From: an uncultured Clostridia bacterium
GTDB lineage: Bacteria; Bacillota; Clostridia; Oscillospirales; Ruminococcaceae
DNA length: 63,781 bases
Assembly (NCBI GenBank): GCA_947175385.1
Contig: CAMWMN010000001.1
Coordinates: forward strand, 1-63,781
Direction: 5' to 3'
Position 1 is the stretch's first letter, and each line of letters begins with the position of its first letter. A program made the translations under genes and the position numbers. The notes beneath the pieces were generated by a model. That model searched no databases. It was given only the letters and a program-made list of their open reading frames with translations, and was not told the origin of the DNA. This document shows positions 1-63,781 of the stretch, piece by piece.

Positions 1-102
1 GGCGCAATAATCCTTTTGGCATTATTGGTTGGACTTATTATCCTAGCTACCAACACTTGTTTAGCACCACCCCATCTTAATTACGATACGCCCAGTCGCT
101 AA
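1..102 (+). CDS. small hydrophobic peptide, array copy 1 (5' partial): ...GAIILLALLVGLIILATNTCLAPPHLNYDTPSR
   Basis: Frame 1 open to TAA at 100-102; DNA ggcgcaataatccttttggc is identical to 321-340 of copy 3. Confidence 0.7.
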   Translation, partial: GAIILLALLVGLIILATNTCLAPPHLNYDTPSR

Positions 103-120
103 CTTTGGGAGGAACTTACC

Positions 121-267
121 ATGAAGAAAATCAACAAAGACACCCTAATCGAGATAATCGGCGCGATAGTACTTCTGGCACTTATCGGCGGAACGGTAGC
201 CTGCATTACATACGAGCCACCGAAGGCATCTTCCAACGATGTAGTCGACTACACGCTCAGCAACTAA
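121..267 (+). CDS. 48-aa small peptide, array copy 2: MKKINKDTLIEIIGAIVLLALIGGTVACITYEPPKASSNDVVDYTLSN
   Basis: RBS GGAGGA just upstream, ATG at 121, TAA at 265-267; paralogous to its neighbours; below the ORF-track length cutoff. Confidence 0.8.
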   Translation: MKKINKDTLIEIIGAIVLLALIGGTVACITYEPPKASSNDVVDYTLSN

Positions 268-282
268 TAGGAGGAACCCACC

Positions 283-446
283 GTGAAAAAACCAACAAAG
301 ACATCCTAATCGAAATAATCGGCGCAATAATCCTTTTGGCGGTAATCGGCGGAATTATTGTTTTGAATGTTGCACACTCGTATAACAATAATGATTCGGA
401 TTCAAATGTTGTTCTCGACAACAACATTATCCCGCTGATTCCATAG
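283..446 (+). pseudogene. small peptide, array copy 3, frameshifted in an A6 run just after the GTG start (restored: MKKTNKDILIEIIGAIILLAVIGGIIVLNVAHSYNNNDSDSNVVLDNNIIPLIP)
   Basis: RBS AGGAGGA then GTG at 283; A6 at 286-291 would need to be A7 to match the frame of copy 2. Confidence 0.65.
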
Positions 447-450
447 ATTC

Positions 451-476
451 AATCCCCCTGTTTCGTCAGGGGGATT
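451..476 (+). terminator. hairpin AATCCCCCTG-TTTCGT-CAGGGGGATT after the peptide array
   Basis: Perfect 10-bp stem directly after the stop codon; no U-tract. Confidence 0.55.
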
Positions 477-503
477 GACATTTTATGAACAATGTGTTAT
501 AAT
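475..503 (+). promoter_or_regulatory. sigma-A promoter TTGACA-17-TATAAT with extended TG
   Basis: Exact consensus and spacing. Confidence 0.85.
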
Positions 504-532
504 GTTCTTATATTACATTAGGGGGCTTGGCT

Positions 533-877
533 ATGTCAATCAACTTTTTCGAGCTGAAATATCTGATAACCGACTGCTTTTATTCGGAGAAAACGCTGAA
601 CGGATATACATACGAACAAGCGGCGGGGATTTGCTATGAGTCCTTTGCGGAATATGTCAACTCGGATTCTCCCGAATGTATAACCGCGATTTCCGAAATT
701 ATCGGATTAAAGTGCAGACACAAAGTGCAACTAACCGAAAGCGACACTTGGGAAATAAAAAAGGCACTCCGGTTGTATTCCACCTTGTGCGTTAAAGACG
801 TTTTTACCGAGTCTGAGTTGGAATATCTCGAAGAAGATATTGCGTTTCTGGAAGAACTACAAAGCAAGTTAGGATAA
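533..877 (+). CDS. small acidic helical hypothetical protein, possibly Imm3-like immunity protein
   Basis: ORF has its own promoter, RBS and terminator; only loose visual resemblance to Imm3. Confidence 0.45.
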   Translation: MSINFFELKYLITDCFYSEKTLNGYTYEQAAGICYESFAEYVNSDSPECITAISEIIGLKCRHKVQLTESDTWEIKKALRLYSTLCVKDVFTESELEYLEEDIAFLEELQSKLG

Positions 878-881
878 CAAT

Positions 882-913
882 AAAAATCCCCCTCGAATTT
901 GAGGGGGATTTTT
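882..913 (+). terminator. bidirectional intrinsic terminator AAAAATCCCCCTC..GAGGGGGATTTTT
   Basis: Inverted repeat with A/T tails. Confidence 0.75.
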
Positions 914-947
914 GTGACAAAACGGAATTTACTCGTGACTATATTAA
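914..947 (+). promoter_or_regulatory. putative ECF-sigma promoter GTGACA-N17-GACTATATTAA
   Basis: Same bipartite motif and spacing upstream of the paralogous sigma at 17915-17948 (-). Confidence 0.6.
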
Positions 948-969
948 TAGAGAATGAATTCAATCTCAA

Positions 970-1539
970 ATGCCGCGAGGGGGTGATGATTTGAACAACG
1001 AGTACGTTCTCTCAGAGCGTTCGGAGAGCGGATTGAGAGAGCTGAAACGGAAATACGAGCGGCTGATTCTTATGGTTTGCCGCAGTGTGCTGAAGTCCCC
1101 GGAGGACGCAGAGGAATGTGCGAATGACGCGCTGCTTGCCGTTTGGGAGAGCATCGAGCGCGACTATCCCGAAAACCTTACCGCCTATGTCTGCAAAATC
1201 ACCCGCCGCAAGGCTCTGAACCGACTGCGGTATAATACCGCGCCAATGCGCAGCTCCGAGCTGCTGACCGAGCTGGACGAGTGCCTGCCCTCCACGAAAT
1301 ACTCTCCCGAATCCATGTTCGAGAGTACCGAGCTTACTGCCGCACTGAACGACTGGCTCGGTACGCTCTCCGAGAAGCAACGGGTGCTGTTTATGCGGCG
1401 GTACTTCTTTTCCGAATCCATAAAGGACGCAGCCCGTGAATGCCGAATGACCGTCACCGCCGCAACCACCGCGCTGTCAAGGCTGCGCGGTTCATTAAAA
1501 AAATACCTTTCAGAAAGGGGTTTTAACTATGAAAACTAA
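970..1539 (+). CDS. ECF (sigma-70 group 4) RNA polymerase sigma factor; real start possibly TTG 991
   Basis: Region 2 (EDAEECANDALLAVW, AYVCKITRRKALNRLR) and region 4 HTH (LSEKQRVLFMRRYF..SIKDAA). Confidence 0.92.
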   Translation: MPRGGDDLNNEYVLSERSESGLRELKRKYERLILMVCRSVLKSPEDAEECANDALLAVWESIERDYPENLTAYVCKITRRKALNRLRYNTAPMRSSELLTELDECLPSTKYSPESMFESTELTAALNDWLGTLSEKQRVLFMRRYFFSESIKDAARECRMTVTAATTALSRLRGSLKKYLSERGFNYEN

Positions 1540-2395
1540 TTCCATATACGAGGCTCTTAACAACGTTGATGACAAGTTCATATCCGAAGCGGCGAAAGCC
1601 CACGGAAAGCGTCCTATGGCACTGATGATTACGGCGGCGTCCTTGGCGGCGGCTCTTGCGCTTGCTGTCGGAATCCGCAATTTAAGCGGAACAATGGGGA
1701 ATTATATCTCTCCCGCGGATTCGCCCGTTAATCAGAGCGGCGCGTCGTATGTAGCACCCGGATTCGGGGAATCCAAATTGTTATGGATATATGATTCTTT
1801 TAACAACCGAAAAGGTGAATTCACGTCCGATGCTTATGAAGCACAGGGTCTCGGGAAATCCGAAATGTCATTGCCGAACGATTCCGCTGACGACCAAAAC
1901 GGCGAATTCACGCTCGATGCTGATGGTAACTTCTGGTTTAATGTTTATCCCCACGATATTGTTATTCCCGATTCGTTCAAGCTTGATGAAACCGGGGAAC
2001 TTCGTTGGTTCCGCGACCTTGAAATGAGTCCCGCCGACCTTTTTGCGGAATTTGGGGTTTCTCCGCTGATGAACGATAATTTCACGAACTCCGGCGGCGA
2101 ACCAAGCGTTATGGTATCCCAGAGCACTATAGATTTTTTCTATACCCTTTACAATAAGAATATCAACAAAAATGTATATTTTGACGTAAGCTACCATACA
2201 CATGATATTGGTGGTGCTTATATCATCGGTGACAATAAAGTCATAAGTATGAAGGATGGTCATGGTGGAATTGTCGAACAAAACAGAGCATTTTTTGCTT
2301 ACGATGGGGTAATGTATGTAGTGAGTGTTTGCGGTACATTAGGCGACGAAAATGACTATATAATGGACGTTCTCGCTGACCTTGGCGTTCTCTAA
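1529..2395 (+). CDS. putative membrane-anchored anti-sigma factor
   Basis: Overlaps the sigma stop; N-terminal IYEALNNVDDKFISEA motif, one TM segment, large C-terminal domain. Confidence 0.75.
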   Translation: MKTNSIYEALNNVDDKFISEAAKAHGKRPMALMITAASLAAALALAVGIRNLSGTMGNYISPADSPVNQSGASYVAPGFGESKLLWIYDSFNNRKGEFTSDAYEAQGLGKSEMSLPNDSADDQNGEFTLDADGNFWFNVYPHDIVIPDSFKLDETGELRWFRDLEMSPADLFAEFGVSPLMNDNFTNSGGEPSVMVSQSTIDFFYTLYNKNINKNVYFDVSYHTHDIGGAYIIGDNKVISMKDGHGGIVEQNRAFFAYDGVMYVVSVCGTLGDENDYIMDVLADLGVL

Positions 2396-2404
2396 ATCAT
2401 AAAA

Positions 2405-2477
2405 AATCCCCTTCGGATAATTCCGAGGGGGATTAAACATTAAATTGTATTCCCCATCGCCAACGGCGGTGGGGAAT
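2405..2477. terminator. two hairpins (2405-2434 and 2449-2477) between convergent genes
   Basis: AATCCCC..GGGGATT and ATTCCCCA..TGGGGAAT inverted repeats. Confidence 0.65.
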
Positions 2478-2513
2478 ATCCCAAGGAGGGGATTTATTGC
2501 AAATCAGCAAGAA

Positions 2514-5500
2514 TTACTTTTCAAACTCTTCGCCGTATGCTTTCTGCATTTCAACGAGGTGGTCGTACTTCGCCTTGGAGTTCGCCTGTGCCTTGTCGAA
2601 CAGAGCGGTCGCTCTGTCAGGATTAGCACGCATAAGCGAGTTGTAACGAACCTCTCTCATCATAAATGCCTTGTAATCGCCGGTCGGAGCCTTGCTGTCC
2701 AGCGAGAAAGGATTCTTGCCCTCGTCAGCCAACGCGGGATTAAAGCGGAACAGGTGCCAGTAGCCAGCCTCAACGGCTTCCTTTTCAACCTGCTGAGCAA
2801 TCGTCAGACCGCCCTTAATGCCGTGGTTGATGCAAGGTGCATACGCGATAATCAGCGACGGTCCGTCATAAGCCTCTGCCTCGGCAATTGCTTTCAAGCA
2901 CTGATTTCTATCTGCGCCCATCGCGATCTGCGCTACATATACGTAACCATACTGCATAGCGATTCCCGCGAGATCCTTCTTCTTAACGTCCTTACCGCCT
3001 GCCGCGAACTGAGCAACCGCGCCCACGTTCGTTGCCTTGGAAGCCTGACCGCCTGTGTTGGAGTAAACCTCGGTATCGAATACGAATACGTTTACGTTCT
3101 TGCCCTGTGCGATTACGTGGTCAAGTCCGCCGTAACCGATATCGTAAGCCCAGCCGTCACCGCCGAAGATCCACTGGCTCTTCTTGGAGAGGTAGTTTTT
3201 GAGCTTCAGAACCTCCGAAACTGCGGGTTCGCTCTTGCACTGGCAGTTCTCGAATGCCTCAACGAGGTTCTTGGTTGCCTCTGCGTTTGCCTTGCCGTCA
3301 TTCTCGGTCTTGAAGTACTCGTCAATCAAAGCCTTAGCCTTATCGTGACCCTCAAGTGCCGCGATTTCTTTCAGCTTGGTCTGTGCTCTCTTACGGAGTG
3401 TATCCTGTGCGAGGAACATACCCAGACCAAATTCCGCGTTGTCCTCAAACAGGGAGTTCGCCCATGCCGGACCCTTGCCAGCCTTGTTGGTGGTGTACGG
3501 AGTCGAAGGCTCGGAACCTGCCCAGATAGACGAGCAGCCCGTTGCGTTGGCGATATACATTCTGTCGCCGAAGAGCTGTGTAATCAGCTTAGCATACGGA
3601 GTTTCTCCGCAGCCCGCGCACGCGCCCGAGAACTCGAGCAGCGGCTGCTTGAACTGAACGCCCTTAACGGTAGTATCCTTGAACTTCTCGGTTGCAGCGT
3701 CATTTTCGCTGTCATTCGCAACGGCATAGTCAAAGAACTTCTGCTGATCCATAACCTGCTCGATGGGAGTCATAACAAGCGCGTTCTTTGCCTTGTCCTT
3801 TGTGCCTGCGGGACAGATGTTCGCGCATACGCCGCAGCCCGTGCAGTCGAGCGTGGAGATCGCCATTGTGAACTTCATACCGGGCATTCCGGTCGCGTCC
3901 TTAACGGAAACGCCATCGGGGAGCTTAGCAGCCTGTTCCTCGTTGTAAACGAACGGGCGGATAACCGCGTGCGGACATACCATCGCACACTGGTTACACT
4001 GAATGCAGTTTTCGGGAATCCACTTGGGAACGTCAACCGCGATTCCGCGCTTTTCGTATGCAGCGGAGCCTTGCGGGAATGTGCCGTCCGCGATGTCCAC
4101 GAATGTGGAAACGGGCAGCTTGTCACCGCGCTGTGCGTTTACGGGAACCTGAATGTTGTTTACAAAGTCAACGAGGAACTTGTTGTCGCCCTCAAAATGC
4201 GGGTGAGTAAGCTCACCTGTGCAGTTCGCCCAATCTGCGGGAACGTCAACCTTGACAACCGCGCCCGCGCCCTGGTCGATTGCGGCATAGTTCATATTTA
4301 CAACGTCCTCGCCCTTCTTGCCGAACGAAGCGAGAGCCTTTTCCTTCATATACTTCACTGCGTCATCAGCGGGAATGATGTTCGCCAGCTTGAAGAACGC
4401 GGACTGAAGAACGGTGTTGGTTCTGTTGCCCAGACCGATTTCCTTGGCGATTTTGATTGCGTTGATGATGTAGAAGTTGATGTTGTTCTTTGCGATGTAG
4501 CTCTTCACGGAATTCGGGAGCTTTTCGCTCAGCTCGTCAACGCTCCACTGGCAGTTCAGCAGGAATGTTCCACCCGGAATAACGTCCTCAACCATATCGT
4601 ACTTGTCGATATAAGAGGGGTTGTGGCAAGCAACAAAGTTCGCCTTATTAATAAAGTATGTGGACTTGATCGGAGTCTTACCGAATCTCAGGTGAGAGAT
4701 GGTAACGCCACCCGACTTCTTGGAGTCATACGCGAAATAAGCCTGCGCGTACATATCGGTGTGGTCGCCGATAATCTTGATGGAGTTCTTGTTAGCTCCG
4801 ACAGTACCGTCCGAACCGAGTCCCCAGAACTTGCAGCAAGTCGTACCCTCGGGAGTGGTGTTCGGGTTCTCGGTAATCGGCAGCGACAGATTGGTTACAT
4901 CGTCCTCGATACCGATTGTGAAGCGTGCCTTGTCCTTGTTGTTGTAAACCGCGATAATCTGTGCGGGGTTGCAGTCCTTCGAGCCCAAGCCGTAACGTCC
5001 GCTGAATACGGGAACATCGTTGAACTTGTTTTCGCGCTTGAGAGCAGCCACAACATCGAGGAACAGCGGCTCGCCGAGCGAACCCGGCTCCTTGGTTCTG
5101 TCGAGCACGGAGATCTTCTTAACGGTGGACGGAATAGCCGATACAAATGCATTCGAAACGAACGGTCTGTACAGTCTTACTTTTACAAGACCAACCTTGC
5201 GTCCCTGAGCGTTGAGGTAGTCAATGGTTTCCTCAATGGTGTCGCAAACCGAGCCCATTGCCACGATAACCTCTTCCGCATCGGGTGCGCCGTAGTAATT
5301 GAACAGCTTGTAGTCCGTGCCGATTTCCGCGTTGACCTTGTCCATATACTCGGTAACGATATTCGGAATATTGTCGTAATACTTATTGCAAGCCTCTCTT
5401 GCCTGGAAGAAGATGTCGGGGTTTTGAGCTGTACCGTGCAGAACGGGTTTCTCGGGATTGAGCGCTCTGTCGCGGAATGCCTGTACGGAATCCCAGTCAA

Positions 5501-6083
5501 CCATCTTCGCAAGAGTGTCATAATCCCAGACATCGATCTTCTGAATCTCGTGGGAGGTTCTGAATCCATCGAAGAAGTGCAGGAAAGGCACTCTGCCCTT
5601 GATGGTAGCAAGGTGAGCAACCGCGCCCAGATCCATAACCTCCTGAGGGTTAGTAGAGCAAAGCATTGCGTAGCCCGTCTGACGGCAAGCGTAAATATCG
5701 CTGTGGTCGCCGAAGATAGATAGCGCGTGAGATGCGAGAGCGCGCGCCGATACGTGAATTACGCTCGGCAGCAGTTCGCCGGCGATTTTGTACATATTCG
5801 GAATCATCAGCAGAAGACCCTGTGACGCGGTGTAGGTGGTAGTCAGCGCACCTGCGGAAAGCGAGCCGTGAACCGCGCCCGCTGCGCCGCCCTCGGACTG
5901 CATTTCGATAACCTTAACGGTTTCGCCGAAGATGTTCTTTCTGCCCGCTGTTGCCCACGAATCTGTAACCTCCGCCATAACGGACGAAGGGGTGATGGGA
6001 TAAATTGCCGCCAGATCGGTAAACGCGTATGAAACGTGTCCCGCGGCGTTGTTACCATCCATTGTAAGCTTCTTTCTTGCCAT
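2514..6083 (-). CDS. nifJ: pyruvate:ferredoxin (flavodoxin) oxidoreductase
   Basis: YPITPSS, EMQSEGGAAG, 4Fe-4S motifs CIQCNQC and CTGCGVC, TPP motif GGDGWAYDIG; 1189 aa. Confidence 0.98.
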   Translation of the reverse strand: MARKKLTMDGNNAAGHVSYAFTDLAAIYPITPSSVMAEVTDSWATAGRKNIFGETVKVIEMQSEGGAAGAVHGSLSAGALTTTYTASQGLLLMIPNMYKIAGELLPSVIHVSARALASHALSIFGDHSDIYACRQTGYAMLCSTNPQEVMDLGAVAHLATIKGRVPFLHFFDGFRTSHEIQKIDVWDYDTLAKMVDWDSVQAFRDRALNPEKPVLHGTAQNPDIFFQAREACNKYYDNIPNIVTEYMDKVNAEIGTDYKLFNYYGAPDAEEVIVAMGSVCDTIEETIDYLNAQGRKVGLVKVRLYRPFVSNAFVSAIPSTVKKISVLDRTKEPGSLGEPLFLDVVAALKRENKFNDVPVFSGRYGLGSKDCNPAQIIAVYNNKDKARFTIGIEDDVTNLSLPITENPNTTPEGTTCCKFWGLGSDGTVGANKNSIKIIGDHTDMYAQAYFAYDSKKSGGVTISHLRFGKTPIKSTYFINKANFVACHNPSYIDKYDMVEDVIPGGTFLLNCQWSVDELSEKLPNSVKSYIAKNNINFYIINAIKIAKEIGLGNRTNTVLQSAFFKLANIIPADDAVKYMKEKALASFGKKGEDVVNMNYAAIDQGAGAVVKVDVPADWANCTGELTHPHFEGDNKFLVDFVNNIQVPVNAQRGDKLPVSTFVDIADGTFPQGSAAYEKRGIAVDVPKWIPENCIQCNQCAMVCPHAVIRPFVYNEEQAAKLPDGVSVKDATGMPGMKFTMAISTLDCTGCGVCANICPAGTKDKAKNALVMTPIEQVMDQQKFFDYAVANDSENDAATEKFKDTTVKGVQFKQPLLEFSGACAGCGETPYAKLITQLFGDRMYIANATGCSSIWAGSEPSTPYTTNKAGKGPAWANSLFEDNAEFGLGMFLAQDTLRKRAQTKLKEIAALEGHDKAKALIDEYFKTENDGKANAEATKNLVEAFENCQCKSEPAVSEVLKLKNYLSKKSQWIFGGDGWAYDIGYGGLDHVIAQGKNVNVFVFDTEVYSNTGGQASKATNVGAVAQFAAGGKDVKKKDLAGIAMQYGYVYVAQIAMGADRNQCLKAIAEAEAYDGPSLIIAYAPCINHGIKGGLTIAQQVEKEAVEAGYWHLFRFNPALADEGKNPFSLDSKAPTGDYKAFMMREVRYNSLMRANPDRATALFDKAQANSKAKYDHLVEMQKAYGEEFEK

Positions 6084-6147
6084 TGGATTTGTCCTCCTGT
6101 TAAACGAAAAAATTTATTGGGGTATAATCCCTAATATTACACTTCAT

Positions 6148-6176
6148 ATTGTACCATATTTTTCTGCGTTTTGCAA
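6148..6176 (-). promoter_or_regulatory. sigma-A promoter of nifJ (TTGCAA-17-TACAAT)
   Basis: Near-consensus with 17-bp spacer. Confidence 0.6.
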
Positions 6177-6296
6177 TAGAATTTAGAAAATTTTTTTAAT
6201 TTTTTTGTAGATAGTTACAATAAATCGGTAACAATTTTTATATCAAAAAATCAGCCCCGTTTTCACGGGGCTAAACATTTTACATAAAGTCGAATG

Positions 6297-7154
6297 TCAA
6301 ATCGGTGTATACTCATCAATCAAGTGCGCATATGGTTCACCGTTTTCAATGGCAAGGGGAACATAGTTTTCATGTAGGATATGAACGACAGCAACTTCCT
6401 TAAAATCTTCCGATTCGTCGCTGACATTGTACAAATAGAAATAAGCCGCGATTTCAACAAGCTCGCCGCCCGAGGAATTACCAGTTACAACAATATCCTG
6501 TGAAGTACCCTCAGCGGATGTAGTTGTATGGGTGATTTTTCCGTTCTTAAGATAGGAAAGATTTACAATAACCTTCTTAAACAAAGTTCTGTAAGAGTAC
6601 TGTGAATGCATTGTGATTTTTCGCCCATCGCCGCTGATATCAAAACCGCCGGGACTATTGCTATACCATTGAAAAGTTTTGAGATCTCCGTAGTATGTGT
6701 GCCTGCCTGACCACAAATTGTATTCTACATCATCAACCTTATCAAGTGTGATTTCTTTTGATTCAGATGATACCGCAGCTGCGTTCCACCTTTTCTCTTC
6801 AGAGATATCTGATGTCGGATGGATATGTTTGCCCGAACATTCCACAGTTCCACACCTCAAAGAATAATCGCCAGCAAGAAGAGCCTCCTCGTAAACAGTC
6901 AAACCGCTTTCGGTAGTTTCAAGCATATACGGCGCTACCGTATGCCTGGGATCAGCGTAGTATTCGGATTCTTCCTGCTTGCGCCTTGCTTCAACTTCCT
7001 CGGCGGTCATTGTGGGACATTCTTCACCCGACTCGGTAAAACACTTGCCGTAATTACTGCTGTCAACAATGTTTGCCGCCGATGCCGTAACCGCGCAAGC
7101 GGATACCATAGCCGCACAAGCGAGTGCTGAAATTTTCCAAAAATGTTTTTTCAT
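6297..7154 (-). CDS. secreted hypothetical protein
   Basis: Signal peptide MKKHFWK...ASA; upstream RBS AAGGA; promoter at 7247-7275. Confidence 0.75.
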   Translation of the reverse strand: MKKHFWKISALACAAMVSACAVTASAANIVDSSNYGKCFTESGEECPTMTAEEVEARRKQEESEYYADPRHTVAPYMLETTESGLTVYEEALLAGDYSLRCGTVECSGKHIHPTSDISEEKRWNAAAVSSESKEITLDKVDDVEYNLWSGRHTYYGDLKTFQWYSNSPGGFDISGDGRKITMHSQYSYRTLFKKVIVNLSYLKNGKITHTTTSAEGTSQDIVVTGNSSGGELVEIAAYFYLYNVSDESEDFKEVAVVHILHENYVPLAIENGEPYAHLIDEYTPI

Positions 7155-7246
7155 TTGTTTCGCTTCCTTTCAAAAAATAATATTGATAATACTGCAAGGA
7201 AAAACAGTGGAATCCTTCGGAGCGATTCTGCCACCTCTCAATTTTT

Positions 7247-7275
7247 ATTATATCACCGTTTCCGATATTTGTCAA
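7247..7275 (-). promoter_or_regulatory. sigma-A promoter TTGACA-17-TATAAT
   Basis: Exact consensus. Confidence 0.8.
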
Positions 7276-7393
7276 TGGGCATTTTGGTCAAAAAAGGAAA
7301 GCTGTTTTGTGTATAATCACCGCCAAAACTTTGTGTCGGGCAGGTTATTCTAACTTGTACATTACGTGCATATATTGTCTGCGGGGTGATGAA

Positions 7394-7774
7394 ATGCGGA
7401 AAGCAAAACGCGACAACCGCGCAAAGCCGTTCATAATCGGACTGATTTTCGGATATGCAGTGACGGGAGTGATCTGCGTTCTGTCGGCAGCGGTGCTGAG
7501 CCTGACGGATTCGGCTTCAACAGCCGCAGGAGCGGCGGCAGCTATCGCGCTGTCGGTGGGCAGCTTTATATGCGGCAAGACTGCGGGAATCCTCCGCCGC
7601 CGCAACGGCATGAAAACCGGCGCGGTCTGCGGAGTGCTTTTCGTGTTGCCCGTGACAGTTCTGTCGCTGATTTTCAGCGGATTCGGCGGCGGATTGATAC
7701 TGAAAATCGGCTTGTGCGCCGCCTTTGGAACAGTTGGCGGTGTCGCGGGAGTTAACAAAGAGGAACATTTATGA
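7394..7774 (+). CDS. small 4-TM membrane protein (TIGR04086-like)
   Basis: Gly/Ala-rich TM segments ending GGVAGVN; ATG at 7394 after GGGGTGA. Confidence 0.65.
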   Translation: MRKAKRDNRAKPFIIGLIFGYAVTGVICVLSAAVLSLTDSASTAAGAAAAIALSVGSFICGKTAGILRRRNGMKTGAVCGVLFVLPVTVLSLIFSGFGGGLILKIGLCAAFGTVGGVAGVNKEEHL

Positions 7775-8796
7775 AAATTATACTGGCAGTAATATCATTA
7801 ATAATGGCGGGATTTCTGCTTTTTGAGCCGAAAATCGCCGCCTCGGCGGTCGGGGCGGCGATTTCGGACTGTCTGGAGATCATTGTGCCGTCACTTTTCG
7901 CGTTCACGACACTGGCGATTTTCCTCCAGAAAAGCGGACTGTACCGTGTCGCATTAAAGCCGCTCACCTTTCCGCTGTCCAAGCTGCTGCGGCTTGACGA
8001 GGAGCTTTGCGCGGTGTTCGTTCTGGCAAACATCGGCGGATACCCGGTCGGCGTGAAACTGCTCTCGGAGCTGAAAAAGCAAGGCAGAATCTCTGCTGAT
8101 GACGCGGCGCGAATGATGTGCTGTTGTTTTGGCAGCGGCCCCGGGTTCATAGTTGGGATTGTCGGGGTGAACGTTTTCGAAAGCGCCACAGCGGGGCTTA
8201 TGCTGTTTGGAGCGTGCTTTGCCGGCTCGTTAGTGATTGCCGCCGCAGTCCGCGCACGCGGCGAAATAGCACTAAAGCCCGCCGAAACGCGATTCTCTCT
8301 TGATTCGACGAGCTTTACCGATTCAATTGTAACCGCCGCAAAGACGCTGTTTACGATTTGCGCGATGATTGTCGGATTCTCGGTTGTGACGGCATTTCTG
8401 CGCACAGTCGGCATAAACGCTCTGTTTGAGAAACTTTTCGGAAATTCGGCAATATTTCCCTCATTGTTGGAGGTCACGCGAATCAAGGAAATGCCGTTTT
8501 CTCCCGCCGCAATGTCGATTTGTGCCGCTCTGCTGAGCTTTGGCGGAGTGTGCGTGCTTTTGCAGATCAAAGCCCTCTCCAATGGAGTTCCACTGCGGAA
8601 ATTCGTGATTTCACGCGCCGCTGCAGCGGCAATCTCCGCGATAATCGCGCTCCCGTTGTCCACAATGCTTGAAGCCCCCGGTGGCGCAGTGTCGGCAGTG
8701 GTAAGCCCCATCGCGCCATTCTCGGTGAACGCTGTCTTGTCGGTATGCGTGTTGGCAATGTGCGGGATTCTGCTTGCCGAAACGCACAAGAACTGA
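7771..8796 (+). CDS. sporulation integral membrane protein YlbJ-like (nucleoside-recognition gate domain)
   Basis: IIVPSLF, IGGYPVG, GPGFI, LLEVT, SFGGVCV..Q motifs; usual neighbour of rsmD-coaD. Confidence 0.75.
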   Translation: MKIILAVISLIMAGFLLFEPKIAASAVGAAISDCLEIIVPSLFAFTTLAIFLQKSGLYRVALKPLTFPLSKLLRLDEELCAVFVLANIGGYPVGVKLLSELKKQGRISADDAARMMCCCFGSGPGFIVGIVGVNVFESATAGLMLFGACFAGSLVIAAAVRARGEIALKPAETRFSLDSTSFTDSIVTAAKTLFTICAMIVGFSVVTAFLRTVGINALFEKLFGNSAIFPSLLEVTRIKEMPFSPAAMSICAALLSFGGVCVLLQIKALSNGVPLRKFVISRAAAAAISAIIALPLSTMLEAPGGAVSAVVSPIAPFSVNAVLSVCVLAMCGILLAETHKN

Positions 8797-9309
8797 TTAC
8801 TCGCCCGGTTTTTCCATCATTCGGGTTTTCGACTGAGAGGTCTGGATTCCGTTTTGGGCGCCGTTTATGCTACTTCTGAGGAGCTTGAGGTTGTTCAAGT
8901 CAGTGACGAGCAGCTCCTCTACCCGCATCAGCATTTTATCGGCGAAATCACTGGTTGATGAGCGAATATCGCTGCTGTGCGTCTGCGCGGCGCTGATTAC
9001 CTCTGTCGCGCGGCGGCGGGCTTCTTTCATCACATCGCTCTCCTCGATAAGCTCGGCGCGGCGCTGCTCCGCCTTGCGGATTATGCTTTCCGCCTCGCGC
9101 TTGGCTTCCGAAATTATGTTGTTCTTATCGGACACAACTTTCTGTGCCTGTTGGATCTCCATCGGCAGCACCATACGCATATCAGATACAATATCAACGA
9201 TTTTGTCCACATCTACCATACTTTTCTTGCCGAACGGCACGCGCGTAGACTCGTGGAGCACGTCCTCAAGCATTTCGATAAGATCCTCAATTGAATATGA
9301 ATTTTCCAT
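8797..9309 (-). CDS. conserved coiled-coil protein downstream of coaD (DivIVA/ATPase-subunit-like hypothetical)
   Basis: VPF..VD and LP.EI..A motifs with a long coiled coil; typical clostridial synteny. Confidence 0.7.
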   Translation of the reverse strand: MENSYSIEDLIEMLEDVLHESTRVPFGKKSMVDVDKIVDIVSDMRMVLPMEIQQAQKVVSDKNNIISEAKREAESIIRKAEQRRAELIEESDVMKEARRRATEVISAAQTHSSDIRSSTSDFADKMLMRVEELLVTDLNNLKLLRSSINGAQNGIQTSQSKTRMMEKPGE

Positions 9310-9348
9310 TTTTCTATCCCCTCTGTATATTTTAGACGGATTATACCG

Positions 9349-9873
9349 TCAGTTATTCCGATTTTGTGCCGCAAGCCGTTTTGCCGCGAACTCGGCGGTC
9401 AATTTGTCGCGTATCTGCTCGTGAATCTCCGCGGGAACATACTTCGTCAGATCCCCGCCGAACATCGCCACCTGTTTCACCATACTGGACGAAATGAACG
9501 TTGTATTGGACGACGCGGGAATGAACACCGTTTCCGCGCGTGGATTCAAATCCTTATTTGTATGCGCCATCTGGAACTCGTACTCAAAATCCGATGTTGC
9601 GCGCAAGCCCTTGACGATCACATCAATCTCGGGACGCTCGTTAAAATACTCCGCAAGAAGTCCGTCAAAGCTGTCTATTTCAACGTTTTTGACGCTCCCC
9701 GTGACCTCGTGCAGCAACTTGACGCGCTCGGGAATGCTGAAGCTGTACGACTTCAGCGGGTTTATCAGCACCACCACGATCAGCTTGTCGAACATCTTCG
9801 AGGCGCGCTGGATAATATCCAGATGCCCGTTGGTAACGGGGTCGAAGCTCCCCGGATAAATCGCAATTTTCAT
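9349..9873 (-). CDS. coaD: pantetheine-phosphate adenylyltransferase
   Basis: YPGSFDPVTNGH, KGLRA.SDFEYE, ISSSMVK. Confidence 0.97.
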   Translation of the reverse strand: MKIAIYPGSFDPVTNGHLDIIQRASKMFDKLIVVVLINPLKSYSFSIPERVKLLHEVTGSVKNVEIDSFDGLLAEYFNERPEIDVIVKGLRATSDFEYEFQMAHTNKDLNPRAETVFIPASSNTTFISSSMVKQVAMFGGDLTKYVPAEIHEQIRDKLTAEFAAKRLAAQNRNN

Positions 9874-10433
9874 ATTTGATTGCCCTCACTATTGGCTGAT
9901 TTCCTGTAAATGGAAAGCGCAGTGTTTCCATGGGGGAGGATTTTCACGATTCCCCAGTCGCCCTCGTGTGCGGGGAGAACGCACTCCCTCTCGTGTTCGC
10001 AGACGATTACTCCGCTATCGTTCATCTTTGGAATCAACAAGGGAAGTACTTTCTGTATCAGCCGCTTTTCATACGGCGGGTCGAGCAATGCAATATCGAA
10101 CGTTGCGTGTGTGGATTTCAAAAACGCGGAAAACGGCATATTCACGATGTGCGCGGATTCGGAAAAGCCCGTGGATTCCACGTTTTGCCGCACCGTCTTA
10201 ATGGACACCGCCGCGCTGTCCGCGAAGTAGCACTCCTTTGCGCCGCGTGAGAGTGCCTCAATGCCGAGCTGTCCGCTCCCCGCGAACAAATCCAGCACCG
10301 TTCTGCCTTCTATCTCAAACTGAATCGCGCTGAAAATCGCTTCTTTAACGCGGTCGGTTGTCGGGCGAACCACGTCAGTACCCTCTACTGTAACCAATTT
10401 GCGCCCGCGCGCACTTCCCGTAATAACTCTCAT
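9870..10433 (-). CDS. rsmD: 16S rRNA m2G966 methyltransferase
   Basis: MRVITG.ARG, RPTTDRVKEA, LDLFAGSG, DPPY. Confidence 0.96.
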   Translation of the reverse strand: MRVITGSARGRKLVTVEGTDVVRPTTDRVKEAIFSAIQFEIEGRTVLDLFAGSGQLGIEALSRGAKECYFADSAAVSIKTVRQNVESTGFSESAHIVNMPFSAFLKSTHATFDIALLDPPYEKRLIQKVLPLLIPKMNDSGVIVCEHERECVLPAHEGDWGIVKILPHGNTALSIYRKSANSEGNQI

Positions 10434-10825
10434 TCTTCCTCCTGTTCACCGGAACATTCATCATATGCTGTTTTCGCCATCCACTCTATAAGTTCCCTGT
10501 TTTCCGACTTCAGGCAAAACTCGCTTTCGGGAGTATTCTCCGTACATGCAGTCAAAACCTTTGTACAACAGGGTATCATTTTGCATACATAAACAAATCC
10601 CGAAACCGCCATATCCTTGGACAAGAAAAGCTCACCGTTCACATAGTCTGGCATAGACAGAACCGGTGCGTAAAATGCCCATTCACCATGTGCCCTCAGC
10701 ACCGGACCGCAGTAGAGATTCGTCACATCCGAGCCCATAATTTTTGACTCATGCTTTCTTAACTCATCAATGTAGCTTTTGTCAACGAAGTACATTCCGT
10801 AGGGCATGGGTTGGGTATGATGCAT
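10430..10825 (-). CDS. divergent ToxN/AbiQ-family (type III TA) endoribonuclease-like protein
   Basis: YFVDKSYIDELRK, Y.G.VL, YAPVLS, G.V...KMIP occur in ToxN/AbiQ motif order. Confidence 0.6.
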   Translation of the reverse strand: MHHTQPMPYGMYFVDKSYIDELRKHESKIMGSDVTNLYCGPVLRAHGEWAFYAPVLSMPDYVNGELFLSKDMAVSGFVYVCKMIPCCTKVLTACTENTPESEFCLKSENRELIEWMAKTAYDECSGEQEEE

Positions 10826-10827
10826 AA

Positions 10828-12657
10828 CTAAAACCTTTCCTGTATAAAATCGTGCAGTTCTTTAGCCTTTTCCGCGCTGATTTTCGCCACTGCTTGCAGC
10901 TCCTCGACACTCGCGGATTTCATATTCTGCTTGGTTTTGAACTCCTTAAGCAGCGCTCTTGCCTTTGCCTCTCCGATTCCGCGAATCTGCGTCAGCTCCA
11001 GGGCGTAGGTCTGCTGCTTGTGCTTTACCCTCTGGAAACTGATGGAAAATCGGTGAACCTCGTCTTGAATATTCGTAAGCAGCGCGAACAGTGAACGGTT
11101 GGACTTGATTTCCAGTTCCCCGCCCTCTTTGGCAATGGCGCGTGTTCGGTGCTTGCTGTCCTTAACCAGACCGAACAGCGGAATATCCACGCCAAGCTCC
11201 GCAAATACCTCGGAAACCGCCGAAATATGCCCGTGACCGCCGTCCAGCAGTATCAAATCGGGCAGCGGCGAAAAGCCTTCGTCACCGTCCCGGAACCGCT
11301 TGATCCGCCGCCGCAGAACCTCCTGCATACACGCATAGTCATTCTGCCCGGCAACGGTCTTGATGGTGAACTTGCGGTATCCCGGCTTGAACGGTCTGCC
11401 ATTGCGGTAGACGATCATTCCGCCGACCATTCCCGACTCGCCGAAGTTGGAGATGTCATAACTCTCGATGATATTAGGAACTTTTTCCAGCCCGAGGAGG
11501 TTTTTCAAGTCCTCCAACGCAGCGATCTCCTTGGCGGTGCGTCCGACCCTCAGCGCGAGATACTCTCCCGCGTTTTTCTTCGCGAGGAGGACTTGCGCCA
11601 TTCCGTCGCCGCGGTGCGGAATCACGAATTTCACCGCGTGATTTGCACGTCCGCGGACAAGCTCGGTCATCAGCTCCATATCTGGAAATTCCTCGTCAAC
11701 GTAAATCTCTTTCGGAACGTCTTCGGATTGCGAATAATATCCCAACAGGAAATCACGGCGCATTTCGCCCTCATCGTATTCCTCACCGATGAAGAAATTC
11801 TGTTTGTCAATAAGTCGCCCCGCGCGGTATTTAATCACTGCAAATGACGCAAGCCCGACATTCACCGCCATTCCAACTATGTCGTAATCCTGTTTGTAGT
11901 CGAGGATTTTCTGCTGAGATGTCAGTCTTGTTATCGCCGCGATTCTGTCACGCAGACGCGCCGCTTTCTCAAACTCCAGATTTTCCGCCGCCTGTTCCAT
12001 CTGAGCAGTCAGCTCCTCAACAGAGGATTTACTTCCGCTTTCCAGATATTGGATAGCCTCGGCAATGATTTTCTTGTATTCCTCCGAGGAGAGAGCCCCC
12101 TCGCAAACGCCCATACACCGCTTGATATGGCGGTTCAGGCAAGGACGTTCCTTGTTGAAATCGCGCGGGAATTTACGCTTGCAGGTCGGCAGCATAAATA
12201 TGGTATTTGCCTCCTCGACCGCCTGTTTCACGGAAAACCCGCTTGTAAACGGACCGATGTAGTCCGCGTTTTTGTCGGTAGTGTTCAGCGAGTAGGTAAT
12301 TCGCGGGAACTCCCCATGCGAAATCTTGATGTAATTGTAGCCCTTATCGTCCTTGAGGAGAATGTTGTACTTCGGCTGATGGAGCTTGATAAGGCTGCAT
12401 TCCAACACCAAGGCGTCCAACTCGGACGGTGTGACGATAAACTCAAAATCGCGGATATTGTCCACCAGTTTCAGCGTCTTGGCATTGTGCTGCGAATTTG
12501 CGTGGAAATAGCTCGTTACGCGGTTTTTTAAGGCTTTTGCCTTGCCCACATATATAATGGTATCCGAGCTGTCTTTCATCAGGTAAACACCCGGCTCAAG
12601 CGGGAGATGATTCGCTTTATCACGTAAATACGGTAATCTGTCGTTCAAGGATTTCAC
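10828..12657 (-). CDS. uvrC: excinuclease ABC subunit C
   Basis: GIY-YIG PGVYLM..IIYVGKAK, UVR domain, ESYDISN, LLDGG.G, C-terminal HhH. Confidence 0.98.
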   Translation of the reverse strand: MKSLNDRLPYLRDKANHLPLEPGVYLMKDSSDTIIYVGKAKALKNRVTSYFHANSQHNAKTLKLVDNIRDFEFIVTPSELDALVLECSLIKLHQPKYNILLKDDKGYNYIKISHGEFPRITYSLNTTDKNADYIGPFTSGFSVKQAVEEANTIFMLPTCKRKFPRDFNKERPCLNRHIKRCMGVCEGALSSEEYKKIIAEAIQYLESGSKSSVEELTAQMEQAAENLEFEKAARLRDRIAAITRLTSQQKILDYKQDYDIVGMAVNVGLASFAVIKYRAGRLIDKQNFFIGEEYDEGEMRRDFLLGYYSQSEDVPKEIYVDEEFPDMELMTELVRGRANHAVKFVIPHRGDGMAQVLLAKKNAGEYLALRVGRTAKEIAALEDLKNLLGLEKVPNIIESYDISNFGESGMVGGMIVYRNGRPFKPGYRKFTIKTVAGQNDYACMQEVLRRRIKRFRDGDEGFSPLPDLILLDGGHGHISAVSEVFAELGVDIPLFGLVKDSKHRTRAIAKEGGELEIKSNRSLFALLTNIQDEVHRFSISFQRVKHKQQTYALELTQIRGIGEAKARALLKEFKTKQNMKSASVEELQAVAKISAEKAKELHDFIQERF

Positions 12658-12992
12658 TCCGTAATATCAAATGACGGATACAAGTCATACTCGCTGTATT
12701 CACGTCTTACTCCGTCCATATATTCCAAAATTTCTTCAAGGGATTTGTTGGTAAGGGGATACTCGAAAACCTGTGTTTCAGCCCACATATAGCCCTTATG
12801 CAGTTGATCTGTATATCCGCCGCTCCCAAGGGATTTACCCTGCTCGGAGATTTTGCAGTAGTCGAACCACACGATTCCCTCTACTTTTCCGCCGTTCGCA
12901 AAAAGCACATCAAGGAATTTCTTCGGGTCGCGGAATATCAATTCGGAGCAAACCTTGTTTTCCGCGATATAGCTTGAAATTTCGCCGTTCAT
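12654..12992 (-). CDS. hypothetical protein (112 aa)
   Basis: ATG at 12992 after RBS TAGGAG; stop overlaps the uvrC start. Confidence 0.65.
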   Translation of the reverse strand: MNGEISSYIAENKVCSELIFRDPKKFLDVLFANGGKVEGIVWFDYCKISEQGKSLGSGGYTDQLHKGYMWAETQVFEYPLTNKSLEEILEYMDGVRREYSEYDLYPSFDITE

Positions 12993-13010
12993 TTCCGCTC
13001 CTATCTTAAA

Positions 13011-13141
13011 GCAAATCCAAAACCGCACACTTGAAATGTGGCTGCGCCTCATTTCAAGTGTGCTTGCATTAAATCTCGCAAGCGAGCTTTTGCGTTACCT
13101 CACACCTTTGGTGTTCGGCAACGCTTGCATTTTGAATTTGC
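13011..13141 (-). repeat. dispersed structured element, copy A (5' UTR of the hyp-uvrC operon)
   Basis: Closing stem GCAAAUUCAAAA/UUUUGGAUUUGC with internal hairpins; followed by the RBS. Confidence 0.75.
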
Positions 13142-13167
13142 ATGCCTTGCAAAAATTATACATAATT

Positions 13168-13256
13168 ATTATAACATATTTTTTCCTTAATTACAAGGGG
13201 GTATTGCAAATTTCATTGAAAATGGGGTTGCAAAATCTCAAAAAATGTGCTAAAAT
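13168..13256. promoter_or_regulatory. divergent sigma-A promoters (- strand 13168-13196 TTGTAA-17-TATAAT; + strand 13228-13256 TTGCAA-17-TAAAAT)
   Basis: Near-consensus hexamers with 17-bp spacers. Confidence 0.6.
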
Positions 13257-13286
13257 TAAGGAGTAAACGAAAAGAGGATATAGAGA

Positions 13287-14015
13287 ATGTGTGCAAACAG
13301 AGAGAAGTTGAATTTCCGCTGTGGATTGCGTGACGGACTGCCGATTGCGTTGGGGTATTTATCGGTTTCGTTCACGTTCGGGATAACCGCCGTGAATATG
13401 GGGATTCCGCCGATAACTGCGATTCTGATTTCACTTACCAACCTTACAAGCGCAGGGCAAGTCGCGGGAATCGGCATTATCGCCGCACGCGGCGGTCTTG
13501 CGGAGATGGCTATGGCGCAGCTTATCATCAATCTGCGGTATGCGCTGATGAGCCTGTCGCTGTCGCAGAGATTGGATAAAAACTGGAAACTGTTCCATCG
13601 CGTAACCGCCGCTTTCTGCGTTACGGACGAGGTGTTTGCGGTGGCTTCGGGCAAGGCAGACGAGCTTCCAACGCGGTATATGTACGGGCTGATGATATTG
13701 CCGTATCTGTTCTGGGGCGGCGGTACAACGGTCGGAGCACTTCTCGGAGCGGTTCTGCCCGAGATGATAAAATCCGCTCTCGGAATCGCGATATACGGAA
13801 TGTTCATCGCGATAATCATTCCCCCCGCCAAAAAGAGCCGAGGTGTACTGTGCGTGGTGATTATGGCGGCGGCGCTGAGTTGGTTCATTTATTATATGCC
13901 GTACCTTGACTTCATCTCAAGCGGAATCTCCATTATCATCTGCACGGTGATTGCCGCCGCTTTGGGAGCGTTGATTTTCCCGAGAAGCGAAAGCGAGGTG
14001 AACGCGAATGAGTGA
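13287..14015 (+). CDS. azlC: AzlC-family branched-chain amino acid exporter permease
   Basis: PIALGY, SAGQ, INLRY, TDEVFA motifs. Confidence 0.92.
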   Translation: MCANREKLNFRCGLRDGLPIALGYLSVSFTFGITAVNMGIPPITAILISLTNLTSAGQVAGIGIIAARGGLAEMAMAQLIINLRYALMSLSLSQRLDKNWKLFHRVTAAFCVTDEVFAVASGKADELPTRYMYGLMILPYLFWGGGTTVGALLGAVLPEMIKSALGIAIYGMFIAIIIPPAKKSRGVLCVVIMAAALSWFIYYMPYLDFISSGISIIICTVIAAALGALIFPRSESEVNANE

Positions 14016-14319
14016 CGCGGCATATCTATTCGCGTCTGTCGCGGTGATGGCGGGGGTTACATACCTGATTCGTATGCTGCCGCTTGCCGCGTTCAGAAAG
14101 AAAATCCAAAACAAATTTGTCCTGGATTTTCTGTATTATGTGCCTTATGCAGTGCTTTCCGCGATGACGATTCCCGCAGTGTTTTACAGCTCCAACAGTC
14201 TGTTAAGCGCGGCGGCGGGATTTTTGGTCGCGGCGGTTCTTGCGTTCTTCGAGCGCGGACTGCTGACCGTTGCGGTATGCGCGTGCGCAGGAGTGTTTTT
14301 GTTGGAATTAATAATTTAG
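14008..14319 (+). CDS. azlD: AzlD-family membrane protein
   Basis: TYLIRMLP and YVPYAVL motifs; coupled to azlC. Confidence 0.9.
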   Translation: MSDAAYLFASVAVMAGVTYLIRMLPLAAFRKKIQNKFVLDFLYYVPYAVLSAMTIPAVFYSSNSLLSAAAGFLVAAVLAFFERGLLTVAVCACAGVFLLELII

Positions 14320-14418
14320 AAAATCCAAAAAGTCTGAAAATTTGCGAAGCAAATTTTGAGCGGTTCCGAAACGCTGACAAAGCGAACGGAGTCCAAGCGT
14401 TACGGAATTTTGGATTTT
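14320..14418 (+). repeat. dispersed structured element, copy B
   Basis: AAAATCCAAAA/TTTTGGATTTT closing stem, internal AAAATTTGCGAAGCAAATTTT hairpin, then AATAAGGAG. Confidence 0.65.
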
Positions 14419-14439
14419 AATTCAAATAAGGAGATAATC

Positions 14440-15291
14440 ATGAATATAAAGAAAGAGCTTATCAAAACGGCTTGCAACTCAATCCGGCTGAAAATCGGCG
14501 GGGAAAGCGAAAACGCAAAAATCGGCGGAACACGGTTCGGCGGCGCGCCCGATGTTCCGGACGGGTTTGAATGGGATTATTTCGAGGGTAGGGGCAATAT
14601 ACTCGATGATACGGTGAGATCTCGACCGTTGGCATTCATTGCGCAGTTCGACCTCGAAGAGATGGCTCAATATGACACGGACGGGCTGCTCCCAAAGACG
14701 GGCGTGCTGTCGTTTTTCTATGAGCCGGAATCGATGAGGTGGGGATTCGACCCGAAGGATAAGGGCTGCGCGAGAGTGCATTGGTTTCCCGATAAAGACG
14801 CGCTGCATACCGCCGAATTTCCCGACGATCTGGCGGAGGATTACCGATTTCCGATAATGAAGATCTCCGCTAAATCGGAGCTTTCATATCAGAGCTTTGA
14901 GGATTTCGCGCTCCAACGCGCGAAAATGGTGGAATGCTGGGAGGAATTTGAATCCGCGGAGGAAAGCCTCGGCATAGAAGAACCCCTCGAATGCTCCAAG
15001 CTGCTTGGCTGGGCAAACCCGATTCAGGGGAATATGACGCAGGAGTGCGAGTTGATTTCGCGCGGATATTACCTCGGTCACGGCTGGGACGATATTTCCC
15101 CACGCGACAGACAGGAATCCGAACAGTGGGCAAACCGCGACTGGACGCTGCTGTTTCAGCTTGACTGCATTGTGGACGGCAACTTTGAGCTTGCGTTCGG
15201 CGACGGCGGCAGAATTTATTTTTACATTCGTCGCGAGGATTTAGCCGCAAGGAATTTCGACAATGTATGGTTGATTTTACAGTGCTCGTGA
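14440..15291 (+). CDS. YwqG / DUF1963 family protein
   Basis: RFGGAPD, PLAFIAQFDL, LP..G.LSFFY, KLLGW, LLFQLD, FGDGG.IYFYI, ILQC. Confidence 0.88.
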   Translation: MNIKKELIKTACNSIRLKIGGESENAKIGGTRFGGAPDVPDGFEWDYFEGRGNILDDTVRSRPLAFIAQFDLEEMAQYDTDGLLPKTGVLSFFYEPESMRWGFDPKDKGCARVHWFPDKDALHTAEFPDDLAEDYRFPIMKISAKSELSYQSFEDFALQRAKMVECWEEFESAEESLGIEEPLECSKLLGWANPIQGNMTQECELISRGYYLGHGWDDISPRDRQESEQWANRDWTLLFQLDCIVDGNFELAFGDGGRIYFYIRREDLAARNFDNVWLILQCS

Positions 15292-15550
15292 TATGAAAAA
15301 ATCCCCCCTCGGGCGAGGTGGATTATTTCGTATTATTCAGCAGTCAACAGGACGTTCATTTTATAAATCATATCCTTAAGGTTTTCTTCACTTGATTTGC
15401 CATTTCTTCGGCATTGACAGCCAGCCCGCTATTCCGAGAAATTCTCTAAAATTGTATAAACCGAGAAAATACTGTGAAGCTGCCCTTGAATTAAAGCTGA
15501 AAAGACGCTATAATGAACAAAACGATTATGCTAAAATGGAGGACAAATCA

Positions 15551-16291
15551 ATGGGAGCGTTTGAATTGATTGAGAAAAAAGAATATGACACATTTTGTTC
15601 GTTATATTTGGAAAAAGCCCATTTAAGGACAACTCACTCTGAATACGCAGACTTGATGCCTGGAAACTATGTCATAGCCTTAATTGGAGCAAGACAATAT
15701 GAAACTTTGGTGTCCTTTTGTTTAGAAACGATTGAGAAAATCCAACAAAACTCCACCAAAATAGATAGAAGCTCTTCAAAATTTTTTGTTGCTCTAAGTA
15801 TTGGATATTTTGAACTCAAAAAATTCTCAGAAGCTCTACAAGCAATTCGAGATGGTAGCTGGGCTGCTTACCAGGATCGCCCCAGAACACAGGCTCCTGG
15901 TATTCTATACTATGAGGCAACAATACTCAATGATAGGACGGCAAAGCAGGAAAGCAAGAAACTGTTAAACGCCCGTTTAAGAAATAAAAACGCACTATCC
16001 CCTGAATTTGCGGCGGCAAAGTTTTTAGTGGGAAAATGCAGTAGCGAGGAAATGCTCGTTCAAATAAATACACTCCCTTCTGTATTGAGAGAACGAACGA
16101 AAGTGCAAGCATTGTTTTATATGGCAGTAAAGGCATTTGAAATAGGCGATTTCGATGGATACGCAAAGCATCTTAAAGCTGCTTGCGACCTATACTGTAG
16201 TGTTCCAACTGTTGCCGTAGAATTTGAATATCATTTGGCAGAAATCTGTTGCTCTCGAATTTGCTTTTCACCCCCCTCTTGGTTTTTGTAA
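15551..16291 (+). CDS. AT-rich TPR-like helical protein (C-terminus NlpI-like)
   Basis: RBS GGAGGA then ATG at 15551; QALFYMA..A..GD...EFEYHLA pattern. Confidence 0.55.
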   Translation: MGAFELIEKKEYDTFCSLYLEKAHLRTTHSEYADLMPGNYVIALIGARQYETLVSFCLETIEKIQQNSTKIDRSSSKFFVALSIGYFELKKFSEALQAIRDGSWAAYQDRPRTQAPGILYYEATILNDRTAKQESKKLLNARLRNKNALSPEFAAAKFLVGKCSSEEMLVQINTLPSVLRERTKVQALFYMAVKAFEIGDFDGYAKHLKAACDLYCSVPTVAVEFEYHLAEICCSRICFSPPSWFL

Positions 16292-16602
16292 GCTAACGCA
16301 TTTAATCGCATTTACTTATCCTTATAATTTATTACAACACACTTCATAAAAAATGTCAATAGTCAGCATGAGCTTTGTGCAATTTGCACAAAAAGTGTAA
16401 CTAAATTCTATAAGCAATCCCTCTGATGAAACAGGGGAATCATATTGTATGAAAAGTCAAATTTTATCCGATAACCGTACGGCGACAACATTCACGACAT
16501 AATATATAAGATGAATCCCCTCGGGTAATTCCGAGGGGGATTGCTTATGATAAATTTGCGAGAGCGATTGTGAGGATAAAGGCAAAATAATTGTAAAATT
16601 CT

Positions 16603-17358
16603 TTATAAAACGCTAAGGTCGGTGAGAATTTGTTTCATCTGCTCTATGGTCAAATAATCAAATGAGTAGAGGTGATAAATCGCATTATCATAGACGACGT
16701 CAACAGACGTATAAACGTCATCATATCCGTCATTCTGCACCTCCATTAGCACGGCTTTGTTTCCGTCATTCAGTTTTACGCTTTCAATTTTGGATTTCTG
16801 ATTATCTCCCGTCTTGATTGATGCTACGGATGCAGTGCCGCCCTTTACCGAATATTGGCAGTCAACATACAGATTTACGCCTATTGTATTGTGAATCATA
16901 TTGTAGCTGAAAACAACATTTTCAGGGTCAGACCCATCTTCCAATGAATTAGCATGAACATAAACATCACCGGGCTTTAAGGTAAATTTATCATTCATAA
17001 GCGGATTAACGTTGTACATCTTGAATATATCCGTTGGCGAAAAGTCCTCAAAGAAATAGGTGAAATTACGATTATCTCTGTAATGACGCACAATTGCCCC
17101 TGCCTCTTCACAGCCCTTACGCGAAGGAAATTGGATATTTGGAGTGGCATCAAGCTCATAATCGTTCATCTGTGTGCCATTTACATAGAATCCAAACCGT
17201 TCGACATTAGTAAACCCGACAAGCAGAGTTGCCGCAACCGCCGCCGCGATAATCCCCATGCATAAGAAAATAGGTTTCTTGTTTGTTTTTTCTGCGTTTG
17301 TGATAATGCTGTCATCAATGTTGTTCATAGCAACCAACAATGGATTAATGTTATTCAT
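16603..17358 (-). CDS. putative anti-sigma factor, paralog of 1529-2395
   Basis: AMNNIDDSII plus TM; shares SP.D.F....V.PLMND.FT and the C-terminal L.DL.VL with 1529-2395. Confidence 0.75.
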   Translation of the reverse strand: MNNINPLLVAMNNIDDSIITNAEKTNKKPIFLCMGIIAAAVAATLLVGFTNVERFGFYVNGTQMNDYELDATPNIQFPSRKGCEEAGAIVRHYRDNRNFTYFFEDFSPTDIFKMYNVNPLMNDKFTLKPGDVYVHANSLEDGSDPENVVFSYNMIHNTIGVNLYVDCQYSVKGGTASVASIKTGDNQKSKIESVKLNDGNKAVLMEVQNDGYDDVYTSVDVVYDNAIYHLYSFDYLTIEQMKQILTDLSVL

Positions 17359-17900
17359 AATACATTCCCCTTTCGATTAAGTAACTTTTGAGTGCGCCGC
17401 GCAGACGCAAAAGCGCAGTTGTTGCGGCGGTTTGGCTCATCAAGCATTGTTTTGCGGCATCTTTTATTGAGTACATATAGAAATACCGCAGTGTGAACAG
17501 TCGCTGCTGTTTTTCGGGCAGAGAGCAGCCAGTCGTTCAGTGCTTTTGAAAGCTCCGACATTTCCACCGCCCACTCGGTGGAGTCTTGTGACGGAAAACA
17601 TTCATCAAGCTCTGTCAGTAATGCGCTGTCACGAGCCGCTGCCTTGTTGTACCGCAGTCTGTCCACGGTCCGGCGGCGGGCAATTTTACAGATATATGCC
17701 TTCAGATTTTAGGGACGTTCATCATCAAGACTATTCCAGATGTTAAGTAGTGTGTCGTTCGCACACTCCTACGCGTCCTCTGCCGACCGCAGAATACTGC
17801 GGCAAATCTTCAGAATCAGTCGGCTGTATTTGAACTTCAGCTCCGACAGCCCCTTTTGGTCGCGGCTGTTCAGCATATCGGTTATCGCAATGTCCTCCAT
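17351..17900 (-). pseudogene. ECF sigma factor pseudogene (paralog of 970-1539)
   Basis: In-frame TAG (17769-17771) and TAA (17709-17711) where the paralog has Glu, plus a frameshift near 17520. Confidence 0.9.
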
Positions 17901-17914
17901 TTTATCACATCCTG

Positions 17915-17948
17915 TTAATATAGTCGGAATCCATATCTTAAATGTCAC
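17915..17948 (-). promoter_or_regulatory. putative ECF promoter GTGACA-N17-GACTATATTAA
   Basis: Matches 914-947. Confidence 0.6.
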
Positions 17949-17978
17949 TTAATCTGAAAAAGAAAACGTTTGAATAAC

Positions 17979-18009
17979 AAAAAAACCGCCCCGGTTAAGA
18001 GGCGGCTTT
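17979..18009 (-). terminator. intrinsic terminator of the flagellar/che operon
   Basis: CCGCC..GGCGG stem with a T-tract on the minus strand. Confidence 0.75.
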
Positions 18010-18019
18010 CAATATGTAA

Positions 18020-18499
18020 TTAAAACTGCTTGATTCCCTTTGCGGCGGCGCGGATCTCCATTATCCCCGTTTCGGGATAGAAAAACTGCGTGCGTCCATA
18101 GTCAAGACCCGTATCCTCGGCGAGGATAGGAATCCTGTTTGACATAAGAATCCGCTTTACGGCAGCGATATTGCGCTCACCGATGTTGAACTTGTCGCTG
18201 GCAGTAGCAAACATCGTGGCTCCGCCCGCGATTTTCGCTTTAAGACGCGCCTTTGACGCGCCGAGCTGCTCCATCTGGCGGATAAGCATAGGAATCGCCG
18301 TGTCCGCGAACCGCATTGGAGTGGTTGTCGCGTTCACTCCCGAGGTGCTGTCGGGAAGCATAATGTGCGATAATCCGCCGACTCCCGCTTGGCTGTCCAA
18401 AAGGCAAATGCCCACGCAAGAGCCGAGCGCGTAAGTTACCAACACATCAGGCACTCTGCAAACCTTCAAATCTCCGATACCAACCGTAAAATTAGCCAT
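18020..18499 (-). CDS. cheD: chemoreceptor glutamine deamidase
   Basis: LGSCVG, GGLSHIMLP, KIAGGA, NIGERN. Confidence 0.95.
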   Translation of the reverse strand: MANFTVGIGDLKVCRVPDVLVTYALGSCVGICLLDSQAGVGGLSHIMLPDSTSGVNATTTPMRFADTAIPMLIRQMEQLGASKARLKAKIAGGATMFATASDKFNIGERNIAAVKRILMSNRIPILAEDTGLDYGRTQFFYPETGIMEIRAAAKGIKQF

Positions 18500-19116
18500 C
18501 AAATAACACCGAGCTTCTTCATTAAAATGTCGAGTGATTCCATTTCGGGAATCAAGACGATATTGCAATCGATATCATCTTTATCTGCAATAAATCCGTC
18601 GTCGATATACAGCACCTTATCGCCGACTTCGGAAAACTCAATCATCGGATAATTCATCAATGCGCCCATCATATCAACAGTCATTGAAGGCGGCTCCATA
18701 CGGACATCAAAACCCGCCATACCTGCCAGTGCGCTCAGATACGCGCCGCCCATTATATTGCCCATTTCCTTCACTGCGGAGAAGTCCGTTTCGTCAAGCT
18801 TTACTACGTCAATATTGTCCTTGCCCATAAACGTCCTTACAACCAACTTCGCGAACGCGTCCTCAAGCAAGAACATAATCATTCCCTTAATATCGCCGCT
18901 GAACTTCACCATAATGCCCGTAATGACCTTTTCGGGACCGCCGATTTCATCAATTACAGACTGATAATCCAGTACGCGTATCTTCGGAACGTGCATTTTA
19001 ATCGGCTGAGAGAGCATTGCGGACAGCGCGGACGCCGCGTGCCCCGAGCCGATGTTGCCGATTTCCTGTAAGCAATCAATTGCTACGGGAGAAAGCTCAT
19101 CATAATTTTTCAGCAT
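18499..19116 (-). CDS. cheC: CheY-P phosphatase
   Basis: Two E-x-x-N motifs (QEIGNI, KEMGNI). Confidence 0.93.
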   Translation of the reverse strand: MLKNYDELSPVAIDCLQEIGNIGSGHAASALSAMLSQPIKMHVPKIRVLDYQSVIDEIGGPEKVITGIMVKFSGDIKGMIMFLLEDAFAKLVVRTFMGKDNIDVVKLDETDFSAVKEMGNIMGGAYLSALAGMAGFDVRMEPPSMTVDMMGALMNYPMIEFSEVGDKVLYIDDGFIADKDDIDCNIVLIPEMESLDILMKKLGVI

Positions 19117-19146
19117 AGTCAGCCCTCCTTTCGGGGATTAACATTT

Positions 19147-20610
19147 TTATCGCAGATTGTTCGCGATTCTTGCCAACTCGTCCGAGGTCGACACCACGCG
19201 GGAACTTATCTGATAAGAACGCTGTGCCTCAATAAGCTTAACCATCATATCAGTCAAATCCACATTGGACGTGATAAGCGCTCCCTCTATCTTTTCCATC
19301 GTGTAGATCCACCCGCCGTTGCCGTCAGGCTCACGGCAAGCAACCGCCTCGCCGCTGCGCAGTGTCTGCACGTAACGGTTATTCGCGCCCGCCTCCAGTC
19401 CGAACGGGTTCGGGAATTGGAATACTCCCACTTCGCGCTTTACCTCAGCCCAATCGGGAACATTAGTATATTCGTCCGCTGCCGCTACCTGGATTCTGCC
19501 GTTGTTCATATCCAACACGAACTCGCCCTGATTGGTTGCGAGATACCACGCGCCGTCATCACCCTGACGTACATCGAATTTGGTGTTGCGTGTATAAACG
19601 ATTCCGTTTTCGCCCTCAACCGCGAAGAAACCGTCTGCGTTGTTCAGCTTTACATTTTCATACGAATCTGTATCCACGATTTTATCGATATTCGCGTTGG
19701 CTGTGGCGTTGCCGTCATAACGCGTTGTATCGTCCGTGTGGAGATTTTCGGGGTTCGCAAGGGTGAACACTCCGACCTGCGCCGCCGCTGCGTTCCAATC
19801 CACGCTGTTGAAATCTCCGATATGCTCGGCATCGGCGAAAGTCAGCTCAATCGGCTTATTATCCGCGTCAAGTATAAACTCGCTCTTCCACGAGCCGAGA
19901 TACCATTTGCCCTCGCTCTCAATCATCGCAAATCTGCCGTCCGTTGTGTAATGTGTTGCGCCCGACTTTTCACGAACCGCGAAATATCCGTTTGCGACGA
20001 GGGTTTGATTCTCAATGTCCGCTGCCGCACCTGTTACCGCAGTGATTTCATCATCGCTTGCGGGAGTGTAATCATAGCGTATCCTTTGCGCGTCAACATT
20101 ATCCATCGTGAACGTGCCGATTCTAGCACTGATGTCATTCCAGTTAATTCCCGCGCGGACGGATTCCTTTGAAACCTCCTCAAACGGGATAACAATGCGC
20201 TCTTGGTCGTAATTCAATACATACTCGCCGGAGCTTGAAATCAAGTACCAATCGCCCGAATCCGGGTCTTGCGTCATTCCAAAGCAACCATCGCGGGTAT
20301 AATTCACATCGCCATAGCGATCCTGAACCGCAAACCAACCCTCGCCGACAATTGCCATATCCTGGGGACGTTCGGTTTCGACAAAGTGCGATTCCGAAAA
20401 CATCAAGTCGGTTTTCTGGATATATGTTCCGTGACCTGTCTGCCAGTCGGGTTCGGGCGAACGCTCCTTGACATAAATGCAGTCCGCGAAGCTCGGACGA
20501 AGCGTCTGATAACCATTCGTGTTGACATTGGCAATGTTGTTTCCGTAGATGTCAATCGCCTTGCCCTGCGCTATCATCGCGGATTTTCCGGTGTGGAATG
20601 ATATATTCAT
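19147..20610 (-). CDS. flgG: flagellar distal rod protein FlgG-like with a triplicated central domain (487 aa)
   Basis: NNIANVNT.GY N-terminus, SNVDL..QRSY C-terminus; three G(W/Y/F)FAV..YT repeats. Confidence 0.8.
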   Translation of the reverse strand: MNISFHTGKSAMIAQGKAIDIYGNNIANVNTNGYQTLRPSFADCIYVKERSPEPDWQTGHGTYIQKTDLMFSESHFVETERPQDMAIVGEGWFAVQDRYGDVNYTRDGCFGMTQDPDSGDWYLISSSGEYVLNYDQERIVIPFEEVSKESVRAGINWNDISARIGTFTMDNVDAQRIRYDYTPASDDEITAVTGAAADIENQTLVANGYFAVREKSGATHYTTDGRFAMIESEGKWYLGSWKSEFILDADNKPIELTFADAEHIGDFNSVDWNAAAAQVGVFTLANPENLHTDDTTRYDGNATANANIDKIVDTDSYENVKLNNADGFFAVEGENGIVYTRNTKFDVRQGDDGAWYLATNQGEFVLDMNNGRIQVAAADEYTNVPDWAEVKREVGVFQFPNPFGLEAGANNRYVQTLRSGEAVACREPDGNGGWIYTMEKIEGALITSNVDLTDMMVKLIEAQRSYQISSRVVSTSDELARIANNLR

Positions 20611-20633
20611 TATTATTCTCCTTATTTTTAATA

Positions 20634-20745
20634 GCAAATTCAAAACCGCGCAAATGAAATCCGCTTTACAGATTTCATTTGTGCTTGCTAAGCGACCCGT
20701 TACACCGCTGTGCGGTGTAACGCGCCGCTTGCATTTTGAATTTGC
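20634..20745 (-). repeat. dispersed structured element, copy C (before the flgG RBS)
   Basis: Perfect GCAAATTCAAAA/TTTTGAATTTGC stem with two internal hairpins. Confidence 0.8.
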
Positions 20746-20840
20746 ACGAGTCGCCAATGGGGTGTTTCCGGTTATAACGCGCTATATTTGTGCCACTCGC
20801 TTTCGCAATTTGCATTTCACCCTAAGTACATAAATATAAA

Positions 20841-21605
20841 TTAAACCTTTTTGCACAGCGAGCTTGAGGTTGCATTCATACTATCAGCCATTTGCAGAAT
20901 TTTACTGTTGGTTTCAAACAGGCGAGTGCAGTTCATCATCATAGTAAGTTCGTAATTCCAGTCGATGTTTGAACGCTCGTATGCACCTTGAATGATTTCA
21001 TACCGCGTTCCCTCGGGAACGGGACGCGCGTCCACGGATGTAAACATATTCGCGCCGAATTTCGTCACATCTCCCTCAGGGTCTATGTAGCTCAAAAGCA
21101 GGCGGTCGACAAGCTCCCTTTCAACAGTTCCGTCATCGTTGGTGATTTTTTGGTAAATTGCGCCGTCCACATCAATTACAAAGTCCTTGTTGCCGAGGTA
21201 AATCTCGCCGTTTTCACCGAGAATCCGCCCGGAATTGTTCAGGCACAGATACCCTTCGCTGTCAAGTTCCCACTGACCATTGCGCGTGAGCATCGTTTCA
21301 CCGTTGTATCCCGCGATATTAAAGTAGACGTTTCCATTAATTCCCACATCAAACGGGCTTTCGGTAAACTCAAAGTTGCTCTGCTCAAGGTCGGTGTACG
21401 AGGTGTCCACAAACTGGTGCTTAAACGAGCCGGAAAGCGCTTGGCGATGCTTTACAAGAATCATATGCTCGTCAAACGTATTCGTGACCACCGTATCACG
21501 CTTATAACCCGCGGTACTCGCGTTTGAGAGGTTATTGCCGATGCAGTCGATCATACGCTGACTCATTATCATTCCGTTACACGCGTAATAATATCCTCTG
21601 TTCAT
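20841..21605 (-). CDS. flgF: flagellar basal-body rod protein (FlgF/FlhO-like)
   Basis: NNLSNASTAGYK, TRNG, ERSNID motifs. Confidence 0.75.
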   Translation of the reverse strand: MNRGYYYACNGMIMSQRMIDCIGNNLSNASTAGYKRDTVVTNTFDEHMILVKHRQALSGSFKHQFVDTSYTDLEQSNFEFTESPFDVGINGNVYFNIAGYNGETMLTRNGQWELDSEGYLCLNNSGRILGENGEIYLGNKDFVIDVDGAIYQKITNDDGTVERELVDRLLLSYIDPEGDVTKFGANMFTSVDARPVPEGTRYEIIQGAYERSNIDWNYELTMMMNCTRLFETNSKILQMADSMNATSSSLCKKV

Positions 21606-22363
21606 GTGAACCTCCTGTTTCCGAAATACGGCTCCAACTTTGCTTTCAACAGCAGCGTAGCCTTGGTATGAATCTGACACACGCGGCTTTCGGAAATACC
21701 GAGAGCCTTTGCTATGTCGGAATATTTCAGTTCTTTATAATAGTAAAGAGTGATGACTTGCCGTTCGCGCTCGTTCAGCTCCTCAATCGCCTTGGCAATC
21801 TCGCGGCGCGTTTCCTCTATAAGAATATTGCGGTCGGTGGGCGTTTCCAAAGACGGCTCATCGATGTTATCCTCGTAGAGCAGCTCCTCAAACGAAAGCG
21901 TCATCATTCCCGAGCACTCCGCCATTTGCCGCAGCAGCTTATCCTCGTCCATTTTCAGGTATTCGGCAAGCTCGGCGGTGGAGGGTGCCCTCCCACTTAA
22001 ATTATACAACATTTGATTGGCTTTGTCAAGTGTTCGCGCGAATTTTCTTATATTTCTGGGAACCCAATCCTGTTTTCGAATATAGTCGATAATTGCGCCG
22101 CGGATTTTCAGCACTGCGTAGGTTTCAAATTTCGCGCCCTTGGAATCATCATAGGTTTCAATCGCGTCCATCAGCGCGATTACGCCCTCGTTGATTACAT
22201 CGTCCACCTCTCCGTACTTGATATACATATTCCGCATAGAGAGCGCGCAGGAGCGTACCAACCCCATCGACTGCATTACAATTTCGTTTCGGAGCGCAAT
22301 GTCGCGCGATTGCCTATACGCGGCAATCCGCTCGGATATGGGGACTTGCAGTTCGTCACTCAT
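21602..22363 (-). CDS. fliA: FliA/WhiG/SigD family sigma factor
   Basis: KFETYA..IRGAIID.IRKQDWVPR, ISESRVCQIH. Confidence 0.93.
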   Translation of the reverse strand: MSDELQVPISERIAAYRQSRDIALRNEIVMQSMGLVRSCALSMRNMYIKYGEVDDVINEGVIALMDAIETYDDSKGAKFETYAVLKIRGAIIDYIRKQDWVPRNIRKFARTLDKANQMLYNLSGRAPSTAELAEYLKMDEDKLLRQMAECSGMMTLSFEELLYEDNIDEPSLETPTDRNILIEETRREIAKAIEELNERERQVITLYYYKELKYSDIAKALGISESRVCQIHTKATLLLKAKLEPYFGNRRFT

Positions 22364-22392
22364 CAAGCGCACCTCCCGAAGTTAATGAAAAA

Positions 22393-24480
22393 TCACCCCG
22401 CCATCACGTTCGCCGTCAGGCTGATATTGCCTATCGCCTGAATCTGCGCCGAGGCGTCAATCTCGCTGTACGACAGCACGGTTATGTTTGAAATGAACTG
22501 CTCGGTGAGTTTCTTGAAGTAGATTCTCACCACAGGCGAGGTCAAAATTATTACAGTCGGTATAACATCTTTGATTTTATCTATTTCGTTATTTGTCGCA
22601 GCGACAATGCTCTGAATAACATCGGGAGCCATTGCGAGGTAGCTACCTTGGTCGTTCTTCTTGACGGAGCTTACTATCATATCCTCAATCTGGGTATCCA
22701 GCGTAATTACACGCAAGGAGTTCGCCTCGGCAAAGCGGTGTGTAATCGTGCGCTTCAGCGACTGACGCACATATTCCGTTGCGATGTCAATGTCCTTGAG
22801 GACGTTGGTATGGTCGCCCAAGGTTTCGAGAACGGTTTCCAGATCACGAATCGGAATGCCCTCTTTAAGCAGATTCGCCAATACTTTCTGTAAATATCCG
22901 ATGGATATTACTTTCGGTATAAGATCGTCCACGACAATCGGGTTGTTCTTCTTGACATTTTCTACCATTGTGTTGACGTCTTGGCGAGAGAGCATTTCGT
23001 GCGCGTAATTCTTCATAATCTCCGACCAGTGAGTAATCATCACTGAAACGGGGTCGATAAGCGTATATCCCGCCACATCTGCCATAATTTTCTTGTCCTC
23101 GGAAATCCACTTTGCGGGCAGTCCAAATGCCGGCTCTACTGTGTCGATTCCCTCGATCTGCGTTGTGACATCGCCGCTGTCCAGCGCGAGATAGTGATCC
23201 ACCAGAATTTCGCCGCGCGCGACCTCCTCACCCTTAATCTTTATGATGTACATATTCGGGTTGATTTCGGGATTATCCGTCATTCGCACGGACGGAATAA
23301 CCATACCCATATCCATCGCAAACTGTTTTCGGAAGATAACCACGCGGTCTATGAAGTTTCCGCCGCTCTTTTCATCAACCAGTCTCAGCAATGAATAACC
23401 AAACTCCATCTCAATAGGTTCGACATTCAACAGCTTGAAAACGTTGTCGATATCGCGGTAGTAGTCGTTGTCCGTTTTGGGTTTGTCAAGCTCCGCCTGC
23501 TCCGCTTTCATACGTTGGGCAAGCTCAAGCTCTGCCATTTTCTTTTTGTTGCGCTCCAGCATAATCGCTCCCACAATCAGCAGAACGCCCAGAATCAGCA
23601 TTACAATCTTCGGGAATCCGGGGATAAACATCATTACGATAACCACGATTCCCGCAATCAGCATTACAAACGGCTGCGCGGTGAACTGGCTCTTGAGGTC
23701 ATGCATAAGGCTGTCATCGCTTGCCGCGCGGGTTACGATCATACCCGTTGCTACGGAAATCAGCAGCGCGGGAATCTGCGAACACAAACCATCGCCGACA
23801 GTCGCCAGTGAGTAGGTGTTCAGAATCGTGCCGAAATCGCCGCCGTTGCGCACCATACCGATGATTACACCGCCGATAAGGTTGACGAGCGTGGTGATGA
23901 TTGACATAATCGCGTCACCCTTAACGAACTTCGTAGCACCGTCCATAGAGCCATAGAAGTCCGCCTCGCGCTGAATGTTCGAGCGGCGGCGTTTCGCGTC
24001 CTCCTCGTTTATCAGACCGGAGTTCAAGTCCGCGTCAATCGCCATCTGCTTGCCGGGCATTGCGTCCAGCGTGAATCTCGCCGCAACCTCGGATACACGC
24101 TCAGAACCCTTGGTAATTACAATAAAGTTCACCAATACGATGATTATGAATATCAGAAATCCTACGATCGCGTCGCCGCCCATTACGAAGTTGCCGAACG
24201 CCTTGATTACCTCGCCCGCGTAACCTCTTGAAAGGATTCCGCGCGTTGTGGAGATATTCAGTGACAATCGCAAAACCGTTGACAACAGCAATACCGTCGG
24301 GAATACCGAGAACTCCAACGCTTCCTTTATGAACATCGTCATTATCAGGATAATCAGCGACAACGCTATATTCAGCATAATCATAAAATCCAGCAGCCAT
24401 GAAGGCAACGGAATGATAATTGCAAGAATTATGAAAATTATGAACAGAACCATTGAGTTGGCAAGTATTTTTCGTATCAT
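22393..24480 (-). CDS. flhA: flagellar export gate protein
   Basis: ERVSEVAARFTLDAMPGKQMAIDADL, DFYGSMDGA.KFVKGD. Confidence 0.98.
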   Translation of the reverse strand: MIRKILANSMVLFIIFIILAIIIPLPSWLLDFMIMLNIALSLIILIMTMFIKEALEFSVFPTVLLLSTVLRLSLNISTTRGILSRGYAGEVIKAFGNFVMGGDAIVGFLIFIIIVLVNFIVITKGSERVSEVAARFTLDAMPGKQMAIDADLNSGLINEEDAKRRRSNIQREADFYGSMDGATKFVKGDAIMSIITTLVNLIGGVIIGMVRNGGDFGTILNTYSLATVGDGLCSQIPALLISVATGMIVTRAASDDSLMHDLKSQFTAQPFVMLIAGIVVIVMMFIPGFPKIVMLILGVLLIVGAIMLERNKKKMAELELAQRMKAEQAELDKPKTDNDYYRDIDNVFKLLNVEPIEMEFGYSLLRLVDEKSGGNFIDRVVIFRKQFAMDMGMVIPSVRMTDNPEINPNMYIIKIKGEEVARGEILVDHYLALDSGDVTTQIEGIDTVEPAFGLPAKWISEDKKIMADVAGYTLIDPVSVMITHWSEIMKNYAHEMLSRQDVNTMVENVKKNNPIVVDDLIPKVISIGYLQKVLANLLKEGIPIRDLETVLETLGDHTNVLKDIDIATEYVRQSLKRTITHRFAEANSLRVITLDTQIEDMIVSSVKKNDQGSYLAMAPDVIQSIVAATNNEIDKIKDVIPTVIILTSPVVRIYFKKLTEQFISNITVLSYSEIDASAQIQAIGNISLTANVMAG

Positions 24481-24507
24481 AAAATTCTGTTCTCCTTATC
24501 TTAATTT

Positions 24508-24577
24508 GAAATTCCGAAACCGCTCTCTTCACTTCGTTCGCTATCCGAGCGCCACGGCACGCTTGCAGCTTCAGAAA
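24508..24577 (-). repeat. dispersed structured element, copy D (before the flhA RBS)
   Basis: Shares CTCGG.TAGCGAACGAAGTGA with copy G and CGGTTTCGGAATTTCAAA with copy H. Confidence 0.7.
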
Positions 24578-24597
24578 CCGCTTAATATTACAGGACA

Positions 24598-25662
24598 TCA
24601 CGCATGGAGCGACTTGCCCTTTTCGCGGTAAACCACCGTCAAAACCTCGGCGACCGCGTCATATAATTCATATGGAATCTCTCGCCCCAAATCGACCTCG
24701 GCATAAAGCGTCCGCGCGAGAGGGGGATTCTCCATACAATAGACATCGTTTTTCTCGGCGATTTCCACGATCTTCATCGCCAAATGATCCTTGCCCTTTG
24801 CCACCACAATCGGGGCGCGGTTCTTGTCCTGGTCGTACTTGAGAGCCACGGCATAGTGCGTCGGGTTACGGATTATTACGTCCGCGCCCGGAACCTCCTG
24901 CATCATACGGCTTTGAGCCATCTGCTGCTGCCGCTGCTTGATTTTGGACTTGACCTGCGGGTCTCCCTCCATCTGCTTGAACTCCTCTTTGACCTCCTGT
25001 TTGGACATTTTGAGTTTCTTTTCAAACTGCCACCACTGAAACAGGAAATCCCCCGCCGCCACGAACACCAACAGCACGCAAATCAGCATTACCAGGTCAA
25101 AAATCGACAGAGCCGCGTAGGTCAGACCTTGCATAAGCCCAACGTCCATCAGTGACAGAATCGTCGGCATACGCTTTTGAATCTCGTTGAAGATCATATA
25201 CCCGATGACCGCGACTTCGATAAGTCCCTTTAGAACCCCGACAATCGCCTGCATCGAGAACATCTTTTTAATGCCCTCAAGCGGATTCAAACGCGAAAAT
25301 TTCGGTTTGAGCGCTTTCATCGTGAACAGTCCGCGCGTCTGGGCAATCGTGGGAATAATTCCCAACAACATCGCCACCGCGCAAACCGGTCCGACAACCG
25401 CCACGAACACTGTCATCATATTCACGATAAGCGGCATAACCGTATCGGGATTCAGCTCATATGTGCCGCTGACCTCGTAGACCGTTGCGGTGTAACCCAG
25501 TATATTGCGCACCATAAAGCCCGCAAGCAGTCTCACCGCGGCGAAAAGCCCCAACACCGACGCAGCGGTGACGATCTCCTTCGACTGAAGAACATTGCCC
25601 TCTTTACGCTGATCGCGGCGTTTTTTGGGGGTGGCTTTTTCGGTTTTTTCTTCTCCCGCCAT
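24598..25662 (-). CDS. flhB: flagellar export protein
   Basis: EKTEKATPKK and the NPTH autocleavage motif. Confidence 0.97.
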   Translation of the reverse strand: MAGEEKTEKATPKKRRDQRKEGNVLQSKEIVTAASVLGLFAAVRLLAGFMVRNILGYTATVYEVSGTYELNPDTVMPLIVNMMTVFVAVVGPVCAVAMLLGIIPTIAQTRGLFTMKALKPKFSRLNPLEGIKKMFSMQAIVGVLKGLIEVAVIGYMIFNEIQKRMPTILSLMDVGLMQGLTYAALSIFDLVMLICVLLVFVAAGDFLFQWWQFEKKLKMSKQEVKEEFKQMEGDPQVKSKIKQRQQQMAQSRMMQEVPGADVIIRNPTHYAVALKYDQDKNRAPIVVAKGKDHLAMKIVEIAEKNDVYCMENPPLARTLYAEVDLGREIPYELYDAVAEVLTVVYREKGKSLHA

Positions 25663-25761
25663 TACTCAACCCTTACTACAATTTGCAAATTCCGCACAGC
25701 ACGGACGAGCTTCGCTCGTCACTTCAAAACTGTCCACTGTCAACTATACACTTTACACTGT

Positions 25762-26538
25762 CTACATCCATGTTGTTACTATTCCGTTGAGGTTCTCGAA
25801 CAGCAATGACATAAGCCTGCTCATAAATTCGCTCACCACTCCGCAGCTTGCCGCTAACACCACGAATCCCACCAACATCTTGATTTGGATATTCAGCACG
25901 AATACGTGGATACTCGGCACTGCTTTCATCAGCACTCCTATACAAAACTCGGAAATCAGCGATGCGGCTATAATCGGCATTGCCAGCTTTAGTCCCAGTG
26001 TAAGCACCGTTTCAAAGTAGTGAACCAAAATATACGAAATGTTAATATTGAAAGAGTTATAACCAATTGGAATAGAATCATAACTCACAGAAAACAACTT
26101 AATATAGCTCAAGTGCCCGCCCACTGCAAAGAAATACAACGTAAACCAATAGCTGTAATACTGCGTGGAAAGTCCTGCGTTACCAAAAGTTGGGTCGTAG
26201 CTCTTCGCCATTGAAAGCCCGAGCTGCATATCAGTAACCTCGCCCGCCATTGAGAGCACCTGAAGCATCAGATTTACAAGAAACCCCAAAACTGCGCCAA
26301 CCAACAGCTCCTTAACCAAATCGAACGCCAATGGGAGTAAACCCATCGGCATTGTGTACGCGAAATCGCGCGATTCGGTCATTATCACCGCCAGCATCAT
26401 TGATGCGCCGACCTTTATCGAGTTCGGCACGCCGTTACGTGACAATATCGGGTTGAATGAAAAAATCCCCGTTGTGCGTGCCAAAACCATCACATATACG
26501 ATAAGCTTGGTTTCGATTATCGTCCAAATTTCAGACAT
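25762..26538 (-). CDS. fliR: flagellar export protein
   Basis: Multi-TM, GE..D.QLG; position between fliQ and flhB. Confidence 0.92.
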   Translation of the reverse strand: MSEIWTIIETKLIVYVMVLARTTGIFSFNPILSRNGVPNSIKVGASMMLAVIMTESRDFAYTMPMGLLPLAFDLVKELLVGAVLGFLVNLMLQVLSMAGEVTDMQLGLSMAKSYDPTFGNAGLSTQYYSYWFTLYFFAVGGHLSYIKLFSVSYDSIPIGYNSFNINISYILVHYFETVLTLGLKLAMPIIAASLISEFCIGVLMKAVPSIHVFVLNIQIKMLVGFVVLAASCGVVSEFMSRLMSLLFENLNGIVTTWM

Positions 26539-26549
26539 AGGCTATTCCC

Positions 26550-26822
26550 CTATGTTATAGGCACTTGCGCCATCTTCTCGAAGATGAAGTTCACGAAATC
26601 GAGTATCTCATTAATCATCCAAGGCGCCATAAAGAACAGTGTCAGTCCTACCGCGATGGCTTTCGGCGCGAATGAAATTGTTTGCTCGTGAATTTGCGTT
26701 GCGGCTTGCAGAATCGCGATCACAAGTCCGACAATCATCGCCACCAACAGAATCGGCAGCGCCAATTTGAACGCCAGCATTATTGCTTCACGGAATATCT
26801 CCATTACAACGTCTTGCGTCAT
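26550..26822 (-). CDS. fliQ: flagellar export protein
   Basis: QAATQIHEQTISFAPK. Confidence 0.96.
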   Translation of the reverse strand: MTQDVVMEIFREAIMLAFKLALPILLVAMIVGLVIAILQAATQIHEQTISFAPKAIAVGLTLFFMAPWMINEILDFVNFIFEKMAQVPIT

Positions 26823-26848
26823 ATATTAAATACTCCTTATTTTGATTG

Positions 26849-27064
26849 GCAAATCGCAAAACGGGCAAACCTCACTCCGCTTCGTTCATTTGCCCTAGCC
26901 AAGTGTTACATTTCACCTTCGGTGCAATGTAACACTTACTTTTGCGATTTGCACGCGACTTATCTAAATGGCAAACCCCAAACCGTACACACCTTCGGTG
27001 TGTACTCGCTAAACGAACCCTCACACCTGCGATGCTTTGGCTTCACTTGACGTTTTGGGTTTGC
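26849..27064 (-). repeat. two tandem copies of the structured element (F1 26849-26952, F2 26971-27064)
   Basis: Closing stems GCAAATCGCAAAA/TTTTGCGATTTGC and GCAAACCCAAAA/TTTGGGGTTTGC; CACCGAAGGTG hairpins. Confidence 0.8.
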
Positions 27065-27101
27065 ACGCGACAATACAACAAAAATTTTAACTTCAGAGCA
27101 G

Positions 27102-28013
27102 CTATAAGTTGTAGCTTGCAACTATCGAGCTTATCATCAGATTCCAACCATCAGCCAGAACGAACACAAGTATCTTGAACGGCATTGAGATCATCGCGGG
27201 CGGCAGCATCATCATACCCATAGACATCAGCGTACTGCCCACCACAATATCTATTATCAAAAACGGAAGGAATATCATAAATCCCATCTGGAACGCGCGT
27301 TTCAGCTCGCCTATCATAAAACTCGGAATTATCACCGTTAGCGACAGTTCATTTTCCTTGTACTCGTCCGAAAGCCCATCTTCGGGAACTTCGGTTTTGG
27401 AAAGCTCCACGAAAAACTCGAGGTCATCATTGGTCGTTTGCTTGAGCATAAAGCGCTTGAGCGGCACGGAGGCGCGTTCGAGAGCCTCTCCAGTGGTGAT
27501 TTCCTCGTTTGCGTAGGGCTGATATGCCACTTCGTTTATCTCGCCGAATACTGGTGCCATAATGAATATCGTCAGAAACAGCGCGATGCCCGTAAGAACC
27601 ATATTCGGCGGAGTGTTCTGAGTCTGCATGGCGCTGCGCAGAAAGCCCAGCACGATGATGATCCGCGCAAAGCAAGTCATCATAATCAGCAATGACGGAG
27701 CCAGTGAAATAAGCGTCAGAAGCAGGATTACCTCCAACGGCTGTGAAGCGTCTACGCCGATTATCTGTTGAAGTAATGACGAACCGGGGTCTTGCCCCAC
27801 GCCCTCGGCGGGGGTGTTAAGATAATCTCCGGGACTGGTCGTGGATTCGGAAGTTCCCGAATCCGAAGAGCTTGATGTGCTCGTCCCATCGGCGGACGAT
27901 TGCGCGTAGCTCGTCAGGTTTACCGTCAACACCGCGAGAAATATTGTCAGAAAAAGTGAAACGGCAAACTTCAGCAACAGCCTTTTATCCGTTTCAAACA
28001 AACGTTTTATCAA
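27102..28013 (-). CDS. fliP: flagellar export protein
   Basis: MMTCFARIIIV, PPNMVL, MGMMMLPP..ISMPFK, DGW. Confidence 0.96.
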   Translation of the reverse strand: MIKRLFETDKRLLLKFAVSLFLTIFLAVLTVNLTSYAQSSADGTSTSSSSDSGTSESTTSPGDYLNTPAEGVGQDPGSSLLQQIIGVDASQPLEVILLLTLISLAPSLLIMMTCFARIIIVLGFLRSAMQTQNTPPNMVLTGIALFLTIFIMAPVFGEINEVAYQPYANEEITTGEALERASVPLKRFMLKQTTNDDLEFFVELSKTEVPEDGLSDEYKENELSLTVIIPSFMIGELKRAFQMGFMIFLPFLIIDIVVGSTLMSMGMMMLPPAMISMPFKILVFVLADGWNLMISSIVASYNL

Positions 28014-28026
28014 AACCGTACCTCCG

Positions 28027-28386
28027 TTACTTTTTCTTCTTCATATTCTCAAGGATTATCTTGAAACTCTCACCGAACGACGGATTCCCGCCGTTTGACT
28101 GTTCAGGTCGCGCGATAAGCTCCTCCTCGGTCTGTTCCAATTCCAGGATTTTCTCGGTGTGATTGGAGGTTATTCCCAACACCATACACTTCCCGCATAC
28201 ACTCACCAACAGCAGCATCTTATCCGGACCCAGGTTGATCCGCTCCAGAATCCGCATATTATGGCTGTCCGACATTGATATGCGGCGGTTCAGTTTTTTC
28301 ATCAGCCAGAAAATCACGAACACCAGCGCCAACACGCCGATAAGCGCCATTATCATCTGAAAATATTCCAAAACAGCGCCTCCCAA
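28027..28386 (-). CDS. fliO: flagellar biosynthesis protein FliO/FliZ-like
   Basis: N-terminal TM then the ILERINLG..K.L.LV pattern; synteny. Confidence 0.8.
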   Translation of the reverse strand: MGGAVLEYFQMIMALIGVLALVFVIFWLMKKLNRRISMSDSHNMRILERINLGPDKMLLLVSVCGKCMVLGITSNHTEKILELEQTEEELIARPEQSNGGNPSFGESFKIILENMKKKK

Positions 28387-28475
28387 TATTGTGATTAATT
28401 GCCTGATTCAACCATTCAAACCGCATAATACACCAAAAGGCGGGTGATTTTCCCGCCAATGGAATATGCAGTAAA

Positions 28476-28838
28476 TCAGCCGAGTACCTTTTTAACAGTC
28501 TGAAGAATTCTGTCTGCCTTAAAGGGCTTTACAATGAAGTCCATCGCGCCGAGCTTGATTGCCTCGACAACCATTGCTTCCTGACCCATCGCCGAGCACA
28601 TTACAACCTTAGCCATCGGGTCGCCCGCCTTGATGTCCTTAAGTGCATCAATGCCCGTCTTGTTCGGCATCGTGATGTCCATAATCACAAGGTCGGGCTT
28701 TTCAGCCGCGTAAACCTCACAAGCGATAGCTCCGTCTGCAGCCTCAAGGATATTTGTATAGCCGTTCTTTGTCAGCGTATCCTTGATGAGCATTCTCATG
28801 AAAGCCGCGTCATCTACCAGTAAAATCTTCTTGTCCAT
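28476..28838 (-). CDS. cheY: chemotaxis response regulator
   Basis: VDDAAFMR, MDITMP, SAMGQ, KPF. Confidence 0.95.
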   Translation of the reverse strand: MDKKILLVDDAAFMRMLIKDTLTKNGYTNILEAADGAIACEVYAAEKPDLVIMDITMPNKTGIDALKDIKAGDPMAKVVMCSAMGQEAMVVEAIKLGAMDFIVKPFKADRILQTVKKVLG

Positions 28839-28862
28839 TATCTCTTCTCCTTATTTAGATTT

Positions 28863-28946
28863 CAAATTGCAAACCGCTCACTTCGTTCGCTAGCCGAGCA
28901 ATTCTCCTCCGCTCCGCTTCGTCAAATTACTCGCTTTTGCAATTTG
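28863..28946 (-). repeat. dispersed structured element, copy G (before the cheY RBS)
   Basis: CAAATTGCAAA/TTTGCAATTTG stem. Confidence 0.75.
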
Positions 28947-28999
28947 GCGATTTAGATTTTCAAATCGTTCTGTTCAACCGTCAAAAATATGGGGCATCA

Positions 29000-30166
29000 T
29001 TACTTGCCCAAGCTGTCCATAAACTTGGACTTGACGATCTCGGTAATTCTCACTGCGAAATTATCGTCAATAACCACCACATCGCCGCGCGCTATAAGGT
29101 TTCCGTTCACCACGATGTCAACGGGTGCGCCCGCCTGACGCTCAAGCTCGATTATCGTGCCTTGTGTGAACTCAAGAATGTCCTTCACCTTGCGGCGCGC
29201 CGTACCGATTTCCACGGATATTTCCAACGGAACGCCCATCAAGAGCTTCAGATTGTCTTTCTGGTCTGCGGGGATCCCGAAGTCCATTGCGTCAAACTGG
29301 TGGAGCTGCGCGTTCTGGACATTTACGGGAGGCGGAGGTGGCGGCGGATACGCGCCGTATGCCATATACTGGTTCGGATATCCATATCCTCCCGGTGGCA
29401 TCTGATACATCTGCGACATATCGCCCTGTGGCATCTGCGGCATTTGCGGCATCTGCGCCGCTTGAGGAGCCGCAGGTGCTGCTGATGCTGCCTGGGGAGC
29501 CGCCGGAGCGGGAGCTTCCACTGCAGGAGCGGGCTCAGGTTCTTCCTCCACATCAAACTTTTCAATCATCTTCCCAGAGAGGGTCTTTGCGAGCTGCAGC
29601 GACAGCACCGACATAAACTCACTCTCCATAACGCCGTCAACGGTAAGATTAAACGTTACCGCAACAATGGTTTCATCGGGATCCATCTCGCACAGGTCGC
29701 CAAACCGCGCGTTCTCGATGATATAGGGCATTGGAACGGAAATATCCACTGTCATACCCAAAAGGTCTGACAGCGCCGTTGCCGAAGCACCCATCATCTG
29801 GTTCATAACCTCGCTTACCGCACTGATGTTCAGTTCATCGAACTCAAAATCGGGGTCGATAACCAAAGGATTTCCCAACAACTGATTCAAAATCAATTGT
29901 ACGTCATTCTGCTTCAAAACCATCATATTAAGTCCCGTAAGACCCTCTACATATACGATTTTAACGCAGATTGCAGGCTCCAGGTTATCATAGTTCAAAT
30001 CCTTAACCTTTACAACATTGACCTGCGGAGTGGTAATCCATACCTTTGCGTTGAGCAGCTCTGAAACCGCTGTTGCCGCCGATCCCATACTGATGTTGAG
30101 AATCTCGCCGACAGCATCCGTTTCGTACGAGCTGAACTCAGTCAATTCGTCATTGCCGTTAGCCAT
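29000..30166 (-). CDS. fliY: flagellar motor switch phosphatase
   Basis: CheC-like GEILN and SEVMN motifs plus a C-terminal FliN/SpoA domain. Confidence 0.93.
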   Translation of the reverse strand: MANGNDELTEFSSYETDAVGEILNISMGSAATAVSELLNAKVWITTPQVNVVKVKDLNYDNLEPAICVKIVYVEGLTGLNMMVLKQNDVQLILNQLLGNPLVIDPDFEFDELNISAVSEVMNQMMGASATALSDLLGMTVDISVPMPYIIENARFGDLCEMDPDETIVAVTFNLTVDGVMESEFMSVLSLQLAKTLSGKMIEKFDVEEEPEPAPAVEAPAPAAPQAASAAPAAPQAAQMPQMPQMPQGDMSQMYQMPPGGYGYPNQYMAYGAYPPPPPPPVNVQNAQLHQFDAMDFGIPADQKDNLKLLMGVPLEISVEIGTARRKVKDILEFTQGTIIELERQAGAPVDIVVNGNLIARGDVVVIDDNFAVRITEIVKSKFMDSLGK

Positions 30167-30179
30167 TAGTACTTATACC

Positions 30180-31169
30180 TCAATTCTCTGTAAAATTTTC
30201 TATCATTATAGCTTTTTTATTGTTGTATGTACCAAGTTTTCCATCGCCCCATACTCTGTCTCCGACTTTGATGACGATGTTCTCGCTGATTTTCTTTTCC
30301 AGCGGGATCACATCATTGACCTGAAGTGTCAAAACCTCGTACAAATCAAGATTTATCATTCCAAGCACTGCCTTGACTTCAAGGTCAGTGGTGCTGATAC
30401 CAGTCATAATGATGTCGCGACGTTCCTGCTCACGTGCAGCATCGGTCTTGCGACGTTGTCCCGAGTATCTCGGAATGAACTTGCCCATAATTTCATCAAG
30501 ATTGATCGCAGGAATACATACCGAAATAATAGACTTTGAGTTGTTTATCTCAACCTCCAGTGCCACAATGATAACGGTATCCTCGTGTCCAATGGTCTGC
30601 ACCACTCTGGAGTTGGTTTCAATGCCAATTAAACGCGGCTCAAGATCGATATGCGACAGCCACGGCTCTTTAAGCAAATCAGCAAAGGATTTCATGACAT
30701 CTGTCATAATAGTGATCTCAATCTCGGTGAAATCACGGTTCAATTCGGAGAACTCGCCCTTTCCGCCCAACAGACGGTCAATCATTGTATAAGTGATCGT
30801 ATTGGAAACCTGCACAATTACGTCCGTTTCGCTGATTTCCTCATTCTTGATCCCGAGGTCGACCATTCCCATTACAACATAATCGGGAAGCGCGTTGTTG
30901 AACTCATTATAGCGCTGCTCCTCGATATTAACAAGGCTCACCCTGCTGTAAAGCCTCAGCTTGCCCGTGAGGTACGAGGACAGCAACCGCGCGTAATTCT
31001 CGAAAATACTCTCAAGGATCTTGATTTGTTCCTTGGTGAACTTTTTCGGCGCGCGGAAATCATATTCCTTAACCGCAGCCTCTTCGGTCTTGGTGACAAC
31101 AGGCTCGGCACCCATCGCAACGCTTTTCAGCATTTCATCAATTTGAGCCTGCGTTAATACGTCAGCCAC
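30180..31169 (-). CDS. fliM: flagellar motor switch protein
   Basis: VLTQAQIDEML, YDFRAP, DRLLGG.G. Confidence 0.95.
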   Translation of the reverse strand: MADVLTQAQIDEMLKSVAMGAEPVVTKTEEAAVKEYDFRAPKKFTKEQIKILESIFENYARLLSSYLTGKLRLYSRVSLVNIEEQRYNEFNNALPDYVVMGMVDLGIKNEEISETDVIVQVSNTITYTMIDRLLGGKGEFSELNRDFTEIEITIMTDVMKSFADLLKEPWLSHIDLEPRLIGIETNSRVVQTIGHEDTVIIVALEVEINNSKSIISVCIPAINLDEIMGKFIPRYSGQRRKTDAAREQERRDIIMTGISTTDLEVKAVLGMINLDLYEVLTLQVNDVIPLEKKISENIVIKVGDRVWGDGKLGTYNNKKAIMIENFTEN

Positions 31170-31196
31170 TTTTATTCCCCCCGACTTTTCGGTAGT

Positions 31197-32204
31197 TTAT
31201 TCGGATTCTCCTCCGCCGTTATCCGATCCGCTTTCTGCAGACGGCGCGAAATCATCAATATTCATAATCCCCGGACCAATTATGCCAACGCTCGTGACAT
31301 CATTGTCCTTAAACTTATTGTCGATAATCGCAATAATTTTGTCTGCGGAACCATCGGGCAACGTGCTAATATCTACCGGCTTCTGGTTACCGATATCAAA
31401 TGGATTCGATCCAATTCCGAAATCGTGCTCCAAAATATCCCGTATAACATCCTTATCGGTAATGTCAAGCTCGTTTTTGAGCATCATGATCTCAACACGA
31501 CGGTTTTTCTGCTGACCCTCCAACGTATCATTAGGTGCAATCGGCTCAGCATACCCCGCGCCGTGAATGCGATACTTGTTTTCGTCCAACGTAACATGAC
31601 GTCTATCGTTGAGGTAATTCGCGACCGACAAAGCACGCTCCGATGAGAGCCACCAGTCATTTATCACACTGTCGCGGATAAGACCGGTATACGATGTATG
31701 CCCAGAGATCGTCGCGGTATAGATACTCTGCTGAATCGCCTTGATTCCGGGAGAGATTCCGTCAAGGATCGCTCTGCCCTCGGGCTTGAGGATATAACTG
31801 TTACCGTCAAAGAACACGGAATCGTCGAAACGAATTGTAATATGTGCCGCACCCTGTTCCACCGAAACATTATCGGAGAGATTATTATTCTCAATATAAT
31901 CCGAAAGGTACTGATACAGCTCCTCAAAGCTTTGAGGCATACTGCCCTCGCCGCCGATGTTGGTAGTATTGTCGGTAGTTCCGCCATTGGCTTCCGCCGA
32001 AGGATCATGTTCGCTCACATACGGATTCACATATTTTCCGCGCGACTGAAACGCCTGCAAAATATACTGCATCTTGGTTTCATCAAGATTCGAGCAAGCG
32101 AACAACAACACGAAGAACGTCAGCAACAGCGTAACCATATCTGCGTATGTATTTAGCCAGTCACCTACATTGTCATTTCCCTTTTTCGGAGGCATCTTTG
32201 CCAT
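31197..32204 (-). CDS. motB: flagellar stator protein (OmpA/MotB)
   Basis: WLNTYADMVTLLLTFFV, LSSERA, NRRVEI. Confidence 0.93.
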   Translation of the reverse strand: MAKMPPKKGNDNVGDWLNTYADMVTLLLTFFVLLFACSNLDETKMQYILQAFQSRGKYVNPYVSEHDPSAEANGGTTDNTTNIGGEGSMPQSFEELYQYLSDYIENNNLSDNVSVEQGAAHITIRFDDSVFFDGNSYILKPEGRAILDGISPGIKAIQQSIYTATISGHTSYTGLIRDSVINDWWLSSERALSVANYLNDRRHVTLDENKYRIHGAGYAEPIAPNDTLEGQQKNRRVEIMMLKNELDITDKDVIRDILEHDFGIGSNPFDIGNQKPVDISTLPDGSADKIIAIIDNKFKDNDVTSVGIIGPGIMNIDDFAPSAESGSDNGGGESE

Positions 32205-32278
32205 TTCGCATCGCTCCTTTCACATATGGTCTGTCCATCGGACAACGTCAACAGACCATACAATTCACACTCTATAAT

Positions 32279-32307
32279 ATTATAACACATCTTTTCGAAA
32301 AAAGCAA
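32279..32307 (-). promoter_or_regulatory. internal sigma-A-like promoter between motA and motB (TTGCTT-17-TATAAT, extended TG)
   Basis: Consensus -10 with TG and 17-bp spacer in an AT-rich 172-bp gap. Confidence 0.55.
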
Positions 32308-32376
32308 ATACTTTTTTTACTTTTTTTTGATTTTGGATATAATATTATGTATTTTTCACAAAAAATTCCGCTGAAA

Positions 32377-33177
32377 TCACTTCTTATCGGCAGAATGTTG
32401 ATTTTTCGGGAGCATAAACTCCAGTTTCTCCTGAATATAACGTGGATTTGAACCGCCCGCTATCGCAAGCACGCCCTCCTCAACGATCTGCATACACAAA
32501 AGCTCATCATCGTGGCTGTTTTTCAGTGCCATTCCGACAGGCGCAAACAATACGTTTGCGAACAAGGAGCCGTAGAACGTTGTGATAAGAGCCGTTGCCA
32601 TACCGCCCGTAAGTCCCGACATACCGTTAGGGTCGTTCAGGTCGATACGACCAAGCATATTGATAAGTCCGATAAGCGTACCCAACATTCCGAATGCCGG
32701 AAATATCGAAACGCCCTTATCAAAGAACGCTCTGCCCTGCTCGTGACGCTCACACATAAACATAATCGTGTCGTCAAGCATTCCGCGAACCTTTTCGGGG
32801 TCGTTCGCATCGACGATCAGCATAAGGCTGGACTTCATAAACGGATCGGTACATTGGTTTGCGCTCTCCTCAAGCGCGAGCAGTCCGCGCGTTCTTGCAA
32901 CCTGCGCGTATTCGACGATCTGGCTTATATACTTGGTTGGATCGAACTTCTTTGGCTTGATTGCAAGCATCAACCGCTTGGGAACCTGCTTGAGGTAGGA
33001 CATCGGGAATGATGCGACCAGACAGCCGATCGTACCGCCCACGGTAATCGCCAGCGACTGGACTTCTATAAAGAGCATTGCATTCTCGGGAACCAAGCCG
33101 TTTGATGTGTCGAAAATAATACCGAAAATTACCAGTGCGAATGAGAGAACCCATCCGATAATCAGTGATAAATTCAA
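32377..33177 (-). CDS. motA: flagellar stator protein
   Basis: AR.RGLLALE, PAFGMLGTLIGL, ALITTFYG. Confidence 0.95.
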   Translation of the reverse strand: MNLSLIIGWVLSFALVIFGIIFDTSNGLVPENAMLFIEVQSLAITVGGTIGCLVASFPMSYLKQVPKRLMLAIKPKKFDPTKYISQIVEYAQVARTRGLLALEESANQCTDPFMKSSLMLIVDANDPEKVRGMLDDTIMFMCERHEQGRAFFDKGVSIFPAFGMLGTLIGLINMLGRIDLNDPNGMSGLTGGMATALITTFYGSLFANVLFAPVGMALKNSHDDELLCMQIVEEGVLAIAGGSNPRYIQEKLEFMLPKNQHSADKK

Positions 33178-33229
33178 AACATATCCCTCACTTCTGTGTT
33201 TTTTTAGCTGAATACGGGGTTATGCCCCA

Positions 33230-33451
33230 TTATGTTAAAGGCTCGCTGTCGGTACGCGGTCGAAACCGCGCTCTGCGCCGCTGCCTGATATTTTCGCGAA
33301 TTTTTTCTTGAAGCTCCGATATGCTCTCACGGACAATGTAGCTGTGACCGTTTTCCAGTACGATTACTGTGTCGGGGGTTTCGTTTACCGTTTCGATCAA
33401 ATCATCATTGAGCATAAAGGTTGTGCCGTCAAGCTTTGTTAAAATTACCAT
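33230..33451 (-). CDS. flbD: flagellar FlbD family protein
   Basis: LTKLDG..F.LN.DLIE...TPDT.I. Confidence 0.9.
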   Translation of the reverse strand: MVILTKLDGTTFMLNDDLIETVNETPDTVIVLENGHSYIVRESISELQEKIRENIRQRRRARFRPRTDSEPLT

Positions 33452-33526
33452 ACTTACCTCAAAAAATCACCCAATCGCCGCGGAACCGCAGTCCCGCGGC
33501 AGGGTTGTATTTATTAGTATAACAGA

Positions 33527-35581
33527 TTATCTCTTAAGAGATAACAGCTCCTCGATCATTGTATCGGAAACTGTGATTACACGTGAGTTTGCCTGATAAC
33601 CTCTCTGGGTGGTGATCATATTCGTAAACTCGTCCGCGAGGTCTACGTTGGACATTTCCAACGCGCCGGAAACAACTTCGCCCGCACCCTCTGTGCCGGG
33701 AACATTGAGCTTCACGGGTCCGGAAGCAACTGTTTCCTTGAACATCGTGCCGCCTACCTTTTGAAGACCGTTATTGTTGTCAAATGTTGCCAAATCAATT
33801 CTGCCGATTTCGATGTAACCGTGAATCGCGTGCTTAGCGATGATTCTGCCGTCCGCCTGAATGGTGAAGTCGGTAACGTTGCCCCAGGACTGCTCGCTGC
33901 CCGTGCGTCCGTTTTCGAGGGCGAATGTGCCGAGCTTCTTGGCGGTTTCGGTGTAGAACGAGTCCTTGCCGTCTGCGGGTCTTACTGCGGGGTAGTCGCC
34001 GAAGAACGCCGCGCGCGCACCAGGATTCCAGACATCGGCAGCATCCTTTGTCGGTACACCTGTAACATTACCGTTAGCGTCTCTGGTCGCGTATGTACCG
34101 TCGTACCCATTGCCGTACTCCAGACCGCTTATCTGATTGAACTTAAGAATCTTCTTTTCAACGCCGCGCGCCGCCGCCTTAATCGCCTCGTTTACCTCGG
34201 CAATCGTTGTGTTGTCGCAAATTATAATGTTCAGGTTGTTTTCGTCCCATACCGCGTTGGTCTTGTCATAGCCGCCGACATATGAGAAAGTTACCTTGTA
34301 GTTGTTTGCGTACTCGCCCTCAACCATTGCCTCAAGCTCGAACGCGCCATCGGTGCTGTCCACTACGCCGGCAAGAGCCTGCGCAGGCAGACCGCCAATC
34401 GCTGAAAGCACCTTTGCTCTATTCGAACCGGAGGGCATTACAAATCCCGTAACCTTCAGCTCGGGAGCTTCCGAGTTTTCTTTAAGGTGCGCCTTGATTG
34501 CGTTGGTGATGTCCGCTGCCACGGTATCATCATAAACGGTAATTGCCCATGTGCCGGGGTTACCGTTTGTTCCCGCTGTATAAGTCGCTGATGCTGCATT
34601 TGTGCCTGCGGTCGCATTGCCAGCAGTGTAATTGATTTTAACGGTGTCCTTGTTGGTATTGTCCTCCACCGAGAAGCCGACATACGCGTGCTTTGCAACC
34701 GTACCTGCGTCAGCCGGAATTGTTCCGTCGTCATTATACGATACGTGGAACTGCGTGCTTGCGGTGGTGGTAGAGAATCTCAAACCAGAAATCTCATTGT
34801 GCGCGGTAAGAGCCTCTGTATCGTTAGGAACAGACTCAAAGCTGAAGTTCAACTGAACTTCATCGGGAAGCGAAACGCCGCCCGCTTTAAGAGCCAGCGC
34901 GATCGCGTCCTCGAAATCCTGCTGAGAATTGTATTGCTCATCGCGGTTGAAGAATATCGTCAAAATGCTGTCCGAGAAAGACGCAAACGGATAGGTGCTG
35001 TCCACGAAGGAAACCGTCATATCCGTGTAGTTGGACGGCGCTGTAACCGACAGGGTAACGTTTGTGCCGTTTACCATCTTGGTAGCCGAAGAGGTATTCG
35101 CGTTCGTATCAGGGATTACCGCGCGGATGATCTCCGTGCCGGGCTGCTGACCCTCGGAGTTTCCGTTTACACCGAGAACGTGATAACCATCAGCATTTAC
35201 GAGGTATCCGTAATCGTCAAAGTGGAAGTTACCCTGACGAGTGTAGTAAATGTTGCCCGAGCCGTCCATTACCTGGAAGAAGCCGTTGCCGTTGATTGCC
35301 AGGTCCTCGACCTTATCCGACGAAGTGTAACCCGACTGAGACATATTCGCCTCAACTGCGTTTACCTGAACGCCGTAACCAACCATTCTGGGGTTTACGC
35401 CGCCCAATGTAGAAGTTGCGCCCGAGGGGCTTCTCTTGGTCTGATAGAACGAATCCTTGAAAGTAACTACATCGGTCTTGTAACCAACGGTGTTTACGTT
35501 AGCTACGTTGTTACCGATAACGTCCATTCTCTGCTGGTGGGCTTTCATGCCCGTAACACCTGTGAAAAGTGATTTAACCAT
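33527..35581 (-). CDS. flgE: flagellar hook protein with a large insertion (684 aa)
   Basis: GNNVANVNTVGYK, YYTRQGNF, LEMSNVDLADEF..QRGYQANSR. Confidence 0.92.
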   Translation of the reverse strand: MVKSLFTGVTGMKAHQQRMDVIGNNVANVNTVGYKTDVVTFKDSFYQTKRSPSGATSTLGGVNPRMVGYGVQVNAVEANMSQSGYTSSDKVEDLAINGNGFFQVMDGSGNIYYTRQGNFHFDDYGYLVNADGYHVLGVNGNSEGQQPGTEIIRAVIPDTNANTSSATKMVNGTNVTLSVTAPSNYTDMTVSFVDSTYPFASFSDSILTIFFNRDEQYNSQQDFEDAIALALKAGGVSLPDEVQLNFSFESVPNDTEALTAHNEISGLRFSTTTASTQFHVSYNDDGTIPADAGTVAKHAYVGFSVEDNTNKDTVKINYTAGNATAGTNAASATYTAGTNGNPGTWAITVYDDTVAADITNAIKAHLKENSEAPELKVTGFVMPSGSNRAKVLSAIGGLPAQALAGVVDSTDGAFELEAMVEGEYANNYKVTFSYVGGYDKTNAVWDENNLNIIICDNTTIAEVNEAIKAAARGVEKKILKFNQISGLEYGNGYDGTYATRDANGNVTGVPTKDAADVWNPGARAAFFGDYPAVRPADGKDSFYTETAKKLGTFALENGRTGSEQSWGNVTDFTIQADGRIIAKHAIHGYIEIGRIDLATFDNNNGLQKVGGTMFKETVASGPVKLNVPGTEGAGEVVSGALEMSNVDLADEFTNMITTQRGYQANSRVITVSDTMIEELLSLKR

Positions 35582-35662
35582 TTAATTGACCTCCATTTAA
35601 TTTGTGATTCCCCGTGTGGAGAGCCTCATTCGCAGGCTCTCCGTGAATTCCCGAAGGTCCGT

Positions 35663-36064
35663 TCACATGATTACGGTGGAATCTATGTTCGTAAAAATAT
35701 TGCCTTTTAATTCCTCTTGCGGAATTGTCGTAATAACCTTGTTGTTCTTGACGCTCACGACAAACGCGTTCTGCCCCACAAGCACCAGCGTTTCGCTGCT
35801 GCCCTTATCGGCGGCGATTTCCACGCCTTTGTTCAGTCTGTCCAGCGTATCTCCCTCGGTGATGTCGATGCTGCGCTCACTAAGCCGCTGCATTGCGTGC
35901 TTTGAGAACTCCACGCCTTGTTTTCCGTTAAGCCTCTCGGCAAGCGCTTCGGCGAAGCTGCCGTTTTCCTCGGGCGGAATATTTACCGTGCTTTTGACAT
36001 TTCCCGTTGTGATGTTGGTAACGCCGAGCTGACCGCGAAGCGCAAGATACTCGCTAATCAGCAT
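35663..36064 (-). CDS. flagellar operon protein (TIGR02530-like)
   Basis: FSKHA..RL..R.I and NIFTNIDS. Confidence 0.88.
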   Translation of the reverse strand: MLISEYLALRGQLGVTNITTGNVKSTVNIPPEENGSFAEALAERLNGKQGVEFSKHAMQRLSERSIDITEGDTLDRLNKGVEIAADKGSSETLVLVGQNAFVVSVKNNKVITTIPQEELKGNIFTNIDSTVIM

Positions 36065-36084
36065 AATAAGCCTCCTTGCTTATA

Positions 36085-36879
36085 TCAAGCCTCTGATTCA
36101 ACCAAATCCTCCACAGGAGCGTCTCCGCCGTCATCGGGTTTTTTGTTGCCCGAATTTTCGGTGCTTCCGTCATTGGGAGTCTGCGGAACGTCCACTACAT
36201 ATTTTACGGTAACCTCGGTGATGTCCTCAATGGGGAAATTTCCGTTACCTATTGTCTTTCCGTCTTTGTCGATCAAAACTGCGGTAATCTTGCCGTCCTT
36301 GACCTTGATGGAATCTATCCAACCCTGCGAGATACTGTCGCCGTTCTTAACGGTAACATACATTCCCACCAGTGACGCTGCTTTCGCGATGCTGTCGCCG
36401 AGCGGTGTATTTACAGTGTCGGTCTTGTTGCCGGAGTCGGTTTTCGAAGTGGAATCCAGAACCGATGTAATCTGAGAAAGGTTGTACGTTTCGCCGTCAA
36501 TCGTCAGTGTGTAGGTATTGTTCTTACCCGCAACGACTTTTTCTACAACACCCGTCTTGATAACCGCCTTTGTGCCTTGCATCTTGGTGGCGGTGACGGT
36601 CTTTCCCGCAAGTGACGACGCGTAATTTGCCATTGAGTACTTGCTGGCGTCCTGCATATACTGCATTGACGAGAATGTAGCAAGCTGCGAGATGAACTCG
36701 GTATTGGATGTAGGCTCCAACGGGTCTTGGTTGGACATTTCCGCCACAAGCAGCTTCAGGAACGTTTCTTGGTTTACAAGTTCCTTGTTTGAATCAACAA
36801 ATTTGTCCTTGAATCTCTCATAGTTGGCTTGGATCTGCTCCGCGCCGGTTAAATATGTGCCATTAACCGAATCAGCCAT
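36085..36879 (-). CDS. flgD: flagellar hook capping protein
   Basis: FLKLLVAEMSNQDPLEP..EFISQLATFS. Confidence 0.92.
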   Translation of the reverse strand: MADSVNGTYLTGAEQIQANYERFKDKFVDSNKELVNQETFLKLLVAEMSNQDPLEPTSNTEFISQLATFSSMQYMQDASKYSMANYASSLAGKTVTATKMQGTKAVIKTGVVEKVVAGKNNTYTLTIDGETYNLSQITSVLDSTSKTDSGNKTDTVNTPLGDSIAKAASLVGMYVTVKNGDSISQGWIDSIKVKDGKITAVLIDKDGKTIGNGNFPIEDITEVTVKYVVDVPQTPNDGSTENSGNKKPDDGGDAPVEDLVESEA

Positions 36880-36894
36880 TTTCTTCCTCCTTTC

Positions 36895-38376
36895 TTACAT
36901 TGCCGCGATGATTTCCGCGAAAGACTTATCCTCGGAATTTCCCTCCGCTTGTGGATCATCCTCGCGGTAATACGGATTCTTGCTGCTGCCGTTGTAATCC
37001 TGGGCTGTGGTTTCCTGTTGGCTCTCCGAAACGGTTTGCCAGCTCTCCAACTGGATTCCGTTGGAACGCAGATTGCTCTGCATAAGCTCACTGTTTCGCT
37101 CAAGAATGCGCTGTGTGTTGGCATTCTCCGCCGCAATCGTTACCGAAACCGCACCGTCTGCCGCCTTAGTGAGCTTTACAGTGATTTTGCCCAGCTCTTC
37201 GGGATTCAGCGTAATGCTGTACTCGGTGTCCGCCTTGTTTTCGGAAACCGCCTTGGTAACGACTTCCATCGCCTGCCTTACAACTTCGCTCGGCTTAACG
37301 GAGATTTCGCTTCCGTCCTCGCGTGTGAACACCACGGGACTGTCCGTCATCAGCGGATTTGCCGCCTGAACGGGCTTTGCCTCGTCCTTGGGAGCTTCGA
37401 TTTCAAACTCCTTGGGCGCGGACTTCACCGCCTTTGCGTTACGGAGCATTTCCAACTCCTCGACGAGCTTCTTTGCGCGGTCGTCAAGCTGTTGTGATTC
37501 CGCCGCGTTTGCATTCGGCTTCACTGCTTGCGCTGTTGCGGTCTTGACCTCGTTTCTCTCCGCAGATTCAACCACGCGGGGCTGTTCAAGAGAACCATCC
37601 TTTACGGCTTTTTCGAGAATCGTCTGCGTTTCGGCTGAGAACGTTTCCTCAACAACCGCCGTTTTTGCGCTCTCACTCGGAACAAACAAGTCCGCATTCA
37701 CGGATTGCTCCGCCTGCTCCTGACCCTCGGACGCCGTTTCAACCATTCGATCGATGATTTCGGCGATAAAGCCTTCGTCATATGTTGACTGCTCCAAATC
37801 CGCCGCAATCGGCAAACCGTTGCTCAGCGACTCCATCAGTTCGGATATTGCGCCCACGGCTTCCGTTTTTTCGGTTTCGCCCGCGCGGATTCGGTTCAGA
37901 ATCAGGAGAATATCCATCTCCATACTATCAATCAACTGCGCAAGCTGCTCCTGAGCGTTCGCCGCCTCTGCGGGATTGAACACATTGGACTTCATCTTCT
38001 CGCCGAGATTCTCGAACTTCTCGTCCTCATCGTCCTTATCGCGCTTCGCAAGCCGCTTTGCAACCGCAAGCATCAGCAAAAACCTCGGCGTAATGCGCTC
38101 TGCGGGAACGTCCTTGATGTCCACCTTGCCGCTTACCACCGCCATAGCCAACTCCAAATCGTCCAATTGGCTGAAGTCCACATAATCGGACGTTTCAACG
38201 GTTTCTGCGGTTTCCACCCGCGTAATCTCCTCCGCGCCGCCAACCTCGTTCAGAATCCGCATAAAATGATTCTCTTGCAGATCTGCCTGTTCAACGCGCT
38301 GCGGAAGCGCCGCATCGCTAATCATAAAATCTGCGCGGTAATTGCCCGTGCTGCCCATACTCATAGATACTGTCAT
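36895..38376 (-). CDS. fliK: flagellar hook-length control protein
   Basis: C-terminal ITLNPEELGKITV domain; synteny. Confidence 0.85.
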   Translation of the reverse strand: MTVSMSMGSTGNYRADFMISDAALPQRVEQADLQENHFMRILNEVGGAEEITRVETAETVETSDYVDFSQLDDLELAMAVVSGKVDIKDVPAERITPRFLLMLAVAKRLAKRDKDDEDEKFENLGEKMKSNVFNPAEAANAQEQLAQLIDSMEMDILLILNRIRAGETEKTEAVGAISELMESLSNGLPIAADLEQSTYDEGFIAEIIDRMVETASEGQEQAEQSVNADLFVPSESAKTAVVEETFSAETQTILEKAVKDGSLEQPRVVESAERNEVKTATAQAVKPNANAAESQQLDDRAKKLVEELEMLRNAKAVKSAPKEFEIEAPKDEAKPVQAANPLMTDSPVVFTREDGSEISVKPSEVVRQAMEVVTKAVSENKADTEYSITLNPEELGKITVKLTKAADGAVSVTIAAENANTQRILERNSELMQSNLRSNGIQLESWQTVSESQQETTAQDYNGSSKNPYYREDDPQAEGNSEDKSFAEIIAAM

Positions 38377-38401
38377 TTGTACACCTCCTTATCTTGAATT
38401 T

Positions 38402-38507
38402 GAAATTCCGAAACCGTTCCTCAACCCTTGCTTCGCAAGAATTTCGTCACTATCCGAGAGTCCCGTCACACCTTCGGTGTGACACGCCGTTCGATTTTCG
38501 AAATTTC
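38402..38507 (-). repeat. dispersed structured element, copy H (before the fliK RBS)
   Basis: GAAAUUUCGAAA/UUUCGGAAUUUC stem; GTCACACCGAAGGTGTGAC and CTTGCGAAGCAAG hairpins. Confidence 0.78.
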
Positions 38508-38559
38508 TTCGCGTCTTATGGTACGCTATATATCAAGGCATTTAGCCAAGATACCGTAA

Positions 38560-39012
38560 TTATTCGCCGCTTGCCGCGCGAACGGACTGGGAGCTTACAA
38601 ACTCCTCGATGAATAACTCGTTTTCCTTGTTTGCGGCGTTTTTATACTCCTCAAGCTGTTTCTCTTCGAGCTTTTCAAGCGTTTTGACTTCCTTTGTTGC
38701 CTCCACGACAACCGATAATTGCTCCTCGATTTCACGCTGCTTTTCAATCGCTTGCTGTTCGCGCAGGTGAATTTCCTGTTGGAGCGTGACTATATACCGC
38801 TTGCGCATGGCGATGTCCGAGGCGGTTGAGCCTAATCGGTACACCCTGTCAAGCTGTTCGCTCTGCTCAGTGACTTTAGTCACCAACAGCTCGCGCGACT
38901 CCTCGATTTGCCGCTTTTCCGCCTGAAGCGCCGACAGAATGTTCTTCTGCCTGTCAAGCTCCTGTTGACGGAAATCCATCAGCTTTTGCAGTGAGAATTG
39001 GAATTTCTTCAA
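38560..39012 (-). CDS. fliJ: flagellar export protein
   Basis: MKKFQFSLQKL, coiled coil; directly after fliI. Confidence 0.9.
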   Translation of the reverse strand: MKKFQFSLQKLMDFRQQELDRQKNILSALQAEKRQIEESRELLVTKVTEQSEQLDRVYRLGSTASDIAMRKRYIVTLQQEIHLREQQAIEKQREIEEQLSVVVEATKEVKTLEKLEEKQLEEYKNAANKENELFIEEFVSSQSVRAASGE

Positions 39013-39060
39013 CTCTTATCCCTCTTATCTTAATTTGCAACTCTGAAACCGCGCCTCAAA

Positions 39061-40383
39061 TCATGCGCCCTTTTTATCACTGACCGACTCAATCAGCCGG
39101 CGCACCGTTTCGTCAAAGTTCACGCTTTCATCAACCGACTGCATAAGAAAACCGTTTATTGCGTCAATCTTGTTTATCGCCTCGTCCAACGCGGGATTTG
39201 TGCCGTGCTTGTACGCGCCAATGGAAATCAGGTCGAAATTCTGCTCATACAGCGACATCAGATTTCTAAGCTGCCCCGCCGCCTTTTTGTGCTCGGGAGT
39301 GGCAATCTCGCTCATCAGTCGCGATACGCTTGGGAGTATGTCAATCGCGGGATAGTGGTTCTGCGCCGCAATTTTACGCGATAGGATTATGTGCCCGTCA
39401 ATGATACCACGAACGGTATCGGCAATCGGCTCGTTGGTGTCGTCACCCTCAACAAGCACCGTGTAGATGCCCGTAATCGAGCCTTGCGGGAAATTCCCCG
39501 CGCGTTCGAGCAACTTCGGCAGCGCGCTGTAAATGGACGGAGTGTAGCCGCGTGCGATTGGCGGTTCGCCCGTAGAGAGACCCACCTCGCGCAGTGCCAT
39601 CGCGTAACGCGTCAAACTGTCCATCATCAGCAGCACATCATTGCCCTGCCGCATAAAGTACTCGGCAATCGCAGTCGCGGTAAGCGGGCACTTCGAGCGC
39701 ATCATCGCGGGCTGGTCTGAAGTGGCAACCACCAAAACCGACCGCGCCATACCCTCCTCGCCGAGGTCGCGCTCAATAAACTCGCGCACCTCACGTCCAC
39801 GTTCGCCTACAAGCGCGATAACGTTGACGTCCGCCTTGACTTTTCGGGCTATCATACCCATCAATGTGGATTTTCCAACTCCCGAACCCGCGAAAATGCC
39901 CATTCTTTGCCCTTTGCCCATTGTGAGCATTCCGTCAATCGCCTTTACTCCAAGTTGAATTGTTTCGTGTATCGGCGGGCGTGTGAACGGATTCACGGGA
40001 ATACCCGTTATGGAAACCTCGTCAACGTAGTCTACGGGCGGACCGCCGTCCAACGGATTGCCAGTTGCGTCAATAATGCGTCCCACCAAACCCGGACCAA
40101 CCCGCACATTCAGCTTGTCGCCGGTGTTGTCGACAATGCTTCCCGGACCGATACCCTCAATTTCGGTGTACGGCATCAACAGGATATTGCTCTTGTTGAA
40201 GCCCACCACCTCGGCGCAAATGTAACTTTGCATATCCTTTGAAAAGATTCGGCAAACATCGCCGATATTGCACTGCGGACCGCTTGCCTCAATGGTCATT
40301 CCGACAATCTTTTCAATCCTGCCCATATAGCGGAACAGGTCGCTGCCTTTTATATCGTTACGGAAACTGGCAAAATTTAACAT
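39061..40383 (-). CDS. fliI: flagellar export ATPase
   Basis: GIFAGSGVGKST, GERGREV, MDSLTR. Confidence 0.97.
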   Translation of the reverse strand: MLNFASFRNDIKGSDLFRYMGRIEKIVGMTIEASGPQCNIGDVCRIFSKDMQSYICAEVVGFNKSNILLMPYTEIEGIGPGSIVDNTGDKLNVRVGPGLVGRIIDATGNPLDGGPPVDYVDEVSITGIPVNPFTRPPIHETIQLGVKAIDGMLTMGKGQRMGIFAGSGVGKSTLMGMIARKVKADVNVIALVGERGREVREFIERDLGEEGMARSVLVVATSDQPAMMRSKCPLTATAIAEYFMRQGNDVLLMMDSLTRYAMALREVGLSTGEPPIARGYTPSIYSALPKLLERAGNFPQGSITGIYTVLVEGDDTNEPIADTVRGIIDGHIILSRKIAAQNHYPAIDILPSVSRLMSEIATPEHKKAAGQLRNLMSLYEQNFDLISIGAYKHGTNPALDEAINKIDAINGFLMQSVDESVNFDETVRRLIESVSDKKGA

Positions 40384-40409
40384 ATCCGATTGCCCTCCCG
40401 TTTGATAAC

Positions 40410-41384
40410 TTAATCTTCTCCCGATTCCTCGGGTTCCTCCGCCGGCTCTTCGCTTGCGGACTTCTTTCTGCGGCGCGTTTTCGGCTCGGGTGATTTGAAC
40501 TTCCCGTCGCCCAATTCGCGAATCATCTTAAGTTGTGTGTTGATACCCGCATCAATGATTTCCTCGCCGTTGTCGACAATCACCGTTCCCGGCGCGGCAT
40601 CGGCAATCAGCTCCACCTCAACGTGCGGAATGCCGCCGCAAAGCCCCCTCAAGTACTCATGATCACCCGCAAGCTCGGTTGTCGCGCCGTTTTCGTCTAG
40701 TGTAATGCGGATAAGCTGCGCGTTGCGGAACTCCTTCGCCGCCTTTTTGATGAGCTTTTTCGCCGCCGTGCCGTCCTTTACAGCCATCGAACCCAACGTT
40801 ACCTTGTTGGCGATTTCCATTGCGGTTTCGTAGATTTCTTTCTCGTACCCCGCGAACAACTCCGCTTTTTCGGAATTGATCCGCTCCGCGAACGTCCTTG
40901 CCTCGTCCAGAACATCTTGCCCCTGCGCCAGCAGAGCTGCCACAGCGTCCTTTTTGCCCTGTTCAAAGCCCTCAGCGCGCGCCTTTATGAACATTCCCTC
41001 GCGGTTGGTCTCGGCATCTTTCACGATTTCCGCCGCCTCGTTTTGTGCGTTCTGCACAATGTTTTCGGCGCGGCGCTTCGCCTCGAGAATGACCTCCTTG
41101 CCTTGCTCGATGTACTGTTCTTTCAATGCGGCAAGCTGCTTTTCAAGCTCCTCGGCGCGCCGCTCCCGGAGAATAAGCTCCGTTTCGCGCTGCGCGAGGA
41201 TTTCCTCCACCGAAAATCGCGGCTGAATCTCCTCGACAGTCTCTTCCTCAACGGGTTCTGGAATCTCCTCTTTAGTCGGCTCGACAGGCACTTCCTCGGG
41301 AATATTCGTTTTCGCAAAGCTGACGGTATTCTGAATATCCACTCCACCGCCATACCGCACGGAACTGTATTTCAATACTCCCAA
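40410..41384 (-). CDS. fliH: flagellar assembly protein
   Basis: AxxEGFxxG repeat and coiled coil; between fliG and fliI. Confidence 0.8.
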   Translation of the reverse strand: MGVLKYSSVRYGGGVDIQNTVSFAKTNIPEEVPVEPTKEEIPEPVEEETVEEIQPRFSVEEILAQRETELILRERRAEELEKQLAALKEQYIEQGKEVILEAKRRAENIVQNAQNEAAEIVKDAETNREGMFIKARAEGFEQGKKDAVAALLAQGQDVLDEARTFAERINSEKAELFAGYEKEIYETAMEIANKVTLGSMAVKDGTAAKKLIKKAAKEFRNAQLIRITLDENGATTELAGDHEYLRGLCGGIPHVEVELIADAAPGTVIVDNGEEIIDAGINTQLKMIRELGDGKFKSPEPKTRRRKKSASEEPAEEPEESGED

Positions 41385-41410
41385 AAATATCCCTCCGAAT
41401 CACGGTAAAT

Positions 41411-42436
41411 TTAAGCAATGATCTCGTCACTTCCGCCGCGGGAAATGGTAATTGTTCCCTCTTGCTCAAGCCGTCTGATAATGCCGACAATACGCTGCTG
41501 CGCTTCCTCGACATCGCGCATACGCACGTTGTGCAGATACTCGATATCTGCCTGAAGATTTTCTCTCGCACGCGAGGAAACGTTCGCGAAAATACACTCC
41601 GCAACCTCTTGTGTCGAGCCTTTGATCGCAACCGCCAGATCCTTGGAATCCACCTGCTTGACAAATTCCTGAATCGCCACGGAATCGAGGCTGACAATAT
41701 CCTCGAATACGAACATCTTCTGCTTGATGAGGTCTGCCAGTTTCTGGTCGCGCACCGACAGCTCGTCGAATATGTACTTCTCGGTTGCGCGGTCTACATT
41801 GTTCATGATCTCCGCAACATATGCAACACCGCCGACCTCCATAGAATCGGAGCTTGCAAGTGTCGCGAACTTCTTCTCCAACGAACCCTCGATGGCCTTG
41901 ACGACCTCGGGCGAAGCGCGGTCCATATTCGCGATTCTCTCAACGACCTCCACACGCTTCTCCTTGGGCAGCTCGGACAGAATCGCCGATGCCTGATCGG
42001 TTCGCGCATAGGACAAAATCAGCGCGATTGTCTGCGGGTGTTCGTTTTGAACGATTGCCAGCAGGTTTTTATAGTCCGCCTTGCGCACAAAGTCGAAAGA
42101 CTTAGTTTCAAGCTGCTTTGTTATGCGGTTCAGCAGCATATCCGCCGCTTCCTTGCCGAACGCTTTTTCCAAAACGTTCCGCGCGTAATCCAAACCGCCC
42201 TCGGCAACCACTTTCTGTGTTAGGCACATCTCATAGAACTCGTTGAGAGTTTCCTCAACGACTTCCATCGGATGATATTCCATACGCGCAAGCTCTACGG
42301 AAATCGCCTCAACCTCTTCATCGGAAAGGTGCTTATATATCGCGGAAGCGTTCTCCGCGCCCATTGAAGCGAGTACAATCGCGCTTTTTTGTGCGGCTGT
42401 AATCTCGCCTTCGCCTTTTTGATTATTTGCAGGCAT
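41411..42436 (-). CDS. fliG: flagellar motor switch protein
   Basis: EHPQTIALILS, MFVFEDI. Confidence 0.97.
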   Translation of the reverse strand: MPANNQKGEGEITAAQKSAIVLASMGAENASAIYKHLSDEEVEAISVELARMEYHPMEVVEETLNEFYEMCLTQKVVAEGGLDYARNVLEKAFGKEAADMLLNRITKQLETKSFDFVRKADYKNLLAIVQNEHPQTIALILSYARTDQASAILSELPKEKRVEVVERIANMDRASPEVVKAIEGSLEKKFATLASSDSMEVGGVAYVAEIMNNVDRATEKYIFDELSVRDQKLADLIKQKMFVFEDIVSLDSVAIQEFVKQVDSKDLAVAIKGSTQEVAECIFANVSSRARENLQADIEYLHNVRMRDVEEAQQRIVGIIRRLEQEGTITISRGGSDEIIA

Positions 42437-42460
42437 TTTAATCCCTCCTCAGTTTACGCG

Positions 42461-44104
42461 TTAGCTTTCGTCCCTCAACATATTTTTAATAATAGACGCT
42501 ACAATATCGGGACTAGATCGCGCAAATTCGGCAATCTCCCGCTTGAGGATTGTTTCGCGGGAATCCTTGCCCGCCTCCTCGGTGAGGGAAGCGATGTTGA
42601 AGTCGACCTCCTCGGGGGCTTCGTGATCCATACCAAAACCTCCATTGATATCCTCTGCGGCTGACTGAGCGGCAATAAGTGCCTGCTCCTGTCTGCGGCG
42701 GATTTTCTTTTTACGGCTGTGACCCATACACAGCGAAACGATTAACAACGCAATAAGGACAACACCCAGCACGATAACCAAGAACAGCAGCATATTGCGG
42801 TAAGGATCCACCGGCTGCGTAAATATTCCGGCGTTGGAGGACGTTCCGGGAGCAGACGGCAGCGCGAACGGCGTTGCCATAACGGATACAGAAGTTGCCG
42901 CAACGGCATTCATAACCACCAACTCTATTGCCTCTCGCTGTGCCTCGGTGATGGAATTGGCGTCCACCGCGACTCCCACAGTCAGCCTTTCAATCTCATA
43001 GCCGTCCTTCTCGATGGTGGTCTTGATATTGGAAACATCATACTGTTTCTGATCTTTATTATAATAGTATGCCTGACCGTCCTCAAGACCGTCCAGCGTG
43101 GGATATTCGGGCGACTGGTCGCCATTGGTGGTTACACCGGGGATTCCGCCGGTATTTCCGAGGGAGTTGTACCAGTTCACCTTATCCTCTTGCTCGAGAA
43201 CACCGTGGATCGTGCCCTCAAGCGGCTTATACTCAATTTCCTCAACCTTTTTGGCATCGTAATTGAGCCACGCGCCAACGCTTATGGAATACCCTTTCGA
43301 ACCGTAAATCGGTTCGAGGAATGATTTCAGATCCTGCATCAGCAAATCACGCATCAAACGTTGGAACTCCCAACGCTTTCGCGCAATCGGCACACCGGAC
43401 TTATCGGTTCCAAGCGCCTCCTCTTCCTCCTTGGAAATCCACTCATAGGGACGTCCTTGGGTATCGACTACGGAAATATTGTCATATGTAAGCCCGTCAA
43501 CCGCGTTTGAAACGGTCGCGAAAATCGCGCGAACCTGCTCGTTTGTAAGCTCCTCGCCCTCGCGTAGCGTCAGTGTAATCGAACATCTGGGAACTTCTTC
43601 CTTTTGAGTGATCACATAATCGCGCGTTTCGGGAACATCCAACAGTACGGTCGCTTCCCTTACAGGCTTCAGCTTCGCCAAGGTCACCGCGATGTTGTGT
43701 TCGCGCTGCTGACGCATAACCTCGCGCTTATCCTTATCGGTGGACCACAAGTCAAGTCCGTCATTCCAGATGGAGTAGTCCCCCGAGCTTTTCGGATAGC
43801 CCTGCACGGCAAGCTCCATACGCAGATAATCCGCCTGATTGGACGGAACGATGATTTCCCCGCCCTTGACGGTGACATCGTTTACGCCCATCTCCTGGAT
43901 TTTCCCGGAAATCTCGCCCGCCTCCGCCGCGGTAAGACCCGAATACAATACCACATCGCTGGTGCGGTTCAGCAGATTCACCAGAATGATGATGATTGCG
44001 ATAAGCGCGATGGGAATCGCGATAATCAAAATCTTCACCGCCGTGGAAAACCCCGACCACTTATCCTTGACAACGGTGGTAACCTTTTTTATTCTTTCGT
44101 TCAT
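42461..44104 (-). CDS. fliF: flagellar MS-ring protein
   Basis: Two TMs, LYSGL ring domain, synteny. Confidence 0.88.
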   Translation of the reverse strand: MNERIKKVTTVVKDKWSGFSTAVKILIIAIPIALIAIIIILVNLLNRTSDVVLYSGLTAAEAGEISGKIQEMGVNDVTVKGGEIIVPSNQADYLRMELAVQGYPKSSGDYSIWNDGLDLWSTDKDKREVMRQQREHNIAVTLAKLKPVREATVLLDVPETRDYVITQKEEVPRCSITLTLREGEELTNEQVRAIFATVSNAVDGLTYDNISVVDTQGRPYEWISKEEEEALGTDKSGVPIARKRWEFQRLMRDLLMQDLKSFLEPIYGSKGYSISVGAWLNYDAKKVEEIEYKPLEGTIHGVLEQEDKVNWYNSLGNTGGIPGVTTNGDQSPEYPTLDGLEDGQAYYYNKDQKQYDVSNIKTTIEKDGYEIERLTVGVAVDANSITEAQREAIELVVMNAVAATSVSVMATPFALPSAPGTSSNAGIFTQPVDPYRNMLLFLVIVLGVVLIALLIVSLCMGHSRKKKIRRRQEQALIAAQSAAEDINGGFGMDHEAPEEVDFNIASLTEEAGKDSRETILKREIAEFARSSPDIVASIIKNMLRDES

Positions 44105-44154
44105 TAAGTAATAAGCCTCCTAAACAGCCTTGACGGCGCAATCACCAAAGCCGC

Positions 44155-44508
44155 TTAAATTTGCATATTTATAATAGAGCTGTATGTGCTGAGCACCTCG
44201 TTCTTCACGGCAACCAGCGTTTCAACAGCGATTCCCGCCTTGTTGATATGCGCCTGAACAGTCGCCAAATCGTCAATGTTGCCGAGCATAATATCGATCG
44301 TATCTCGGTCAACCTGCTCGTTGGTTTCAACAGCGTTGGTAATCAAGCCCTTAAAAATGTCCAAGAATGAGATGTTCTGCGGATCGGCGATAACGGTTTT
44401 TCCATCGTCCGCGCCTATTGGCAGCATTTTCTGCATTCTTTCCATTCTTTCCATACGCTCAAGCGGCGTAAGAACTCCCACTGATTCGATAGGATAAATA
44501 GAAGCCAT
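44155..44508 (-). CDS. fliE: flagellar hook-basal body protein
   Basis: C-terminal VKNEVL..Y..IINMQI. Confidence 0.85.
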   Translation of the reverse strand: MASIYPIESVGVLTPLERMERMERMQKMLPIGADDGKTVIADPQNISFLDIFKGLITNAVETNEQVDRDTIDIMLGNIDDLATVQAHINKAGIAVETLVAVKNEVLSTYSSIINMQI

Positions 44509-44571
44509 TAAATTTGTCCTCCGGTATTATATAATTAATAATGTATCACCCGCCGCTATGGGCGGAAACTA

Positions 44572-45048
44572 TTATTTTCCGATATTAAGCGACGCCTGAA
44601 TGATCCCTTGCATCGCCTCGAACACCGATTTGTTTACCTCGAAAGCTCTCTGCGCCTCCATTGCGTCCATCTCCTCAATTGCCTTGTCGACATTCGATTC
44701 GTAAACGTAGCCGTACTCGTCCGCAAGCGGATTATTCGGGCTGTACACAGGCTCTGCGGGAGTTGGATCGTCAACCACGCGAACCACCTGAACACCTTTC
44801 AAATCAATGTAATCGTACACATTGTTGGTAAACTGAAGCGGGTCGAAATCATCTGATGTGATCTTCCTCGCCAACAGCTTATTAAACGACTTATCCTCCG
44901 CGAACACCACCATCTGGCGCTTGTATGCGTCCTCGGGTCTGGTCGCGTATGTATTCGCCAGTGCAATGTTCTGCGAAATGATGTCAAACCTAAGACGTTG
45001 GGCGGTCATTCCCGAAAGCGGGATATTAAGCGAGCTTAAAAATGCCAT
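44572..45048 (-). CDS. flgC: flagellar rod protein
   Basis: SGMTAQRLR.DIISQNIA, YSP..PLAD..GYV..SNV. Confidence 0.92.
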   Translation of the reverse strand: MAFLSSLNIPLSGMTAQRLRFDIISQNIALANTYATRPEDAYKRQMVVFAEDKSFNKLLARKITSDDFDPLQFTNNVYDYIDLKGVQVVRVVDDPTPAEPVYSPNNPLADEYGYVYESNVDKAIEEMDAMEAQRAFEVNKSVFEAMQGIIQASLNIGK

Positions 45049-45060
45049 ATTTTACCTCCA

Positions 45061-45426
45061 TCACTTGGTGACGATCGCGCTGCGCATACGCGAGAAGTTG
45101 CCGTTCATCTGATTGATCAGCGCATCGATCTGGTATGCCACGCGTGTGTACTCCGCCTGCTGAACATCATTGTCAACGTTGTTGCGGTCGCCCTGATCGC
45201 TTGTCGCGGTATCGATAACCAACCTTTGAGCAAGGTTAAGCTCCTTTTTCACAGTGCCGTTCGCACGCAGCTTATCCTTGAGGATCCCGCCGAACTCCAG
45301 ATATTTACAGTTGTAATTCGGGGTATCCTGATTGATGATGTTCTGAGAAATAACCTGCTGCTTCTGCCACAGAACAGCAAGTCCCTGCTCGCAGATTCTG
45401 AACGCGGTGGTGTCGAAGAGTGCCAT
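45061..45426 (-). CDS. flgB: flagellar rod protein
   Basis: QQVISQNI.N.DTPNY, D.NNVD.D. Confidence 0.9.
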   Translation of the reverse strand: MALFDTTAFRICEQGLAVLWQKQQVISQNIINQDTPNYNCKYLEFGGILKDKLRANGTVKKELNLAQRLVIDTATSDQGDRNNVDNDVQQAEYTRVAYQIDALINQMNGNFSRMRSAIVTK

Positions 45427-45498
45427 TACAATCCCTCATTTCTTATATTCGTGCTATTTTAGGGCATAACTTGCCCATAGCAAATTATCTTACTTTTA

Positions 45499-45527
45499 AT
45501 TATACACCATTTTTCTTAAAATTTCAA
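45499..45527 (-). promoter_or_regulatory. sigma-A promoter of the fla/che operon (TTGAAA-17-TATAAT)
   Basis: Near-consensus. Confidence 0.7.
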
Positions 45528-45722
45528 GCCTTTGGGACAAATTTTTTCTCTTATTTAATAAGCATATGTTTCCGAAACAGGGAAATTGTGGGAATTTTTA
45601 CGTAAAAAAAAGCTTTTTTAAGCCCTTTTTTGACATCATTGTGCATAATTAATAAACCGAGGGCAAAAATTTCGTCGAAATCACCAATAGCGTCCAAAAT
45701 AATGGATTTTTTGAAAAATCCC

Positions 45723-45751
45723 TTGACAAAAACAAATTTCTGTGATAAAAT
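45723..45751 (+). promoter_or_regulatory. sigma-A promoter of the trp leader (TTGACA-17-TAAAAT)
   Basis: Near-consensus. Confidence 0.75.
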
Positions 45752-45784
45752 ATAATAGCAATTAAATATGCCCTTAAAAACCAA

Positions 45785-46086
45785 TGAAGCAGAGATAAAG
45801 ATATTTGTGCACTCACAGAGAGCGGACGATGCTGAGAGTTCCGCAGAACGCAGAGTATCAAATGGACTGCCGAGGGCGCGGTCAAAGAGATTCTTAATGC
45901 AGATTCGTGTTTTGGCGCGGATTTGCGGAATCGGAATTTCGAGTATTCCGCGACGTGTGCGAGCGTTAATCGCGGGGATATGTTTGTATCCGATGAGTGC
46001 GCGGTTTTCCGCGAAATAAGGTGGCAACGCGGTGAGTTTTCTCCGTCCTTATGACAGAATTATTCTGTTTTAGGGCGGTTTTTTTG
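45785..46086 (+). promoter_or_regulatory. Trp T-box riboswitch
   Basis: AGAGAG and GCTGAGA stem-I motifs, specifier TGG at 45863-45865, T-box AAGGTGGCAACGCG near 46018-46031, terminator 46041-46085. Confidence 0.9.
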
Positions 46087-46114
46087 TGCAATTTTACGTA
46101 AGAGGAGGCAGATT

Positions 46115-47587
46115 ATGCTTACACCAACCCTTGAGGAGGCGCAAAAGCTCTCCGAGTACGGCGTTATTCCGATTAAACGCGAAATTTTCGCTGACATCAA
46201 AACCCCAATCGAGGTGCTGAAAATCCTGCGCGGGGTCAGCCGCCACGTGTACATTCTCGAATCGGTCGAGGATCGCGAAAAATGGGGACGCTATACATTT
46301 CTCGGCTATAACCCCGCGTTGGAAATCTCATGCCTTGACGGTGAGCTTACCGTCAAGAATATCCAAACCGGTGAGGTTACGAGCCAAAAGACTGCCCACC
46401 CGGCGAACTATATCAGCGATTTAATGCGCGAATACACCTCTCCAAAACTAAAGGGATTTCCGAGTTTTACGGGCGGTCTGGTGGGCTACTTCGGCTACGA
46501 CTACATCAAGTACAACGAGCCTCGCCTGAAATTGGACGCTCCCGATGAGGAATGCTTTAAGGACGTGGATTTGATGCTGTTTGACAAGGTAATCGCGTTT
46601 GATAATGTTCAACAAAAAATTATCCTGATTACTAACATTTCCACCAAAAATATTGTTGAAGAGTACAAAAAAGCAGAAATGGATTTGGACGAAATGACGA
46701 ATCTGATTCGGCACGGAAAACCCGCCGAAATCCCGCCCGCGAAACTAAAAAGTGAGTTCCGCCCGTTGTTCACCAAAGAGCGGTTCTGCGAAATGGTAGA
46801 TTGCGCAAAGCATTACATTTTTGAGGGCGACATCTTTCAGGTTGTGTTGTCAAACCGCTTGGACGCTGACTTTGAGGGCAGTCTGTTTGACGTTTACCGC
46901 GTGCTGAGAACCACCAATCCGTCGCCGTATATGTTTTACTTTTCGAGCGATGATATGGAGGTCGCGGGAGCGTCGCCCGAAACGCTTGTAAAGCTGGAGG
47001 ACGGCATTTTGCACACTTTCCCGATTGCGGGTTCACGTCCACGCGGGCGCGATGAAGCCGAGGACGCGAAATTCGAGGCTGAACTGCATACAGACGAAAA
47101 AGAGCTTTCCGAACACAATATGTTGGTGGATCTGGGGCGGAACGACTTGGGCAGAATTTCCAAATTCGGCAGTGTTGAGGTCGAAAAATATATGCAGATT
47201 CTCAAATTCTCGCACATTATGCACATCTGCTCGACCGTGCGCGGCGAGATAAGAAGCGGTCTGACGGCGCTTGACGCGGTAAATTCAGTGCTGCCGGCGG
47301 GAACGCTGTCGGGCGCGCCGAAAATACGCGCGTGCGAAATCATCAACGAGCTTGAGCAGAACAAGCGCGGAATCTACGGCGGCGCGGTGGGCTACATCGG
47401 ATTTTCGGGCAGCCTTGACACCTGTATCGGAATACGGCTGTGCTACAAGAAAAATGGACGCGTTTTTGTGCGCTCAGGCGGCGGAATCGTAGCAGACAGC
47501 GTTCCCGAAACCGAGTATATGGAGAGCGTCAACAAGGCAAAGGCGGTCGTGAACGCGCTTGAAACAGCGCAGAGGGAGGATTTATGA
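46115..47587 (+). CDS. trpE: anthranilate synthase component I
   Basis: LES, GDIFQVVLS, NPSPYM, EH.MLVDLGRND, PAGTLSGAPK. Confidence 0.97.
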   Translation: MLTPTLEEAQKLSEYGVIPIKREIFADIKTPIEVLKILRGVSRHVYILESVEDREKWGRYTFLGYNPALEISCLDGELTVKNIQTGEVTSQKTAHPANYISDLMREYTSPKLKGFPSFTGGLVGYFGYDYIKYNEPRLKLDAPDEECFKDVDLMLFDKVIAFDNVQQKIILITNISTKNIVEEYKKAEMDLDEMTNLIRHGKPAEIPPAKLKSEFRPLFTKERFCEMVDCAKHYIFEGDIFQVVLSNRLDADFEGSLFDVYRVLRTTNPSPYMFYFSSDDMEVAGASPETLVKLEDGILHTFPIAGSRPRGRDEAEDAKFEAELHTDEKELSEHNMLVDLGRNDLGRISKFGSVEVEKYMQILKFSHIMHICSTVRGEIRSGLTALDAVNSVLPAGTLSGAPKIRACEIINELEQNKRGIYGGAVGYIGFSGSLDTCIGIRLCYKKNGRVFVRSGGGIVADSVPETEYMESVNKAKAVVNALETAQREDL

Positions 47588-48153
47588 TTCTGCTTATTGA
47601 TAATTATGACAGTTTTTCATATAATTTGTTTCAGTTAATTGGTGAGATTGACGAAAATATTAAGGTGATTCGCAATGACGAGCTGACTCCCGAAGAGATT
47701 TTGGAGCTTGCTCCCGCACATATCATCATTAGTCCGGGACCCGGAAAGCCGCGTAACGCGGGCATTTGTGAGGATTTGATCCTAAAGGCGGCGGGGAAAA
47801 TCCCGATTTTGGGAGTGTGTCTGGGGCACCAGGCAATCTGCGAGGTGTTTGGAGCGACAGTCACCTACGCGAAGCAGCTTATGCACGGCAAAAAGTCGTT
47901 GATTAAATTCGATTCCGAAGCCGTGATTTTCCACGGCTTGGACGGGGATTTTGAGGTCGCGCGGTATCATTCGTTGGCGGCAGCGAACGATGGTTTTCCT
48001 AGTGAATTGCGCGTTACAGCGCGGACATATGACGGCGAAATTATGGCGGTAGAGCACGAAAAATTCCCGATTTTTGGGCTGCAATTTCACCCGGAAAGTA
48101 TACTCACTCAGCACGGCAAAAAAATGATGCAAAACTTCCTCGAAATCGGGTGA
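47584..48153 (+). CDS. trpG: anthranilate synthase component II
   Basis: IDNYDSF, SPGPG, GVCLGHQ, QFHPES. Confidence 0.96.
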   Translation: MILLIDNYDSFSYNLFQLIGEIDENIKVIRNDELTPEEILELAPAHIIISPGPGKPRNAGICEDLILKAAGKIPILGVCLGHQAICEVFGATVTYAKQLMHGKKSLIKFDSEAVIFHGLDGDFEVARYHSLAAANDGFPSELRVTARTYDGEIMAVEHEKFPIFGLQFHPESILTQHGKKMMQNFLEIG

Positions 48154-48380
48154 TTTTCCGGGTTTTTTCGGGGACAAAATCCGCGAAAAAACCACCTCAA
48201 AAAAATTGCCGAATCGAGCGTCAAAATCAGCCCATTTTCGGGCATGTTGAAAATCTCGATATTCAGCTTGATTAAGCCGTTTTGACGGTGGGAGATACGC
48301 TTTTTTCAAGCGTGATTTTCGGAGGTTTTTGAGGTAGTTTTCATGCGCGAAATCCGCGTGATTTCAGCAGCAAAATCAAC
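48151..48380. repeat. long imperfect palindrome (MITE-like) between trpG and trpD
   Basis: Nested inverted repeats TGATTTT/AAAATCA, AAAACCACCTCAAAAA/TTTTTGAGGTAGTTTT, CGTCAAAA/TTTTGACG. Confidence 0.55.
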
Positions 48381-48415
48381 GTAAAAAGTCCACTTATTTT
48401 TTGGAGGTAATTTCA

Positions 48416-49426
48416 ATGATTAAAGAGGCGATTTTCAAGGTCGCGAACGGCGAACATATGACCTATGATGAAGCGGCAACGGTTATGCGGGAGATTATGA
48501 TGGGCGATACAACGCCTGCCCAGACCTCGGCATACCTCACCGCAATGCATATCAACGGCGAGAACATTGACGAGGTGAGCGCGTCCGCGTATGTTATGCG
48601 CGACTGCGCCGACCGCGTGACGTACAACGGCGATGTGATGGAGATTGTCGGCACGGGCGGTGACGGTGCGCAGTCCATCAATGTTTCCACCATTTCGGGG
48701 ATTGTCTGCGCGGCAGCGGGCGCAAAGGTTGCCAAGCACGGCAACCGTGCTGCGTCCTCGAAATGCGGCGCGGCGGACTGCCTGGAGGCTCTCGGTGTGC
48801 GTATCTCCGTATCGCCGGAGGGCTGCGCGCGGCTGTTGGACGAGGTTGGTATGTGCTTCATGTTCGCGCAGCGATACCACACCGCAATGAAATATGTCGG
48901 TCCGGTTCGTAAGGAAATCGGAATCCCGACCGTGTTCAATATTCTCGGACCGCTCACCAACCCGGCTCACGCGAATTTACAGTTACTGGGAGTATATAAA
49001 AAAGAGCTGCTGATGCCAATGGCGAAAACCCTCTCAAAGCTCGGTGTAAAGCGCGGAATGGCTGTTTTCGGTCAAGACGGTCTGGACGAGATTTCCGTTG
49101 GCGCGCCCACAAGCATTGTGGAGTTTGAGGGCGAGAAATTCAACGAATATGAAATCACCCCCGAGCAGTTTGGGTTGCCGCGTCACGACATCTCGGAGCT
49201 GCGCGGCGGCGAGCCCTCCGTCAACGCAGGTCTGGCGCAGAAAATCCTCGGCGGCGAAAGCGGCGCGGGGCGCGATTCTGTGCTGTTGAATGCGGGCACG
49301 GCACTGCATATTTATAAAGGTATCACGATTGACGAGGGCATAAAGCTTGCTGCCGAAACAATCGACAGCGGAGCGGCATTGAAAACTCTGGAGAAATTTG
49401 TAAATATCTCCAATGAACTGGAGTGA
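48416..49426 (+). CDS. trpD: anthranilate phosphoribosyltransferase
   Basis: VGTGGDG, KHGNRA.SSK.G.AD, FNILGPL.NP. Confidence 0.97.
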   Translation: MIKEAIFKVANGEHMTYDEAATVMREIMMGDTTPAQTSAYLTAMHINGENIDEVSASAYVMRDCADRVTYNGDVMEIVGTGGDGAQSINVSTISGIVCAAAGAKVAKHGNRAASSKCGAADCLEALGVRISVSPEGCARLLDEVGMCFMFAQRYHTAMKYVGPVRKEIGIPTVFNILGPLTNPAHANLQLLGVYKKELLMPMAKTLSKLGVKRGMAVFGQDGLDEISVGAPTSIVEFEGEKFNEYEITPEQFGLPRHDISELRGGEPSVNAGLAQKILGGESGAGRDSVLLNAGTALHIYKGITIDEGIKLAAETIDSGAALKTLEKFVNISNELE

Positions 49427-50220
49427 GCACCATGATTTTAGACGAAATTTCGGAAAAAACCCGTGAGCGAATCGCCGAAAGAGAGCGTCAAATCCCGCTT
49501 GCGGAGATTCGGAATGCCGCCGAGAATATGCCAAACAGCGGCAATTTTCCGTTCAAGAGAATACTTATGAACAATGATATTTCGTTCATTTGCGAGGTGA
49601 AGAAGGCAAGCCCCTCGAAGGGCATAATCGCCGAGGATTTTCCGTATATGCAAATCGCGCGTGAGTATGAAAACGCGGGCGCGGCGGCGATTTCCTGTCT
49701 TACAGAACCGTTTTGGTTCAAGGGCAGCGATGAATATCTTCGCGAAATTACGCGGAATGTGAAAATTCCCGTACTGCGCAAGGACTTCACGATAAGTTCG
49801 TATATGATTTACGAGGCTAAAGCGTTAGGCGCGGCGGCTGTGCTGCTGATTTGCGCGATTCTGGACGAGGGCGAGCTGCGCGAATATCTGGCTCTCACGC
49901 ATTCGTTAGGGCTGTCGGCATTGGTGGAGGCTCACAACGAATCCGAGATTGAAACGGCGGTGAAAATTGGCGCGGAGATTATCGGAGTGAACAACCGCGA
50001 TTTGCGGACGTTCTCGGTGGATACGGACAATTCCGCGCATTTGCGGAATCTTGTTCCGCGCGACAGAATTTTCGTATCCGAAAGCGGAATCCAGTCCGCT
50101 GAGGACGTGCGTAAACTCCGTGAAATGGGCGCAAACGCGGTTCTAATCGGCGAAACGCTGATGCGCGCGCCCGATAAGCGCGCCAAGCTGGACGAACTGA
50201 GGGGACAAAATGAGCGTTAA
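49423..50220 (+). CDS. trpC: indole-3-glycerol phosphate synthase
   Basis: EVKKASPSKG, LRKDF, GVNNRDL, VSESGI. Confidence 0.97.
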   Translation: MSTMILDEISEKTRERIAERERQIPLAEIRNAAENMPNSGNFPFKRILMNNDISFICEVKKASPSKGIIAEDFPYMQIAREYENAGAAAISCLTEPFWFKGSDEYLREITRNVKIPVLRKDFTISSYMIYEAKALGAAAVLLICAILDEGELREYLALTHSLGLSALVEAHNESEIETAVKIGAEIIGVNNRDLRTFSVDTDNSAHLRNLVPRDRIFVSESGIQSAEDVRKLREMGANAVLIGETLMRAPDKRAKLDELRGQNER

Positions 50221-50833
50221 AATCAAGCTCTGCGGAATGTTCCGCGATGAGGACATCGACTACGTGAACGAGGCTCTGCCCGACTACATCGGGTTTATCG
50301 TGATGTTCCCGAAAAGCCACCGCAATATCGACCTTGAAACGGCTCTGCGGCTGAAGAAACGGCTTGATTCGCGTATCAAATCCGTTGCTGTTTCGGTGGA
50401 CGCACCCGTGGAGCAGTTCGCGGAGTTCGCGCATTCGGGCGCAGCGGATCTGCTCCAACTCCACGGAAACGAGAATGCGGAATACATCTCGCGGCTACGA
50501 ACGCTTACAAACGTTCCGATAATCAAAGCGGTCAAGGTCACGGACTTTTCCGATATTAAGGCGGCTGAAACGCTTGACGCGGATTTCCTGCTGCTGGACA
50601 GCGGTACGGGTTCGGGGAAAGCGTTCGACCACTCGGTGATTCGTCGCGCGGAAATCAAGAAACCGTTCTTTCTTGCAGGGGGACTTACTCCCGAAAATCT
50701 TGCGCAAGCCGCTCGGAAGGTTAATCCGTATGCGGTGGATTTGTCCAGCGGAATCGAAACGAACGGGCTCAAGGACAGAGAGAAGATTCTCGCGGCGGTA
50801 GACGCGGTACGCGCGGTAAAAATCCACGGCTGA
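50210..50833 (+). CDS. trpF: phosphoribosylanthranilate isomerase
   Basis: KLCG, QLHG.E, LAGGL, DLSSG.E. Confidence 0.96.
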   Translation: MSVKIKLCGMFRDEDIDYVNEALPDYIGFIVMFPKSHRNIDLETALRLKKRLDSRIKSVAVSVDAPVEQFAEFAHSGAADLLQLHGNENAEYISRLRTLTNVPIIKAVKVTDFSDIKAAETLDADFLLLDSGTGSGKAFDHSVIRRAEIKKPFFLAGGLTPENLAQAARKVNPYAVDLSSGIETNGLKDREKILAAVDAVRAVKIHG

Positions 50834-50834
50834 C

Positions 50835-51100
50835 TTTTGAAGTGCGGTGCGCGCGAAGAAATTCTCCGAGTCTCAGTCAACGTTTTGACTACGTGCCGTG
50901 CGAAGCACAGAATTTCTGAGTGCACGCCGCACGGCTTCCGCGAGTGACTCCGAGTGCCGATACTAGCAACCCGATAATTCAAAACAAGTTGTAAAGGTAC
51001 TCGGAGTCAGGAGCGGAAGCCTTCGATTGGTGTTGGAACCGTGAAACCAAAAAGATATATCGTCCGGGAGAATAGTGATTTCCCGACAAGTTACAAAACT
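50835..51100 (+). repeat. structured intergenic region, probably divergent copies of the dispersed element
   Basis: TTTTGAA..TTCAAAA closing stem (50835-50984), GTGCGAAGCAC hairpin, a second unit, then CAGGAGG RBS. Confidence 0.5.
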
Positions 51101-51122
51101 TTCCATTCAAACAGGAGGTATT

Positions 51123-52190
51123 ATGATTAAAACAAAAACCAAACAGAAATCCAAGCTGAAAGTCGTTTTGATAATCATTGCCGCAGTCTTGGTTGTGATT
51201 TTCACGGTGGGAATGACTGTCACTTCCACGTTGATGGGTAAAAACTTCCAGCGCGGCGATTATACGGACGCGAGGTTCACCACCGAATACTACTACGAGC
51301 ATTACAAGGCGGATTATCCGCGCGAGGAGGTGAAGTTCCAATCGGGGAAAAACACGCTTAAAGGCTTTATCTACGGCGCGGAGAATGACAAGGGGCTGTT
51401 GGTGTTTGCGCACGGAATCGGCAGTGGCCACGAGCATTATATCAAGAATCTGATGTGGTTCGTGGACGAGGGTTGGCGCGTGTTCTCGTATGACGCAACG
51501 GGCAGCGGATACAGCGAGGGTGATGGAACACGCGGACTTTCTCAATCCGCGCTGGACTTGGACGCGGCTCTCACGTTCGTTGAAAACGATGAACGGCTCA
51601 ATTCCCTGCCCGTGTGCCTGATGGGGCATAGCTGGGGCGGTTACGCGGTGACAGCGGTGCTGAACTTCGACCACAAAATCTCTGCTGTTGCAAGTATTTC
51701 GGGCTACAACCAGCCGCTCGAAATGATTCTTGAGGAGGCTGAGGGTATGATGGGCGGATTCCGTTACGCGATGGTGCCGTTTATTTGGACATACAACACC
51801 TCGCTTTTCGGGAAATACGCGGGATTGACGGCGGTTGACGGAATCAACAAATCGGGCGCTCCCGTGCTGATAATTCACGGAACGGACGACAAAAAAATCG
51901 GCTATGACAAGTCAAGCATTATCAGCGAGAAAGCGCGGATCACCAATCCCAATGCGGAATATCTCACGCTGAACGAAATAGCGCACAGCAATATGTTCTA
52001 TACCGATGAGGCGCGGGAATACATAGACAAATTCAACGCAGAATATGAGAAAGTTTATAACAGCTACGGCGGCGAAATTCCCGACGCGGAACGTGAGAAA
52101 ATCTACGCGGATTCCGACAGAGAGCTTGTCAACGCTCCGAACGCGGAATTGCTCACGCGAATCGAGAATTTCTTTGCGGAGCATATGTGA
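51123..52190 (+). CDS. membrane-anchored alpha/beta hydrolase
   Basis: N-terminal TM, HGIG, nucleophile elbow GHSWGG, IHG..D, AHS. Confidence 0.9.
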   Translation: MIKTKTKQKSKLKVVLIIIAAVLVVIFTVGMTVTSTLMGKNFQRGDYTDARFTTEYYYEHYKADYPREEVKFQSGKNTLKGFIYGAENDKGLLVFAHGIGSGHEHYIKNLMWFVDEGWRVFSYDATGSGYSEGDGTRGLSQSALDLDAALTFVENDERLNSLPVCLMGHSWGGYAVTAVLNFDHKISAVASISGYNQPLEMILEEAEGMMGGFRYAMVPFIWTYNTSLFGKYAGLTAVDGINKSGAPVLIIHGTDDKKIGYDKSSIISEKARITNPNAEYLTLNEIAHSNMFYTDEAREYIDKFNAEYEKVYNSYGGEIPDAEREKIYADSDRELVNAPNAELLTRIENFFAEHM

Positions 52191-52198
52191 GGTGTAAT

Positions 52199-52489
52199 AT
52201 GGAATGTAAAAATCTTGAGGAGGTTCGCTCCAATATTGACAGGATTGACGATGAAATCATCAGGCTGATTGCCGAGCGGACGGGTTATGTAAGACAAGCG
52301 GCGAAATTTAAGACAAGCACGGACGGAGTGAAAGCCCCCGACCGCGTTGAGGCTGTTATCCGAAAGGTTCGAGAAAGAGCCGAAAAATACGGCGCAGAAG
52401 CGGATATGGCGGAATCACTCTACCGCGAGATGATAGCGCGGTTTGTTGATATGGAAACGCGTGAATTTGAAGGGATGATAACAGTATGA
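52199..52489 (+). CDS. chorismate mutase (AroQ/PchB-like)
   Basis: LEEVR..ID.ID.EI..LIAER, K, R.E.V. Confidence 0.88.
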   Translation: MECKNLEEVRSNIDRIDDEIIRLIAERTGYVRQAAKFKTSTDGVKAPDRVEAVIRKVRERAEKYGAEADMAESLYREMIARFVDMETREFEGMITV

Positions 52490-53265
52490 ACACATTTGAA
52501 TTTGATGGTAAGAAGTATAAAAAGTCTTCTAAACATCAAAAGGAATGGGGAAACAGCTTAATTTCGGAATTATCCTTAAGAGGAGATGAAGAAATATTGG
52601 ATTTGGGTTGCGGAGATGGCAATTTAACCGAACAATTGGCTCAATTAGTTCCAAATGGAAGAATTTTAGGAATAGACGCTTCTGTGGGAATGATTTCTGC
52701 TGCTCAAAAGCGAATCAAGCCGAATTTAGCATTTATGCAAATGGATATCAACACGATTGATTTTCGGAATATGTTTGATGTCATATTTTCAAATGCAACG
52801 CTTCATTGGATCAAAAACCATAAACATCTTCTTCAAAACGCTTTTAGGGCATTAAAAGAAAATGGTGTTATCTTATGGGATTTTGCAGGTGACGGAAATT
52901 GCTCTCATTTCTTTGAAGTTATTGGTATAAAAATTCAAAGCAAAAAGTACAAAAAATATTTCGACGGCTTTGAATGGCCATGGTATATGCCGGTTAAAAA
53001 TGATTATGAAAAAATTGTCGCTGCCTCCGGATTTTCCTCTTACAGTGTTACAGAAGTAAATCGGGATAGGTTTTTTGCAAACGCTGATGAAATGATAAAG
53101 TGGATAGACCAACCAAGTATAGTACCTTTTATTAGCGTAATCCCGGATGAAATGAAAATAGAGTTCCGAGATGATGTTATTAAAGCAATGTTAGAAAAGA
53201 CATTGCAGTCGGACGGTACTTGCTTTGAAACATTTCGCCGTATTCACGTAACAGCAAGAAAATAA
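52486..53265 (+). CDS. class I SAM methyltransferase (Tam-like), AT-rich
   Basis: ILDLGCGDG, FDVIFSNATLHW. Confidence 0.88.
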   Translation: MNTFEFDGKKYKKSSKHQKEWGNSLISELSLRGDEEILDLGCGDGNLTEQLAQLVPNGRILGIDASVGMISAAQKRIKPNLAFMQMDINTIDFRNMFDVIFSNATLHWIKNHKHLLQNAFRALKENGVILWDFAGDGNCSHFFEVIGIKIQSKKYKKYFDGFEWPWYMPVKNDYEKIVAASGFSSYSVTEVNRDRFFANADEMIKWIDQPSIVPFISVIPDEMKIEFRDDVIKAMLEKTLQSDGTCFETFRRIHVTARK

Positions 53266-53335
53266 ATATGGGTTTATCAGGTGATTTTAATCAGGGCAAA
53301 GGGAAACAACAAGCTTTAAGAAAGGAAAAAACGAT

Positions 53336-54520
53336 ATGTCAAACGGAAGATATGGCGATTTCGGCGGACAGTATATCCCCGAAACGCTGATGAACGAAAT
53401 TCACAAACTGGAGGAAGCGTACGAGCGTTTCTCCAAAGACCCGGAATTTATCGCGGAGCTGGATAAGCTCAACCGTGAATACGCGGGACGCCCTTCCCTG
53501 CTCTACTACGCAGAGAAGATGACGAAGGACTTGGGCGGTGCGAAGATTTATTTCAAGCGCGAGGACTTGAATCACACGGGTTCGCACAAGATAAACAACG
53601 TTCTCGGTCAGTGCCTGCTTGCGAAGAAAATGGGCAAAAAGCGCATTATCGCGGAAACGGGCGCGGGTCAGCACGGCGTTGCAGCGGCTACTGCGGCGGC
53701 GCTTATGGGTCTGGAGTGCGAAATCTTTATGGGCAAGGAGGATACCATTAGGCAAGCACTGAACGTCTATCGTATGGAACTATTGGGTGCAAAGGTAAAC
53801 CCCGTCACCACAGGAACAATGACGCTTAAGGACGCGGTTAACGAGGCAATGCGCGATTGGACAACCCGTGTTGACGATACGTTGTATGTTCTCGGCTCGG
53901 TTATGGGTCCGCACCCGTTCCCGATGATTGTAAGAGATTTCCAGAGCGTGATTTCCAAGGAAGCGCGCGAACAGATTCTGGAGCTGGAGGGCAAGCTCCC
54001 CACTGCGGTTATGGCTTGCGTGGGTGGCGGCTCAAACGCAATGGGAATGTTCTACAACTTCATCAACGACAAGGACGTGCGGCTTATCGGCTGCGAGGCT
54101 GCGGGACGCGGTGTTGATACGGGTGAAACCGCCGCGACAATCGCCACGGGAACGCTCGGAATATTCCACGGAATGAAGAGCCTGTTTTGTCAGAACGAAT
54201 ACGGACAAATCGCGCCCGTCTATTCGATTTCGGCGGGGCTTGACTATCCGGGAATCGGTCCAGAACACGCGTATCTGCACGACATCGGACGCGCGGAGTA
54301 TGTTCCCGTGACGGACGATGAAGCGGTAAACGCATTTGAGTACATCGCGAGAACCGAGGGTATCATCTGCGCAATTGAATCTGCACACGCAGTGGCACAT
54401 ATGATGAAAATCGCGCCGACTATGAGCAAGGACGATATAATCATCTGCTGCCTTTCGGGACGCGGAGATAAGGACGTTGCGGCAATTGCGCGGTATAGGG
54501 GGATTGATTTGCATGAGTAA
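53336..54520 (+). CDS. trpB: tryptophan synthase beta
   Basis: [32 protein letters not shown]. Confidence 0.98.
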
Positions 54521-55292
54521 CAGAATTTCAAAGGCATTCGAGAACAAAAAAGCGTTCATCGGATTTCTGACGGCGGGAGATCCAACGTTTGACAGCTCAT
54601 TTGACAACATTATGGCTATGGTAAAGGCGGGTGCGGATTTAATCGAGATTGGCATTCCGTTCTCCGACCCGATTGCCGAGGGTCCCGTAATTCAGAATGC
54701 GGATGTTCGCGCGCTGAACGGCGGAATGACCACCGACCGCGCGTTTGAGCTTGCGTCTAAAGTTCGCGCCGAAACGGATATTCCGCTGGTATTTATGACG
54801 TATCTTAATCCCGTGTTTAAGTATGGATATGACAGGTTTTTCACGAAGTGCGCCGAAATCGGCGTGGACGGGCTTATCTGCCCCGATATGCCGTTTGAGG
54901 AGAAGTCCGAGGCGGATAAAGTCGCGAAATCGCACGGGATCTCCATAATCTCGATGATTGCGCCCACCTCCGAGGAGCGTATCAAATCCATAGCCGAAAG
55001 CGCGGAGGGATTCTTGTACATTGTAAGCTCGCTGGGAGTTACGGGAGTGCGCAGCGAAATTAAAACCGATCTGGTGAGCATTATGGAGAGCGTGAAAAAA
55101 TACGCTCACGTTCCTGCGGCAATCGGATTCGGAATCTCCACTCCCGAACAAGCAAAGAAAATGGCGGCGATTTCCGATGGCGCGATTGTCGGCTCGGCAA
55201 TAGTGCGTATCATTGAAAAACACGGCGAAAACGCGGCAGACGAGATTTACAACTATGTAAAGCCGATGGCGGACGCGGTGCATAACATTTAA
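54513..55292 (+). CDS. trpA: tryptophan synthase alpha
   Basis: [26 protein letters not shown]. Confidence 0.97.
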
Positions 55293-55297
55293 GACAA

Positions 55298-55332
55298 TGC
55301 CGCGCAGTTGTTGCTGCGCGGCAGGTCTTTTT
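55298..55332 (+). terminator. terminator after trpA
   Basis: TGCCGCGCAG..CTGCGCGGCA stem followed by a T-run. Confidence 0.75.
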
Positions 55333-56120
55333 CAGTCTGCTCTTGATTTAATAACAAAAACCGTAGGCAGCATCAAAGCCTTTCTTCCGTAATCGCTGTC
55401 CGACGCGGCGGCTTTTTCTTTGTCGGTTTCCTCAACAAGCTTTTCAATAACAAAACCGTTATCCGCTAAAGCGTTAATGTATGTGCTTAACATACGGTTG
55501 GACAGCGCAAGTTCCTTATTTGTCAAATCGCCGCAATACCATTCTTCATCAAAATATGAGTTGACAAAAATAAGTTTTCCGTCCTCAACCGATACACATT
55601 TATGGATTGGGTGCGACCAACCGAAAACAAACTCACCGCCTTTTTTCAAATATGAGTGAATGAGCTTGAAGGTTTTATCCAAATCTGTTGACCAACCGAT
55701 TCCAAAAACAGAATAAACCAAATCGAAATAATTGGTTGGCAGCCCACATTCTTCCTCCATAGGAGAACAGATAAGGTTTGCGCTGACACCTTGCTTTTCA
55801 AGAAAGTTCTCCGCGATTTCAAGCTGACTTTCGGATATATCCAATCCCCACAAATCAACCGCGCCTAAATCGGCGGCATATTTTAATGAATGCCCGTGAC
55901 CGCAGCCAATTTCAAGCACTCTTTTACCCGATAAATCTCCAAGCAAACGCAGCTTATCTTCTGACGGACAAAATCCACCCCAATCGGGTAAAGCGGTTAC
56001 TCCCAAAGATTGGCTGCCTATGGTACCCCAAAACTCGGCATTTATCTTATGAACATAGGCATTGTTCATTTTAATTTTATTTGCCACACCTGAGGTTTTG
56101 CCGCCGACAATATTTTGCAT
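55332..56120 (-). CDS. class I SAM-dependent methyltransferase
   Basis: VLEIGCG.G, GLDIS, FDLVYS. Confidence 0.88.
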   Translation of the reverse strand: MQNIVGGKTSGVANKIKMNNAYVHKINAEFWGTIGSQSLGVTALPDWGGFCPSEDKLRLLGDLSGKRVLEIGCGHGHSLKYAADLGAVDLWGLDISESQLEIAENFLEKQGVSANLICSPMEEECGLPTNYFDLVYSVFGIGWSTDLDKTFKLIHSYLKKGGEFVFGWSHPIHKCVSVEDGKLIFVNSYFDEEWYCGDLTNKELALSNRMLSTYINALADNGFVIEKLVEETDKEKAAASDSDYGRKALMLPTVFVIKSRAD

Positions 56121-56204
56121 TTTTTCTGCTCTCCTTTTCAGTTCCCAATTAGTGATGAATTGGATTGAACTTTAATTTCTGTAGGGATATTACTGTTTAT
56201 TCTT

Positions 56205-56278
56205 ATCATACCACAACTTTCAAAGTTTGTCAACATTCAAATACTACTATTGACAAAACACTTGTTATATTGTATAAT
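56205..56278. promoter_or_regulatory. divergent sigma-A promoters (- strand 56205-56233 TTGACA-17-TATGAT; + strand 56250-56278 TTGACA-17-TATAAT)
   Basis: Consensus hexamers with 17-bp spacers. Confidence 0.75.
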
Positions 56279-56343
56279 TATAATTGTAACGACTTCACAG
56301 AAAAGCCGGAGTACATTTTTTACTATATCAGTGAGGTAAAAAT

Positions 56344-57081
56344 ATGATAGATTTTTTCGCTAAAGAACTCTCCACCGACCCGGGAATGAAGCTTTTCAGC
56401 CCGCTTCATATCGGCATTTCAATTGTATTCGTGATCCTTTTAATACTGATTGTCGTGTTCCGTAAGAAATTACGCAAATTCGGGCATTATACCGTAATCC
56501 GCAGAACAGCGGCTGCGATTCTGTTCGCGAATATGTTTATTCATTATGCCGCACGGATAATCCTCGGAATCTGGAGTCTTGACGAGGATTTGCCGCTTCA
56601 TATCTGCTTTGTCACGAACTTCTTTATGATGTACATACTGTTCACCGACAACAAGCACAAGCTATATCGGGTGGTCTACTTCTTCACGCTTATCGGACCG
56701 CTCCCGGCGATTATCTGGCCCGACCTCCACCGCGGACCTTCGGGCTGGGTGTTCTACCAATTTATCATCAGTCATCATTTTTTGATTCTGGTAAGCGCGT
56801 ATTGTTTGCTTGTCCTTGGGTATGAAACCAACATCAAAAGTGCCGTCGTTGCGTTCTTCGTTGGCAACGGCTATGTCGGAGCGATTGCGGTGATGAATTC
56901 CATCATCGGGACTAACTATGTAATGCTTACATCGCTGCCCGACCAGCTTTACGAGATATATCCGTTCCTGAATGCCATGCCAGCGTTCTTCTGGCTGGAG
57001 CTGGTGGGGATTCTGGTGGTTCTGGCGGCATATGTTCCCGCTTTTTTCGCGAGGCGGGAACGGAATCGCAGTAAATCTTAA
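56344..57081 (+). CDS. YwaF/TMEM164-family integral membrane protein
   Basis: F...H, LPLHIC, P, H, N..NY..L motifs; about 6-7 TM. Confidence 0.82.
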   Translation: MIDFFAKELSTDPGMKLFSPLHIGISIVFVILLILIVVFRKKLRKFGHYTVIRRTAAAILFANMFIHYAARIILGIWSLDEDLPLHICFVTNFFMMYILFTDNKHKLYRVVYFFTLIGPLPAIIWPDLHRGPSGWVFYQFIISHHFLILVSAYCLLVLGYETNIKSAVVAFFVGNGYVGAIAVMNSIIGTNYVMLTSLPDQLYEIYPFLNAMPAFFWLELVGILVVLAAYVPAFFARRERNRSKS

Positions 57082-57215
57082 AATTACGGTAACACCGCAC
57101 AAAGACCGACAAACGACTTTGTGTGGTGTTTTCTTTATTTTGAGAACAACCAGAAATCCGCATAAATCTTACGAAAATGTCATAAATTCGTAACTAAATT
57201 GTAACCAAAAACTTG

Positions 57216-57244
57216 TTGACATTTGACGAAAGGTGTGTTATAAT
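57216..57244 (+). promoter_or_regulatory. sigma-A promoter of the MBOAT operon (TTGACA-17-TATAAT, extended TG)
   Basis: Exact consensus. Confidence 0.8.
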
Positions 57245-57325
57245 TATATGGACGGATGGAAGATGCGAGTTTTCCGCTCGAAATACGTTTAATGAATAGA
57301 TATATTTAATTGGGGATAATATATT

Positions 57326-58729
57326 ATGATTTTTTCATCGCTGATATTTTTGTACGCGTTTTTTCCGCTTTGTTTGATAGCTTACTTTCTTGTGAAGCCT
57401 ATCAAAGGGAAAAACGCGGTTTTAATTGTCTTTTCGCTGATGTTTTACGCATGGGGAGAACCGGTAAGAATCGCGTTTCTGCTGCTCTCCTCGGTGATCA
57501 ACTACTTCATCGGAATCGGTATCGGCAAGGCGAAAACCGAAAAAATCCAAAAGCTCCTCCTCGCGGGAGGGCTTGTCTACAACATCGGTATGATCGGCGT
57601 ATTCAAGTACAGCGGATTCATAGCCGAAAACATCAACTCGATTTTCCGCGCAAATATCCCCGTGCCGGACATCGCAGTAATGGCGGGAATCAGCTTTTAC
57701 ACGTTCCAGATCATCTCTTATATCGTGGACTGCTATTGGGGCAAGGTCGAGCCGCAGAAAAACTTCTTCAAGCTGCTGCTTTACATCTGCCTGTTTCCAC
57801 AGCTTATCGCCGGACCTATCGTGCGTTACAGCACCATCGCCGAGGAGATAGACAACCGCCATACCTCAATCACCGATTTGAGCGAGGGTCTGACGCGGTT
57901 TGTGGTGGGTCTTGCGAAAAAGGTTGTTCTGGCAGACCAATTGCTGCGTATCGTCAATGATTTTCTGCAAGGAAAGGTCGGAACGCTGACCGTTGCGGGC
58001 ACTTGGTACGGAATAATCCTCTACTCACTGTACATATACTTCGACTTCTCAGGATATTCCGATATGGCAATCGGTATGGGCAGAATGTTCGGATTTCATT
58101 TCAACGAGAACTTCAATCATCCGTATCTCTGCAAGGATATTCAGGAGTTCTGGCAGAGGTGGCACATCTCACTTGGCTCGTTCTTCCGCGACTACCTAAT
58201 GCCCGTAACATTCTTCGGGCGGCGCAACAAATACTTAAGTCTGCTGCTGATATGGCTCTGCACGGGCATATGGCACGGCGCTTCGTGGAATTACGTCATC
58301 TGGGGACTGTACTACGGAGCGTTCATTATGATGGAGAACGCTCTCGGCAAGAAACGTATGAACAAAATCCCAATGGTGATACGTCATATTTACAGCAAGC
58401 TTGTAATCATTATCGGTTTCGGAATCTTCTACTTCGAGGATTTCAACGAGCTTGGAATGTTTTTCCGCAACCTTACTCCCGCGAACCCGAACGGTTGGGG
58501 AGGCGTGATAGAAGTCATTTCACTGTGCAACAATCTGTGGCTTATTGTCGCGGCGGTAATCTGCACATTTCCGATTATGGTGGCGGCGAAAAAGCTCGCG
58601 GCGCGCTCGGAAGGTTGGGATACGGCAATTTCCGTGTCGAGGACGGTGGTCTGCGCGGGAATGTTGCTGTTAAGCAGCGTGCTGTTGGTTGACGCTACTA
58701 CCAACGCGTTCCTGTACTGGAGGTTCTGA
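57326..58729 (+). CDS. MBOAT O-acyltransferase (AlgI/DltB family) with C-terminal FLYWRF motif
   Basis: GISFYTFQ, FPQLIAGPI, DFSGYSDMA, FWQRWHISL, catalytic GIWHGA. Confidence 0.95.
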   Translation: MIFSSLIFLYAFFPLCLIAYFLVKPIKGKNAVLIVFSLMFYAWGEPVRIAFLLLSSVINYFIGIGIGKAKTEKIQKLLLAGGLVYNIGMIGVFKYSGFIAENINSIFRANIPVPDIAVMAGISFYTFQIISYIVDCYWGKVEPQKNFFKLLLYICLFPQLIAGPIVRYSTIAEEIDNRHTSITDLSEGLTRFVVGLAKKVVLADQLLRIVNDFLQGKVGTLTVAGTWYGIILYSLYIYFDFSGYSDMAIGMGRMFGFHFNENFNHPYLCKDIQEFWQRWHISLGSFFRDYLMPVTFFGRRNKYLSLLLIWLCTGIWHGASWNYVIWGLYYGAFIMMENALGKKRMNKIPMVIRHIYSKLVIIIGFGIFYFEDFNELGMFFRNLTPANPNGWGGVIEVISLCNNLWLIVAAVICTFPIMVAAKKLAARSEGWDTAISVSRTVVCAGMLLLSSVLLVDATTNAFLYWRF

Positions 58730-60099
58730 TGGATAAACAGAAAAAGATTCTTGTAACCGTAAACGTCGCGGTGATTCTTGTTATAATGGGCGGAATCGCG
58801 CTGTTTATGGCATTTGGAAAGCGTCCCACGGTTTCAAACGAGGAAAGACGCAATCTGGCAGAATGCCCGAAATTTACAATAGAGAGCTACTTTAAGGGCG
58901 ACTTCACAAGCGATTTCGCGAAATTTTACAATGATACCGTTCCGATGAGAAGCACGTTCAAGTCGTTTATTTCGGCATTCAGGGCGCATTTGGGTGTGAA
59001 GTATGACGGCGGTGTTTATATTCATGGCGGTATTCCCGATATTGAGAGCCGCCCCGAAAAGCCTGCCAATTCTTCTTCATCCTCGAAAAAGCCCGTTGTG
59101 GTGGTGATTCCCGACCCGGTTGACAATACGCCGAGCACTTCCGCAGACAATGAAAGTACAGGCGAAACAAGCTCCTCGGATAAGCAGCCCGTTGAGCTTA
59201 ACCCCATAGAGGGCGAAATGTCGGGAACAGTCTTTGTTCTCGGTGACGGGCGCGGACTGGTTATGTTCTACGGGAGCTACTCCTCGGGAGAGAATTACGC
59301 TAAAACGCTGAACGAATACAAAGCGCGATTGGGCGAAAAAGTAAACGTCTATTCAATGACCGTTCCCACGTCAACATCGTTTTATCTTCCCGAAAAATAC
59401 TCGAATATGACGTCAAGCGAATCGGAACACATTGACCATATCAACGGTCTGCTTGACGGTGTGATTCCCGTGGACGCGTATTCGGCAATCGCAGCACACA
59501 CCGATGAGGAGATCTATCTGCGCACCGACAATCACTGGCAATCTCTGGGAGCGTACTACGCGGCGGAGGAGTTCGCGAAAACGGCTCAGGTTGACTTCCC
59601 CATGCTTAACACAGACAATTTCGAGTATGTGTCACGCGATGGATATGTCGGGACGCTTTACGGTTACAGCGATTACGACCAAAGAATCAAGGACAATCCC
59701 GAAACATTCACCTACTACAAGCCGAAAACCGAATACACTTGCGCGTATTACGACCATTCGTTGAACTATCAATATACGGGAGCTATGATGCTCGATATAG
59801 ATGGCATAGCTGTGAACAGTTGGTATCTGGTGAATATGTGCGGGGATAATTACACGGTCAACATCAATACCGCCTGCAAAAACGGGCGCAGGCTGCTGAT
59901 AGTCAAGGACAGCTACGGCGACGCGCTCCCCGCGTTCCTCACGTCCTCTTTCGAGGAAATTTGGGTGGTGGATATGCGGTATTTTGAGAAGAGCGTTCTG
60001 GAGCTTGCCAAAAACGAGGGAATAACTGATGTGCTGTTTACGATGAACATCGAAAGCGCAGCGGGGTCATCACAAAAAAATCTTGCTAATATTATGTAA
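58729..60099 (+). CDS. DHHW-family (AlgJ/AlgX/DltD-like) acyltransferase, membrane-anchored
   Basis: E.R.LA..P, RTDNHW, KDSY, VDMRY. Confidence 0.85.
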   Translation: MDKQKKILVTVNVAVILVIMGGIALFMAFGKRPTVSNEERRNLAECPKFTIESYFKGDFTSDFAKFYNDTVPMRSTFKSFISAFRAHLGVKYDGGVYIHGGIPDIESRPEKPANSSSSSKKPVVVVIPDPVDNTPSTSADNESTGETSSSDKQPVELNPIEGEMSGTVFVLGDGRGLVMFYGSYSSGENYAKTLNEYKARLGEKVNVYSMTVPTSTSFYLPEKYSNMTSSESEHIDHINGLLDGVIPVDAYSAIAAHTDEEIYLRTDNHWQSLGAYYAAEEFAKTAQVDFPMLNTDNFEYVSRDGYVGTLYGYSDYDQRIKDNPETFTYYKPKTEYTCAYYDHSLNYQYTGAMMLDIDGIAVNSWYLVNMCGDNYTVNINTACKNGRRLLIVKDSYGDALPAFLTSSFEEIWVVDMRYFEKSVLELAKNEGITDVLFTMNIESAAGSSQKNLANIM

Positions 60100-60139
60100 A
60101 ACATCTGTTTACATTCAATTAAATTAGGGGGAAAACAAT

Positions 60140-61267
60140 ATGAGAAAATCAATTTCAATTCTGGCAACAATGGCACTTTTGATGTCAATGACGGCTTGCA
60201 GCGGAACGGATACGGGCAGCGCCGATTCACAAGGGAATCCGGGACTTATTTCGACTCCATCGGGCGACACCTCCACGGAAAATCAAAGCAGTCAAAGCAA
60301 TCAGAGCAGCAACCAAAGCACCTCGGACAACAGCAGTACGACTTCCCAAACAAAACCACCCAACCCCAACAATGGACATAATGACGGAGAGATGTCAGGA
60401 AAAGTGTTCGTACTGGAAAACGGTATGGGAATCCAACTGTACGGCGGCGGATACAGCCGCGGCGAGAATTACGCGAAGTCGCTTAACGAGATAAAAAGCC
60501 GAGTTGGGGACAAGGTAAACGTGTTTTCACTGGTTGCGCCCACTCACGGGTCGTTCTATCTTCCTGAAAAGTACAAGGACTATATGGCGAGCGAATGGGA
60601 TAATATCGAGTATATCAACGAGAATCTGGACGGCGTAATCCCCGTGGACGCATACACCGCGCTTTCAAAACACGTGGACGAGCATATCTACCTTTCGACA
60701 GACCATCACTGGGCGCCGTTGGGAGCGTTCTACGCGGCGGAGGAGTTCGCAAAAACCGCGCTTACCGATTTTGCTCCGATATCCGATTATGAGGTACAAT
60801 CGCGCGATGGATATGTCGGAACGTTTGACGGTTTCAGCGATCACAATCAGCAAATTAGGGACAATCCCGAAACATTCACCATTTATATCCCGCAGAATAA
60901 TTACTCCACCGAGCATTATAATTCCGATATGACAAACGGACAGCAGAGCTATCTGTTTGACAATCTTCAGGCGGTGGATTTGGGGAATTGCTATCTTGTG
61001 TTCCATGTGGACGATGGAGGAATAACGCACGTTACAACGGACAAGAAGAACAACCGTAAGCTCCTTGTGGTTAAGGACAGCTATGCGAACCCGCTTGTTC
61101 CCTGCCTTACAAACTCGTTTGAGGAAATCTGGGCGGTGGATATGCGCTCGTTCCAACTGAGCATTTCGCAGTTCGTCAAGGATCATGGGATTACGGACGT
61201 GCTGTTCTGTATGTGTACGTTCAGCGCAACGGGCGATAATCAGTACGAATTGGAGGACATTCTGTAA
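60140..61267 (+). CDS. DHHW-family lipoprotein (paralog of the preceding gene)
   Basis: Lipobox MTAC, Ser/Gln linker, STDHHW, KDSYAN, VDMR. Confidence 0.87.
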   Translation: MRKSISILATMALLMSMTACSGTDTGSADSQGNPGLISTPSGDTSTENQSSQSNQSSNQSTSDNSSTTSQTKPPNPNNGHNDGEMSGKVFVLENGMGIQLYGGGYSRGENYAKSLNEIKSRVGDKVNVFSLVAPTHGSFYLPEKYKDYMASEWDNIEYINENLDGVIPVDAYTALSKHVDEHIYLSTDHHWAPLGAFYAAEEFAKTALTDFAPISDYEVQSRDGYVGTFDGFSDHNQQIRDNPETFTIYIPQNNYSTEHYNSDMTNGQQSYLFDNLQAVDLGNCYLVFHVDDGGITHVTTDKKNNRKLLVVKDSYANPLVPCLTNSFEEIWAVDMRSFQLSISQFVKDHGITDVLFCMCTFSATGDNQYELEDIL

Positions 61268-63036
61268 TGCTTAAGGAACTGGAGTTCCCGTTTGACAATG
61301 ACGAGATAATGCGCTCGAAGCGCAAGCTGCTGCGGATTCTGAAAGAGCGCGAGGGTGGAATCCCGCTGAGAATCGCGGTATTGGGCGGTTCTACGACCTC
61401 GGATATAGTCAAGGTCATGGAGCTGTTTTTGCGCGACAGAGGGATTATTCCTACGTTTTACGAGTCCGAATACGCGCAGTATCAGAGCGACGCGTTGTTC
61501 GGGAATCCCGAATTGGACGCATTCAAGCCCGAAATCGCGTTTATTCATACCACCTCGCGAAATATCGAGGAACTTCCCGAAATAAACGAGGATCCCGAAT
61601 TGATAAATTCCAAGTTGGAGCGCGAGTCCGCGCGGTTTGAGGCTATTTGGAAAGCACTTTCGGAGCGATATGGGTGCATAATTATTCAAAATAATTTTGA
61701 GCTTCCGAGCGAACGTCTGATGGGAAACCGCGAGGCTTCGTACGGACGAATCGACTTCATTTCGCGGCTTAACACACGGATTTATGAGTACGCGCGAAAT
61801 CACGAGAGTTTTTATGTGAATGACCTGAATTACCTCGCCGCGAGGTATGGTCTGGAACGCTGGCACGAGGAGCGGCACTGGCATCTCTATAAGTACGCGA
61901 TGAGCGTTTCGGCGATTCCCGATGTAGCGCACAGCGTTGCTTCGATTATCTGCTCGGTTATGGGGCGCAATAAAAAAGTCCTCGCGTTGGATCTGGATAA
62001 TACATTATGGGGCGGCGTAATCGGAGATGACGGTATTTCGGGAATTGAAATCGGCAGCGAAACCTCCGAGGGGCAGAGCTTTCTCGCACTCCAGAAGTAT
62101 ATCAAGCGTATGAAGGATTTGGGGATTCTGTTGACGGTTTGCTCCAAAAACGATATGGAGAACGCGCTTGAGGGCTTGAATCACCAGGATGGCGCGTTAA
62201 AACCGAGCGATTTTATATGCATTAAGGCGAATTGGGACGAAAAATGGCGGAATCTGGAAGAAACAGCACGGGAGCTGAATCTTCTGCCAGAGAGCATAGT
62301 GTTCGTGGACGATAATCCCGCGGAGCGCGAGATAGTCCGTGTGTACTTGCCGGAGGTTACGGTCTTGGATTTCGACAACCCCGAAGAGTGCTTGCGCGTA
62401 TTGGACGGATGCGGGTTATTTGAGGTGACAACACTCTCCGAGGACGACTCGAAGCGCGGGGAAATGTATCTCGCGAACGCTCAGCGCGAGGAACAGAGCA
62501 AGCGGTTCGAGAGCTACGATGATTTTCTTGAGTCATTGAAAATGCGCGCGGAAATCGGTGATTTCGAGCCGGTTCATATTCCGAGAATCACCCAGCTTAC
62601 CAACAAGAGCAACCAATTCAACGTGACAACAAAACGCTACACCCTCGCCGAAATGGAGGAGGTTGCCGCAAACACGGATTACGTCCGACTTTGCGGTCGG
62701 CTTACGGACAAATTCGGCGACAACGGAATCGTGTCCGTGGTTATCGGGAAACGCGATAACGCGGTTCTCCACCTGGATTTGTGGTTGATGAGCTGCCGCG
62801 TCCTGAAACGCGGAATGGAATTCGCGATGCTGAACGCGTTGGTCGCGAAATGCCGAGAGTTGGGAATCCGTGAGATTTTCGGATACTACTTCCCCACCAA
62901 AAAGAACGCGATGGTAAAAGATTTGTTCGCGGAGTTCGGATTTACGAAAACGTCCGAGAATGAGGGAAATTCCGTGTGGAAACTTAACGTGGAAACGTTT
63001 AATCCGATAGATACAAAAATTCAGATTGGAGAATGA
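61267..63036 (+). CDS. FkbH-like HAD-IIIC glyceryl transferase/phosphatase
   Basis: DLDNTLWGG, CSKND, FVDDNP.E, KSNQFN, DKFGD.G, LMSCRV. Confidence 0.92.
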   Translation: MLKELEFPFDNDEIMRSKRKLLRILKEREGGIPLRIAVLGGSTTSDIVKVMELFLRDRGIIPTFYESEYAQYQSDALFGNPELDAFKPEIAFIHTTSRNIEELPEINEDPELINSKLERESARFEAIWKALSERYGCIIIQNNFELPSERLMGNREASYGRIDFISRLNTRIYEYARNHESFYVNDLNYLAARYGLERWHEERHWHLYKYAMSVSAIPDVAHSVASIICSVMGRNKKVLALDLDNTLWGGVIGDDGISGIEIGSETSEGQSFLALQKYIKRMKDLGILLTVCSKNDMENALEGLNHQDGALKPSDFICIKANWDEKWRNLEETARELNLLPESIVFVDDNPAEREIVRVYLPEVTVLDFDNPEECLRVLDGCGLFEVTTLSEDDSKRGEMYLANAQREEQSKRFESYDDFLESLKMRAEIGDFEPVHIPRITQLTNKSNQFNVTTKRYTLAEMEEVAANTDYVRLCGRLTDKFGDNGIVSVVIGKRDNAVLHLDLWLMSCRVLKRGMEFAMLNALVAKCRELGIREIFGYYFPTKKNAMVKDLFAEFGFTKTSENEGNSVWKLNVETFNPIDTKIQIGE

Positions 63037-63038
63037 TT

Positions 63039-63281
63039 ATGAGCAAAGAGCAAATAATGGAGCGTCTGACGGAGATTTTCCGCGATGTGTTTGACGATGA
63101 AAGCATTGAGATTTCGGATTCCACCACCGCTGATGACATCGAAGCGTGGGACTCTCTCGAGCATATTACTCTTATTTCCGCAGTTGAAAAGGCATTCAAA
63201 ATGCGCTTTACAATGCGCGAGGTCAGCGGAATGAAGAACGTTGGGGAAATGGCGGAGATTCTTCTGGAAAGAGGAAAGTGA
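63039..63281 (+). CDS. acyl carrier protein
   Basis: IFRDVFDD and the WDSL phosphopantetheine site; 80 aa. Confidence 0.92.
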   Translation: MSKEQIMERLTEIFRDVFDDESIEISDSTTADDIEAWDSLEHITLISAVEKAFKMRFTMREVSGMKNVGEMAEILLERGK

Positions 63282-63322
63282 GAGTCCCGATAACGCGCTC
63301 CCCAATAGGAACATTGACATAA

Positions 63323-63482
63323 GAGCCTGTTCAGAATCTCGGCATGCACGAATTTTCGAGCAAAATTTTGCCAAGAACAAGGAAAAATTTTGCAGGATTG
63401 CTAGTGCAAGTCAAGAAATTTTGACGCAGTTATCGGCAAAATTTGCCGAAAAGACGTGTGTGAAGAGATATTGAACAGGCTC
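63323..63482. mobile_element. MITE with 11-bp terminal inverted repeats and a TAA target duplication (IS5-family-like)
   Basis: GAGCCTGTTCA ... TGAACAGGCTC flanked by TAA at 63320-63322 and 63483-63485. Confidence 0.7.
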
Positions 63483-63483
63483 T

Positions 63484-63513
63484 AAGGCGATGCTGCGGCA
63501 TCGCCTTATTTTT
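63484..63513 (+). terminator. intrinsic terminator
   Basis: AAGGCGATGC..GCATCGCCTT followed by a T-run. Confidence 0.75.
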
Positions 63514-63514
63514 A

Positions 63515-63578
63515 TGACAAATGTCACGCGTTTTTCTGTCAAAAGTCACTTGCCGCCGACAGTAAAATGTGTTATACT
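63515..63578 (+). promoter_or_regulatory. operator palindrome TGACA-AA-TGTCA plus promoter TTGCCG-17-TATACT
   Basis: Inverted and direct repeats upstream of a weak -35. Confidence 0.5.
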
Positions 63579-63602
63579 TATAAACAGAAAGGCGGTATTG
63601 AT

Positions 63603-63781
63603 ATGGAATTTTTAAGTGTACAAAATCTGGTTAAAAACTATGGGGATTTTACGGCTGTGGATAATCTCAGCTTCTCGGTGAACGAGGGCGAGATTTTCGG
63701 ACTTCTTGGTCCGAACGGCGCGGGAAAATCCACGACTATGAACGTTATTTCCACATTGTGCGATTTCACGCGGGGAAAGGT
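63603..63781 (+). CDS. ABC transporter ATP-binding subunit (3' partial)
   Basis: MEFLSVQNLVKNYGDFTAVDNLSF...GLLGPNGAGKST Walker A. Confidence 0.92.
   Translation, partial: MEFLSVQNLVKNYGDFTAVDNLSFSVNEGEIFGLLGPNGAGKSTTMNVISTLCDFTRGK

What the first reader, a model, noticed from the sequence alone, without database searches (positions are those of the whole stretch)
13011..51100. Dispersed, covarying structured element placed immediately 5' of ribosome-binding sites
Seen: about 10 copies at 13011-13141(-), 14320-14418(+), 20634-20745(-), 24508-24577(-), 26849-26952(-), 26971-27064(-), 28863-28946(-) and 38402-38507(-), with partial copies near 25684-25730 and 39024-39053 and a divergent one at 50835-51100(+). 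In mRNA sense each has a closing stem whose sequence changes while pairing is kept: GCAAAUUCAAAA/UUUUGAAUUUGC, GCAAAUCGCAAAA/UUUUGCGAUUUGC, GCAAACCCAAAA/UUUGGGGUUUGC, CAAAUUGCAAA/UUUGCAAUUUG, GAAAUUUCGAAA/UUUCGGAAUUUC, AAAAUCCAAAA/UUUUGGAUUUU. Most have CGG before the 3' arm and two variable inner arms, often capped by CCGAAGG or GCGAAGC. Nearly all are followed within ~10 nt by (A)UA(A)GGAG and a start codon (hyp-uvrC, ywqG-like, flgG, flhA, fliQ, cheY, fliK). Orientation follows transcription, and stem deviations in copies A, D and H are G.U wobbles only on the mRNA strand. Inference: an undescribed cis-acting RNA family that sets processing, stability or translation, and so subunit stoichiometry, inside long operons, as reported for intergenic stem-loops of clostridial cellulosome operons. 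The alternative is a domesticated REP/HUH-transposase substrate, since GCGAAGC is a very stable ssDNA hairpin.
Basis: partly seen in the sequence, partly recalled or inferred. Interest (0 to 1): 0.85.

Follow-up and report, generated by a model that had tools for sequence, protein, structure and literature searches.

The report
Hairpin repeat that overwrites gene leaders
A gut clostridium carries about 200 copies of a branched hairpin repeat that sits against gene starts with its own ribosome-binding site and has overwritten the native leader sequences; it is likely a self-spreading DNA element of unknown mechanism rather than a conserved RNA regulator.

Summary
The genome has about 200 loci, nearly all in the sense of the next gene (147 same, 1 opposite with an SD-free profile). 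The closing stem ends 10-11 nt before the SD in 122 of 136 copies. Covariation is real; no Rfam match. The conserved-regulator reading fails. Against a 93%-identical sister genome, 44 of 140 occupied orthologous sites score in only one genome. Where both carry a copy, the two are no more alike than random copies (0.65 vs 0.63). New copies replace native DNA from the upstream stop or -10 box to the SD/ATG, with no duplication seen. Loops are 3-nt DNA mini-hairpin types; the RNA-optimal cUUCGg version is avoided (27:2). Best reading: a selfish, modular, SD-bearing repeat, folded on the coding strand and spread by copy-over replacement, REP2-like in layout. No Y1/RAYT or IS110 transposase was found in the three high-copy genomes, and the enzyme is unknown. 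RNA effects are plausible but untested.

The parts
20616..20838 (-). Full flgG-leader element: 5' partial stem module, ~40-nt GTTATAAC unit, three-way-junction core (20634-20745), tail and SD
   Evidence: run X1 skips 20623-20839 with 66 other letters; G108 has a short empty spacer
20618..20625 (-). ATAAGGAG SD carried by the element, 7 nt before the flgG ATG (20610)
   Evidence: sequence; G108 allele has a different G-rich SD
13011..13141 (-). Core copy A before a hypothetical gene (12654-12992) and uvrC; lies just after a native sigma70-like promoter (-35 at 13196, -10 ending 13168)
   Evidence: near-identical copy in G040
14320..14433 (+). Subfamily B copy with SD (14426-14433) before a DUF1963 gene (14440-15291)
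   Evidence: (92 bits)
24492..24577 (-). Short copy D with SD before flhA
   Evidence: different stem subtype at the same site in G040
25684..25745 (-). Degenerate remnant before flhB (heptamer run plus one hairpin)
   Evidence: no profile hit; replaced allele in run X1
26833..27064 (-). Tandem pair of cores (26971-27064 and 26849-26952) with one SD (26833-26840) before fliQ
   Evidence: one short copy in G040; empty in G108 and X1-X3
28847..28946 (-). Core with SD before cheY
   Evidence: remnant in G040, partial in G108
38385..38507 (-). Core H with SD before fliK
   Evidence: empty site in G040
39019..39054 (-). 3'-module remnant before fliJ
   Evidence: 19.9 bits; shorter remnant in G040, none in G108

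Best explanation
This is a modular repeat family that ends in its own Shine-Dalgarno sequence and has replaced native leader DNA in front of about 200 unrelated genes; it is likely a selfish DNA element that spreads by copying over existing sequence, likely through a folded single-stranded form of the coding strand and an unidentified enzyme or host recombination. SHOWN: anatomy (5' heptamer run rich in stop codons, 0-4 ~40-nt units, three-way-junction core, A/T tail, ATAAGGAG); sense orientation independent of the contig's majority strand; gains in separate lineages; replacement of host DNA from the upstream stop or -10 box to a junction between SD and ATG, with no target duplication seen; swapping of resident copies for other copies. 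INFERRED: the 3' junction uses the short SD-spacer-ATG likeness between donor and target; resident copies are overwritten by gene conversion from other copies; the folded substrate is DNA, not RNA; the host tolerates the element because it restores the SD (and often a stop codon) that it destroys. Effects on mRNA processing, stability and translation would be by-products that vary from site to site.
For: Orientation 147:1 with an SD-free profile; convergent spacers 1 of 190 vs 175 of 2082 others (p = 3e-6); majority-strand genes 53 of 961, minority-strand 13 of 140. G000 vs G040 (842 orthologues in 1.19 of 2.7 Mb): both 96, G000 only 20, G040 only 24, neither 702. Orthologous cores median identity 0.65, random pairs 0.63, best non-orthologue 0.85, element-free non-coding controls 0.87; the orthologue is the best match in 13 of 56. 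Closing stem changed on both arms in 42 of 66 parsed shared sites. Empty/filled pairs show replacement. Outgroup-polarised gains, e.g. C8:33159 in G000 and C46:11370 and C7:37634 in G040. Runs X1 and X2 hold an empty fliQ spacer like G108's. ATAAGGAG precedes 105 of 188 element genes vs 56 of 2183 others; AAAGGAG 1 of 188 vs 175 of 2183. 162 of 162 G000 cores are distinct and modules are mixed. 3-nt loops 166 of 214 (G000) and 141 of 188 (G040) vs 12 of 102 in terminator-like hairpins. CCGAAGG 27 vs CCTTCGG 2, GCGCAGC 117 vs 7 on the mRNA strand. d(GCGAAGC) Tm 76.5 C, r(GCGAAAGC) 39 C (PMC13037366, passages).
Against: No enzyme was found, so the mechanism of de novo gain is not shown. G.T bias, fixed 10-11 nt spacing and a free SD (0.58 vs 0.48 unpaired) fit an RNA role equally well. 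The commonest loop, GCAAAGC (127 vs 40), is not in the mini-hairpin review (0 occurrences); that AAA loops are stable in DNA is recalled. Shared sites are far more common than chance (96 of 140 occupied; 18 of 40 occupied three-way sites in all three genomes), and in G071/G090 several sites are shared, so retention by selection is possible. Some 'one genome only' sites are sub-threshold or subfamily-B copies or deletion remnants, so 44 overstates true gains and losses. About 6-8 of the 42 'both arms changed' calls look like parsing artefacts. Elements favour high-CAI genes (58 of 428 top fifth vs 9 of 427 bottom), which fits either reading.
Confidence: 0.6

Rival explanations
1. A host-selected cis-acting RNA leader (5' stabiliser or RNase Y/J processing signal with a strong SD) that tunes mRNA stability, translation or operon stoichiometry, as in clostridial SRPS stem-loops.
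For: Sense strand folds better in 145 of 162 cores; G.U bias; SD free and at fixed spacing. Real covariation. 148 copies lie between co-directional genes. A cip-cel stem-loop with an A/U-paired base directs cleavage upstream of itself (PMC10311766, passages), and this element also has an A/U-rich basal stem.
Against: Sites are not conserved between close relatives. Copies are swapped wholesale, so covariation can arise without selection on RNA. Loops are DNA-type and avoid cUUCGg. The tail motif is missing from 88 of 101 genomes of the genus. Targets are unrelated genes.
Confidence: 0.17
2. An ordinary non-autonomous MITE/REPIN-like element that inserts broadly through a transposase supplied in trans or now lost; flush placement arises afterwards from deletion and purifying selection.
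For: Palindromic and modular like BOX or REPIN; GNA-capped hairpins resemble HUH substrates (recalled); deletion remnants exist (cheY, C63:11523); MAGs often lose IS contigs.
Against: Harmless convergent spacers are almost empty (1 of 190) and reverse copies are nearly absent. No target duplication or fixed ends seen. No PF01797 in G000, G040 (99% complete) or G108; no IS110; no element in 73 loci around recombinase, RT, TnpB-like, Rep_trans and rve hits.
Confidence: 0.15
3. A retroposed (SINE-like) RNA copied into gene starts by a reverse transcriptase, giving intact 3' ends and variable 5' ends.
For: The 3' end is constant and the 5' end varies; orientation follows transcription; each of the three high-copy genomes has an RT.
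Against: The three RTs are of different kinds by sequence inspection (group II intron-like, DGR-like, long nitrilase-fused type) and none is near a copy. The 5' junction can fall between the -10 box and the expected +1. Loops are DNA-type.
Confidence: 0.05

Closest known systems
Neisseria REP2 repeats and Borrelia IR-A/IR-B (PMC3184786, passages read)
   Same: Intergenic repeat without TIRs, two internal stem-loops, carries an RBS, sits immediately upstream of unrelated ORFs; mechanism of spread unknown.
   Different: REP2 has 23-26 copies and carries promoter and ATG; this family has ~200 loci, usually follows a native promoter or stop, is closed by a covarying basal stem, is modular and is overwritten in place. 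No sequence comparison to REP2 was run.
Streptococcal BOX elements (PMC3049150, passages read)
   Same: Composite repeat with terminal modules and a variable number of ~40-45-nt internal units; folds when transcribed; can alter downstream expression.
   Different: BOX is linked to ISSpn2-like TIRs and is not described in the passages read as SD-bearing or flush with start codons.
REP/REPIN with RAYT (TnpA-REP, Y1 HUH) (PMC6006769 passages; PMC3337134 and PMC3116915 listing only)
   Same: High-copy extragenic palindromes with ssDNA-type hairpins, vertically kept, lineage-specific.
   Different: No Y1 gene found in three carriers; strict sense orientation at gene starts; convergent spacers avoided; host DNA replaced.
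SRPS stem-loops of the Ruminiclostridium cellulolyticum cip-cel operon (PMC10311766 passages; PMC4423207 listing only)
   Same: Intergenic stem-loops in long clostridial operons; one has an A/U-paired base.
   Different: SRPS loops are gene-specific structures with unconserved flanks, not a dispersed repeat; here sites turn over between sister species.
TAACTGA heptamer repeats of Beggiatoaceae (PMC4679880, passages)
   Same: Heptamer runs (this element's 5' AGTTGAY run is a related word on the other strand), forward-oriented near start codons.
   Different: Those repeats overlap and lack an SD; here the heptamers are the far 5' end and an SD is supplied.
IS900-type IS110 elements that insert at RBS-start codon sites (recalled; one search did not confirm it)
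   Same: Targeting of translation initiation regions.
   Different: No IS110 transposase in the three carriers; no precise insertion.

Membership tests
Rfam structured RNA families | Score above a family's gathering threshold | tested here: not met
   0 hits in the window; E<=0.1 scan of 60 kb of G040 gave only a T-box, a tRNA and a sub-threshold miRNA hit
REP2-like RBS-bearing repeats | Carries an RBS and lies immediately upstream of unrelated ORFs in sense | tested here: met
REP2-like RBS-bearing repeats | Two internal stem-loops, no terminal inverted repeats | tested here: met
   element ends (heptamers, SD) are not inverted repeats, although the core has a closing stem
REP2-like RBS-bearing repeats | Carries its own promoter and ATG | tested here: inconclusive
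   Copies often follow a native -10 box shared with the empty allele; a TTGACA-17-CATAAT-like match is visible in the 5' module but untested; the junction lies at or before the ATG
Neisseria REP2 (sequence family) | Sequence homology to REP2 | not tested
   no REP2 sequence was fetched
REP/REPIN-RAYT | Cognate Y1 (PF01797) gene flanked by copies | tested here: not met
   0 of 3 carriers (97%, 99%, 88% complete); control rang in 6 of 14
REP/REPIN-RAYT | Insertion in either orientation, common in convergent spacers (recalled) | tested here: not met
   147:1 orientation; 1 of 190 convergent spacers
MITE (DDE-mobilised) | Target-site duplication and fixed TIR ends | tested here: not met
   29 empty/filled pairs inspected by eye show replacement, not duplication; a 5-nt ATAAG repeat at fliK is the one suggestive case
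IS110/IS900-type | IS110 transposase present | tested here: not met
   PF02371 0 of 3 carriers, 1 broken hit in G009
SRPS processing stem-loop | Endonucleolytic cleavage next to the stem and differential transcript stability | not testable with these tools
   needs RNA data for this organism
SRPS processing stem-loop | Stem-loop stays with its gene across relatives | tested here: not met

The most novel reading that the evidence does not exclude
A class of transposase-free selfish DNA that targets translation starts: a folded coding-strand ssDNA donor invades at the SD-ATG micro-homology, overwrites the whole native leader or gene junction, and stays harmless by supplying its own stop codons and SD. 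It would continually rewrite the 5' UTRs of about 8% of genes, including core genes such as rpoB, and standardise their ribosome-binding sites.
Probability: 0.35. Interest if true: 0.82.

Novelty: new variant of a known kind. Interest (0 to 1): 0.6.

Why it matters
How RBS-bearing repeats such as REP2 spread is an open question (PMC3184786). This family supplies what that question needs: about 200 loci, sister genomes at 93% and 86% identity, polarised gains, mapped junctions, and evidence that copies overwrite both native leaders and each other. It is also a warning for comparative RNA discovery: strong covariation, G.U bias and a fixed 5'-UTR position here go with site turnover and copy swapping, not with a conserved regulator. 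If the element does affect stability or translation, it is a natural, portable leader for clostridial expression.

Tried and rejected
Enzyme hunt. PF01797: none in G000, G040, G108. PF02371: none in these three. PF07282: only weak hits in large unrelated frames. PF05635 four-helix bundle: 0 of 5. PF04986: 0 of 5, but the control rang nowhere, so uninformative. PF00589, PF00078, PF02486, PF00239 and PF00665 have hits, but no element lies in the 73 loci fetched around them (not every hit had a locus). An HUH-motif regex over 2443 called G000 proteins gave 5 hits, three relaxase-like, none next to a copy. No paralogous gene family is tied to the element. DDE families other than rve were not searched. 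Viral contigs: 0 matches for two patterns. Metagenome scan: 5 matches, all chance 21-mers without a core. Order-wide draw: 93 matches in G000, single matches in 2 of 400 others, not followed up. Sequencing runs: no RNA holder listed. IS900 RBS targeting was not confirmed in the one paper read. A hand-written structure had the wrong length, so RNAalifold was used. 'Only 3 of 101 genomes' was dropped after a relaxed pattern showed a sister family. Replication-strand orientation was rejected (majority-strand proxy). Integron attC and ssi/sso readings were considered from motif likeness only and not tested. Literature searches that found no description of this family: (open-licence library only; no supplements were read).
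Full report
Setting. The window is contig C1 of G000 (2.47 Mb, 171 contigs, 97% complete), a flagellated clostridium with fliY, cheC/cheD and a YlbJ-like gene. The closest named FlhA record is an uncultured Ruminococcus sp. (96% over residues 350-695, L017). Related DNA at about 92-93% identity lies in gut metagenome runs.

Observation. The listed copies exist with the stems described. The flgG copy folds at z about -8 as either RNA or DNA. Profiles built from 75 seed copies find 228 3'-modules at >=12 bits with 0 in the reversed genome, or 202 merged loci including subfamily B. Rfam gives nothing. In 42 distinct 110-nt cores aligned without gaps, 41 consensus pairs are 90.7% paired against 72.8 +/- 0.6% in column shuffles, and 34 pairs show double changes. 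RNAalifold on 16 copies gives a three-way junction with 31 of 46 pairs doubly changed. These shuffles ignore relatedness. The 50835-51100 element is a different family.

Anatomy. Complete copies read, in mRNA sense: a run of 1-4 AGTTGAY-like heptamers; an arm complementary to the next module; 0-4 units of ~40 nt starting GTTATAAC; the core (A/T-rich closing stem, two variable hairpins); a short A/T tail; ATAAGGAG. Of 31 G000 copies with the 5' module, 18 follow an upstream stop (8 within 12 nt or inside the module), 3 follow a promoter match only and 10 neither by my rules. The stem ends 10-11 nt before the SD in 122 of 136 copies, and the SD is predicted to be more open than in controls (0.58 vs 0.48). 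All 162 G000 cores differ in sequence, and stem, hairpin 1 and hairpin 2 types are mixed with only partial association.

Placement. With a profile that contains no SD, 147 hits face a same-strand gene, 1 faces an opposite one and 10 have no gene downstream (genes from my own caller). Elements occupy 148 of 1907 co-directional, 27 of 175 divergent and 1 of 190 convergent spacers (Fisher p = 3e-6). They precede 53 of 961 majority-strand and 13 of 140 minority-strand genes, so orientation follows transcription. Targets are unrelated genes (rpoB, alaS, pyruvate kinase and fabD by N-terminal sequence, recalled labels) and skew to high codon adaptation.

Distribution. An exact 3' pattern is in 3 of 101 genomes of the genus (32, 29, 29 copies). 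A relaxed tail pattern is in 13 of 101: 74-89 copies in G000, G040, G108; 3-15 in six others; 1-2 in four. Regions chosen around such hits in G009, G090, G071, G073 and G107 show a sister family with a different closing stem but the same junction, tail, SD and placement (29 sites printed). A 5' pattern has 93 matches in G000 and single matches in 2 of 400 other genomes of the order.

Turnover. In 1.19 Mb of G040 (contigs chosen because they held copies), 842 orthologues (mean 93% identity) split as both 96, G000 only 20, G040 only 24, neither 702. Some single-genome calls are sub-threshold variants or remnants. At 56 shared sites with full cores, the two copies are 0.65 identical (random pairs 0.63, best non-orthologue 0.85, element-free non-coding controls 0.87), and the orthologue is the best match in 13. 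The closing stem is changed on both arms in 42 of 66 parsed sites, including rpoB whose coding start is 99.6% identical; about 6-8 are parse artefacts. In 29 hand-picked empty/filled pairs, the filled allele lacks native sequence from just after the -10 box or upstream stop to a junction between SD and ATG, sometimes with whole genes missing; no duplication was seen. With G108 (0.31 Mb, 219 orthologues, 86%) as outgroup, several gains are polarised. Runs X1-X3 independently show the fliQ and cheY spacers replaced by short unrelated sequence, the fliQ one resembling G108. The element's SD word precedes 105 of 188 element genes but only 56 of 2183 others, while the native AAAGGAG precedes 1 vs 175, so the SD comes with the element. 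Against this, 96 of 140 occupied sites are shared, so copies tend to persist once present.

DNA or RNA. The mRNA-sense strand is the folded one: G.T over A.C 50:12 in closing stems and 66:24 in inner stems; it folds better in 145 of 162 cores as RNA and 143 of 162 as DNA. The loops are 3 nt in 166 of 214 and 141 of 188 hairpins, against 12 of 102 in terminator-like hairpins of the same genome. They are mostly G-N-A or A-A-A. CCGAAGG occurs 27 times and its complement, the RNA cUUCGg loop, twice. GCGNAGC motifs are very stable as DNA and the tested RNA analogue is much weaker (PMC13037366, passages). This favours a coding-strand ssDNA form but does not exclude RNA effects; the AAA loop is not covered by that paper.

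Mechanism. Shown: sense-oriented, SD-bearing, replacing, swapping. Inferred: a folded coding-strand donor pairs with the SD-spacer-ATG region of a target, is copied over the native leader, and ends at a 5' point limited by promoter or stop; resident copies are overwritten by conversion from other copies. No candidate enzyme was found, and the search was not exhaustive. Confidence 0.6; selected cis-RNA 0.17; ordinary MITE/REPIN with later selection 0.15; retroposition 0.05.

Known relatives. It works like Neisseria REP2 and Borrelia IR (RBS-bearing, two stem-loops, upstream of ORFs; PMC3184786 passages) and is modular like BOX (PMC3049150 passages). It fails the tested membership features of REP-RAYT, MITE, IS110 and SRPS. 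Searches of the open library found no description of this family. Unchecked notes from this scan report similar RBS-abutting repeats in other lineages; they are leads, not support.

Verdict. Real, undescribed as far as searched, a new variant of the REP2-like kind. Its interest lies in leader replacement and in-place swapping without a known transposase. Interest 0.6.

Noticed in passing
window 50835-51109 (+): Long palindromic element between trpF and an alpha/beta hydrolase gene; not this family; two partial relatives (G000 C161, G040 C9).
   Followed up: partly
window 46115-55292: trp operon is interrupted by a hydrolase, a chorismate-mutase-like gene and a methyltransferase; in G040 the latter two are missing and an element sits before trpB.
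   Followed up: partly
L002 (G009) and L010 (G018), fliR-flhB spacer: Other long palindromic repeats (about 200 nt) occupy the fliR-flhB spacer in these relatives.
   Followed up: no
L191 (G108:C60): DGR-like reverse transcriptase with an upstream Avd-like gene, by sequence inspection.
   Followed up: no
L192 (G000:C104) and L194 (G040:C25): A >1000-aa RT, probably nitrilase-fused and defence-related (recalled type), is 99.5% identical between genomes that are otherwise 93% alike, next to a tyrosine recombinase: likely recent transfer.
   Followed up: no
L190 (G040:C1:145207): Group II intron-like RT with one internal stop.
   Followed up: no
G040:C1 175000-178000 and G000:C6:256 orthologue: Small toxin-antitoxin-like or Fic gene pairs are present in one genome and absent in the other at element-bearing junctions.
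   Followed up: no
G000:C16:25582 upstream; G108 L-loci: Pure heptamer-repeat hairpins (AGTTGAC/TCAACTG runs) occur without the core, suggesting the 5' module is a separate older repeat.
   Followed up: no
window 19147-20610 and 33527-35581: FlgG-like (about 487 aa) and FlgE (684 aa) proteins are unusually long, with large central insertions.
   Followed up: no
L274-L293 (G090, G071, G073, G107): Sister-family hairpins carry stacked purine-rich internal loops (repeated GA mismatches) that can only form on the mRNA-sense strand.
   Followed up: partly
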